Origin: Octopus vulgaris
Taxonomy: Eukaryota
Assembly (NCBI GenBank): GCA_951406725.2
Contig: OX597820.1
Span: 71,300,001 to 71,364,000, forward strand
Length of the DNA: 64,000 bases
Direction of reading: 5' to 3'
The notes beneath the pieces were generated by a model that saw only the letters and a program-made list of their open reading frames with translations, did no database searches and was not told the DNA's origin. Below are positions 1-64,000 of this stretch, piece after piece (positions within the stretch are counted from its first letter, which is position 1; every line of letters begins with the position of its first letter). The translations under genes and the position numbers were made by a program.

Positions 1-3000
1 GCCAAACAGAGCTGGCAAACGGCCACGAACGGACGGTGCTTTTACGTGTCACCGGCACGGGGCCAGACAGAGCTGGCAACGAACACGAACTGATGGTGCT
101 TTTACGTGCCACCAACACGGGGGCCAGGCAGAGCTGGCAAACGGCCACGAGCGAATGGTGCTTTTACGTATCACCGGCACGGGTGCCAGACGAGGCTGAC
201 AGCGGACACGAACGGATGGGTCACTTAACCCCTGCTTTCTGATATATGATTTGATTTTGATTGTTCTCACTGGTCTTGCCGGGTCTTCTCACACACAGCA
301 TACTTCCATAGGTCTCGGTCTCTGGTCATTTCCTTGGTGAGACCTAGAGTTCGAAGGTCGTGCTTCACCACCTCGACCCAGGTTTTCCTGAGTCTACCTC
401 TTCCACAGGTCCCCTCAACTGCCAGGGTGTGGCACTTTTTCACACACCTATCTTCATCCATTCTCGCCACATGACCATACCAGCGCAATCGTCTCTCTTG
501 CACACAACATCTGATGCCTCTTAGGTCCAACTTTTCTCTCAAGGTACTTACACTCTGTCGACTATGAACACTGACATTACACATCCAACGGAGCATACTA
601 GCTTCATTTCTCGCGAGCTTACGCATGTCCTCAGCAGTCACGGCCCATGTTTCACTGCCATGTAGCATGGCTGTTCGTACACATGCATCATACAGTCTGC
701 CTTTTACTCTGAGCGAGAGGCCTTTAGTCACCAACAGAGGTAAGAGCTCCCTAAACTTTGCCCAGGCTATTCTTACTCTAGCCATTACACTTTCAGCACA
801 CCCACCCCCACTACTGACTTGGTCACCAAGATAACGGAAGCTATCAACTACTTCTAGTTTTTCCCTCTGGAAAGTGACGGAAGTTGTTTTCTGCAGATTT
901 TCAGAGATTAATGCTCCCGAGCATCTGCCACATACAAAAACCATCTTCCTAGTTAGCCTTCCTATGACATTGCTGCACCTCTTATGTGTCCATAGCTTAC
1001 ACTTGGTGTATCTTATAGAGTTTCTACCTACACCTTTTCTACAGATCGAGCAGGGCCATCTACCTGAAGGTGTTTGTGATTTGTCTACCTTCCTACTTAT
1101 TACGACTTTGGTTTTAGCTAGGTTGACTCTAAGGCCCTTAGATTCTAAACCATGCTTCCACACCTGAAACTTCTTCTCCAGTTCTGATAATGACTCAGCA
1201 ATTAGAGCAAGGTCATCAGCATAGAGGAGCTCCCAGGGGCATCCTGTCTTGAATTCCTCCGTTATTGCCTGGAGGACTATGATAAATAGGAGGGGGCTGA
1301 GGACTGAGCCTTGGTGGACCCCTACCTCTACCCGGAATTCTTCACTGTACTCATTGCCAACCCTCACCTTACTAGCAGCGTCCCTGTACATGGCTTGCAC
1401 AGCTCTCACTAACCATTCATCTATTCCTAGTTTCCTCATTGACCACCATATGAGGGATCGGGGGACCCTATCGAAGGCTTTCTCCATGTCAACAAAAGCC
1501 AGGTACAGGGCCTTATCTTTGGCTAGGTATTTCTCCTGCAGCTGCCTTACCAGGAATATAGCATCAGTGGTACTTTTCCCTGGCACGAAACCAAACTGCA
1601 TCTCATCTAAACTAACTCTCTCTCTAATTAGTTGGCTTATGACCCTCTCTGTAACCTTCATCACCTGATCCAACAGCTTGATACCTCTGTAATTATTTGT
1701 ATCTAGGGCATCACCTTTACCTTTGTAGCAGTTGACTATTATGCTGCTACACCAGTCATTGGGTATGACTCCTTCATGTATCACCTGATTAACTATACAG
1801 GTGACTAGGCTATAGCCGACACTACCAGATATTTTGAGCATCTCTGCAGTGATACCTGATGGGCCTGGGGCTTTCCCTGTCTTCATGCTTCTAATTGCCT
1901 TAGCTACCAAGGAACTATCAACCCTGATAGCTGGTCCCTCTGTTGGGTCAACGTTCGGCAGACTCTCTTTATCCCATTCATTTTCTTTATTCAGCAACCT
2001 TTCATAGTGGCGTCTCCAAGCCTCTCTCTTTGCATCCTCGTTTAGTGCAAGTGAACCATCTTCCATGCAAACACACTTCTCTCCCACCACATCGCAATTC
2101 TCTCTCACACACTGTCTTGCAACGCGAAACACCTCCAGTCTTTGGTCCTCACGGCACAGAACATTGGCAAATTTTTTCTTATCTGCTTCCTCTCTGGCTA
2201 GATAGACCTGTCTCCTAGCATCCCTTTTAGCAGTCTGATACAATTCCCTGCTACCACCATTCTTCCAGTGCTTCCAAGTCTGTCTCTTTTCTCTAATAGC
2301 CCTGTCTACGACACTGTTCCACCACCACGTTACCTTGGGATGAGAGGGGACTTTGCACCAGCCACAGATCTGGTCAGTGGCTCTCAGCAGGTTGTCCCTT
2401 AGAAACGTCCAGTTGCCCTCTACCCCATGTGATACTCTATCCCCTTCTACTTCGTCAAAGGCTTCAAGTAACATGTCTCTAAATCTCTGTCCATTCACAG
2501 GATCCTTAAGCTTCCAGATCCTTCTTCTCCATGTTGGTCGTCTTCTGGTTGTCCTCCTACTCCTGATCCTAAAGTCACTAACTACCAGTCTATGTTGTGG
2601 GGTACATTCTTCGCCTGGGAAGGTTTTGGCATTTATAAGTAGCCATCTCTCCCTTTGCCTGGCAAGGATGTAGTCAATTTGGCTGGTATGTTGGCCCGAT
2701 CGGTAGGTGACTAGGTGGCTGGTAGGTTTCCTGAAGTTAGTGTTGCAAATCATAAGATTATTTGCATCGCAAAACTCCAGCAGCCTGGTTCCCTCCTCGT
2801 TGCGGGAACCAGAGCCATAGCCTCCATGTACGCCATGGAAGCCCCCAGCATGTCGTCCAACGTGACCATTGAAGTCACCAGGTACAAAGAGAAGGTCTCT
2901 GTCGTTCGTCAATGAGGTAGTCTGCAGTAGAGTGTCATAGAATCGGTCTTTCTGTCCATCAGGTAGCCCCGACTGAGGAGCATAGGCTGATATAATGGTT

Positions 3001-3250
3001 GCTAAACTATGATGAAGCGCTAATCTAATCTTAAGTATTCTGTCGCATACTCTGATTACCTCAATTACTTTATCTACCCATTTCTCAGCGATAAGATACC
3101 CACGCCTCCAACCCCGTCAGTGTTCCCTGCCCAGAAAATCTTGTACCTGTGTTCCTTGCCTGTGAGGAACCTAGCAGAACCTCCTCTCCACCTTACTTCT
3201 TGCATGCAACATATATCCACACATCTCCGTTCAAGCATCTCAACTATCTC
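1..3250 (-). mobile_element. RTE-clade LINE retrotransposon, young, slightly 5'-truncated; 3'UTR runs off the window start
   Basis: The 881-aa ORF 267-2912 carries APE motifs (GDFNGHVG, SQIDYIL, QHRLVV) and RT motifs (NYRGIKLL, QFGF, DMEKAFD, GVHQGSVLSPLLF, LLYADD). Homology continues to ~3250 (EIVEMLERRCVDICCMQEVRW...GVGGVGI) across one frameshift near 3095. Bases 1-240 are 60-62-bp tandem 3'UTR units. Confidence 0.95.
267..2912 (-). CDS. RTE LINE ORF (C-terminal part of AP endonuclease + reverse transcriptase + embedded PHD-like finger); true start disrupted upstream
   Basis: Uninterrupted 881 codons with YADD. The frame stays open up to ~3094 (LIAEKWVDKVIEVIRVCDRIL...SAYAPQ), so the listed start is only an internal TTG. 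Confidence 0.9.
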   Translation of the reverse strand: MTNDRDLLFVPGDFNGHVGRHAGGFHGVHGGYGSGSRNEEGTRLLEFCDANNLMICNTNFRKPTSHLVTYRSGQHTSQIDYILARQRERWLLINAKTFPGEECTPQHRLVVSDFRIRSRRTTRRRPTWRRRIWKLKDPVNGQRFRDMLLEAFDEVEGDRVSHGVEGNWTFLRDNLLRATDQICGWCKVPSHPKVTWWWNSVVDRAIREKRQTWKHWKNGGSRELYQTAKRDARRQVYLAREEADKKKFANVLCREDQRLEVFRVARQCVRENCDVVGEKCVCMEDGSLALNEDAKREAWRRHYERLLNKENEWDKESLPNVDPTEGPAIRVDSSLVAKAIRSMKTGKAPGPSGITAEMLKISGSVGYSLVTCIVNQVIHEGVIPNDWCSSIIVNCYKGKGDALDTNNYRGIKLLDQVMKVTERVISQLIRERVSLDEMQFGFVPGKSTTDAIFLVRQLQEKYLAKDKALYLAFVDMEKAFDRVPRSLIWWSMRKLGIDEWLVRAVQAMYRDAASKVRVGNEYSEEFRVEVGVHQGSVLSPLLFIIVLQAITEEFKTGCPWELLYADDLALIAESLSELEKKFQVWKHGLESKGLRVNLAKTKVVISRKVDKSQTPSGRWPCSICRKGVGRNSIRYTKCKLWTHKRCSNVIGRLTRKMVFVCGRCSGALISENLQKTTSVTFQREKLEVVDSFRYLGDQVSSGGGCAESVMARVRIAWAKFRELLPLLVTKGLSLRVKGRLYDACVRTAMLHGSETWAVTAEDMRKLARNEASMLRWMCNVSVHSRQSVSTLREKLDLRGIRCCVQERRLRWYGHVARMDEDRCVKKCHTLAVEGTCGRGRLRKTWVEVVKHDLRTLGLTKEMTRDRDLWKYAVCEKTRQDQ

Positions 3251-4907
3251 GATAAGTATGATTATGCTGCAAACTTAGTGAATTATGTTCAATTTGCCAT
3301 TTCTCAAACACAAATTAATAGTTTGCTTCAATGCACACAACATTATGCATGAGTCTCAACTAATACTGATTTTGTTTTTGCTATTTGTATTAATTTACTC
3401 ATTAGAGATATAATTAACTTGATATACTAACTATATGAACAAAATTTTAAAAGTTGTAAAATGTTTCGGATGTTAAATTATTTACTTTTCCTTTTTATTT
3501 CAAACACTTTTGTTTTAATAAATTCATATTATGTATGAACAATAGTCATAATTTTTGCATTAACTGTAACACCATCATAATTATTCTGACATCAATAAAT
3601 AATTACAATGTGTAATTGCTGAGACTGTTGATTTTTCATGGCATCAGTTGGTGTCATGAAGAACATTCGACTTTCTGTCATTTAAACTAAGAATAACACG
3701 AGAAATGTTTTAGAAAATGATTTAATTAACTTAAACTAACTGATCAAAATTTAGAAAACTTCCTTTCTCATTTTATTATTTCTTATGCGTGTATATGTAG
3801 CTTTATGCGTGTATATGCATTTAAGTATATATGCATATATGCATTTGTGTGTATATGTTACTTAACTATACAATAGTATTTCTAGTTATGAACAACGGAG
3901 CACATGGAGGGAGAAATTAATATAAACTTTTGTGTTAATCCATATTACACACACACGCATGCGTGCACACACACATAATTCAAACAAATTATAATTTTTT
4001 AAGGACTAACCTAAAACCTATGTTTGAATATATGTTTGATTGCTTTGCCTGCATCCACACATTTTTCAAAGTCCTGTTTACTTGTATTCATCTTTATATT
4101 CAGGTTTTGGATTCTGGTGTGGTTGACTTTACATTCCAAATTCCTATGAGTTGATTAAATAATAACCAGTCAAGTACCAGTAGAACTAATCAGTTCTTAT
4201 TTTCTATAAAACGTATATCTTGTGCCTATACTCAAAACTATTAGACTGTATCTACCTTGTTGAAATAAATTTTCTAGTTTGCTCCTAGCAGAGTTGCATG
4301 CTGTTTGATCATATGCATGTGAACTACTTCTATTGATTGGTCAGCTGGAAATATTTTCTTATAGTTTTTAGCATTATGTATGTTGACCTTTGTCTTATTT
4401 TTGAAAAATTTTATATGTAATGTTCTTATAATCTATAACCTTAATGAGATGAATTAAATTTTGAGGGTTTTAATCTAGTATTTAGCATTAATCCTCATTA
4501 ACAATAATTACACTTTTCTTATGTCATTTTTGCTAAATGTTATATATTTGGCATCATTCTGAATGGAGATGAAACTTAGTTAATAGTGATTACATCTTGT
4601 TTTCTATAGCGTAGAGAAGTGGAGTCAAACTTATCCATGACCTCTATCTCTACTGACAACCTCTGATATATACTTGGATACTTGCACAGACTAAGGCATA
4701 AATTAATACTTTTCTCCTTGCCTCTCTCTATCAATTTTTTCCCCATTAGTTCTCTCTCCAGCTGCATATGCGTTTTTGTATACAGATGAAGGAAAAAGTA
4801 CTCAATATACAATGTTGAAGTTATATATATTAGAAGTTAATTTATGAATCCTTTGAGTGTCACTTTCATTGCACATGCATTCAATCAGGCAACTTTGAGA
4901 TGAATAT

Positions 4908-5400
4908 ATCATCATCATCATCATTTAACATCCGTTGTCCATGCTGGTATGGGTTGGACGGTTTCACTAGGTTGCCATGCTGGAAGGCTGCCCCAGGCTC
5001 CAGTCTGATTTAGCATGGTTTTCTATGGCTGGATGCCCTTCCTAACGCCAACCACTCTGAGCGTGTAATGGGTGCTTTTATGTGCTTCCTATCTGCCACA
5101 ACTGCGATTTTGCTTGACTTGATGGGTCTTCTTTTTAAGCATAACATAATGGCAAGGTCTTGGTCATTGCACCCGTGAGGCCCAACACTTGAAAGGAACT
5201 TGGCTACTTAGCCTCCATGAAGCCCAATGCTTGAAAGGAACTCAGCCACCTTGCATCTGTGAGGCCAAACACTCGAAACGAACTCAGCCACTTTGCCTCC
5301 TTGAGGCCCAATGCTCAAAAGGAACTCAGTGACTTTACCTCCGTCAAGCCCAACATTCAAAGGTTGATTTTTTATGTATGACCAGCATGGGTGCACTTCG
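4908..5400 (-). mobile_element. Non-autonomous RTE-3'-end element with (ATG)n tail and an internal 42-bp tandem array
   Basis: Begins with (CAT)n-TTTAACATCCGTTGTCCATGCTGG and contains GGATGCCCTTCCTAACGCC plus RTE ORF-end sequence. About 4.5 copies of a 42-bp unit at 5175-5363. Confidence 0.8.
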
Positions 5401-6162
5401 CTTGATGAGTCCTCTAAATTGTCCGAAAGCAACCGCAAATCCCAAGTTGACATCTGCTCTTCTCTCTATTCTCGTGAACTCATTTCACTCTTTTTGGATA
5501 GACTTATGATTGGTGACAAAAAATGGATCTTCGATTGAAATGTTAAACGACGTAAACAGTGGCTTGGTAAAAGGGAAAAACTCAACCACAACTGAGAAGG
5601 GAATTTCATGGGAAAAACATTCTTCTCTCTATCTGGTGAGATTGCAAAGGAGTAATTCACTTTGAATTGTTACCATCTAATACAACAATCAATGTTCAAG
5701 TCTACTGTCAGTAATTAGAGTGTTTGAACCAAGCTTTGAAAAAAAAAGACCCACTTTAGTGAATCGCAAAGGAGTGATGTTTCATCAGGACAATCCGTGA
5801 CCCCACACTGCAAAGATCACATCACAGAAGATCGAAGAACTTGGTTGGGAAAAAATTGCTCATCAACCTTATTCTCCCAACCTTGCTTCTTCAGACTACC
5901 ATTTGTTTCATAGTTTACAGAATCATTTGGGGGACATAACTTTCGCAAGCCAGGAGGAGGTTGAAACTGACATTTCAGAGTTCTTCACTTTGAAACCAAA
6001 AGTTTTACATTGATGGGATTAAAAAGCTTATAAATAGATGGAAGGAAGTCATAGATAATCAAGGAAAGTACATTGATGATTAAATTTCAATTAAATATGA
6101 CATTTTATCACTTGCTTTCTTTATTCAAAATTGGGACAGAACTTATGGGATGACCTGATATA
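5400..6162 (+). mobile_element. Decayed mariner (DD34D) transposon, 3' half with right TIR
   Basis: Degenerate motifs DRL-IGDKKWI, SIW*DCKGVIHFELL, FHQDN-*PH and HQPYSPNLASSDYHLF. Ends GAACTTATGGGATGACCTGA-TA. Confidence 0.85.
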
Positions 6163-6369
6163 TTTGCTTACCTACACATATACATACAATCATATGCATA
6201 CATACCCTTCATATGCATATACACACACATAAACACCAATAGGTAGATAAATATCCATAAATATAAAAATATAAAAATATGAATAAATAAAAATTAAAGT
6301 AAAAATATTACTAAGTTCCTGCCGTTTTATTAAATTAGAATTTTTTAAAAGGTTTAATAAAAAATAACT

Positions 6370-7071
6370 AATTAATCAATAATGTATTCACTCTTGTTGT
6401 TTACAACTTCTTCCCAATGTTCAACAAGATTTTCAATACCTCGTTGGTAGAAATCACCCTATTTCGAGTCGAAAAATTGATCCAGCCAAGCTCTCAATTC
6501 TGCATCAGTATTGAGCAAAACTCTGCACATAGCATTTGAAAGAGGTGGAAATCCGTTGGTGCCAAATCAGAATATTAGCAGGTGTGGCAGCACTTCCCAG
6601 CCATACGTTTAAATGACTGCCTTGGTCATATTGGCAATATGAGGGAAGGCGTTGTCGTGCAGCAGAAGAACTCCATGCTGACGTTTCGGTCTTTTCTCTT
6701 GAAAAGTCGTGTTGAGTCATTCCATCTGTTGAACATAGTTCCACGTTGACTGTTTGGTTCCGTTCAAGCAATTCATAATGGATAATCCCTTCCCAATCCC
6801 ACCATATGCACAACATTGTTTTACGTGGATGAAGATCTTGTTTCACGTGTCGCTTGTTTACCTGGGCTAAGGCATTCCTTCTACTGCTTCATGTTGATGT
6901 ACAGGCACCATTTTTCATCGCCAGTAACGATTCAGTAAAGAAATGATTGCTTGTGTCCATGAGGTGAGCAGTGACAAGCAAGCAAACCAGCGGAGATTGT
7001 GGCTTATTGATTTTTGTTGTCATTTAAAGCATGCGGAGCCCATGCTCCATATTCTGAACCTCTGAGTAGCA

Positions 7072-7072
<1 letters not shown>
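6370..7072 (-). mobile_element. Decayed mariner transposase fragment (second family)
   Basis: Minus-strand motifs YGAWAPHAL (WVPHEL-like), VTGDEKWC, MLCIWWDWEGIIHYELL and SDLAPTDFHLF. Cut off at its 5' side by a microsatellite at 7074. Confidence 0.85.
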
Positions 7073-7073
<1 letters not shown>

Positions 7074-7124
<51 letters not shown>

Positions 7125-7183
7125 CACACACACACATATATATATATACATACACACACACACACACACACACACATACACAT

Positions 7184-7216
<33 letters not shown>

Positions 7217-7275
7217 CATACACACACACACACACATATATATATACATACACACACACACATATATATATACAT

Positions 7276-7328
<53 letters not shown>

Positions 7329-7340
7329 TATATATGTATA
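7074..7340. repeat. Compound (AT)n/(AC)n microsatellite
   Basis: Directly visible; source of the low-complexity YI/HT/CV ORFs. Confidence 0.95.
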
Positions 7341-7341
7341 C

Positions 7342-7569
7342 ATCTTTTATCTTTCACGTGTTTCAGTCATTGGACTGTGGCCATGTTGAGGCACCACCTT
7401 GAGGAATGTTTAGTCAAATGAATTGACCCCAGTAATTTTTTTTTAAAGCCTGGTACATATTCTATCAGTCTCTTTTGCCAAACTGCTGCATTGTAGGGAC
7501 ATGAACACACCAACACCAGTTGTCAAGCAGTGATGGGAGACAAACACATACACAAACAAACACACACAT

Positions 7570-7631
<62 letters not shown>

Positions 7632-7800
7632 TTATATGACAGGCTGCTTTCAGTTTGCATCTACCAAATCAATTCACAGTATCTTTCGTTGTCACAAGGC
7701 TATTGTAGAAGACATTTGCCCAAGGTACCACACAGTGGAACTGAATCTAGAAACATATTGTTAGAAAGCAGACTTCTTATTACACAGCCATGCCTGTGTC
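7342..7800 (-). mobile_element. tRNA-derived SINE with internal (CA)n
   Basis: TTTCAGTCATTGGACTGTGGCCATG...GGCTATTGTAGAAGACATTTGCCCAAGG...CTGAATCTAGAAAC (B-box-like on minus). Same family at 7990-8477, 24890-25110 and others. Confidence 0.8.
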
Positions 7801-7989
7801 TATATAAATATGTATATATATATGCACTTATGCATTTGCGTGTGTTTGTGTGTGTATGTAAAAGCTCTACTCTCTGTATTGAGTACCCTTTCCTTCATTT
7901 GTAAGCAAAAATACATATATTCCTGCGTGCAACCAGACAAGCTAATGGTTTAAGAAGTATTGCCCAAGTGCTGATTATGTGGAAACATT

Positions 7990-8477
7990 TGTCTTTTACT
8001 TGTTTCAGTCATTGGAGTGTAGCTATGTTGGGGCACCATCTTGAAGGATTTAGTTGAATAAATTTCTCCATCATTTTTTTTTTTTATCTAAGTCTGGTAC
8101 TTATTCTATCATTGTCTTTTTACCGAGATGCTAATTTACAAGGATGTAAGCAAGCTAACATTAGTTGTCAAGTAGTGAATGAGGAACAAGTACCACCTAT
8201 AAATATCATAATCATCATTATGTATATATATACATCATCGACAATCGACATCTGTTTTCCATGCTGGCATGGGCTGACAGCTTGAGAGGAACTGGCAATA
8301 TAGTATATGGATGATGGGCTTTTTTCAGTTTCTGTCTACCAAATTCACACACAAGGCTTTGGTTGGCCTGGGGCTATAGTAGAAGACATTTTCCAAAGGT
8401 GCTACATAGTGTGACTGAACTGGGAACTATGTGATTGAAAAATCAAACTTCTTATCACACAGTTATGCCTGCACCTC
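7990..8477 (-). mobile_element. tRNA-derived SINE (same family as 7342-7800) with a nested RTE-tail fragment at ~8235-8300
   Basis: Aligns by eye to 7342-7800. Internal CATCATC...CTGTTTTCCATGCTGGCATGGG. Confidence 0.7.
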
Positions 8478-8799
8478 TTTGTTAAACTTAACTGAAAACA
8501 AGTTTTTATGTAGTGCTTTTGATATGTAATTTTATTTGCTTATATATATTTTATTGCAATGTAGTTACACATTTAAAGTTGAGAGTTACCAGATTTCTGT
8601 GTACGAAGCCTTTTTGGAACATGTTTATTGGTAATTTTAATTTTATGATTTAAGAAAATACTATCTTTATGTTGTATATATTTTTCTTGTAATTCAATGT
8701 TGCTATGCAACATATAAAGCAGAAGTAATTCTCATGAGAATTTAGCTAGAACTTTAGGGTACACATTCATTTGTTGTTCTGTAGTTTGGTGTTGTAGTG

Positions 8800-9480
8800 A
8801 AAAGATATCTGTCTAGCTCAAGAAATGATTATGCAGCATAGAGCTACCAATGAAAGAAACATGGACTTTTCAGTTCAACTACAGCTATCTTGAGGGTCTT
8901 GTTATAGATAAAAGGCAGTGATATTGGAAATAGAAGGAAGGGTCTTTAACTGAAACTGGATATCTAATGGAATGGTGAGAATGTGTGGAAAGAAAACCTC
9001 TTTTCATCTAGCACAGTCAGTCACAATAATGACTTTCATCAGATGGTGCATAAGAATTTTGACAGCTAGTCTTATATTGTTACAGAGTTTTGGTGCAGTC
9101 AAGTTTAATAGCACATAATGGGTGCTCCTACTTTCAATTGAAGGTTGTGAGGAATGGCTAGAATAGGCTGAAGGGAACTGAGATATTCTCTTAGACAGTA
9201 GGCAGTATTGTTAATGTCAGCTACAGTGTGAAGTAACTTGTACCATCTGGATTGGGCTGTTGACTGATGGTGGCACTAATATCTTGCACAATATTTTTGG
9301 CAACTAGACTGGCATGTTTAGAAAGCCACAAATGGTTTCTGTAGTTCCATGAGACTAGAATAAGCTCTCAGTATCATTTCAAGAAATGTGATTATAATTT
9401 ACATATTTTTTGTGTTTTTGACATCTCCAACACTTCTGTAGTTATGCCATAAATTTACTGAGTGAGTGAGTACTGTTAGA
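8800..9480 (-). mobile_element. Highly decayed Penelope-like RT remnant
   Basis: Minus-strand traces resembling RPIISQ-P (gtgccaccatcagtcaacagccc), L--FD-T-LY-NI and IPFSLALR. Many stops and frameshifts. Confidence 0.45.
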
Positions 9481-9867
9481 TGAATGAAGGATACAAAGAT
9501 TAATTAAGCATAACATACCAGAAAATTTACACATATTGGGCATCAAATGAGTAAATATCAGTTAGAGACTAACAAGAGAGAGATTATGATAGATTGGAGA
9601 GAGAAAGATTAAGGTGAAAGACAATCGTAAACTGATGTACTTCATATTTAACATACCTCCTCAACTACTACTCCAATACAGCTATCAGTCTACATCTTTT
9701 TTTATTAACTCATCCTTATTTTATTCCAGTAGGATGTTGGATTCTTTTTGTTCATGTCTTACTGTGGGTTGCATCTTGACCTCCGTGAGAAATCTTGTAA
9801 AGATTTGCTGCAAAATAGAAACTTTCTTTCAAGATAGACAGACAGACATTGACACTTATATGTATAC

Positions 9868-10088
9868 ACCAAGTGGGTGCTGAAAAGTTTCTGGCCTTAA
9901 GGGTATCGTGAAAGGCCTAGTTGGAAGCCCAACTTTCTGAGTTCTTTTACAGGGCTTAGAAAAACTGAAGGATTGCTGCAATAAGTGTGTGAATCTGAGA
10001 GGTGAATATGTTGAATAAAATCATTATTAACTGATCCTCCTGTATTGTCTTTTACCCAAAACCCTGAACTTTTCAGCACCCTTTTCAT
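9868..10088. mobile_element. Mariner-derived MITE
   Basis: Terminal inverted repeats GGGTGCTGAAAAGTT (~9875) and AACTTTTCAGCACCC (~10067-10081). Internal transposase 3'-end remnant (...NLRGEYVE*). Confidence 0.8.
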
Positions 10089-10372
10089 ATAGCATTATGC
10101 TATATAGTTATAATTATATAGCATAATGTATGTTTGATTCATATTTGTAAATTATATAGGAAGAATGAGTTATATATTTAAATTCATGCACATCCACAAA
10201 CATACACACACTATTGCTCACTTTATTAATTTATTACATAAATGCAGAGAAATTTTTTTAATTGGAAATTTTTTTTAAAAAGAAAAAAGTATTTTTTGAT
10301 ACATTACAAACTGAAAAAAAAAACTAGAATAAATTGATTATTATTAAATTATATAAGTATAATTATTTTCAG

Positions 10373-10486
10373 GTGTGATATTCTAAGAAAAATAGAAAAT
10401 ATCATATTAAAAATTTTGAAGTCACTTGAAAAGGGAATTATGCCTTCATTTGAATACGCTAATCATTCTTCATGGGATAATATCAA
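10373..10486 (+). CDS. SPO11: SPO11 internal coding exon (equivalent of vertebrate exon 2), 114 nt, phase 2/2
   Basis: Acceptor ttattttcAG. Translates (x)CDILRKIENIILKILKSLEKGIMPSFEYANHSSWDNI(K), which matches my recollection of human SPO11 SEVLASIENIIQDIITSLARNEAPAFTIDNRSSWENIK. Donor AA|GCAAGT gives the 114-nt/38-codon size of the vertebrate exon. Confidence 0.88.
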
Positions 10487-10784
10487 GCAAGTATTTTCAT
10501 TATGTATTTTTTAATAAAATATCATTTTCATTTTTTGCATTATTGTTTGCTAATGAAAGCATGAAAAAATTACTTTAAATCCACAGATGATACAAAATTG
10601 ATAACCAGAAGTCAAGTTTTTATAATTGCTAAAATTTTAAAGCAGTTTTGATGTTCATTATCTGTTATGTATTTTCAGTTTCATTTTTTGAATGAATTCT
10701 CTTTCAGTCTCTCTTTCCTAGCTCTTTTATAGTTATACATAAATCAATCTACCCACACACATGCTTACCTAGACATATTGGCAT

Positions 10785-10945
10785 TGTCATGATTGCATGG
10801 TTAAAATATTTGCTTCTCATCTTCTTGGTTTTGGGTTCACTTTACTTGTGCAGCACCTTGGGCAAAAGTCTCCTACCATAGCCTTGGGTTGACCAAATTC
10901 TTATTTGTAAAATTTGTTTGATTGAGATTGTGGAATCTTTTTAGA
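10785..10945 (+). mobile_element. 5' part of tRNA-derived SINE
   Basis: TGGTTAAAATATTTGCTTCTC...GGGTTCA...CACCTTGGGCAAAAGTCTCCTACCATAGCCTTGGG, the reverse complement of the head of the 7342-7800 family. Confidence 0.6.
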
Positions 10946-11597
10946 CGGCTGATTGGCAGATTTAAATCATTGTTCTGTTAAAATCATAAGCATTTAGATA
11001 AGGTCCCTAATCTGATGATATCTCCCTCCTTTCCTTCTCTAGCCCTGAATGACCTGAATGATGGTTGTAGCTACTGTCCGTCTTTGACTAAATTGTAAAA
11101 CAATAATAATTGGTATATAAAACAATAGCTAATTTAAATGTATGTTGGTTGGTTGATTTCTGCAGTCACCCTTTACATTGTGTAGGGAGAGGAAGAGAGA
11201 GAATTAAAGAGAGATACAGTGTGAGTTAACATAAGAGGTGCAGGATGATTCACATATGAGGTTTGATGGCAGACATTGAGTAAAAAAATGATATACACAT
11301 ACATATACACACGATGAGAGAGATATAGTGTCAGAAGAGAAGAGGGAGTAAATGACTGAGTAGTTACAGGTGAAGTTATAGAAATGAAAAACAAATAATA
11401 AAATTAATTTTATTTAATGTTAAGATGACAAATATTTTTCTTTTGAAAATTATTATTTATTTCACCATTTTATTTAAGCTGTAAGAAATTTGATAAAAGT
11501 TGATTATAATTATTGTATAAATGCCATAATTCCTAATATAAAATATGATGGCAAAAATATACTTCCAGAATTACCTGTCATATGATGGTTAACACTT

Positions 11598-11672
11598 TAG
11601 TAGTAATAGTAGTAGTAGTAGTAGTAGTAGTAGTAGCAGTAGCAGCACCAGCAGTAGTAGTAATAGTAGTAA
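11598..11672. repeat. (TAG)n/(CAG)n trinucleotide repeat
   Basis: Directly visible. Confidence 0.9.
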
Positions 11673-12105
11673 TTTTAGCACAAGGCCAGTAATTTTAGGG
11701 GAAGGGGTTTAGATGATGGCATCAACCCTAGTACTTGACTGGTATTTAACTCTGAATGGATGAAAGGCAAAGCTGAGCTCAGTAGCATTTGAAGTCAATG
11801 TAAATAACTTGAAAAAATGGTGCTAAGCATTGTGTCCAGTGTGCTTAAGAATCTGCCAGCTTGCTGCCTTAATAATAATGATACTGGTTTCTAGTTTAAG
11901 TACAAAGCCAACAATTTTGAAGGTAGGGTGGGGAGTAGTTCATATCATCAACTCCAATACATGATTGATGCTTTGTTTTATCAACTCTGGATGGATGAAA
12001 TGTAAAATTAGATCTCCACAAAATTTGAACTTAGAATGTAAAGTGTTGGAACTAATACTGCAAGCTGTTTTTTTTCCCAATACACTAATGATTTTGCTAA
12101 TGCTC
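11673..12105 (-). mobile_element. Two tandem decayed CORE-type SINE copies
   Basis: GCACAAGGCC...GGATGAAAGGCAAAG...GCATTTGAA, twice. Homologous to the better copy at 56597-56812. Confidence 0.6.
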
Positions 12106-14499
12106 ACACACACATACATGCACATTCAAATACACCCACACAAAGATACAAATATCTTTATATGTTAACCCACATGTCTGCACAGGCACACACATAAACA
12201 AATTTAAATATGTAAATGAAAAAATAGTTCTCTTGTTAGCTTTAATGAAGATTACTGCAACAGCTTTTTTATGACTAGCAGAGCTATTGACTAACTGAAA
12301 TCCTGTGTAAGTGACAATTGTATGAACACTTGTGTATTTAATATATTTTGAAGGTGGGATAAGATTGTATATTTGAATTACAATCTACCTGACAGGCTTT
12401 CACCTGTTTATCATCTTCTGACTTTCTTCAAAAGGTTGATCTTAAGCTATGTCAGAAGGTGAGTATTAAACAGTGGGATTAGACCTGAGCACCTTATGAT
12501 TATGAAGCAAATTTCATGACCATTTGGCCATGCTTTGTCCTTATCTATTTGTCTGTTTATGCATAGACAAGATTGCAGAAATTAACAATCTGCTTAGTGA
12601 TAATACTAATTTCTCAGGATTCAGAAAGACAACACTGCTCAATTAAAAGTTAAAATTAAATCAATTTCTGCTTCAAACAAACAATATGATCTACTCCATT
12701 TCTCCACATTGAAGAATTCACTTGAGCGTATATTTATGGAACAGTGAAAATGCACTAACAGTACAGTTTTCTATTCAATAATTTTACAAACATACACACC
12801 AACACATCCGATTGCTAAACATTACATAACATTATCAACAATAAACACCAGTGAGATACAGCATATGTTTATCTGATAGGTTCCTGGGGATCTTAAATGG
12901 TATAAACCAAATAGGCAATATATCTACCTTACAACTGAAAAGAGGAAAATAGAAATTAATTCTGAGAGAAAATAATATCATTAGATTAGTTGGGAATGGT
13001 AATAAGTTTGGTTTTGAATTTTAGTGATGTGCCAAAAGTTATAATCATATACAATATAACAATAGAAACTTTGAAATATTTTATTAATTAATCATATTTT
13101 AGTTTTTGATTACAATTGAATGATTATTCAGTATAAACATTTGGTTTTGGCATATCATATGTATATAATTTAAAATAATATATGAACAAATTGAAAACAA
13201 TTCCTGATTAATTATTTTAATTGTCTAGCTTCGAAAATCAATCAGGCCTGCTTTATCTCTCAAGCACTTACTTCCACCAAAGAATTTTAATTTCTGTTTA
13301 ATTAGCTACTGTGTTGAGTTCAAATCAGGCTGAAGCTGACTTAGCCTTATCTACAGTCTGAGTACTGCAAAGATCTATAACATAGTGAATTTCAATCCAT
13401 TAGATGTAGAACTACTGTCAAACATGGTTACTCTTCTTTTTTTTTAACAATTTAAATAAAGAGTTCACATGATAAATTGTATGTTTATACTCAATATCAA
13501 ATGATGATCAATGCATAGAAAGATATGAAATTAATATACTGAAGGAAAGAAGCACTTATTCATGTAAATTAGTTTTTTAGAGCACTAAATGTTTCCATTA
13601 TTTGATTCCAAACTCGCAATGGATGCTAAGTTTTGTTTGCTTTTTTATCAAACTGAAACCAATGATATTTTTTGTTCATTATGAATAGTCTTAAATAATG
13701 ACTAGTTATGTAGTTCAGAAACTAATTTGTATTTAGAAAGTTATTTGTAATTATGATTTCCTTTATAACAAGTCTTTCGTTATTCATTTAGGTAAGAGAG
13801 CCTTGCAGTTATGATGTTAAAGAAATTAGAAGTTGCTCTGTTTAATATTTTCATAAGTTGTTTACATAGGAAGTCTGTTTCAACAACTCAAAGAAACAGC
13901 CATGGATCTCAAGAAATTAGCACTTCATCAAATATCTATTGTTCTAATACTGAAAATAGGAAAAAGTTTACACTGTACTATAGTACTAAAGGATTTTAGC
14001 CAATACAGCATATGTAGACAGATATGAACACCTTGCATTATATTCAATATTTTTGTGGACAAAGTCAAGAAAAAGAAATTCACTCTAGTAATTTATAAAC
14101 ATATAAAGAATTGGCTTGGTAAACACTTCACTGAAGTTTCCCAGAGTATTGAGATCATAATACAATCACATTCAAGACTGGAAGTGATAATCATAAAGAT
14201 GGCTGTAAAAAGTATCTTAAATCTGTGAAGATCAACCACTGATTAGCAAAACTATATCTAAAGACTTGAAGAAAATGTGAAATATAGCTATAACATAGGT
14301 TGGCTGTTATAAAGATTTGATAGCTTCTCCAGCTCAAAGATTTTAGAAACATTAGACGTAAGCATAGAGGCACCAGTGGTATGCAGGTATATCAAGCATG
14401 CTGTAAGTTAAATAGGAAACTATTTCTCTAGCCAAGACAAACAATAGAATAATAAGAGCAAAGTTAATTTCTGTAGGAAAAAGAATATCTCAAAGGGAT

Positions 14500-15350
14500 A
14501 GTCTTTCTTTGCTCTTCATCAGTTTGACACTATAGTACCTCTAAATAAAATGCTACACCAGCATTGAAATGATTAGAGGTATTATGGTGATAATTAATGC
14601 TACTGTATATGAATGAACGCACGCAATATGCAAGAGTTGAAAAATTACTGGAAATTCTTAAGAGAGGTGTAGAATGGTTCAATGAGTTGAATTGCTGTAA
14701 GAAGTGAAATAATCTAACCATGTCAGACGTTAGTCTTTCTTTAGGAAAAGGAAGAAAAAGAAAGTGTGTGTGTGTTACTGGCAAGGTTGAAAAATTGTAC
14801 ATGAGAAAATGAAATAAGGGAGTGATATGCGGAGGTAGATGTAGAGAAAGAGGTGGGAAAGCCAGTAAGAGATGATGTAGGTAGTATAACTAGGAAGAAA
14901 GTAAAGTGTGAGGGAAGAGTGCTCAAAATTTGTAACTCGTTGAAAGTTGAGAGAGGTGTAAAAAGCTAGGTCAAGTACTGTGTGCCAAAAGGGCACACAG
15001 TAACAAAGAAACACGTACTGAAGAGAAGAGGAAGGGGAAAGTGAATGCTAGTGGTAAACAAACAAGAGACTGTAAGGAATCTGTGGTGATGGTCAAAATC
15101 ATAAAGAAGTCCAAGTAGCTGAGGGCTGAAATAATAAACAGAACAGTAATGAAGCACACTAACTAATAAAATTTGAATATATGCCACACAATATATATAA
15201 TAATATGCACAATGAATGTACAAAACTGAATGTGTCACAATGCAAATAATGGCCACACACCAATCAAAACAGTTCTTGAGGTGGGAAGAGCTAAAAGTGA
15301 GAGAGACTCAGAAAGTTGAAGCATGTACATAGGCTCTCTGGGGAAGAGGT
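14500..15350 (-). mobile_element. Decayed LINE endonuclease remnant (CR1/Jockey-like)
   Basis: Minus-strand traces such as YDFDHHH (GDFN-HH-like) and LDLAF. Heavily mutated. Confidence 0.3.
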
Positions 15351-16260
15351 ATCCCTCTCATTTTTTACTCTGGGTGTGAGCAGAAATTTGTGTACAAATT
15401 TTATTTCTCTTTGCTAAGTAAATGTGCAGGTAACTATCTTCAATTAAAAGAAACGTGATTTCATTTTGAAACCTTATCTGCACATATTTCCCTTCATATG
15501 TTAGTTGTAAAATGCATGTGCATGCAAAAATGCACAGCTTAGAAAAATTTGGCAAAGACTCTGGGTGTTAAAAATGGGACAAAATAAATGTACCAAGGCT
15601 ACTTTGAAGAGTGGATGACTCATAAAAATCAATATCTTTTTTGATGCTGCAACAAAAGAATTAGTCTGAAGAAAAATACTTAAGAATCAGTAAATTAAAT
15701 AAAATGCAACACGCGTAAGTAAAATCATATGCCAGGAAAGAATTTAGATGTTTTAGATTAATACTTGAGTGAACTAATTGTTGAAAATATGATCTTAGGT
15801 GTCCAACTTTGTAGTTGTTCCAATCATATACTATAATTATTTTATATTCAAACAGAAATTAAGTAAATTTGTACAAATAGACAGATAAAACAAGAAAAAA
15901 TAATTACAGTATTTAAGCTACATCACATACAGTATTTAAAATAATTCAGACAGAATAAATTTAACACAAGCACATGATTGTAGAGGTCATCTGCAGTAGA
16001 AAAATATTGTAAAATAACTACTATGGGATTACAAGAATATCTAATAGAGAATCAATGCAGCCAATACAAATATCTATAAATGTGTTTGGAACATGTTTTG
16101 TCTTTAGAGAGGCCAATGGGTATAAAAAGGAAATGTATGTATCAGACAGCATTAGAGCAACAAAAGAATCTATAAAAAAAACAATAAAAATATTTGGGAA
16201 AAAAGAAAGAAGTAACTTTTAATATAAAATGTTATGTGGTAGAAACTAGAAAATTTCTTA

Positions 16261-17070
16261 TACAGGGATCCACTTTATTATGAAAACTCTAGTTATGGAA
16301 TTCCACACTTAAGGACATTGTAAAGTAAGACCGAATTTTGAGATGTGGCTGATGATTGTGTCGTTATGGAAGCTTGAGTAAGGTAAACTTTAAAAAAAAT
16401 TTAAGTTGTGATGTGTGTATAAAAAAGATACATTATTTTTTAGAAATACTATTTGATCTGGATTGTGTGTCTGTTGCTGCTGCTGTGCAGATTTTTGCCT
16501 ATTGCTGTTGCTGCTGGATTTAACTTTTACAAATGTATAGTATAGTGTTTTACCCTTCAAGGTGACATAAAAGCAGTCATCAGGTGGTGGAGGTGAAGGC
16601 AAAATGGAGAAGGGATTATGTAAATGTTTTAAAAAGGTTCGATGTGTGAGAGAAACTCAGCCACGTTGCATTTGTGACACAAAAGACAAAATTAGCAAAG
16701 ATTTCATGCAGATACTTCAGTAGCTATCTAACCATTGTTTTCTCATAGGCATGATGTGATTCTTAACATGGAATGGCTCCTGAATGTGTGGGTAAATGAT
16801 CAAGCAGGATGTAATTTGCTGATAAGCAAATGAAGGCTAAAAATATTTTTCTTGTTTATTCCTTAATGTATTCTTCTTAATTTTTTTATTTATACTATGT
16901 TGTATGCATTTAAAATAGTTATTTTCATGCATAAAAATGGTTCTATTTTATGCTTTGTTTTTTCTGAAAAATCTTTTGTGGATGCACATCTAAAACTATA
17001 ATATGGAAGTCAATGGGAAGATAGGTTTTGCATTACAAAATTTGCCAAAACCAAATGCATATACAGGCAT
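16261..17070 (+). mobile_element. Tigger/pogo-like remnant (CENP-B HTH fragment)
   Basis: TA-CAGGG start. Translation MEWLLNVWVNDQAGCNLLIS (~16769-16830) resembles the Tigger MEKLL--W--DQ motif. Confidence 0.45.
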
Positions 17071-18296
17071 GACAAATTTACTAGATGCATGCTTTGGAAA
17101 TTCTCTGACTAGAGACATAATCTACAAAATGTCTTTGAAAGTGTATATGAAACCATGTTCTGAGGCATGCCAAGTATAACTTCAAAATTTTCTTGCCAAA
17201 CACAAACAAGTTTTCTAGATACATCAGTTCCACTATACTACAATATATCACAAGAGGAATTGTAGAAATTTTCTAAATACAGATCTCTGAAAATAACTAT
17301 CCTGAATGTGGGAGATGCGAAAAGAAAATAATTCTATGGTACTAGATATGTTAGGATTGATATAAAGATTAATAAATATATAACCAAAATTGTTCTCATT
17401 CATACAACATGAAAAAGAAATACCCCAGATAATAGAAATTATCAATGCAATAGAAATTATGCATTTAATATAGACACAAATGTTACATACAACCATGTTA
17501 TGCATATAAGAACCACAGAATGTGTATACTTGATAATGCATTGAAAGAGCACAGTATATGAGATAATACTTTATGTAAAACATAGTAAATTCTTATATAG
17601 ACACAAAGCCAGAAAACTGGGGATCAAAAAATTAGATTATCAAATCATCCTAGTTCTTGACTACCTTTCAAAGTAGATTGGATAAAATACCATTTCCCCT
17701 CAACAGGTTTTGAACTCAGAATATAAAAATCTGCTCCTGAATACTTCTTGTCATTTTTCCTGTCTTTCTAATGGTTCTGCTAATCCACCTCTGAGGTAAT
17801 AATTGTGACAATGATAGTAATTATATTGAGAATACTTCTTGATTTGTGTTAGGTTTATAAGGGAGTGGGAATGAAAAGTTGTGATGTATAAAATTTCCCT
17901 AAAACATTAGAATATTGACAATTTGAGAACAAAAGATTGACTGCATTCTTAGTTTGAACATAAAAAAGTTTTTTTTTGAATACCTATAGAACTACTACAT
18001 AGAAAATGAAAAAATCAGGATTTGAGGAAACTGGTGATGATCTGCATCAACATTAATTAGTTCAAAGAAGGGTTTATAGTTCAACTGTTGAGAGGAAATG
18101 TCTTAAAATTACTTCTGGCCACAGAGAATGGACTATTTCACATTATCTGAAGTTAGCACCTGTAGGAACATGTAAATTTAATAGAGCTTGGCCTTCTGGA
18201 GAATATTTGTGAATCTAATGTGACTGCAGTTAGAAGAAATTGGAAAGGAAAAAGAATATCAAGCTCTTTTGACAAAGCATAGAATCAATTTTCCTA

Positions 18297-18700
18297 GCAG
18301 GCTCAGGCTTGCATTTATGGTTAAGAAGTTAACTTCTCAACCAAGTGATTTCAAGTTCATTTCTGCTGTGTGACTCTGCGAGAAAATGTCTTACACACTA
18401 GCCTTGGGCTGATGAATGTCCTGTGAATGAAATTAGTAGATAAAAACTATGGAAGCCAGTTGTGTGTGTCTTCCAATTTGTGCCTTGACATTGCTTATGC
18501 ACTGGGTAAAACAATGCCATCGCATAGGCATTATCATTGTTTGTCTGCCATAAAAATATGTCTATCCGTTGAACAGTTTGTCATTCAAAGCAGCAGAGGA
18601 AACAAAGGTTAGTGACAGGGAGGGTGTCCAGCTCAAAAAGTCTTGTCTAACCCATGCCAGTTTGAGAAAAGTGGACATAAAAATGATGATGATGATGTAT
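18297..18700 (+). mobile_element. tRNA-derived SINE with RTE-type (GAT)n tail
   Basis: tRNA-like head TGGTTAAGAAGTT...GTTCA. 3' part GGGAGGGTGTCCAGC...ACCCATGCCAG...AAAATGATGATGATG. Similar to 58130-58465. Confidence 0.65.
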
Positions 18701-20199
18701 TACTAATCAAGATGACTGTTTTATAGTTAGTATTTATTTTAATGTTACTAATGGATTAAAGTCAAAATAAAATCTTGTATTATTTAAAATCAGAATGTAA
18801 TTATTTGAAAGTAAGTATTATAACTCATTTAGTCTTACCACTTTACTATTGTTGCCAATTTTCACTGTTGGAAGCAAATTTTTGCTAATGTTCTTATCCA
18901 TAGGAAAGAAAAATCTTGTAAAATTTACTATTTGTGACTGTCTGTTTCTCTAAAGAAATATATAATATAATCAAGAGAAAGGGTATAAGAAAGGACAATA
19001 ATAATTTACTTGGATTCTTCTGTTTTCCCAACATTTAGTGCCTGGTGTCTTCTAGTTTGCAAGATCTATTGATAAATGAATAAGAGTGCTATTTAGATAT
19101 TGAGAGCTGATCAAATTTTAATGGTCACTATTAAAACATTTTAGAACTAAAAATATCAATGATGTTTTTAAGTCAAGATCATTACTGTCAAAAGCCACTT
19201 ATGCTTATTTTCATACTATAAAGTAAATTTTGCAAAATTCAGTTTATTTCAAAGTTAAGCATTTTCTTTTTCATTATTTTTGATACTGAACTATTTTTTG
19301 CAACTATCTTCAATGTTAATACTATATACCCAAAGTCAATAGAGACTACTTGTTCACATTTCTTATTTTCTTTAAATCTCTTATCTTATTTGAATGTTTT
19401 ACAATTCACTTATTTTGTCATTTAAATTGTTTGTTCTTGCATAGTTTGTATAGATGAAATAACTAATTTTCCCAAGGAAGTATTTTCTTGTAAAAATTAG
19501 CAATTAATTATGACTATAAAGCAAGGAAATTTTGGCATTGTTGCTAAAGATATGATGTTTTAAATATAACGTATTAAAATTTACTTGATGTTTCACCCTT
19601 CTTTTCAATGCTTTTAGTTTATTTTTGCGTTACATAGATAGTTTGAAGCATAGAGTATTTGAATAATGAAGAAATCTTTTGTTTTTTTTTGTTAAAAAAA
19701 ATGCTACCACAGATGTGTATGACGTTTTCTTCATTTTATATCTCAAAAGAAGAATGGGTGTTACCTTATGTTAGTGAATAAATTTCATTTATGAGAAAAT
19801 CACATAGATTTATCATCAGTTGATTTGTGAGAAATCCATATGGTTGTTAACTTATTGAATGTCAGATGATTAGCTATTCCAATTCTAACAACGACTTCAA
19901 GGTTGATGAAAGTACAGTGATTTGATTGCTAATAATGTTACCTTGCAAAATATTTTGTCTCAAATGTATGAACACACACACACACATAAAGAGAGGGACT
20001 GTCTTTGAGGTTAACAATCTGATTTTTTTAATTATAAATCATTGATAATGCTTTAACATGCTTTTCTCTGTGTTTGTACGTGTTGGATAGGGCAGCTGTA
20101 GACCATTACCACTCATCTTGGTCTTTCGTCATCTCGTCTGGAAGGCACAGTTCCTCAGATTGACTATCATGCTTTTCTTTGCTACAAGTTCATTCTATT

Positions 20200-21400
20200 G
20201 TGAACACCTAACACCTTTTAATTTAGTACTCACCAGCTAATAGCATATATTTGTCTCTCCTTCATACATTTGCCAAAGCTGGGTGTATAATATTAACTTG
20301 CATGAAAATTAGAGCACAAATGAACTAAGATAGAAACTAAGCTTCTGGCTGATAACTCTCCTGTGCATTTGTGCCTTTGAAGTGTTAGTCTCTCCTCTAT
20401 CATCTGGCAGTAAATTTGTTGTGTACATGTTAGTTGCACAAGATAACAGCAAAATGTTCCTATTCATTCTTTTTCTACATATTGAGTAAAAGCGATATTG
20501 CAAATGGTGCTGGGTTTTGTGCTCTGTAACTACACAGTACAATGGTATATGCCATCTTCTACTTAAGTTATTGTTGTTTAAATTACTATTAAAGAAGACA
20601 AGATATATCACCAATTGGAATGATCATAGTTTCTGTGTTATAATAAGTAACATAATATTTACATGGAACACTATGAAAATTTCACTCTGAGAGATCTGAA
20701 AAGTGCAAAACTAACCGAGAATTTTGCTCAGATATGTGGATGATACCTTAATTCTGTAGAAGCACCAAAACTATGTCCATGTCATACTGGATAATATGAC
20801 TGCATATAAATCTATACTACTGAAAGGGAAAATATTAGAAGTACTTTGCTGTACATAGAAGTTGCTATCAAATCATTTATGTATCAAAAGCTAACATCCA
20901 TTCAATTCAATATAAATTATGAGCTCAACCACTATTAGTGTTGGGAAAGTTATTGCTATGGTCTGGCTGAGAATTCAAAGTATAACTTCAATATATAATA
21001 TTCGATGTAACATTAAATCAATTTTCAGGATGAACACTGCAATCTGCAGTTCTTTAAACAGAGTTAAATCCACTCAAATGCAGGAAGAATTGAAATCATT
21101 GCATATATAACATGCCAATCAATTGTGGTTGGGTCTACAAAAGGAAATCAGGAAAACACATAAATATTAGAATCATGGAATATCAAAAAGCCAGTAGAAA
21201 GTATAGAAAATAGAAGGTAGAGTTAGAGTATGAAGAATTTAATCTGAGAATCTAATCTGTAAAATTAGTGCCATTGTATCCTAATGTAGCTGCTAGCAAT
21301 GAAAAATGGGTTTAAATAGCTCTTAAATTGTCATGTATTTGTCCTATTTATCTATGGTGTAGTAGATTGAATCTTGTGCAAAATAAAAGTTCATGGAGAT
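20200..21400 (+). mobile_element. Decayed Penelope-like element
   Basis: LRYVDDTLI at ~20727-20753 (Penelope-type YVDD), followed by a degenerate YQK-T...INYE-- thumb region. Confidence 0.5.
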
Positions 21401-21984
21401 GAATATAAATATTATAAATATGACACCTGATGATAAGAGATCAAATCATTTAACTTGCAGTAATTAACAAAAGATGAAAATCTGAGATTAACAGTCTGAG
21501 AAAAATAATTCTGTCAGTACTAATAACTTAAAACATTTAATTTTCATTCTGAGTTTAAGTTTTTACTTAAAATTCATGTACATCAAAACTGTGTTTTTAT
21601 ATGTGAAGAAGTGAAATTGTTTTATAAAGGAAATATGTCTTTTCTGTAGACTTGCCTCACCAGGAAAATAAAATCAATATTAAAATGCTGTATATTGATA
21701 TATTGGCAGATAAGCATTGGCAGTTGTAGCAACTGAAAAATCAGTAAAGCATAACTCCATACTTCTATACTTTATGCATATATGTTTATATTAGTAGTAG
21801 TGATGATATTAGTAGTTGTACTCTGAGTTTTGCAGACCCAGTTATCATCTTATTAGTGACAATGTATCCCAATATGGCTGCTAGTAATAAAAATGGGTTT
21901 AAATATCACTTAAATTGCCATGCATTTGTACTATTTAACTTTGCTTTAATAGATTAAAGCTTGTGTGAAATAAAAGATCATGGA
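21265..21984 (+). repeat. Imperfect ~133-bp direct repeat (21265-21397 and 21853-21984)
   Basis: TTAGTG(C/A)CA(T/A)TGTATCC...AAAAATGGGTTTAAATA...AAATAAAAG(T/A)TCATGGA occurs twice. Confidence 0.85.
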
Positions 21985-23178
21985 AACATGTAAATGTGAC
22001 AAATCTGTCAAAAGGCTTTTTCTCTATTGCCATTTACCAATAATCTTGTGACAATTTTAAACTAAAGTTGTCATTAGGAATGACTTTGACAGTATACCAT
22101 GGAAATATTTTCAGTATTGTTAATATTTGGTATCTATCACTATTCCTTTGAATTATGAATTCTCATTTTCTATGTACCTTTATGAAATGTGTTAATTAGG
22201 CTCTTTCTAATTTATATCAACCTATTCAGATGATCTGAGTTTTGTTATCTCACATATTATGTATCTTGACATTAATGGCCAACATACAGTTGAAGAATTT
22301 ACATTCAGTATATAGTTTCAACACTTTTTCTAACGTTAAGTTCACACACTTGTTACATTATTTCCTTCTAGTGAGCAAACCTTCTTCAAAACATCCTATA
22401 ATGTGATCATGACAACCTAGTCTTATTCAACTGACATAAAACATTTCATTCTTACTCTTAATCAACATATAATGCAAACCAACAAACTCTTTTTAAATAC
22501 TAGCTTTTATAAGATTGAAGATATGGTGACTGTATATTTTTCACATTAAAAATTTTATTGCAATGACTGGGCTTCCTTTCCTATGTTACAAAGTCTAGCT
22601 TGGAAAAATTAGGATACATTCTACATTACAGTACATTACAGCTTTCACGAGATTTAAAATTCCTTCCATCACCCACATAAAAAAAAAAATGAAAAACATT
22701 TAACAAGCAAACCCTCACAGTAACCCTTTTCAAACATTAGTTCAGTACATTCACCAAGAAATGAGCTGTTCTGTCTCTTTTTAAAATCTGATACATCAGC
22801 TGTCTTGGCTGTGTAAAACATGCTGACTGTATTAATATCTATATTTAAACACACTTGTTGCAGCTGCCCTGTCTATTATTCTCTGTCTTACACAATCCAG
22901 TTCTTTTCAACACATTATGCTTGCTCCTTTTAGTTCAGGACTGTATCATTTTCATACATTTTCTTGTTTCCTTTCAAACAAAATGTGCAAGAATTCAAAC
23001 TGAATATTACTTGCATTACCACCTTTTACCCCTTGTTGTTAATATTCCTCAGCTTAAAAGAGGTTAATATTCCTTAGTTTAGAAGATGCTGGAGTTGCCT
23101 CTTTATCTAATATGATTAAAAAACATACAATTCATGAAGGTACTATATTCTAAGATGTTCAAATCAATCATTAAATTT

Positions 23179-23357
23179 CACACACACACACACACACACA
23201 CACTCTCTCTCTCTCTCACTCATGCACATAGACACTCTCTCACACACCCACATACACACACACACACTCTCTCTCTCACTCATGCACATAGACACTCTCT
23301 TACACCCCCACATACACACCTACCCACCCACTCTCTCTTTCCCATACATGTGTGCAT

Positions 23358-23400
<43 letters not shown>
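23179..23400. repeat. Compound (CA)n/(CT)n/(AT)n microsatellite with an internal 60-bp duplication
   Basis: CTCTCTCACTCATGCACATAGACACTCTCT at ~23211 and ~23271. Confidence 0.85.
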
Positions 23401-23402
<2 letters not shown>

Positions 23403-23703
23403 AACTATGAAAACTGTAATAGTAATGCATATGGGTGAATGTATAGAGATAGATATGTGTGCCAGTATGTGTGTGTGTGTGTATGAACACACACATGTAT
23501 GAAACCATGACATTGGAACATGATGTAAGCAAACTCTTCAAACTGTCCAACCAATGCCAGTATAGAGAATGGACACTAAAAGGTGATGATATATATATCT
23601 GCTTATATGTATTTATGCATGTTTATTTGTGTGTGTATATATATATGTGTTTGTGTGTATGTAGGCATACATGCATATATGCACATGCATACATGAATAT
23701 ACA

Positions 23704-23925
23704 CATCATCATCATCGTTTAACATCCACTTGCCATACTGGCATGGTTTGGACAGTTTAACTGAAGACTGGCAAGCCAAGTGGCTGCACCAAGCTCCAAT
23801 CTTCTCTGGCAAGGTTTCTACAGCTGGATGCCCTTCCTAAGGCCAAGAACTCTGAGTATGTAGTGGTTGCTCTTTTATCTGCCACTGGCATGGGAGTCCA
23901 TGAGGTAGCACTGGCATCAACCATA
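23704..23925 (-). mobile_element. RTE-3'UTR-type short element
   Basis: (CAT)n-CGTTTAACATCC...GGATGCCCTTCCTAA. Confidence 0.75.
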
Positions 23926-24010
23926 TATACTTATCGACATATAAATAATTATATTTATACACATACACATATATATACATGTGTGTGTCTGTATATATAA
24001 AATGTTTATA

Positions 24011-24845
24011 CAGGATGTGGTGAATAAACTGTCACCTAAATTATGCAAAAATGAAAATAACACTGACATCTCATTTTAACAGATATATTTACAAAAATTA
24101 CTTTAAAATATCTTGAAATACTAAATTTATTCAATAACATCTCCATTCACTTCAACCATGGCCTCCAGACAACTCCGGAATCTCCTGCAACTCTTCTGGA
24201 CAGTCTCCTTGTTTAAGTTGGTGAATGCTGCCATAACCCTTGCCTTCAGTTCATCTCTGGTGTTACAAGGAATTTTGTTGGTCTCTTACTCAACTGTGCC
24301 CCACACATAATCAAGGGAGTTGCAATCTGAGGAGTTAGGTGGCCAGATGTTTGGGGTGGTGTGGTTGCAGATATTGCTTGACAGCCATGACTGGGTTCTG
24401 CTGGTGTGGCATGGTTCAGAGTCCGGTTGCCAGACATAGGGTCTTCCAACAGCCACCCTCTTCACCCAGGACAGCACTACGTCCTCCAGACACTTGATGC
24501 AGGCCTTTGTGTTGAGTCTGAGGCTGTGAGGGAAGATGAACAGAGGCATAACATCGCCATCATTAGTGATCACTCCAAACACCATGATATTGACTGGATG
24601 TTTGATTTTTATTACACTCAGTACATGTCCTCAGACTGACACCCAAATACTCTGAAATGTTCATATAGGAGCTTCTGGCATGAATGTCATACAGTACAGC
24701 ATACCATTTCCTAATTTCTGGCTGAGTGAATTGCATTATGGTGCTGTTTTTCTTACAGATGGTGCCCAACTGACCATAATATGCTGTGTAGTTGACAAAA
24801 TCAAAAACAAATAGTGCACATGAACAATTTGCCCATCACACCCTG
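24011..24845 (-). mobile_element. Internally deleted Tc1/mariner-superfamily element (maT/DD37D-like)
   Basis: TA-flanked imperfect TIRs CAGGATGTGGTGAATAAACTGT and ACAATTTGCCCATCACACCCTG. Motifs MVFGVIT-DG, YVWQPDSEPCHTS and WPPNSSDCNSLDY. Confidence 0.85.
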
Positions 24846-24887
24846 TACATATGTATAGACATATTGATACTTATGCGCACATTTATA

Positions 24888-25110
24888 TTCTTGCACTTGT
24901 TTCAGTCATTTGACTGTGACCATGCTAGAGCACCGCCTTTTAGTTGAACAAATCGACCCCAAGACTTATTCTTTGTAAGCCTAGTACTTATTCAATCGGT
25001 CACTTTTGCTGAACCACTAAGTTACGGGGATGTAAACACACCAGCATTGGTTGTCATGGGATGGTGGGGGAGACAAACACAGACACACAATCATACACGC
25101 ATGCACACAC
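24888..25110 (-). mobile_element. 3' part of tRNA-derived SINE
   Basis: TTTCAGTCATTTGACTGTGACCATGCTAGAGCACCGCC...GGGAGACAAACAC, same family as 7342-7800. Confidence 0.75.
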
Positions 25111-25177
25111 ACACATGTATATGTGCATATTCATGTATATCTGTGTGTGAATGTATATACACACACACAGATATATA

Positions 25178-25223
<46 letters not shown>

Positions 25224-25246
25224 TATATATACATATTCCTATATAT

Positions 25247-25478
25247 CGTCATCATCATCGATCAACGTCCGTTTTCCATGCTAGCATGGGTTGGATGGTT
25301 CGATTGGGGTCTGGGAAGCCAGATGGCTGCACCAGGCTCCAGTCTGATCTGGCAATGTTTCTACAGTTGGATGCTCTTCCTAATGCCAATCACTCTGTGA
25401 GTGTAGTGGGTGCTTTTTATGTGCTACCAGCACAGGGGCCAAAGGAGGCTGGCGCTTTTTATGTGCCATGGCATGGGT
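25247..25478 (-). mobile_element. RTE-3'UTR-type short element
   Basis: CATCATCATCGATCAACGTCCGTTTTCCATGCTAGCATGGG...GGATGCTCTTCCTAATGCC. Confidence 0.8.
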
Positions 25479-25499
25479 ATATATATATATACATATAGG

Positions 25500-26648
25500 A
25501 CGGTATGGTGCATGTGTGTGAACAGCCATGCTACATGGCAGTGAAACATGGGCTTTGATTACTGAGAACATGTGTAAGCTTGCAAGGGATGAAGCCAGTA
25601 TGCTCTGCTGGATGTGTAATGTCAGTGTGCATACACAACAGAGTGTAGGCGCCCTGAGAGAAAAGATGTGGTGTGCAAGAGAGACAACTGTGCTGGTATG
25701 GTCATATGCTGTGAATAGTTGAGGACAGCTGTGTGAAAATGTGTCAAACTCTATCAGTAGAAGGAACATGTGGAAGAGGTTGACCCAGGAAGACCTGGGT
25801 TGAGGTGTCAAGCACGACCTGCGAACATTGGTCCACATCGAGGCAATGACAAATGACTGAGACCTTTGGAATTATGCTGTGCTTGAGCAGACCCGGCAAG
25901 CCAAGTGAGACCATAACCTATGCCAGTGCAGTATAATCAGCCCATTTAAATTGCACTTGCGAAGTGAAATCATTGTCGTGATCAATGTCAGTGGAATGTT
26001 AAAAGCACCATTCCAGCATGATCATTGCCAGTGACGACTGACTGGCTCCCATGCCAGTGGCACATAAAATGCACCATTCGAGTGTGATCATTGCCAGTGT
26101 TGCTCTACTGGCTCCTGTGCTGTTGGCATGTATTGGGTTGTCCGGAAAGTTTGTGCCAATTTTTAAAGGAAAGTAAAAGGTCAATAGATACATGCGTTTC
26201 ATTTTTAATCAACCAAATATGAACCATTTTGTTGCACAATGCGTCTCCATCTTTCCTTTATCTTGAAAATACCCTCTTCCCAGAATTGAGGTGGTTTCAT
26301 GCAAAGAATTCATCAAGGTATCTTTTTATGTCATCCAAGGAATTGAAATTTTTACCATTAAGACTATTCTGCAGAGACCTGAATAAGTGGAAATCTGAAG
26401 GAGCGATATCTGGTGAATATGGAGGGTGGGGTAACACATCCCAGCCGAGCTGCAGCAATTTTCATCTGGTTCCCATCTGGCATGTAAAAATCACCCACTA
26501 CACTCTCAGAGTAGTTGGCATTAGGAAGGGCATCCAGCTGTAGAAACTTTGCCATATCAAACTGGAACCTGGTGCAGCTGTCTGGTTTGCCAGACTGGCC
26601 AACTCATGCCAGCATGGAAAGCAGATGCTAAACGATGATGATGATGAC
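25500..26648 (+). mobile_element. 5'-truncated RTE copy (ORF C-terminus + 3'UTR + (GAT)n tail) interrupted by a mariner fragment
   Basis: MLHGSETWALITENMCKLARDEASMLCWMCNVSVH matches the C-terminus of the 267-2912 ORF. The tail ends AAACGATGATGATGATG. Confidence 0.9.
26131..26477 (-). mobile_element. Mariner 3'-end fragment with one TIR, nested in the RTE 3'UTR
   Basis: TA-TTGGGTTGTCCGGAAAGTT TIR. Minus strand reads VLPHPPYSPDIAPSDFHLF. Confidence 0.85.
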
Positions 26649-26659
26649 ATACACACACA

Positions 26660-26820
26660 CGCTCTCAGAGTGGTTGGAATTATGAAGGGTATCTAGCCAT
26701 AGAAACTTTGCCAAATCAGACTAGGGTCTGGTGCAGCCCCTCAGCTTACCAGCCCAGGTCAAAGGATCCAACCCATGCTAGCATGGACAACATATGTTAA
26801 ATGATGATGATGATGATGAT
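26660..26820 (+). mobile_element. Additional RTE-3'UTR tail copy
   Basis: GAGTGGTTGG...GAAGGGTATCTAGCC...CCCATGCTAGCATGGA...(GAT)n. Confidence 0.75.
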
Positions 26821-26859
26821 ATATATATATACATGGATATATATATATAGTAGATTCAC

Positions 26860-27123
26860 CTATCGAAGACGACATATAAGTGTTCAACTTTTGCCGAACG
26901 ACCTGCACAAATGATTTGTTTATAGTGATTAAATGTTTGTACTGCACATTAGTGCACTCTCTCCATCAAATCAATGTTGCCTGAGCAGATGCACTGTGTA
27001 TTACGTGTCATGTATCAAAGTAATCACAGAGCAATGCAAAATTAAGTATTTTACTCAAGAACACGATGCACCATCTGCTCTTGCAATCGTACAACACCTT
27101 AACCACTATGCTATGCACCCTCA
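26860..27123 (-). mobile_element. Decayed tRNA-derived SINE (third family)
   Basis: Minus-strand head GGTGCATAGCATAGTGGTTAAGGTGTTG (A-box-like), followed by TGTTCTTGAGTAAAATACTT. Confidence 0.5.
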
Positions 27124-27137
27124 TATACATACATATG

Positions 27138-27192
<55 letters not shown>

Positions 27193-28499
27193 GCATGTGT
27201 GTGTGTATGTGTGGATACACACACACCCACACATATCACATATATGTATAAGTCTCTGTATTCACATATATGAATATACATACATACATATATATATATA
27301 TGTTTATACCTTGTATGTGTGTATAATGTGGATAATATAATGTATTTCTGGAAATAAACTATATTTTCAATTTCTTTTTCAAATAGTTCATCTTATTTAT
27401 TTATTGCTCATTATAAGGCTGTATTATGCTTTCCCCTCCATTGACAAGCATCCATTTACTTATTTGATAAATGTCTTAAAAAATGATATTTTTATTTGCG
27501 TAAAAACTTAACAAATGAAATTAGAAAACATTTGTAAAAAGATCTTTTTGCGATAAGTGATCTTTAAATATTATAATTTAAAGCATAGGTCTATAAAATT
27601 GTCTTTAATTTTCAGAAACTTATGAGGAATATGTTAATTACAATCAATTCCATATATCTTCAGATCTAAATAAATGAATGATTGAACCAAAGGATATACA
27701 TTTTATCATTATCGTTGCATAATAGGGATGATCAGTAATATTTGAATAAATTAATTTTATTATATATGTTAATTTGAAATCTTTTTGTTGGCCATTGAGT
27801 AAATATGAGGAAAATAATACCTTTTATGTGAAATAAGATGAATTGTCTGTTTTATCATAGTTATACAGATAGATTTGTATTATGTATAAAGATGATGAAG
27901 AATAAAAGTGGTCTTTTGAAATGCATATTTGGCAGAAATTTTCTGCATAATATCATATTAACAAAAGGCTTAAGTTCTCAGTTTGTCAAGATTTGGTATT
28001 ATGCTACACTCAGAAAATTTGATAAAATTCAGAAAATATGCAAATATTTTTTATGTTTACTGGAAATGCAGCTAGTTATATCTGACAAATTGTTTTCAAT
28101 GAAAATGAAATAATTGATTATGAAAATAACAGTTTATTTATTGTTGTGAAGATAAAAATCATTATGAGCATAATTTCTTTAATTTTGTTTCAAAAATAAA
28201 CTTTTCTTCTTTTATCTATTTCACTATTAATTTACTTCTTGAAAGTAGATTTATTAATTTTTTAAAATATTAAATGTAAATTGTTATTTTATTTAGTAAA
28301 TGTATTGTAGGGCTATAGATTTAAATAAATGGACAGCAATATATTTACAAGAGGATACAGTATGTTCTTTTAATCCAGAAAACATTTCTATATAAATATT
28401 GCAAAATTTTAAAAATACTTAATCTTTTCCATCATTTTCATTAAAACATCCTCATGGATATTTAAAGGCTGGTTGTCTCTATTTCTAAGTTAAATATTG

Positions 28500-30550
28500 T
28501 TGAGTAATGGTAATCATGCAACTGTCAGTCCTATAATCTTTAATAAACTATGCTGTTGGAATGGCTGCAAAACTCTGCTAGCTTTGACTCTTCATTATTA
28601 ATTTGATAAGGCAGTATAAGTTAGATCATAACTGCAATCTCAACGTACATAAAATCCTGCATCCATTACTTGAAATATTACACAACATTCAAATATTCAC
28701 AGGTCATAATACTACATTAGAAAAACTAGAAAAACAAATATTCAAAGTAAAAACCAATAATGTTGAGGTTATAAGCAGAAGTATATTATTAACAAGTTTA
28801 CCAACCATCTCACTATACTAACATCCAATCTGCATTGCCTCAGCACATCTCTGAATACTACTTAGGGAGTGGGAATGTCAATATATATGCCCTATTTTGT
28901 TACAAAAACAAAGATAATATTAGGTGAAGCACAATAGCATCACAACCAAACTCTCCTGACATTCTAAACAAGCTACATCAACACACCCATATATCACACT
29001 AAGCTAGCTGCAATAATTCTTCCTTGAATATTATAGGCAACATGTGGTTCAATGTATATAGAAACTGTCAACTCTAAGCAAAACACATACAAAAATTGAT
29101 GGAAAGTGAAGTACACCCCAATAAAATATTGACACATACAGATAACATAAATACCAAAAACTTATATTTCCTTTTTAAACCTACAATTCTTAACAATAAA
29201 TTAACACACAAAATTTAAATATGTTGCTATATAACACAAATGGCTTAAAGCTAATTTTTATGGAACAGAAAATATAGTCACACATGGCATTCACATTACA
29301 CGAAACATCACTACAAGCCCCAAACTAGATAGGACAACTCATATCTCAGATTATTCTGCAAATAATTTGAGATATGAGCAAAGACGTCAATGCATCCTGG
29401 AAGAAGGTCAATACAGAAAACACTAGAGGTGACACAGTAGTATCACAACTAATTTCCTTTTACATCCTAAACAATCTACACCAGTACACCGACTTTCCTA
29501 ATAAAGCTATCTACAATTCTTCAGATGTCACTTTCTGCTGATCATACCTTACTACCACAACAATGCAACAAATACTGATACAACCCTCTTCTATCAGCAC
29601 AACACACTCCCATTCATGAACAAAACAAACATTTTTGTTAATTTATAAAAAAAAATACATTGAAATTCAATGTGCCAAAAAAAAAAGCAATATTTACAAA
29701 ACATCACCACAATCTCTAACACAGATGCTATTCAACAAAATAATTGACATTTTCAAAATACATATGCCATAAGGCAACATTTGTAAAATAACACTCTGTT
29801 AATGACATTTCTAAAATAGGGATGAAACCTGGTAAGAAAAAAGAGTCAAACTCCAAACACATACCTTAATGTCCAGTCACTAAATGAAGAAATAACAAAG
29901 ACTATAAACCTAAAATAGCTAATATTTGTAACAAAAAAATCCCATAAAACAATCAGTGAAGCAATACACAAAGTATCATTAGCAACTTGAAAAATAGCCT
30001 GACTTACTACATTCACAAAACTTAATGCAACATACCCACCTTCCAACAGTAAGTCACTTATCAAACTCTTGAAATTTTCCACTAAAAAGCTACATAAAGA
30101 AGATAAAAAAAGTAATCTATGTTCTTTCTATTAAGAACTTGAACCATGAGAGTTTCCTTCCTACAGACACCTGAACAGCTATTGGAGAAATTCAAACCCA
30201 TCACTGCATGGCAGTTTTAAAGCCTAGCAAAACAATACTTGAAGGAGCATCACATGGACTCTTTACCTTCCTTCCTACAAGTAGTAATTCAGAAAGCCTT
30301 ATCCTGGGCATCACCAACCAATACATTCCTTTCTCCAATTCAATATAATCAGACTACTCATTCTATTTGTCTATATCCTTGGCATCCCTTCTGTATCTTA
30401 CCCCCAACACCTTACATTAAACACTTTTCCAAATTACCCCTCTCCAGAGCTACTGGTATTTACCCCCTGATTTTGCACATATTTTGGACTATGATCTGCA
30501 GAAGTGCAATCTAAGTATTAATTGCCTTAACTGTCATGGATGCTGATCCA
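28500..30550 (+). mobile_element. Highly decayed retroelement remnant, probably Penelope-like
   Basis: A/C-rich strand-biased composition with scattered coding-like traces (e.g. IPYYHNN). No intact motif. Confidence 0.3.
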
Positions 30551-33500
30551 CTTCATCTAACTTATTTAGAGGAAACAATGGTAAAAATATCAAGACTAAT
30601 ATACATAGTTATCAATACTATATACACAAGATGTTGATAAATGTAGAGAAATAAGAAAAGATTGCAAGACTACATTTTTATATGCCTAGATGTGTATTTG
30701 ATAGCAATTGATTGTGAATACTAAACTAAAGATTTAAAATAGTGTTTCTCAAATGCAATGATATTCAATACTTAAATAATGGGAATTTTAATAACTACGA
30801 TTAGTGGGATAGAAATATATATGTTTATTTAGTGTTGCTGTGAAAATAGAACTCATAGACAAATTGCTGGAAGTTTAGAAGCTTGAAGAGAGGATCTGAC
30901 TGATTAGTTTTGTCTTTCATTAAAGACCCATCAGGAATCACCACAGATAATGAGCTGTCAAAGTTAAGAAGCAAATTATTTATTGCAAATGTAAGTATAT
31001 TAAGACAAGCATAATGACATTTACATAATGGTTCAGATTTGATGGTCTGTCATTAATAAATATAGTACCAATGCAACATAGCTGTGAATATGCATGTGAA
31101 ACTCATGTTTAGTAACATTGTGAAAATAGATCCAATGGGGCTTTGGCTGTAAGAACTGAACAGACTAGTTTCCTCTTTATTTGAAGATTCATTAGTACTA
31201 AAATTCTTAATACCTAACCATCCATCAGCCTCCTGTCATTATGTAAATTTTAGAAATACTTCTCAAGATTTTGCAATTTGAAAGATGAAACTCTAGGTTG
31301 TTCTATTCTCAATTCAAGCTGTCAAAGCTCTTGTGGTTTATCCACAAGGTCCATTTTCACAAGACTGAATCCATATTAACATATTATATATGATCTCTGT
31401 ATACATATTTATGAATGACAACTTTGGATTGGGGATATGAGAAGACGTGAATGGTACATGTAGTTTGATATAAAATTTAATTTTGTCAAAGTGAAACTTT
31501 AAATGTAACTAATCCTAATTCAAATACAGAGTGTACTTTACTGCATTTCAGAATTGTAGCATGAACATTAAAAGATTAAGAATCAATAGTTAATGGATTT
31601 TGATATAATATTCCCTTGTTGCCTTGCATTATATCTCTGGGCAAAACTCCTTTCTCAGTAACTTGTCCTGGTTCTAGAGATACTGGTGTTCTTTCATGTA
31701 GATAATACTTATAATTTTCTTGTACAGAAGCTACCTGTGATCTCAAAATTGCTTCAAGTACTGTAGTGGTGCATAGCATTTTGTTAATTTAGTCACATGA
31801 GATAAACACACTTTTCTTTCTTATGGTTTGTAGTAGTAAAAGCATTTTATGTAAATATTTGTTCTAGATTTATCATTTATGTTTGTACATTAAATTTTAT
31901 TATAATTCTTGTAAAGTTGACTTGTCAAATTGTATAAATAATCATTTTTCATATCAGCACAAGGCATGTGGCTGGTTATGGAAGCAGTCAAACCGACCCC
32001 CATTCTTTCAAATCGCAAAATCTTGAGAAGTATTTCTAAAATTTACATAATGATAGGAGGCTGATGGATGGTTAGGTATTAAGAATTTTAGTACTAATGA
32101 ATCTTCAAGTAAAGCAATTGGTTGACAATCTTATTTTCCTGCTTTGGACTTCCTTTTATGTTCCCATTTTGTCATTGTTTACCAATAGTCATCTTTATAC
32201 ATACTTTTGATATGAAATTATTTTCACTTATTTTGACAACTTTGTTCGATATTTCAGGTATTTTGATCCTGGAAAATCCAACCGATAAAAGCAGCATTTA
32301 CATGTCAGATATTTTGTCAGTAAAAGGTGACAAGCACAAAAATACAAATTCTGAAAATAATTTTTGCACATTCTGAATTTCTGACATTCAAAACATAAAT
32401 ATCTGAAGATTATTTGAAGAAATTAATAAGTTAAAAGTTAGAATGAGTCATTACCTACTCACTTTCAAGTATTTACCTACTTGTTTTGGTAACTGAGAAA
32501 AGCCAAGATAGATTTTTATAGTCCCACTTTTAATTATGCCTCTGTTTAATATACCATTTAATGCAACTCTTCCTGTAATTTCTTGCTTATATTTTCCTGT
32601 CTTACATAATCCTGAAAGGTTAAGAACTGGCAGAGTCATTATGGCATTAAATACAATGCTTTGTAGAATTTGTTCCAACTCTCTGCATTTTTGTTTCAGA
32701 TGTTGCTGAATTCAAATGTACCTGTTATTGTTGGTGTTAATAAATAAGGTTCTGGTCCAGTCTAGTGGATTGATGAAGTTGCTAAAATATCAAACAAGAT
32801 GCCTTGCTGTATCTGTTTCAGTTCTTTGCATTCTGAGTTCAAATATCAGCTCCTACCACTGCTTTCTTCATTGAAGGAAATGGATCATTTGGGATCCAGC
32901 TAATAGCGAAAGGCTTTCAATGTCAGATAGAGCAATGCATTCATTGGAGCAACATTTTGGTTGTATCAATAAATCAAGAGGACTCTGCTTAATATTAAAC
33001 ACTAGGTCAGTAAAAGTCTTGAGAAAGAAAGAGAATTACTTTGTTTACAGTTAAAACAGTAATTCTCTTTTACTGCTTCTACTCTACTTTCCAATCCATT
33101 GTTCCCTAACCGAAAGGCTGGATACTTTAAGAGCTAAGATCATTGTTTTGTGTCCATGCAATTTTAAAATTTGATGTTTCAGATCTCAGGTGATTAAAAA
33201 CCATTTCTTTGGTTGAGCTTAAGAGCAGATGCCATCTGAAAACTCTGGGCCATCTTTGACCTTTATTTATTGTTCTAGAAGCAAACAACATATAACACCA
33301 TCTTTGACATTGAATAAAACAGACTTTAGCAGGCAGATCCATCATGTCATTGCAATGTGACTGTAAAGTAGTAAGTCATAGTATTTATTCATTAGGTTCA
33401 CTATTATACATCACAGTACAAAGATTATAGCATTATAGTTGTTCCCTTTGACTTGTAAATTCTGTTTCTTTGGGATTTATTTCCTGCATTGTTAATGTTC

Positions 33501-36500
33501 TCTAAGTAAATAGAAATATTTAAGTGTTGGGCAAAATGTTTGCCTGAGCCTTATATCTTAACAGTTCACCTTTTTCTTTCAGCATAAAGAAAGCATTATA
33601 TGCAGCCTAACATCCTCATTCATAAATATATACATGTTTTCTCCAGGTCCCTGCATTTAGGAAAAAATTCTTGAAGCTTGATTTTTTAAAATGATTGTAT
33701 TGCATTATGAATAAGCACAGCTCTCTTAATTACAGCTCACTGCTGTAAGTTGCTGAGCTGTATTGATACCATGATTATCATTAGTATCCTTACCATTGTC
33801 AGCATTGTAACATATTTTTCAGTACTGATATTGGATGGGTAGCGATATGGCATATAAGCATATGTCTTATTTCTGCACCCTCTTATTTTTCGGTCCCAAC
33901 ATTCTCAGATCTGATATTTCTATTTGTGTCTTGTCTGGTTTGTTTATTCTGATAGAGCTTTCAACCAGCAAATGTGACCCATTTCTCTGGAATGTCCATA
34001 CTAGTGTGGTTCCATCAATGCACATTGGCCAATACTTTTAATTTTCTGTTGCTTTTGCAGTTTCATTGCATTCAATTTTTTAGGCAGTTTAATATTGCAC
34101 AACCAACAAATCATTCTCAATAAATCTGAAAATCTCTGCAGATTTATTCTAGGTTCCATATTTCACCACTAGGGAACATTCATCTTCTTACACATGCTTT
34201 CTTAATGTTGTAATTTCCGAAGACCAATGGATTCTCTGTGTAAAAGGCTTGCAAACTGAGGCATGGATAAGGAACAAAATGCTACATATCAGTAAACACA
34301 GGCACTAATTGTAGAGTGTTTACAGAAGTTGGGGAGAAAGGATATGTGTATACGTTGATTGTACAGCTGTCATTAGAATGAAAGGCAGGTAGATGTAAAA
34401 TGAAGTGGTTTGACATAAAAATGTATCTACCAGTAATGTTACATTACTCTTGGTCATCCACAACTAAGTGACCTATGGCATGTGGGTAGTCAGCCAAATA
34501 CTTAAAGATGTTAGTCGGTGCCAGTGCATGCAGAAGTGGTGGTTGTACTGTTATGGATATATGATGTGGATGGATGACATCTGATAGTTTAAAAAATGTT
34601 GTCTGATGGTAGTGGAAAGTAACAAGAAAACAAAGGAAGAAATAGAAAGTAAGAAAGAAGATATGGGAAGATCCAAGAGTGTTAGATCTCACTGCAAATG
34701 GCACTGTGTAGTATATCTTGCCAAATTAATGTTTACATAGAAAACCTAAAAGGGTGCTGATTTTGATGTTGATATTTGGAAGATATTGTATTAGAAAATC
34801 ACCTGATTTTAAACATATATTTGGATAATCATTAAAATACAATTAACATGCTGAGAGTTAATATTTATGATTCAATGGAAGATAACATTTTCAAATTAAA
34901 ATGCTCCCAGAATTAAAAAAACAAAACAATTTGTGACGTTGTGACTATGAATTCATGAAAAAGATTATAGATATGTCATAAGGCATTTAAGAAATTGAGA
35001 ATTACTAAATTATAACTTTTTAAAAAAAAGATGGTGCATTTAATGTTTTAGATGAGCTTTAAATTTCTTGATTTTATTTTCCCCCTGGTATTCTTCTGTA
35101 TGAATTAAACTACTAAAATTAGTGTTGAAATAATTTTTTTCAAGCAACATTGATCTGATATCCTAAAACTGTGTTATGTGATGTGTGTCTAATTATAACT
35201 GGAATAGAATAAAAGTTGTTTTTCATCTTTGGGTAACTATCACATTCAGTTCTATATTATATTTTTGATAAATTTTTTGTCTGCTGTAATTTTGATTAAA
35301 AAGTGAAATGAAAATCATTAATGCTCAATAGTCAATTGAATGTTGCTTGTTATAGTGTAACAAGTGAGAAATATTTTAATTACTCTGTTGTGCAAATCTT
35401 TTGTATTCTGTGAATTGAAATATTGCTTTGTGAAGTTTAGCTGTGCTAGATAATTGTTATTTTTTCAATCATTAAGACCGCTTTATATACATATATCTTG
35501 AAATTTCTTGTATAATTTCTCAAAATGTTTTTCTAAAGGCTATACATACACAATTACCTTTTGTTATTAGTTATTCAAGAGGAGTGAGCTGCACCATTTG
35601 TGCACCTCACCATCGGTCTTGATGTTTTGGAGTATTTAATTACACACATTTATATTTTGAGTTCAGTTCCTACAAAAATCTGTATGAGTATCAAGATATA
35701 CGGTAGCTCAGTTCAGTCACTGCTTTTCTTTCTTTCTTTTATATAGAACTGTGTACCAAAGAAATCAATAATAAATTATTATACGAAGTAGAACAAACAA
35801 CCAGTTTTGTAGCCATTATTCTTATAACTATTTTTTTTAAAAATGGAAACAGGTTCTAAGATGCTAAGTTTGGACCATTTTATTGCATATAAAGTAATAT
35901 AAAAATCTGAGATGGAAAAATCATTATATACTGCAATTTTGTTTTTGAGTATTATAGACAATCAGAAAAGATGATTCTCCCATTAGGCCCATTGTCTGTA
36001 AAGAGAGATATAAGTAGCGATAAGTGTTGTAATGCTACACTGAAATATGTAAATGTACATTTTCATTAATGAACATTAATGAACATGAATATATAAGATT
36101 TTCAATTGCCAAAAATAAAATTTATTAAAAAATATATATATTTTAGAATTTATAGCTATTTGAAAATATATTTATTTGAAATAATTATATATATTTTTTT
36201 ATTTCAACAACAATTTAATGATTTAAATGAATCTATTTATTCAACACCACAGGAATTTTTCTTGTATTTTAGAATTATCTTTTGATTTAAGGTAATTCAG
36301 CTCCTGCTCTATTGTAATTTTATGTAATTTTAAAATTTAGTTCTTGCTGAAGTACTTTTTACTTTTGGAAAAATAGTTGATGCCACTGGCATGGATAACC
36401 AAGTCAAGCCCTCACCCTCCAGTAATGCAATAAAGTATTGGGTGAAAAAAAAGTCTCACAGAATGTGAAAGAACATTTCCATTTATGTATGTATTAGATA

Positions 36501-38589
36501 ACCCAGTTACATACACATATACACATACACAGATCTATGCGTGTACATTCAGAAAAATTCTAATTTCTCTAATTTGGTACTGATGGGCTTCCTAGGAAAT
36601 ATCATAGCTGACATGATTTTAATCAGCACTATTTTTTCTTACAATTATATTTTTATTTTATCAATAGTTTATAATTTTGATAAATTCACTTATATATGCA
36701 CACATGCTGACCTATCACAGACAGCTAAACAAGTGACTGAGTGACTGAAAATATCACCTTGGACATGTAACTTCACATCCTCCACGCAACATTAATTACT
36801 CCAAATGATCTGCATGTAGTTGTAGCAGTACAGGCAGAGAACATAACCTACAATTTCTAGGCAACTCGTACTTCCACAAGCTGAGTGGCTTTTATCCTCT
36901 GCTGTAACTCCTAGAAATCAAAAGATATTTTTAGGATTGATACAGAATGAAAGCTCTCCTTTTTCTCAAATTGTAATCAGTCCTCTTGATCCCTTGCCAA
37001 ATCTATTACTGCCACTTTGTGGAACTTTTGTAGCCACCTTTCTTCATCTCAGAAGGCTCTCATGGAGAAAGGCTATTTGCTTTGTATTCCCATCTACACT
37101 GCACCGCTATAACAAAACTCCTCTAAAACATGCCTTCTTCCCTCTCCACCAATCACTCTAATGCATATGCATATACATTAAGTATGAAGACATCTTCAGT
37201 TGCTTCAAACCAGCAAGATCACTAACACTGTCCCTTCCATTACTCTCAGATTGTGTACTCCAGTCAAAATATTCTCCCTGCATAAGTCTCTGTAGAGATC
37301 TGCCTAATTTTTGGAAATCTACTTCTGTGTGTCCAACATTAATCTATCACTCTTCTAACATCTCAAAAGTGAATGGAAACTATTGCTGAAGTTGAACATA
37401 AACTGCATTAATCTCACCTGTTTTGCTGAACAGAGCAAAAGTCATGGATACATCTCTACACCTTCTAAGTCCTAAAAATATATAAGTTGATCGTCATTTG
37501 CTCATTATTTCTATTATTCATCTTTTTATATCTAATTTGTTAAAATTTTGAGTTAGGAATTGACTGGCCAACAAAACAAAATGCTTTGTTTTGAAACAAA
37601 ACAATAAAAAATGTATAGTAAAGAAAAATAGGGTAGAAATAAATGTATAGTAGGGTAAAGTGAAATTTGGAATTTTCTTATTATAAACCATTGCTTTTTA
37701 AAATTAATAGTATTAAAAATATTTTAATCAGTTCAAATTAATATACAAGCTGATGTCACACATCCTACCATCATGCAAGAATAAATGTAGAAAATGATGT
37801 AAATTATTCCATCTGACATTTGAATGGCTATTTTCCTGCAGCTCATGAATCTATTACCGTGAACATTTATTTTACCTTATCATGCTAATATAAAACATAC
37901 TGCTTGAGAAAGAGTATACAAATAAGGCCGCACACATTTTCTTAATTTAAATAAAATCAAATATGCAAGTCTAGATTAAAAAAAAAATCATTGTTGTATT
38001 AAAAGAGATATTTTAATATTTTCATTTTATAAAAATAGTCTTCCAAAAGTGTGTTAACCTCTTTGATTATCTTAGTTATTTCTGGCACTATGCTATTCAT
38101 AAAAAAAACTATACCTGACTTCAGTAAAAAGCAAATAAAGAGGTACAGTAATTTGCTACGAGGAGCAAGCAGGTAATATCTAATATTATGTGCAAAGTCT
38201 TTTGTATCTGTCATTTAATTGAAATTTTTAGAAATAAGACAAATTTCTATTGTTATTTAGAAAATTATTTTCTTAAAGAAAATTATTTATTACATTAATT
38301 TTCCTTTCATCTAGAATGATTCAGTATCTTTCATGTGTTGGGTGGCCTTAGATGAGAGTATTATGTACATTTCTAGCACACCACCATTACTAGAGTGCAG
38401 AGGGTGTTGTAGTTGCTGTAGGAAAAAAAAAAGAAAAGAGAAAAAACACACACAGAGTAGGAAGACAGTACAGTTATAGGCTAAAGGCTGAGGTGTGACT
38501 TCTTGGCAATCAGTTGGTAGAAGGAGATTCATGCGATTAGTAGGAACACTAACATGTAGGAACAATATTCCATTGTGAGTTTCACATGA

Positions 38590-39960
38590 GCTTTCAGGAG
38601 AATCAGTAACGGTTTAGAACTGAATTATTTTCCAGTCCTGAATAGGAAGGCTGGTTTATGGAACACAATTTTGCTTTGTTAAATTTGAGATAGCCAGATT
38701 GTTAGTGATTGTGAGGTATAACATCATAGTAACTTTGAAGTGGTTTGTTCCATGTTGTCCAAGATTGGAAGTGATGAGATACAAGAGTGTTTCCTTTATA
38801 TGAGCAATGACTGTACTGTTGTTCTGTTAAAGGAGACCAGATTGACACAGTCTCATTGGAGAATATATTCAAGTTCTTTTGTTAATAAGGTATGGTTGGT
38901 TTGATGGGAAGATCCTGGGTTGTGTATAGTTGAGGTGTCCATGTTGTGCCTGCATGTAAAAGGTTAAGAAGGTGTGAAGATTTGAATTCTCTATTTAGGA
39001 GTTAGTGCTATTAGAGGTAATTGTAAGTATGTTGTTAATGCATAAGAGGAAAAATGTGAGGGGAAAAGAAAAGCATAGAGCAATGTTGATAACTTGAGTT
39101 AGACAGAGACCCATCTGTAACAGTTCAATTTGACTGAAAGCTTTTAAGATTAGACAGATGGAGGCCATAGGCTGTAGATTACAATTGAGATACTCATTGC
39201 TGACTTGTTTAGATGCTGAAAAATGCAACAACATTGTTTTGCTGAATTTCTCAAGGACAAAGAGTGATGCAGGAGAGCAATCTTGGGAATCTAGCTCTAC
39301 AGAGGAAAGTGGGTAAGTGGAGATGGAGAAAATGATTGTTGACAACTTTTCATCATCTTTGATATGTAGGAAATGAGAGCAATTGCTTGTAGGATTAGAA
39401 TTTGGTGGTTTTGGAGGAAAGATATACTGTAGCATGTTTCTAAAGATAGGGATATATCCTGCAGAGAGAAAGATTAAGGTGGCAAGCTGGCAGAAATGTT
39501 AGCATGCCAAGCAAAATGCTTAGTGGTATTTCATCTGTCTTTACATTCTGAGTTCAAATTCCTTTCAGAGTTGATAAATTAAGTACCAGTTGCATACTGG
39601 GATCAATCTAATCGACTGGACCCCTCCCCCAAAATTTCAGACCTTGTGCCTAGAGTAGAAAAGACAGAAAGATTGAAGTGTTTGGCTTGGGAGTTAGCTT
39701 TGGATTGCATTGTTTAAGGGCAATGAAAAGAACATTGTCCTGACTGGTTGACTTGTTTGAATGGAAGTGACAGGAAATATTTTAGCACTTGGTGTATGCA
39801 CTGTGGAGTGAAGGCAGAGTGATTTGGAAGAATTATGTAAAGTGTATGCATTATGGAGGTGATTGCAAAGTAGGAAGTAGTATCTGTAGAAATACAGCTT
39901 ACAGTGCTCTCATGGCTGAAGAATAGCTGACAGGATGATTCCAAGTTGGTGTGCATTTTT
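38590..39960 (-). mobile_element. Decayed Penelope-like RT remnant interrupted by a SINE
   Basis: G/T-rich + strand, residual 146-aa ORF (38995-39435), thumb-like traces near 38830-38990. Confidence 0.35.
39476..39663 (+). mobile_element. CORE-type tRNA SINE with internal deletion
   Basis: AAGGTGGCAAGCTGGCAGAA...GAGTTCAAATTCC...GATAAATTAAGTACCAG...CCTTGTGCCTAGAGTAGAAAAGA, the reverse complement of 56597-56812. Confidence 0.8.
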
Positions 39961-40253
39961 TATGTAGAGTCTAAAAGGGTTAGCCTCAATTTGAGAGGAT
40001 TGGGAGATTGCAAGCTTTGAGGCACTCGAATGCATTGTACAAACACATTGACTTATGAACACATGATTTATGGTGAAGAGGAGAAATAGAACTGTATGAA
40101 TGATTTTTCAAGTAAAGAAAAGAAAAACAGTCTAATAAAACAATAAATTCCATTCCATCTTGGGGAAAATGGATGTAATGTCACTGATTATGATAATTGA
40201 CCAAAAGTTTTAGACAAAGTTATAAGAGTCATTTATATGTATATACATGATTA

Positions 40254-41713
40254 CCCCTGGGAGCCCCTCTATGCTGATAACCTGGACCTCATAGCAGAAT
40301 CACTACTAGAACTAGAGAAGAAATTTCAGGTGTGGAAGCAAGGTTTAGAATCGAAGGCCTTTAGAATCAATGTAGCAAAGACTAAAGTTCTAGTAAGTAG
40401 GAAGGTGAACACATCACATACCCGCTTCAGGTAGGTGGCCCTGCTTGATCTGTAGAGAAGGTGTTGGCAGAAACTCCATAAGATGTACCCAGTGTAAGCT
40501 ATGGACACATAAGAGGTGCAGCAACATTAAAGGAAGATTAACCGGGAAGATAGCTTTCGTGTGTGGCAGATGCACAGGGGCAATAAACACCTAAGATGCT
40601 CAGAAAACAGATTCCATCTCATGCCAGGGGAAGAAACTAGACGTAGTTGATAGATTCCGCTACCTAGGTTACCAAGTTCGTAGTGGGGGTGGAAGCTCAG
40701 AGAGTGTTACCACTAGAATAAGAATAGCCTGGGCAAAGTTCAGAAAACTTCTAACCTACTGGTGACAAAGGGCCTCTCACTCAGAGTGAAAGGTAGCTTG
40801 TACGATGCATGTGTGCGAACTGCCATGCTTCACGGCAGTGAAACATGAGCCATGACTGCTGAAGACATATGTATGCTCAAAAGAAATGAAGCTAGCATGA
40901 TCCTCTGGATATGTATTGTCAGTGTGCACACATGACAAAGTGTAAGCACCTTGAGAAAAATTTTGGACATAAGAAGCATCGGATGTGGCATGCAAGAGAG
41001 ATATTTGCATTGGTATGGTCTTGTACAACAGATGGGTGAGGAGAGCTGTGTGAAGAAGTGCCACTCCCAAACAGTGAAAGGAATCTGGGGTAGAGGGAGA
41101 CCCAGGAAGACATGGGATGAAGCATGTAGTAGTGAAGTATGACCTTCGAACATTGGGCCTCACAGAGGCAATGACAAAGGACCAAAGTCTCTGGAGATAT
41201 GCTGTGACTGAGAAGACCTGGCAAATAAAGTGAGCTCACAGCTGTAACCCACACCAGTGTCACATAAGCAGCCCATTCAAAAGTTCCTTGGATCGTAGGG
41301 TGACATGCCATGCTTGAGGAGACCTATTGAGTCAAGTACATCAAAATCAAATCAATTTACATTCAAATGGAAATTGTAGTTGTGATCCCTGTGCCAGTGG
41401 CACGTAAAAAGCACCATCCAAACATGGCTGATGCTGGCGCCGCCTTGACTGGCATCTGTGCCGGTGATATGTAAAATGGACCTCCGATCATGGTCAATGC
41501 CAGCCCCCTCTGACTCCTGTGCTGGTGGCAAGTAAAAAAGCACCCACTCCACTCTCGGGGTGGTTGGTGTTAGGAAGGGCATCCAGCTGTAGAAACACTG
41601 CCAGATCAGACTGGAGCCTGGTGCAGCCTCCTGGCTTCCCAGATCACAGTCAAACCATCCAACCTATGCCAGCATGGAAAAAAGAAGAATTTAAACAATG
41701 ATGATGATGATGA
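40254..41713 (+). mobile_element. 5'-truncated, decayed RTE LINE copy (YADD region through 3'UTR and (GAT)n tail)
   Basis: PWEPLYADNLDLIAESLLELEKKFQVWKQGLESK...CLICREGVGRNSIRCTQCKLWTHKRC...; collinear with the 267-2912 ORF but with stops and frameshifts. Complete 3'UTR. Confidence 0.93.
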
Positions 41714-42559
41714 TTGCAAAAGAACCCTGTTTTTCACTGACTTTTCTTTAGTTAAAATACACATTCTCTAATGGGAACTTCCTACCTGAAGTAATGAATA
41801 AATCCAATCTTTCCTCTGGCTTACAAATAATTAGAATGAATGTGTAAGACAGGAAGAGCAAGGGATAGTGTCACTTTTTGGAAGATGAGTTTCTTTTCGC
41901 TTGTCTGACCAGTTCAGAGTAGCAGCCAAAGTTTTTACAAATCACACTCTGCTATCTTAAAAAGTGGCTATATCGAACAACAGAATTATGACTAGAATGC
42001 CTGCACATACTGTATAGGCTAGTGTATAAGACACACTCTTGTAGAAGATCTACAATGATAATGTTTTGAAAAAAAGAGATAATTTTAGTTTTATCAAATA
42101 TTTAGTGAAAGATATTTTGAAGTAGTTTTGTTGGGGAAATTGTATGATTCTGTGCATGTAAATACAATACAGTGACAGTGTACTAGAATAAAGCTTAAAA
42201 TCATATAATGTAACGTTATACTAACCTTTAAAGGAAACTAAATTAAATTTGCCATAGCTAATAAGAAATATATTGGTATTACTAAATCTTGGTACATGCA
42301 AACAAAAGTACATACACTGGTTGAAAATGAAACAACCAACAAAGTACAATAAATCTGAAAGAATTTGTATTGATAGTTACAGTACATGCAGACAAATCAA
42401 AATTTCATTGAATATTAGTATACAGATGCAACTGAAAAACAAAAAAAATTAATGCAGTGAACAGTAGAATCTACTGTACATAGCAAGAAGCACAAAATCT
42501 TGGAAAATAGTATCATAAAGGTTTATTTAATAAACATTCACAAAACCTAGAAAATTTTA

Positions 42560-43085
42560 ATTTCAGAAGGTAAATCAGCATCCTCATTCTTATTAATGGT
42601 TTCTCATTAACTGGTATCTTTATCACTGGAATTATCTGTGATAGAATCTGGGTCAACAGTATCTCTTTCAAACAATATCATCATCAATACCCTCAAAAGC
42701 ATTACTAATACCAAGATTTTTAATGATTTCACAAGTATTTTTACTTCCACAGCATTCCAAGGACTTTTCACTAACACACATATCTGTGTAACAAGCTTCT
42801 TCCTTCTTCATATCTCTTTAAAATCTGAAGACTGCATCCACTTGCTCCACACCTTCCACTGGGATACTTTCAAAGTTGTAGACTGGTTAGGTCACTTTGA
42901 ATTATAGAATTATAGCTCACTGGGTTTTCAGTCCTCCTACTTTTCTGGTCCCAAACTATTAAGTCAGGTTTTTTTTAACAGCCCACTGGACACCTTGTTC
43001 ACACTTTATCAAACCACAATTTCATTCCTTCCTAATTTATCCAACCTTTCAAATAGACAAATATAAATGCCATTGGATATTCTTT
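42560..43085 (-). mobile_element. pogo/Tigger DDE transposase remnant
   Basis: Minus-strand traces LIVWDQ, IIQSDLTSLQL (IPGGLTS-LQPLD-like) and KSWNAVEVKILVKSLK-LGISNAFEGIDDDI, across frameshifts. Confidence 0.6.
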
Positions 43086-45207
43086 CATGAGACAATGTGC
43101 TTCTTTTAAAAATTGTAAAAGGTAGCAGTTTTATGCTGTCAGTACAACAAACTAATACAAATGTTATAGTGTGTCTTTTATAGCCATAATTTAATAATCA
43201 CTGCTTTAGCTCCCTTCGATTTTGCTATTTTGTTGATGGTATATCAAATATCAAAGGGACTTAGGAAGTATTATCATTTTTCTGCTATTCCTGTTCTAGC
43301 TCTCATATAGAGGGTTTTTTCTCCTTATAAATCTGGATTATCATGATGCTAACTCTCCAAAAGTCAGTGACATCTCTGTCTATTGCTATGACTTAAATAA
43401 TGTGTGATCATTTGGATGAGTATTAAAGAGCCCATACTCCTTGTCTAGTTCAGGTCACTTTACATTTACCCTACAGATAGTGTTTGCTATGTCTAGCAGC
43501 TTTGAGCTGCTCCTATTTCCTTCAAGTCCTTACCATGTGATCAGTTGGTGGCAACCAAACTATTGAGCAGTTGTTCCATTACCATGTTTCTTTGCTTGAC
43601 AGTTAGCTTAAATTTAATGCATTAGCAGTATTTTTAGTTTTTCAACCATAAGTCAGAACTTCTATAGGAAATTTATCATAAATAAACTATATTATGAAAG
43701 GTACTATTTCTCATCTTTATCTTTTTTCACATTAGCAGTATACTTATTTATATTTTGCTCAAGAAAAATTGCCATACAGGGTGTAAAACTCATATTTTTG
43801 GCTGTGATATATTATGTTACCATAATTAACTTCCAGGGTGGTGAACAATGGCTGTGGTTTTGTTGTCATCCAGACATTGCAAATGGCTGACACGCAGATG
43901 AAAGTTTAACATTCCTTTCATGTTTCTCAGAGCACTTTTCCCGTTGATAATAAACAAGTCGTTAATGTAAAGCATGTATTAGGTATAGGTTATGTATGCT
44001 GAAGAATAAGGTTCAATGAGGTAATGTGACTACCCTACATAACTCCTGTACCATAAACAATTTTTTGAAAGTTCGTGCAAACAAACTGATAATTTGGTTT
44101 GTTTTCAGTATTTTATAAGTAACTGCATTTTATGCTGTGGGCTTAAGCTCATCTACCTTCTTAGCCTACAGTGTTCAGTCTCCCATCTGTAATAGCATTG
44201 CATTAGGTGCAGAGCAATTATTTGGTATATTTAAAAGTAGAAAAAGCACGTCTTATACAATGGCGAATGCAGTTAATAATTTGATAGATACCACCTGTCA
44301 CACCCTTCCAAATAATGCGTACACACATATACAATAACAAATGTAACTAAACTTATGATAAATAGAAGCCAAATTTCCATCTTACATTAGGATAGGACAC
44401 TTTAGACAATGTAATTTTAATATAAATGAAAGGACAACAATTTACGTATTTCCTAAACTAGTATAAAACTTTCTGGAGGAAGTGTTTCTGTTTGTATAGA
44501 CTATGTAGATTAGAGTAAGCTTGGTCTTTAAATTCAGTCATTGAAAGTAACAGATATATTCTTATTTTATTAGAACCCCTCAGCAAAGCATATTCTACTC
44601 AGTTGGCAAGATGGAAAAGCAATCAGTTTGTACATCAATTTATATAGAGTAAAGTGAATTCAGTGATGCTGAATATGAATATCAAAAATTTGGGTAAAGG
44701 AAAATACCTCAAAGGGGCATTCTGCATACTGAATAAAAAAAAATGCAAGGTTCCATATATGTAGTCTAGTGAACTGATAAAACTTTGATAATCTAATACT
44801 ATGTAAGCTATTAATAACTATAATTTTGTTAATAATCAAGGGAAATAATTCCAGGTGTATAAGTATGAAAATGTTTAGATAATATAAATATAGTACTGGA
44901 TTTGATCTTTAAAACCAACTGGTAAAAGCAATGGATCTGTTTTGGTCTTATTAGTTCTTCCACAATTTATATTGCATTTAGTTGGCAGGAGTAAGAGTGA
45001 TCTGCCTCTCTGTCAGTCTGTCTGTCAATTTGTATATATAAAAATACAGGGCATAAGGTGATAGTAAATATCAATAACCCAATAATATCTAGTGATATTG
45101 ATTGTTAATCTAATATATTTTATTTATATTTAAATGATAGAAATAAGTAACAATCTTTAACACTTAAGACATGATTGATCTCAAAAATATAGAAAAGACT
45201 TGATTTT

Positions 45208-45545
45208 CATCATCATCATTTAATGTCTGTTTTCTATGCTATCATGGGTCAGACAGTTTAACAGGAGCAGGCAAGTCAGAAGACTGCACCAAGTTCTATT
45301 GTCTGTTTTGATATGGTTTCTATGGTCAATGTCCTTCCTAACACCAACCACTTTACATAGCATACTGAGTGATTTTTATGTGGCACCAGCAGCAGTGAGG
45401 TCACCAAATAAATCACAAGACCTCTCAACTGAGTGGGGAATAATGTTGATGGAAGTGGCTTTGTGTCAAGAGATGAGAAGTCAGAGTATGACTAAAGGGA
45501 CAAAAATGGGTGTCTTACAGTAAAAGAGATAGCTGGTTACCTCAG
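45208..45545 (-). mobile_element. RTE-3'UTR-type short element (older)
   Basis: CATCATCATCATTTAATGTCTGTTTTCTATGCTATCATGGG...TCCTTCCTAACACCAACCAC. Confidence 0.65.
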
Positions 45546-45582
45546 TATGAGAGAGAATGGAAAAAAGATGTTGGGCATGTTA

Positions 45583-46310
45583 TAGGAAGTGCATTCAAAA
45601 AGTACCTGACTTTATTTTTCCCCCTCAAAATTAATGCTGTATGGGCAAAACCCTTTGGGTGGGAGATGGTGCACCCCATCCTGTTCTTGCATGATAACTT
45701 TCATGCTGGTTCACCAAATCACTTCCCAGCTGTTATGCCTAAAGTACAGACATGTAGTGAGCACTTGTTGGACTTTCGCTTTCATGCAAGATAAGCAAAT
45801 GCATGGAACAGAGACCATAAACTCTTGTCCCAGCACCAGTGATGACAGTCTTCATGAAGTCTGGGTTGTAGTTTGCAGTCCAGCATGTTCTGCTGTCCCA
45901 CCAGCACCTTCAGGACAAATGTCACCAACATTCCCTTCATGCACAAATCCTCCATCAAAATGGAATGCACTGATCCTGTTCTTATTCCCACTTCGTGAGC
46001 AATTTCCTGGATTGTTACACAACAGTCTTTCTTGACTATTTGCTGAATCGTCTCAATCAGCTTCCCATTTCAGTTTGTTGATGCCCTGCCTGAGCATGTC
46101 CCATTCTCCACTGAGGCGCAGTGATGTTTGAAGCAGTTTTACCACAACTTGATCTCAGTTTTGCCGATGACATCATCACCAAAGTCCTACTGAATCTTCT
46201 GGATGGTTTGAGCTTCAGTATCACTAAGCTTTTGGCAAAACTTGATGCAATATCTCTGCTCAATGTGTTCAGCAAAACTGAAAATCCAACAAGCACACAC
46301 TATACATCTG
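45583..46310 (-). mobile_element. Decayed mariner element
   Basis: TIR-like TA-GGAAGTGCATTCAAAAAGTACCTGAC. Minus-strand VITGAGT (ITGDETW-like) and N-terminal IKFCQKL-D...ET--KI---F traces. Confidence 0.6.
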
Positions 46311-46499
46311 TACTCTATGTGTAACTGCTAGGAACTGTATTTTTGAGCACATGTGTCCTGGAGGAAGGGTAATGCTCATGTTATTTATAGCCTTTCAAAG
46401 ATTGGTGAAATCAATACCATTAACATTTCAGTATTACTGTTAAAAGTTGGCTGCCGAAAAGATATGAGCAGTGAAAGAACCCCAATGGGCTGATGTTTT

Positions 46500-47560
46500 A
46501 GGACGAACTAACTATACATAATGCTTAGTTCAGGTTCTGCAGATGTAGCTGGAGAGAAAATGGGTGATGAGAGGAAGAGGGGCAAGTGGATCAAGCATGC
46601 CTGTGTACTGGTGGTGGTGACACAAGACCAGCCAAATCTGAGAATCAGAGGCCATTATAGTAGTGCTATAAAAGGCAGAAAAAGGAGACAGCATGTCTAT
46701 GGACTAAAGGCTGTAGTGTGTCTATAAGTTACTTCATGCCAGTCAGTGGAGTAATTTTCACTTGATGTAATCTTTGATGCTGGTGTGTGCAGCAGCAGCA
46801 CTATCCCAAATGCAGGAGCAATACTGCAGTTTGGAACTCATCTAAACTTTTTAGAGGGCCAGTAATTCTTAGAGCTGAAGTATTTTCTGACTCTGAAGAA
46901 AAGGGTCTGTCTTTGAGAGGCAGTCCTAGTTATGTTAAGGTTGTATAAGAGAAATCTGTTATAGTATGGCCTAGCACATGGATCACTTGTATGGATTTTT
47001 GGTGCTTGCTGTTCACAATGAAGTGGGTTTAGCTGTGATGTCTTTGGATATGAGCAGTGCTGTTGAGACAAGATTGGTATTACCCCACTCGTAGATGCTA
47101 CTAAGGTGTTTGTTCATAGAATCAGTGCAGGTTTTGTTTGAAGTGCCATGGGTGCATATGGATAATGTTTGAGATGGGTAGTTTAGGGAAAAATAAAGAG
47201 GTGTATGACCTGTGTAAGTGTGGGCCTTGTAGGATTTGAGGCAAGTAGGTTATTTGCTGTCTAGAAAGAAGAATGTGGAAGACAGAACCAAACTGTGAAT
47301 TGACTAGAATTGATTGAGTATAAGATAAAAAGATCTCTGTCAGCATAGACTGTAATTGTGCAATCTTATAAAAAAATACCAATCTGAGAGATTACCGTCA
47401 AGATGAAAGCATAAGGATAGACAAACTTTGTGAGTTTGTAGCCAATAGTAAGTATAGAACTGTAGCAAGAGGAACTTAAAATAAAAGTGTTGCAACAAGT
47501 ATAGGGTTTCCAGTATAAAATGACTCACCCTCAAAGTGTCCATATACTTATTGTAGGCCT
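46500..47560 (-). mobile_element. Decayed CR1/L2/Jockey-like LINE RT 3' region
   Basis: Minus-strand LFFRVRKYFS and PKLQYCSCIWDSAAA (RP-LEYCS-VW-like). Confidence 0.6.
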
Positions 47561-50500
47561 TTCCAACCGGGTCTAGGTGGAATAATTGTGTGTTAAATTG
47601 AAAATGAAGTTTCCTTCTTAGATTATACTGCTTCCTTTGTTAATTCCTTTTATAATTTATTTTATGAAAATGTTTAGGTGTTAAACGTGAAGTTGACTTT
47701 TTGTTCCCTTTGTGTGTAAAATGAAGTATCTAATATGAACAAAAGTGCACTAGAAGTCAGTATTTCATATTGTTTAGTTCACATTTCATTTTAAATATAA
47801 ATGATGTAAATTATGTTTGAAATATTCCTACATTTTCTATTGATAATATATAACTATTATAAGGTGTATTATCAATTTAAGCTGTTATTTATTCTCATGA
47901 AATTAATTTATATGGCATATCAGGGTCAACATCAATAAAACTATCTTTTAGCAATGTTTTATTGAAAAATTAAGTACTTTCTAAATTTAAAGATATTTAT
48001 TTCAGTTTTATGAGATAATTCCAATTTACGTTTTACTATTTTTCCGAAGCTATTTTTTGTTTTATTTAGACAAAATGAATCTTTGTAGAAGGTTTTGATT
48101 TATAATTCATATAGATTATTGTTGTTATTCTAAGAAAATGACTACAATAAATTAAGGAAAACCATCCAGTGAATATTGATTTATTGACCTGTAAATAGCT
48201 TGTTGATTGCAGTTCCTCAAAGCACTTACATTGACAACAATGGAATTCAATGAAATGGTGGTATTTTGACTTGATATGATATAAAATATTGATAATTGAA
48301 GAATATGATTTATGCTTTTAGAGGCATAATAAATCATAAGAAGTATTTTCTTAACTGATGACCATATACACATATTGCATAGGTTTTAATATTATTGAAC
48401 ATTTTTTGGCTTGTGAAAGAAACTTTTATAGTGTCTAATTCTATTTTCCTTTTGGTAAAAAGAGAAATATAACTTAATTTTGATAGAAAAATAATTAATT
48501 AACTACTGATTTAAAAAAGAATTTAATCTATGAATATTATAACAGTTAAAAAAATATATTTTTCAGATACTAGAAAATGAATTGCTATGCAGAGTAATAA
48601 TACTACAATAAGGTGTAATTGATTGTTTATTTATAATTTGTATTTGGAAAGTTTAGAATCTATAAACTTTGATATAGTTTTACTGAAGAGGTTATATATA
48701 TTGTTAATATATTTCAGTATGATTATAGATTATTGCAGAAGAAAATGTGATATCATAACCATAAGAACTATTCCTTTAATGCAAGACTGCCTTGAAGAAA
48801 TTTATTGGAATTCTAATCATATTACCAATAAAAGGATTTTTCTGCTTATAAAAAGGAAATCGAATGGTGCATAACTTAAGACTGTCATACTACATGGTAG
48901 TACCATGTAATCATTATAGGTTGAATACTTCTAAGGATTGATGAACACCATAGATTTGTTCAAGGATTTCATTAGATTATGCATCAGCTAAAAGCAATAG
49001 CGATATAACACAAACTTGATTCAGAAAGAATTTCATGTACACTGATTTTGCAAAGTCTGTAGCAATGTCTTGGTATAGAATTATAATTTTCTCACTTAAA
49101 ATTACTGGCAAATTTTTTCAGCAGATAGTTCAATATTTTTTTTTCAGGTAGAGCAGATAAGGTGTGACTTTTGTAGCTTGAATTTTGGTGAAAATCATGA
49201 GCTAATCTGGTCTTAGGGAAAGAACAAATAAAGAGATCATAGATAAGAACTTTACAATCCAAGTGATCAAATAGAAATAGTACTGAGATTTAGTTTATTC
49301 ATGTCTAGCTAAAATGAAAGAAAGCAGTAAAAGTGGTAATAATTATATGATAACTTTTCTGAAGTTATGTAACCTCATATGAAAAGACCTTATTCATAAT
49401 GAAACTATAAAATGATCTAGAATTACTAATACTTCCATAAGAAGAGCCATAAAAGTATATACTTCTTTTGCTAAAAGCAAAAGTATACGCACATTACTCT
49501 GGCACTAATGCAAATGCATAGATATTTCAGCAAACCTACAAGCTACTGCATTAAACCTTCTTCAGCAAGATTTATATGTGAATTGATATTACACATCCAA
49601 CTGGTAAACATTTATTTGTTAAGGAACTAGAAAAACTTGTACTATTATTAAGATTAGAAAGATAATTTATTTACTAAACAGACACATCTATACATTCATT
49701 CATACGCAAGAAAATGATTACTTCAATGTCAGCTGTCAGAACCTAGGCTATCTCAATCATTCTAGAATAACGCAACATCCTCAAGATTATATTTAGATCC
49801 CAGAAGACATTTATAAACGTGTATGTTATCAAAATACAATAAGTCAAAACCATGTAAAACTGTTCACTTGTCTTAAGCAAAAAGTAAATGATGGTGAGAT
49901 GACTTACCATGTTAACATAAAAAGATGAGTGTGTGAGTTATAACTCTTAATCCTGCTAGTTACAAAAAAATATTATATAAAATCGAGATTAAAGAAAAAA
50001 TCATGGAAATGAAGTAAAGATGAGAGGAATTTTATAAAGTAACCTTGAACAGAAAAAACACAAAATTCATTCTCTTGGGTGCAAAAATCTATAAAGTAAT
50101 GGTGATTGGATTGACAACTTGTTCTGAAGATTTCAGATCACAAAATCTGGAATCTGTAATATTGGTAAAAGAAACATGGAAATCACCTGTCAGTTTGATG
50201 TTACTCATGAGGAATTCTTATAGCTTCTAGTTTACAACCTGAATATTAATGATAATATTCTAATTTTTGAATTAATTTCCTGCATCATTTTTTCAGTTGT
50301 GCATGACTAACATTTTCTTTATGAAATTCGGAGTGCTGATTTATATTCTGAATACATTTTGGAGTTTGTCTTTTGTAAATAAAATACATATTGCTATGCT
50401 GTTTTCACAAATTTAATTGGAATTTTGTTGAAAATATTTCTTCACTTTGCAAAATTGTTAAATAATTTTTAATAAATTCGTTTAATTAAATCTTAAATAT

Positions 50501-50762
50501 AATTTTATTTCAACTTCTGTTTTATATGCGGAAATTTGTTTTGTAAACTATTTGAGTGATATTTACTCATAATGTGTACAATTTTTAATGAAATGGATTT
50601 ATCAAACAAACAAATCTGAGCTGAGGGCCAAAATTTATCTAAACCATAAAATTGGGATGACAGATAACATTTTCACAACAGTTTGCATGCCTAAATATGT
50701 GTATGTGTATGTATATGTATATGTATTCACATGTATACACATGTGTGTACATACACACTCAC

Positions 50763-50804
<42 letters not shown>

Positions 50805-50852
50805 AGACATGTGTATACCACATACATATTTATATATATGATGAAGTGTTTT

Positions 50853-50907
50853 ATCGAAGCTGAAAAGACTTAACAAACTGTTACTCATGAAACAGCTGTC
50901 TGGTGAT
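50853..50907 (+). ncRNA. Degenerate type I minimal hammerhead-ribozyme-like motif (Penelope pLTR type)
   Basis: CTGAAAA (CUGANGA-like) + hairpin TAACA-AAC-TGTTA + GAAAC-AGCT-GTC (palindromic stem III, GUC triplet). Core and stem I are imperfect. Confidence 0.4.
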
Positions 50908-51218
50908 CCATTACATGAAACTGTAACAGCCTTCAAAGTTTTTTTCATCTTCAATAAAACACCATTTTACTCTACCATTAGTATTTGAGTGCTATTTTCT
51001 CCACCTAGCTTTGCACCTATATGCTTGCATGTATATGTATAAATAAATGTGTTTACAGAGGCAATTATGCAGATAAACAAACGAAATATAATAGCTTGGG
51101 TTTGCTACATATAGGTATACATGCTATATATAGGTGTAAATGTAAACTGAAAGAAAGCAAAGACTGAAGATTTTCAGATGATGAATATTTAAGGATAGAT
51201 ATATAGATGTTTATGTAT

Positions 51219-51566
51219 CCGTTGCCAACGCCGCCCCGACTGGCCTCCGTGCCGGTGGCACGTAAAAAGCACCATCCAATTGTGGCCATTGCCAGCCTCG
51301 TCTGGCCCCCGTGCCGGTGGCACGTAAAAAGCATCATCCGATCGTGGCTGTTTGCCAGCCTCGTTTGGCACCTGTGCAGGTGGCACGTAAAAAGCACCCA
51401 CTACACTCACAGAGTGGTTGGTGTTAGGAAGGGCATCCAGCTGTAGAAACACTGCCAGATCGGACTGGGCCTGGCACAGCCTACTGGCTCCCCAGACCCC
51501 AGTTGAACCGTCCAAGCCATGCTAGCATGGAAAACGGACGTTTTACAATGCTGATGATGATGATGA
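51219..51566 (+). mobile_element. Young RTE-3'UTR-type element with three ~61-bp units and (GAT)n tail
   Basis: GTGCCGGTGGCACGTAAAAAGCA unit x3, then AGGAAGGGCATCCAGCTGTAGAAAC and CCATGCTAGCATGGAAAACGGACG. Confidence 0.9.
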
Positions 51567-51631
51567 ATAGCTCAAACTTACACAGTGTGCAAATGACTGA
51601 GAAGACTATTTTCTATATATTTTCTATTTTC

Positions 51632-51666
<35 letters not shown>

Positions 51667-53439
51667 GGATATATGGATCTAGATTGCGAGATCATATGTC
51701 AGATACAAGTTATTCGAATATAGTTCCTCAAGTTCAGGTGTATTTAGAGTTGTGGACACTATGTATACATCAAGGTATGTATGATTGGGATTATATTATG
51801 TGAATGTGTGTTTAGCTGCATGTAGGCATCTGGGTAATTCGTTCAATGAATTTATTTATATTGTGTTCCTTTGTTAACATCAAGAGCGACTCCTTGGAGC
51901 ATAACTGGCATTTTCAGGATATAGTGATGTAGGGACTCATGAGTCTAAGTATGGACTATGTAATGTATTTTGTCTTCATTTCCTTAAGCCTCCAGATAAA
52001 ATTGACCAGTGATTTTACATGTTATTTAATAATAATACAAAATAGTAACAACAAAAGAATGAGACCTTGAGAAATAGAGGATTATTTATATATGTTATAA
52101 TTTAGAACAAACAGTAAAAGGTGTCATTATAGTTCTTGGAGTTTCAAATGTCAGAGCAAAGAGCTATGATACATTCTTGTCAACTATCAATGGCAACAAA
52201 TGCTATGAAAAACAGTTGAATAAAAGGGAAGTAACTCTAATAGATGGAAAATATATATACATAAAAAATACATGCAACTATATTCTCACAATACATAGGC
52301 ATAAAACCTCCTGCGTTTACAATGTCTACATACATATACACTCATACAAAGATGTATATGCACATACACACACACATATATGTATGTACGTACTCGTACA
52401 TACATATATCCACACACACATGCACACATGTATTTATATATATATATATGTATGTATGCAACTTCATCCTCATATACACATAGGTGCTTACATGCATACA
52501 CATAACAGCACACACTCACACACACAAACTCACATATATGAAGTTCTTACGACGACCTGCCCACATCAGCAGAACTGAGTTCTAGAAGCGCTGTGTGTCC
52601 CACCCACACTTAACAAGAAAAATGCTCACACACTCTACCACAACAAATCAAACTACATCTCTACATTTCTTCTCTTCCTCAGATTTCTGCTGCATGTACT
52701 ATGATTACCTCCCACTCCCCAATCCTGTCCTCTTGGCCCTGTGCCACTGTATCATTGCTCTCTGCTTGCTCCCGACCTGTGCATTCTATCCTCATGTCCT
52801 ATCTCACTCACTCTATTATTGCTATCTACTAGCCCCTGACCTGGGTGTTCCACCCACATGTAACAAGAAAAAATTTCCCTCATCCTACTCCAACAAACCA
52901 ATCTACGTCTCTGCTCTTTCTCACATTTCCTTTTTCATACACTATGCTTAGCACTCACTACCCAATCTTGCTCTCACAACCCTGTTCCTCTGTCTCATTG
53001 CTATCCGGTAGCCCCTCCAACTCTATATATATATCCAAGTCTTCTGCCACTTACTCACACTCTTTAATCACACTCCCTTCACAATATCCTGCCACTTATA
53101 TTATGGCATTTGAACCTCAAGGGTATGCCCTGCACTTGCCACCATCTATATCTCTCTGTTCCTTTACTCAACCATCTCATTTATATTCTGATCACCATTT
53201 CTTGTGAGTATGCCTGGCATTTTGCCAACATCTCTATCCTACTGTCTCCCACTCTCTCTCCTTTTCCTGCACTTCCCTTAGGTTGGGCAACCATGTACTT
53301 TCTCTGCGGTAGCACACCTGTTTCTGTCTTCATTCCAGATCTTTCTCTCTCTCTCTGGCCGGGTAACCTTGTACTTCTTCTATATTGCTATATTTGTCTC
53401 ACTATAGCCTTTTCATCATCACCTCCTCCAATGCTTTGT

Positions 53440-53805
53440 AGAAGTTTTTTTTAATGTCTTGCAAGTATTTGGTGATCCTGTCAGTACAGGTGCCAATTAA
53501 AAGCACCTGGTCCACACTGTAAAGTGGTTGGTGTTTGGAGGGTATCCGGTTATAAAAACCCTGCCAAAACTGACCTTGGTCTGTGCTTGTGCCACGAAAA
53601 AGCACTACTCACCTTGCCTGTGTTTGTGCAACATAAAATGCACCAAGTCCACTCTGCTGAGTGGTTGGTGTTAGGAAGGGCATCCAGCTGTAAAAGTCCC
53701 ACCAAAACTGACACAGAAGTCTGGTTCAGGCTTAGGTCTGACTGGCTCTTGTAGTACCGTCCCACTCATGCTAGCATGGAAAATGGAGTTAAACGATGAT
53801 GATGA
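53440..53805 (+). mobile_element. Older RTE-3'UTR-type element with duplicated central block
   Basis: GTGGTTGGTGTT(T/A)GGA(A)GGG(T/C)ATCC twice; (GAT)n tail. Confidence 0.7.
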
Positions 53806-54907
53806 TATATATATATATATATATATACATACATACATATATACACACACATACACATATAGACAGATAGATAAATATAAACACACATATAATCATTCAT
53901 TATTCTTTTTACATTCAATCTGAATGTCTGATAAATGTATGTGTGTATGTGCATCCATATATATATTTTTAGCTCCTGACCAGCACTAGTTGAACAGGTG
54001 TATGATCAGGATTTTTAGCCATAATCATTTCATCTGTTTGTATATCTATATCGACATTGTGCCTTCCTTTTTTAAGATAGTAGGGTGTGATTTAAGGGAA
54101 GTTGCTGCTGGGAAAGGTTTGATTTTTAAAAGAAGACAGGGGCTAAGAAACATTCAAAGAGCTGTTACCTTTGTTGATAAATGGTTTCTCACTTCGTACA
54201 CAAGCCATACTTGTTTGATCACACAACTTTCTTGAACTCTACTTTGATCACTAGGACTCTACTAACCACTTCTGTGCAACCAATGTCCAGGTTCTCAGTG
54301 TACCAGAGATCATAATTCACCTGAAATAGGTATCAAATTCTTCCATCTCAGACCCCACTATCATAAAATAGGATGACAAAATGTAAGCTTAGATATACAA
54401 ACCGGTGGAGTAGTCTATTGCTGAGATACTTTTGAGCATAGATTTGTTCAACCATGGCAGCACAGTAATGAGATATAGACATTGAATGTGAAAAATTTGT
54501 GAAGGCTTGGAAGAACTGGAGTATGTTGAATTTATAGTGTTAAGGTTCATGGAAGAGAACACTAGTTAACATACAATGGCCAGGCATTTAAGGTATGATC
54601 TGATGTATTTGTTATTTTTATATAACTTCAGGTTAGCCCTGACAATTTTCCTTATTCGTTTTAACTAATTTTAATGTTTCTGAAGATATTTTATTGGCCA
54701 TATTATGTCAGGTATACTTCAATATTTTTTGTGAAAGTTTTTGGAAGAAATGAGTACTTTTGAATAACATCAAAATGTTTACTTTCTGGTAGTACTAAAT
54801 CATAAATTTACGTAAGATACAATGTGTGTGTATATATATTATATATATATATAGATGTATGGATGTATGTATATATATACACGTACATGCATATATAGAT
54901 ACATATT

Positions 54908-54957
<50 letters not shown>

Positions 54958-56596
54958 GATAGACTCATTCAAGTTCAAAATCAAATAAATTATTTTGGAT
55001 TTGTTGCATCACTTCCTTAATTAGATGTAATTTATCCTAATTTTTGAAATCAAATCTTTTAACTTAATTGGTAGCTAGATAAAATCTAAAAAAAAAAAAT
55101 TGAAATACATTCAAGACATATATCCACTTTAAGATTTAAATATATGTAATAAAAACCAAATATAAACTAACTGTAAGAAAATGTTTGTAAAATGAAGAAA
55201 CAAAAACTCTTGCTTGGAACATTATTGCTTTTATAGAATTTGTAATTATGTTATTTATTTCTAGACTTCTTATCTCAAACTCATCTTAAATATATTAAAA
55301 GAGTTGTTATTTATACATATTTTTTATCTGCTTACAAATTTTGAAATCTACGTTAATCTGTAAATCTATTATGCTTTAAATTTTTTTCCCAAATGTCTTC
55401 ACTTGGTTATAGAGTATGTTATTTTGTTTCATTGAATTAGGCAAGTTTCTTTACAGGAAGTTATTAGGCTTTAAAGTTTATAGTTTTACATTATATTTAT
55501 GCTTATATAAGACTTAATATGAATAATTTTACTTGATTAAGTTAAGTAACCCTTATAATTTATATCAAACATTTTAGACATCTTCTTTACTGTTGTTAAC
55601 TTTTTACTTTTTCCTATCTGGAGAATTTTTTAAGCCATAGCATGCTGCATTTTCTCTTGAATTGTTTCCCCTGTCACTGCCCTGTTACCACTATAGGTGA
55701 CATGATACCCCTTCAGTGTGCTAAAGATTAACCAATATTTACACACTATCATTTATACCCTTATCTGCTTTGAGCTTCACCATTCCCCTTCCCTCCCCAT
55801 CAAAAGAATTATTTCACATTCTCTTGATCCTCTTTATGTTTGATATTGGAAAGATTGTTTATAAACTAGTTAATGATTTATTTTATCTGTATTGCCATTG
55901 ATAATTTATTCATTCTTAGCTGCATCAATATTTTCTGTTCAATCTTCAATATTTCAGGTATTTTAAAATGTATCTTCAATGATGTCAAAGTTTAAGGATA
56001 TCATTGAAAGTGTAGTACATATTCTTACTTATTCAATTTTATTTATCAATAATAATGCAAATGGAGTTGGCATAACATAATTCGACATTACCATCTCATA
56101 CACACACAATTTTTTTTCCTGAAATAATTCAATTTTTAACAAAATACTACTTAGAACGCTTGTATAACATATATAAATAATGCATATTTATAGCAATATG
56201 CATTATTTATGCAATATGTTTTCAAATAGCAATAACTTTCATTGGACACCTGCATAAAGATTTATTCTAAAAGTAAACATACAAAATACTTCTGATTTTC
56301 TTGTAATTTATACCACTATCATATAGCAGTTTTTTTTAAAAATTAATTTTCTGTTTTAGGATGGATTGAAAGAATCAGCTATACAGCATAACACCAATCC
56401 TTGTGATAATTTGTTATCTTATCCATTAGGATCAGTATCGTCTTACTACAACATACATCAGTTATATCACTTTTGAATTAACATTTATTTTCAATTTGCA
56501 TTGGATGTTCACATCAGGACAGTCATTTCTCTTACAGCTATTACAGTTGGATGCTGTCTTGATTGACTAGCACTTACGTTTTTCTGTAAGATAATA

Positions 56597-56812
56597 TTCT
56601 TTTTTACTCTAGGCACAAGGCCTGAAATTTTGGGGGAGGGGGTCAGTCGATTAGATCGACCCCAGTACATAACTGGTACTTAATTTATCAACCCCGAAAG
56701 GATGAAAGGCAAAGTTGACCTCAGCTGAATTTGAATTCAGAAAGTAAAGCCAGACGAAATACTGCTAAGCATTTTGCCTGGAATGCAAATGCTTCTGCCC
56801 GTTCACCACCTT
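56597..56812 (-). mobile_element. Full-length CORE-type tRNA-derived SINE
   Basis: Minus strand has a tRNA-like head with GAATTCAAATTC B-box and core GAGGTCAACTTTGCCTTTCATCCTTTCGGGGTTGATAAATTAAGTACCAG. Flanked by a direct repeat CTGTAAGATAATATT (56584 and 56814), consistent with a target-site duplication. Confidence 0.88.
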
Positions 56813-57289
56813 CCTGTAAGATAATATTGTGTATCTAATGTATAAGACTTGATACACATCTATAGCCTTTATAGGGTCTTTGGATTCCAAGTCTATAGTT
56901 CATGACCATATATTACCACTCTTATTTGCATGCTTTAAAAATCTGCCATTCACACTGGGAGAAAAACCTTTGTTGCTGACAGTTTAAAAACTAAGCAAAC
57001 TCTTTCCTCTACCTTCTCATTGTATGTGGTATGCATTTACTATATCTACCTTCAATATTGTGATTGGTTACATCACCTTCATAACATAAACTACTTATTA
57101 CATATTAGCTGTTAAATTAATTCCATAAGTGCTATAGGTTCTAATTAGTTTTATGTAGCCATCATTACTTAAGTTTGTACTGCTTATATTTCAGTGGGAG
57201 ATCCCATTTCAGTTTTCATGAAGCTGTTGCTTGCACTGAGTACACAATATTTTGACTTTACCTAGTCCTTTACTACTTTTCAAGAGAGG

Positions 57290-57860
57290 CCATTTACAGG
57301 ATAGCATTGGGATGTTATACTATCTGTTACTAATTGGATCTTTTCTGTATTAACTTTTAGACTCTTGTCCTGTCATTTGGGCTTTGAACTTTTTCTGCAG
57401 CCTTTTGGCAGATTTCTGCAATGAAAATCAAGTCATTAGCATATGTAACTTTCCACTCCTAATCTGCAATTATATTGCTTCAGGAACTGTAATGAATAAT
57501 TGGAAGCTGTAGACAGAGCCTTGGTTAATATCTAACTGTATTTTGAAATTCTTCACTGAAAACTTCACTAAATTTAGTGTTATTTCTAATCTTATGTCTA
57601 CCTTAATTTATAGCTTGAATAATTCTTACAAGATATTCATCTCTCCCCAGTTTCTTCTGTGCTCACCAAACGACAGAGCATGAGACCCTGTTATAGTCCA
57701 TTTCAAATTAACAAATGCAAAAAGTTGTTTGTTCTTTAATGCTATCTTTGCTTGTTGCTTTTACAAGAAATGTTATTCTTGGTTTCCCTATCATGTGCTA
57801 ATTTTGTGTAGACTTCCTTTATTGAAGCCCTAACAATGGCTCTTTTGAGTGCATTTTCTT
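57290..57860 (-). mobile_element. Ancient RTE RT remnant
   Basis: Minus-strand VTYAND (LLYADD-like, ~57432-57449) and LDINQGS (GVHQGS-like, ~57516-57536). Confidence 0.5.
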
Positions 57861-58129
57861 TCATCCTAAGACAATTTATGATGATAAAATTATACAAATC
57901 ATTGAAAATAACATTTTCACACTCTTTCTTAGTTAATTAAGTGATTAATTAGCATAGTGAATATATAACCTGATATTTTCAGTAGTTTGTCATCGATCAC
58001 AGATTACTTTTACCTTTCCTATCTTCATCTCTATTATTGTTTTCTGAGCTTTACTGAAATTAACGTCATTTATTAATCGCCCTGCTGACCAATTTTCAGT
58101 AGAATTTCACTGATTCATAGATATTTCTT

Positions 58130-58465
58130 GCTGAGACATGCTTGTGTGGTTAAGAAGTTTTCTTATCAACCATGTGTTTTTGCATTCATTCCCACTGTGT
58201 GACATAGGCAAGTGTCTTCTATAGCCTGAGTCTTCCAATACCTTGTAACTGAAATTGTTAGACGGAAAACCACTGTATAAGTGTGTGTATGTGAATGTGT
58301 ATCTTTGTGTCTTCCCACCTGTGTCTGGCATTGTTTATATCAACTGTAAAATGTATTCAGCTGTTGAAAAGTTTTTCATGTGTAAGATCAGAGAATAAGT
58401 AGCTTACTAACTTATGCCCAACCCATGCCAGCATGGGAGAAGTGGGTGTGAAAATGATGAGAATG
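58130..58465 (+). mobile_element. tRNA-derived SINE with RTE-type tail
   Basis: GTGTGGTTAAGAAGTTT...GGCAAGTGTCTTCTATAGCC...CCAACCCATGCCAGCATGGGA...AAAATGATGA. Confidence 0.65.
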
Positions 58466-59576
58466 TCTTCCTTGCCACTAGTGAGTCTAACTGAAACAAC
58501 TTTTCTTGCACAAAACTCACATCCATTCACTATGGTTATGGTTATATCATTCCAGTTATCTTGCCAGACATAACTGCCATTGTAGCAAAGCTGACAGTTG
58601 CAAACCTGAAATTCTAAATGTGAAAGAGAGAGAGCCGTTACTGGTGCTAGTCTAATTTCTCATATAATATGATATATATATTGCACTATAGCAAGTAATG
58701 CTATAATGCATTTATAAGATAGCGTTCCTATGTAAATTTTGAATTATAATATAATAATTCTGGCTTTTACTTATGTTGAAAAAGAATTGATTATTTAGTT
58801 TGCAAAAATTATTTTAACAGACGTTAAAAGTAGCATAAATTTTTTGTTACATCAGTAGACACCATATTGATTTATATATTCAAAAGACTGAAAATCACTC
58901 TAGAGATTAAAATTCAGTTTGGATAAAATATGTAACCATTTATGCAAAATAAGTGAGATACAAGAGAGCCTTCAATGGTCACTCCACTTGCCTCAAATAG
59001 CAACTGAATTACCTTCAAACCATGCTCATTCTTCAAAAGGAAGGACACAGGTATTGTAGGGATCACAAATATGAAAAAAGATGGAATACTTATGGTTGGA
59101 ACACCTTTGATTATAAGTCTTCTCAACTGAAGTTCACATGGAGCTGAGCCATAAGCAGGATAGTTTCTAAAGTTATATTCAGTATACTTTCTAATATAGA
59201 AGGTACTTGTTAATTTAATCCTTATCCTTGTTTCTTATGAAATTCCTCACAAATAGATTTGAACTTAAAATCCTCATTCACTTTGTGATTTCACATCTAC
59301 TTTTATCAATCATAAGAATAGCAAATATATTATAATTAAAGATAGCTTTAGGTGCTCATAGCAATTATTAAATGTTCAGCCTTATAGAAATATAAGAAAA
59401 TTATATTATACATGGTCCTATGGGGCCCCTGGGTCAAGATGCTGCAGCAGTCAACACACTTGCCCAAAGATAGTTCTAGTTATCATGTCAAAAGTATTAA
59501 CTACTTACATACCAACAATAAATAACTTTTGCACAATTTTATGGATAACTAAACACACACACATACTAGCATTATT

Positions 59577-61675
59577 TCATCATCATCATCATCATTTAGC
59601 GTCCGTTTTCCATGCTAGCATGGGTTGGACGGTTCAACTGGGGTCTGGGGAGCCCGAAGGCTGCACCAGGCCAGTCAGATCTGGCAGTTTTTCTACAGCT
59701 GGATGCCCTTCCTAACGCCAACCACTCCGAGAGTGTAGTGGGTGATTTTATGTGCCACCGACACAGGTGCCAGACGAGGCTGGCGAACGGCCACGCTCGG
59801 ATGGTGTTTTTATGTGCCACCGACACAGGTGCCAGACGAGGCTGGCAGACGGCCACGCTCGGATGGTGTTTTTATGTGCCACCGACACAGGTGCCAGATG
59901 AGGCTGGCGGACGGCCACGATCGGATGGTGTTTGTTACGTCCCCAAAGCACGGAGGCCAGTCTATGCGGTACTGGCTACGGCCACGTTCGGATGATTTTC
60001 TTGTGTGCCACCGGCACTGGTACCACAAAGATACAAATTCCATTGATGTTCATCTATTTTGATTTGTTTTGATTTGATTTGATTTGATTTTCACTTGCCT
60101 CAACAGGTCTTCACAAGTGTCACAAGAAGGAAGGTATGCACAGGTGGACTGACTACGTCCCAGGTAGGGGCCACGGGTTATGGCCTGACTAGTCTTGCCG
60201 GGTCTTCGGATGGTGTTTTTATGTGCCACCGACACAGGTGCCAGATGAGGCTGGCGAACGGCCACGATCGGATGGTGTTTGTTGTGCCCACAGCACGGAG
60301 GCCAGTCGATGCGGTACTGGCTACAGCCACGTTTGGGTGGTTTTTTTGTGTGCCACCGGCACTGGTACCACAAGATACAAATTCCATTGATGTTCATCTA
60401 TTTTGATTTGATTTGATTTGATTTTCACTTGCCTCAACAGGTCTTCACAGGTCTTCACAAGTGTCACAAGAAGGAAGGAAGGTATGCACAGGTGGACTGA
60501 CTACGTCCCAAGTAGGGGCCATGGGTTATGGCCTGACTAGTCTTGCCGGGTCTTCGGTTGGTGTTTTTATGTGCCACCGACACGGGTGCCAGATGAGGCT
60601 GGCGGACGGCCATGATCGGATGGTGTTTGTTATGTGCCCACATCACAGAGGCCAGTCGATGCGGTACTGGCTATGGCCACGTTCGGATGGTTTTCTTGTG
60701 TGCCACCGGTACTGGTACCACAAAGATACAAATTCCATTGATGTTCATCTATTTTGATTTGGTTTGATTTGATTTGATTTGATTTTGATTTTCACTTGCC
60801 TCAACAGGTCTTCACAAGTGTCATAAGTAGGAAGGTATGCACAGGTGGACTGACTACGTCGCCGGGTCTTCGGATGGTGTTTTTATGTGCCACCGACACA
60901 GGTGCCAGATGAGGCTGGCGAACGGCCACGATCGGATGGTTTTCTTGTGTGCCACCGGTACTGGAACCACAAAGATACAAATTCCATTGATGTTCATCTA
61001 TTTTGATTTGGTTTGATTTTCACTTGCCTCAACAGGTCTTCACAGGTTTGGTTTGATTTTCACTTGCCTCAACAGGTCTTCACAAGTGTCACACGTGTCA
61101 CACACTTGCCTCAACACGTCTCCACAAGTGTCACACACTTGCCTCTGCCTCAACAGGTCTTCACAAAGTGTCACACACTTGCCTCTGCCTCAACAGGTCT
61201 TCACAAGTGTCACACACTTGCCTCAACAGGTCTTCACAAGTGTCATAAGAGGGAAGGTATGCACAGGTGGACTGACTACGTCGCCGGGTCTTCGGATGGT
61301 GTTTTTATGTGCCACCGACACAGGTGCCAGATGAGGCTGGCGAACGGCCACGATCAGATGGTGTTTGTTGTGCCCACAGCACGGAGGCCAGTCGATGCGG
61401 TACTGGCTACGGCCACGTTCGGATGGTTTTCTTGTGTGCCACCGGTACTGGAACCACAAAGATACAAATTCCATTGATGTTCATCTATTTTGATTTGGTT
61501 TGATTTGATTTTTGATTTTCACTTGCCTCAACAGGTCTTCACAAGGGTCACACACTTGCCTCAACAGGTCTCCACAAGTGTCACACACTTGCCTCTGCCT
61601 CAACAGGTCTTCACAAGTGTCACACACTTGCCTCAACAGGTCTTCACAAGTGTCATAAGAGGGAAGGTATGCACA
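59577..61675 (-). repeat. Head-to-tail multimer (5 units, ~316-422 bp) of the RTE ORF end/3'UTR with a single (ATG)n tail
   Basis: Junction GGGTCTTCGG(A/T)TGGTG recurs at ~60202, 60550, 60866 and 61288. Each unit has GATACAAATTCCATTGATGTTCATCTATT-(GATTT)n-CACTTGCCTCAACAGG. The tail (CAT)n occurs only at 59577. Confidence 0.92.
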
Positions 61676-61731
61676 AAAAAATATGATATTGATATCTTTT
61701 TAATTATCAAGGATATTTGTTAAATTTTCAG

Positions 61732-61820
61732 GTTCTCAGTGGAGTTTGGATTAGAAACGATTATGGAACCGAAAACTTCAAAAATATCTTTTGGTTCGAA
61801 AAGATCAAGAAAAAAATTTG
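61732..61820 (+). CDS. SPO11: SPO11 internal coding exon (equivalent of vertebrate exon 3), 89 nt
   Basis: Acceptor aaattttcAG, donor G|GTAATT. Splices in frame to 10486 (AA+G = K) giving KFSVEFGLETIMEPKTSKISFGSKRSRKKF, which aligns without gaps to recalled human KFEDSVGLQMVSHCTTRKIKSDSPKSAQKF. Confidence 0.85.
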
Positions 61821-62879
61821 GTAATTAGTTTATCTATTGATTCTTTGAATTTACTCTCATTAGCAAAAGACAATAATTTTTCACAAAATACATACCTACA
61901 TAATGTAATTTTACAGAATTACATTTGTATTGTCTAACAAGTAAAAATATAACATACTGTCATGAAATTTCTCTCTATACATTCCCCGTTGGAAAATATT
62001 TGTTGATATTTATTTATTTTCACACATATACTTGGCGCCTTAATGATTAATTTATCAGTATTTCAATCTCTTTATTGAGATAATCAGGAAAAATGCAAAA
62101 ATTCAATCTACATATGTTCAATCTGATATTTTTAACATATATACAGGATATGAAATTGTTATGACGGAAAGATTAAATTTACCACAATTTGATTATTAAC
62201 CTGAAATTTTACAGATGTAAACCAAAGAACTGAATAAATGAATATTTTACAGTTTTATAAAAATTCACAATGAAATTATTAAGCATATTAATCAAAAAAA
62301 TGAACCTTCTTTATTTGAAGAAAAAATTGCAATATAACAAAGCAGTGTTCCTAACTTATGACTTGTCTTATGATGTGTTATGAGTTTGAATCCCCTTCCA
62401 CACTTCTCTGGATAGTAACTTGGCATTTACTGACTTTCTTTAGACTATGATTATAAAAATAAAGACAAATGTGACAATGTAGAACAGAAAGATTATCAAA
62501 TTAACCTACATTGATTTATGATGATATAAATCTCTGTTCAAGTCAAAATAATTAAACCATTTGTATGCTTGCAAGAGCATTTATTTAGCAACTATATAGT
62601 TTGTCTGTTAAAATCAACAACATATGATATAGTCTTTATAGAGGATTAATGAAAATATGAAAATAAACATAAGGCAAAATGTCAAACATTATAAACTTTT
62701 CTTATATATTAATAATGGTTAATAAAAAGGTTTATTTGAGTAAGTTCTGGTGAATTAAGGTTCACTAACAATTTAATTTGTAAATCTATCTAGCAACTGC
62801 CATTTCTATGTTCTGTGCAAAAAGTTGTACTAGTAACCTGTTTTATGTTGTTTAACTATGTACATGTAAATGGGTTTGA

Positions 62880-63400
62880 TTATTACACTATGATATTCAA
62901 AGAAGAAAGAGTAGAAGTTTTGACGTATTGATGCCTTTTGTGACTGATGAGATTGATGACCAAAGTTTATTGGAAATATGAAGATAAAGAGGGATTATCA
63001 AAAATGTGGAGTAGATGTGGAAAACAAGGTACAGTAAAGATCACAAAAGGAGGAGGAAGAAATATGGGATTTATAGGTCAAAGTTTAGAGATGTAGAAGC
63101 TTTTATGGTAGCAACAAAAGAAGACGGAAGCAACTGTACATCTATGAGCTGTTGGTTGAAGCATGTCAGTAATTCTTATCAGTCCATCGAATTAACTTCT
63201 TTTGAATGCAGTCTAGAATGTTAGTGCATTTGGTTTATAAGGCTTAACAATGAGAAGACCAAATGTGTGATGGCTAAATTCAAATGTCTGAAAGACCAGA
63301 ATGCTAAAAGCTTGAAAGACTGCAAGCTTGGTCTTTTGAAATATTTTTTGGGGAAAAAAAGATCATAAGAAAAACAATTTTTTTTTTACTTAAAAGGAAG
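62880..63400 (+). mobile_element. Decayed non-LTR element C-terminal remnant (possibly restriction-like-endonuclease type)
   Basis: DVEAFMVATKE resembles the ETEG--IAAQDQ motif, followed by a Cys trace. Weak. Confidence 0.3.
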
Positions 63401-64000
63401 TTGAAAGTGTATTGGAAGGATATGATGCTGCAGGAATAAACAATATAGTTTATTTATCAAATATTTCCATTCTTAAATTCTCTTATTAAATATTTTCATT
63501 CTTTGCTTTTCAATAGAAACGTAAACATACGAAGTAATGAAAAGTTTGAATTTTGATTGTTGAAATTAGGCTTGTGCATTTGTTTATATTCCTTTTCCTT
63601 CATTCTTTTATCACAAAATTCCGCCATATCCTTTCCTTTAGGTAATCTGACTTTTTGATCATTTGAATTTGGACATGTCACATTTGTCCTTCTAACATCC
63701 AGCCTTATAATTAGCTTCCAACATTAATGTTCATAGTAGAGGCACTGAGCCTCAAATGTAAGCAGTACTCTAATGTAGGTTTTACTTAAGTGTTATAGAT
63801 GGTCAGCACTGATCAAGGTTGAAGTATATATTGGCTCTAAAAAGGAGTCTTACATTTTAATATGATAGCAATAACAATGTGTCTGTAGTTCACAGGATTG
63901 GAAAGATAGCCCATTTTAGAATAAGATACACTAGCATATTTCTGATGATCAGAATAGACACCTAGAGAGAAAGAAATCAGAGTTCAACAAAGATAGAAAT

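What the first reader, a model, noticed from the sequence alone, without database searches (positions are those of the whole stretch)
10373..61820. Hidden SPO11 gene: two short exons separated by a 51-kb transposon-filled intron
Seen: two exons with proper acceptors that join in frame (…SSWDNI-K-FSVEFGL…) across 10487-61731 (51,245 nt). Neither appears in the ORF track. Established: SPO11 is the Topo VI A-like enzyme that makes meiotic DSBs. From memory, both peptides and both exon lengths (114, 89 nt) match vertebrate exons 2 and 3. Inference: most of the window is one SPO11 intron expanded by TE accumulation, and automated gene models could easily truncate or split this gene. Exon 1 and exon 4 were not found in the window.
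Basis: partly seen in the sequence, partly recalled or inferred. Interest (0 to 1): 0.7.

Follow-up and report, generated by a model that had tools for sequence, protein, structure and literature searches.

The report
Giant octopus SPO11, two odd introns
These two exons belong to the octopus gene for SPO11, the enzyme family that cuts DNA to start meiotic recombination; the gene spans 759,000 bases and has two unusual splice sites, which likely contribute to its truncation in some databases, and one of them is a rare intron type shared with corals and mammals, so likely much older than recently reported.

Summary
Confirmed. 10373-10486 and 61732-61820 are exons 2 and 3 of the single octopus SPO11 gene, joined over 51,245 nt (RNA-type contig; annotated O. 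sinensis protein P0003). 'Transposon-filled' is not supported: 20-23% recognisable repeat, the lowest value among 51-kb tiles of the locus (lower bound). The intron is not the gene's largest: 13 exons span 758,633 nt, with introns of 267, 124, 117 and 92 kb and an intact 407-aa frame. Best by-product, outside the window: intron 7 is a U12-type intron with GT..AT ends (RNA joint) at the same codon as the mouse/human SPO11 minor intron; coral-like and other invertebrate contigs carry it too (15 of 17 loci with an intron there). That contradicts a 2026 statement that Spo11 is a major-intron gene outside chordates. The scan earlier noted an intron at this site in a fungal SPO11. Known gene, unusual anatomy; modest interest.

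The parts
1..10372 (+). 3' part of SPO11 intron 1 (29,144 nt, GT-AG; exon 1 at G000:C7:71281062-71281228)
10373..10486 (+). SPO11 exon 2, 114 nt, phase 2 at both ends; aa 56-94 of P0003; skipping it would keep the frame
10487..10492 (+). GC-type 5' splice site (GCAAGT); the next GT, at 10491, is out of frame
   Evidence: use shown by the loose end of contig X1
10487..61731 (+). SPO11 intron 2, 51,245 nt, GC-AG, 33.7% G+C, 20-23% recognisable repeat
61732..61820 (+). SPO11 exon 3, 89 nt, AG acceptor, GT donor; aa 94-124 of P0003
61821..64000 (+). 5' part of SPO11 intron 3 (6,370 nt; exon 4 at G000:C7:71368191-71368257)
59022..59054 (+). intronic stretch matching the first residues of the truncated O. 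bimaculoides model P0001 (9 of 11 identical): likely a spurious first exon
23586..27197 (.). largest repeat cluster in intron 2 (up to 113 local copies)
40254..41719 (.). repeat cluster in intron 2 (up to 106 local copies)
52536..53900 (.). 1.3-kb interspersed repeat, copies on many contigs at 73-85% identity
59553..61655 (.). high-copy repeat with tandem sub-arrays (periods 62, 348, 40, 33) ending 76 nt before the exon-3 acceptor
32974..39467 (.). longest stretch of intron 2 with no repeat mark (6,494 nt)

Best explanation
The window holds exons 2 and 3 of the single, intact octopus SPO11 gene, spliced across a 51-kb GC-AG intron within a 759-kb, 13-exon locus that is predicted to make the ordinary meiotic break-forming enzyme. 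Shown: the exon chain, the 407-aa frame, the catalytic-site residues, the GC donor and its use, and a U12-type intron 7 with GT..AT ends and its use. Inferred: the major spliceosome removes intron 2 through the otherwise consensus GCAAGT site; the minor spliceosome removes intron 7; the protein pairs with a TOP6BL partner through the exon-2 segment and cuts DNA through Tyr150, as mouse SPO11-beta does; the long introns are likely passive products of genome-wide expansion (old, decayed repeats plus a minority of young ones), not a selected device; the GC donor is likely lineage-specific while the minor intron is ancestral to corals and bilaterians; long introns plus these two sites likely cause the truncated gene models.
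For: 13 exons in order on one strand, no N in 864 kb, one stop, 405 of 407 residues identical to P0003; one locus per genome for PF04406, PF21180 and P0003. DIYY, EKD and DxD motifs align with mouse Y138, E224, D277/D279 (PMC11922745 passages). RNA-type contig X1 (1,032 nt) carries the exon-2 3' end before exon 3 and exon 4 after it and joins exons 7-8 with GT..AT ends, its coordinates (351 to 740) equalling the summed lengths of exons 3-7. Intron 7: donor 9/9 to the U12 consensus and the only branch-point motif among 12 introns; U12 snRNA gene present; mouse and human donors AGC|GTATCCTTT and GGA|GTATCCTTT (PMC6717393 supplement) fall on the same codon. 15 of 17 metagenome loci with an intron there have a GTATC(C/T) donor, 7 of them 88-94% identical to the coral Oculina. 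Intron-2 donor is GT in 3 of 3 other-animal loci.
Against: The junction contigs come from a related octopus species and are only guessed to be RNA; contigs give no tissue, level or strand. No read was laid across introns 9-12, so the 3' 600 kb rest on P0003 and on exon order. The repeat estimate catches under half of the published 66% genome figure, so much of the intron may still be old transposon debris. The 17 loci are about four or five lineages, not 17 independent cases; six could not be placed in a phylum; two have a U2-type donor at that site; 18 further loci could not be scored. Vertebrate intron-2 donors were not seen. Enzyme activity is untested.
Confidence: 0.9

Rival explanations
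1. Intron 2 is mainly a pile-up of transposons.
For: High-copy repeats at 23586-27197, 40254-41719, 52536-53900 and 59553-61655; faint 66-82% matches in otherwise unique stretches; published repeat share of O. vulgaris is 66% (PMC13282606) while my method finds 29% over the locus.
Against: 20% by self-comparison against 20-43% for sixteen 51-kb tiles, 23.3% with genome-wide hits added; 27300-39400 only 2.9%; 0 of 132 ORFs pass a Pfam cut-off. The genome search scores only 39 candidates and skips very common words, so these are lower bounds.
Confidence: 0.3
2. The weak GC donor, the minor intron and the 759-kb length are a selected timing device: they delay full-length SPO11 and allow an alpha-like, exon-2-skipped form as in mammals.
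For: Exon-2 skipping keeps the frame; mouse exon 2 is skipped under slow polymerase (PMC7165175 introduction); P0004 lacks exactly exons 7 and 8, which flank the minor intron; 5-13 h to transcribe at an assumed 1-2.5 kb/min (rates recalled).
Against: Both informative contigs (X1, X4) include exon 2; none of 4 octopus models skips exon 2 while keeping exon 1; the donor is GT in three other animals; no expression timing data.
Confidence: 0.12
3. The two exons belong to different genes, or the long distances are an assembly artefact.
For: Models P0001 and P0002 start at exon 3 and end after exon 9 with unrelated tails.
Against: One contig joins the exons; P0003 from another species has the same chain; no N in the locus; the first residues of P0001 map 2.7 kb inside intron 2, so that intron is long in a second species too.
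Confidence: 0.02
4. Intron 7 is cut two bases later as an AT-AC intron rather than GT..AT.
For: The shifted cut also keeps the frame and has canonical AT..AC ends.
Against: The RNA-type joint is 160 to 1573 with ends GT..AT and no ambiguity; P0001 and P0003 both carry the residue given by GT..AT; the shifted donor loses the U12 consensus.
Confidence: 0.03

Closest known systems
O. sinensis SPO11-like isoform X1 (P0003, 407 aa) and X2 (P0004)
   Same: All 13 exons; 405 of 407 residues; the exon 2-3 and 7-8 junctions.
   Different: Two substitutions (aa 357, 393). Its gene length and splice sites were not seen here.
Mouse and human SPO11 (beta isoform)
   Same: Domains, catalytic residues, no gap over exons 2-3, minor intron at the same codon with the same GTATCCTTT donor.
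   Different: Minor intron 299/342 nt against 1,412 nt; octopus acceptor is AT; about 47% identity; alpha-type exon-2 skipping not seen in octopus; mammalian gene is far shorter (recalled: about 14 kb).
U12-type introns with non-canonical GT-AT ends (PMC10639083)
   Same: U12 donor and branch point with a non-AG acceptor.
   Different: A rare subtype (supplement row GT-AT 0.433, 319 for animals; column heads not seen); the 15 orthologous introns found here all end in AG, so the AT is a change in the octopus line.
U2-type GC-AG introns (about 1% of human introns, PMC3167603 abstract)
   Same: GC at +1/+2 with otherwise consensus AAGT.
   Different: Sits on a 51-kb intron, 21 times the published O. 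vulgaris median of 2,467 nt; no alternative use shown.

Membership tests
SPO11 / Topo VI A | winged-helix domain with catalytic tyrosine | tested here: met
   PF04406 74.5 bits on P0003, 50.9 bits in G000; DIYY Tyr149/150 aligns with mouse 137/138
SPO11 / Topo VI A | Toprim domain with acidic metal-binding residues | tested here: met
   PF21180 197 bits, positions 1-170; E236, D288, D290
SPO11 / Topo VI A | orthology to animal meiotic SPO11, single intact copy | tested here: met
   best hits are named animal SPO11; one locus; intact frame. No tree was built.
SPO11 / Topo VI A | DNA cleavage with TOP6BL; germline expression | not testable with these tools
   needs biochemistry and tissue-labelled RNA
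U2-type GC-AG intron (intron 2) | GC donor with U1-type consensus, AG acceptor, spliced at that site | tested here: met
   GCAAGT, 5 of 6 consensus positions; junction in contig X1
U12-type intron (intron 7) | RTATCCTTT donor | tested here: met
   9 of 9; other 11 introns 3-7 of 9
U12-type intron (intron 7) | CCTTAAY branch point 10-20 nt before the acceptor | tested here: met
   CCTTAAT starting 17 nt before the acceptor end; absent in the other 11 introns
U12-type intron (intron 7) | minor spliceosome present in the genome | tested here: met
   U12 snRNA 125 bits, over cut-off; only U12 was searched
U12-type intron (intron 7) | splicing depends on U11/U12 | not testable with these tools
   needs knock-down
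SPO11 alpha/beta alternative splicing | transcripts skipping exon 2 | tested here: inconclusive
   frame allows it; X1 and X4 include exon 2, X3 stops one base before exon 3, X2 does not cover it
transposon-expanded intron | most of the intron is recognisable transposon sequence | tested here: not met
   20-23%, a lower bound; no curated library was available

The most novel reading that the evidence does not exclude
Octopus SPO11 is a splicing-gated giant gene: a 759-kb transcription unit, a weak GC donor on the exon whose mammalian counterpart binds TOP6BL, and a minor intron as old as the coral-bilaterian ancestor with a degraded AT acceptor together set when active break-forming enzyme appears in meiosis, and give an alpha-like isoform independently of mammals.
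Probability: 0.12. Interest if true: 0.7.

Novelty: new member of a known kind. Interest (0 to 1): 0.36.

Why it matters
Practically, it repairs the gene model of a core meiosis gene: P0002 (244 aa) lacks exons 1-2, 8 and 10-13 and would look like a broken SPO11. Evolutionarily, the minor intron in octopus, corals and another invertebrate group contradicts the statement in PMC12956336 that Spo11 is a major-intron gene outside chordates; the source table lists O. bimaculoides as 'no_ortholog' for this intron, so the reported restriction likely reflects missing gene models. A meiosis gene 37 times the species' published median gene length is also an exception to the trend that the longest octopus genes are neuronal (PMC7222433) and offers a test of intron delay in meiosis.

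Tried and rejected
PDB sequence search with exon 2 gave only chance hits. The representative-protein search with exon 2 found just P0004 and one unnamed fragment. No RNA holder was listed as such for exon 3; runs laid are guessed RNA. X2 covered only the neighbouring repeat and X4 did not cover exons 7-8: no evidence either way. An exon-2-only alignment was too variable for a metagenome scan; a full-length alignment was used. Two exact-match exon-chain scripts returned nothing because of two substitutions (resolved). Nested genes: 0 of 132 intron-2 ORFs of 62 aa or more passed a Pfam cut-off; 50 of the 122 ORFs of 130 aa or more in the 864-kb region were scanned and 8 hit, all reverse-transcriptase or mariner-type HTH families; short-exon nested genes are not excluded. 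No recursive-splice motif in intron 2 under one strict pattern. No paper giving the vertebrate intron-2 donor was found. Six invertebrate loci could not be placed in a phylum. No fold or complex was run: the family was not in doubt.
Full report
OBSERVATION. The two exons are as described: 10373-10486 (114 nt) and 61732-61820 (89 nt), each after an AG, in frame across 51,245 nt. The exon-2 donor reads AA|GCAAGT, so the intron is GC-AG; the only other cut with the same mRNA is CA..GG, and the next GT (10491) is out of frame. Profiles from 116 non-octopus homologues rank the two frames first among 2,057 stop-free stretches of the window (E 1.2e-13 and 1e-5).

THE GENE. The window is G000:C7:71300001-71364000. 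PF04406 and PF21180 each hit once in G000, downstream on the + strand. A search with a downstream exon returned four octopus proteins. P0003 (O. sinensis X1, 407 aa) maps in 13 exons from 71281062 to 72039694: exon lengths 167, 114, 89, 67, 109, 87, 37, 107, 100, 38, 77, 112, 120; introns 29,144, 51,245, 6,370, 8,184, 29,399, 8,087, 1,412, 23,069, 267,286, 124,238, 92,432, 116,543; span 758,633 nt; one stop; 405 of 407 residues identical. The 864 kb fetched hold no N. Tyr150, Glu236, Asp288 and Asp290 align with mouse Y138, E224, D277, D279 (PMC11922745 passages). Against published O. vulgaris medians (gene 20,288 nt, intron 2,467 nt; PMC10700109 passages) the gene is 37 times and intron 2 is 21 times the median. 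The organism is an octopus by these protein matches.

SPLICING. Of four guessed-RNA runs laid on exon 3, X1 has a 1,032-nt contig whose loose ends are the 3' end of exon 2 and the start of exon 4; X4's contig begins to fit at 61728, as an exon-2 join would (its loose end was not printed); X3 stops one base before the exon; X2 covers only a repeat. The same X1 contig joins exon 7 to exon 8, skipping 1,412 nt with ends GT..AT, and exon 8 starts at its base 740, exactly 389 nt (exons 3-7) after exon 3 at 351. These are contigs of a related species and carry no tissue or level.

ANNOTATION. P0001 (O. bimaculoides, 299 aa) and P0002 (O. vulgaris label, 244 aa) start at exon 3 and end after exon 9 in unrelated sequence; P0002 also lacks exon 8; P0001's first residues map to 59022-59054 in intron 2. 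They are the only 2 of 120 aligned homologues without exon 2. P0004 lacks exons 7-8. That long introns and odd sites cause the truncation is inference.

IS THE INTRON TRANSPOSON-FILLED? Self-comparison of the 864-kb region marks 17.8% of intron 2 as interspersed repeat and 19.7% with tandem repeats, against 29.0% for the region and 20-43% for sixteen 51-kb tiles. Genome-wide searches with three pieces covering 41 of the 51 kb added mostly short 66-85% matches, for 23.3% in all. Of 132 ORFs, none passes a Pfam cut-off; two weak hits lie below it. The published repeat share is 66.25% (PMC13282606 abstract and results), so my method misses more than half, and old debris may make up much of the rest. 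The intron is repeat-poor for its neighbourhood, not repeat-rich.

THE GC DONOR. The intron position is old; the GC is not general. Vertebrate donors were not seen. In mouse, exon 2 is the exon skipped in SPO11-alpha (PMC7165175 passages and introduction) and is needed for robust TOP6BL binding (PMC11922745); that octopus exon 2 has the same borders is inferred from the gap-free alignment and recalled lengths. Skipping keeps the frame but was not observed.

THE MINOR INTRON (outside the window, G000:C7:71414161-71415572). Donor GTATCCTTT, branch motif CCTTAAT, acceptor AT; no other intron of the 12 has the full donor or the branch motif. A U12 snRNA gene is in G000. Mouse and human SPO11 minor introns have donors AGC|GTATCCTTT and GGA|GTATCCTTT and lengths 299 and 342 (PMC6717393 supplement rows); these exon ends fit the Q-H and R-N codons that align with octopus residues 223-224, and mouse isoform 2 (P0102) has a short deletion right after them (no human row was in the alignment, the R-N reading is from other mammals). 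Of the 77 loci, 47 show the exon-8 motif: 17 have an intron at this site with exon 7 found, 12 have none, 18 could not be scored. Of the 17, 15 have GTATC(C/T) donors and AG acceptors: 7 coral-like (88-94% to Oculina), 6 of an unplaced invertebrate group (57-79% to several phyla), 1 fish-like, 1 bird-like; 2 (L101, L132) are U2-type. Many are near-duplicates. PMC12956336 (passages and section 26; supplement unreadable, and its Figs S2-S3 may qualify the claim) calls Spo11 a major-intron gene in non-chordates. In the source table (PMC11347168 Table S8, column 165, counted from copied rows) O. bimaculoides is 'no_ortholog' and Lottia 'protein_ortholog'; other rows were not read. The same paper says most mollusc orthologues of human minor introns are minor, so the result is expected in kind. 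GT-AT ends are a known rare subtype (PMC10639083 section 30 and one supplement row). Ancient SPO11 intron positions are known (PMC4071758 passages).

MECHANISM. Shown: exon chain, frame, both odd junctions. From established knowledge: SPO11 with TOP6BL cuts DNA through a tyrosine and a Toprim metal site. Inferred: U1-type recognition of the GC site, U11/U12 removal of intron 7, passive intron growth, and 5-13 h of transcription at assumed (recalled) rates of 1-2.5 kb/min. A timing role is possible but has no support yet (0.12).

PRINT. Searches listed no paper on octopus SPO11, its size or these sites (listings only; none of the 20 listed of 75 held both spo11 and octopus); subscription papers, including the 1999 cloning papers, are not in the library. 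PMC7242645's two supplements hold no 'spo11'. PMC7222433 (passages) reports that the longest octopus genes are neuronal. A bioRxiv preprint on coleoid genome architecture (passages) gave nothing used. Earlier scan notes had nothing at this place or on this protein; two notes on related introns were seen late and not checked.

VERDICT. Real, correctly identified, a known gene: new member of a known kind, interest 0.36. The value lies in the corrected 759-kb model, the GC donor and the ancient GT..AT minor intron.

Noticed in passing
G000:C7:71414161-71415572 (L008:161-1572): SPO11 intron 7 is U12-type with GT..AT ends, spliced in contig X1, at the same codon as the mammalian minor intron.
   Followed up: yes
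G000:C7:71438849-72039574: Introns 9-12 (267, 124, 92, 117 kb) separate exons of 38-120 nt and make up 79% of the gene; both truncated models end here.
   Followed up: partly
window 267-3116 (-): Stop-free 949-aa frame with reverse transcriptase (PF00078) and a weaker endonuclease match, a young non-LTR retrotransposon in intron 1.
   Followed up: partly
window 6505-6888 (-): Mariner-type transposase fragment (PF01359) in intron 1.
   Followed up: partly
window 59859-61655: Nested tandem arrays (348-nt unit x2.9, 62-nt x3.1, 33-40-nt units) of a high-copy repeat just before the exon-3 acceptor.
   Followed up: no
L101 and L132: Two invertebrate SPO11 loci have a U2-type donor at the minor-intron site and have lost intron 4: likely a U12-to-U2 conversion.
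   Followed up: partly
L116:~280: Bivalve-like locus (79% to Mya) with a U12 branch motif and an AC acceptor before exon 8; the donor is not on the contig, so possibly an AT-AC subtype.
   Followed up: no
L087: Coral-like contig with exons 7-8 joined at the predicted base but intron 6 still present, like a partly spliced transcript.
   Followed up: no
P0004: O. sinensis isoform X2 skips exactly exons 7 and 8 around the minor intron, in frame, losing the first Toprim acidic residue.
   Followed up: partly
G000:C13:64480688-64482198: About 14 tandem 101-nt copies of a piece of the repeat found at window 53611-53695.
   Followed up: no
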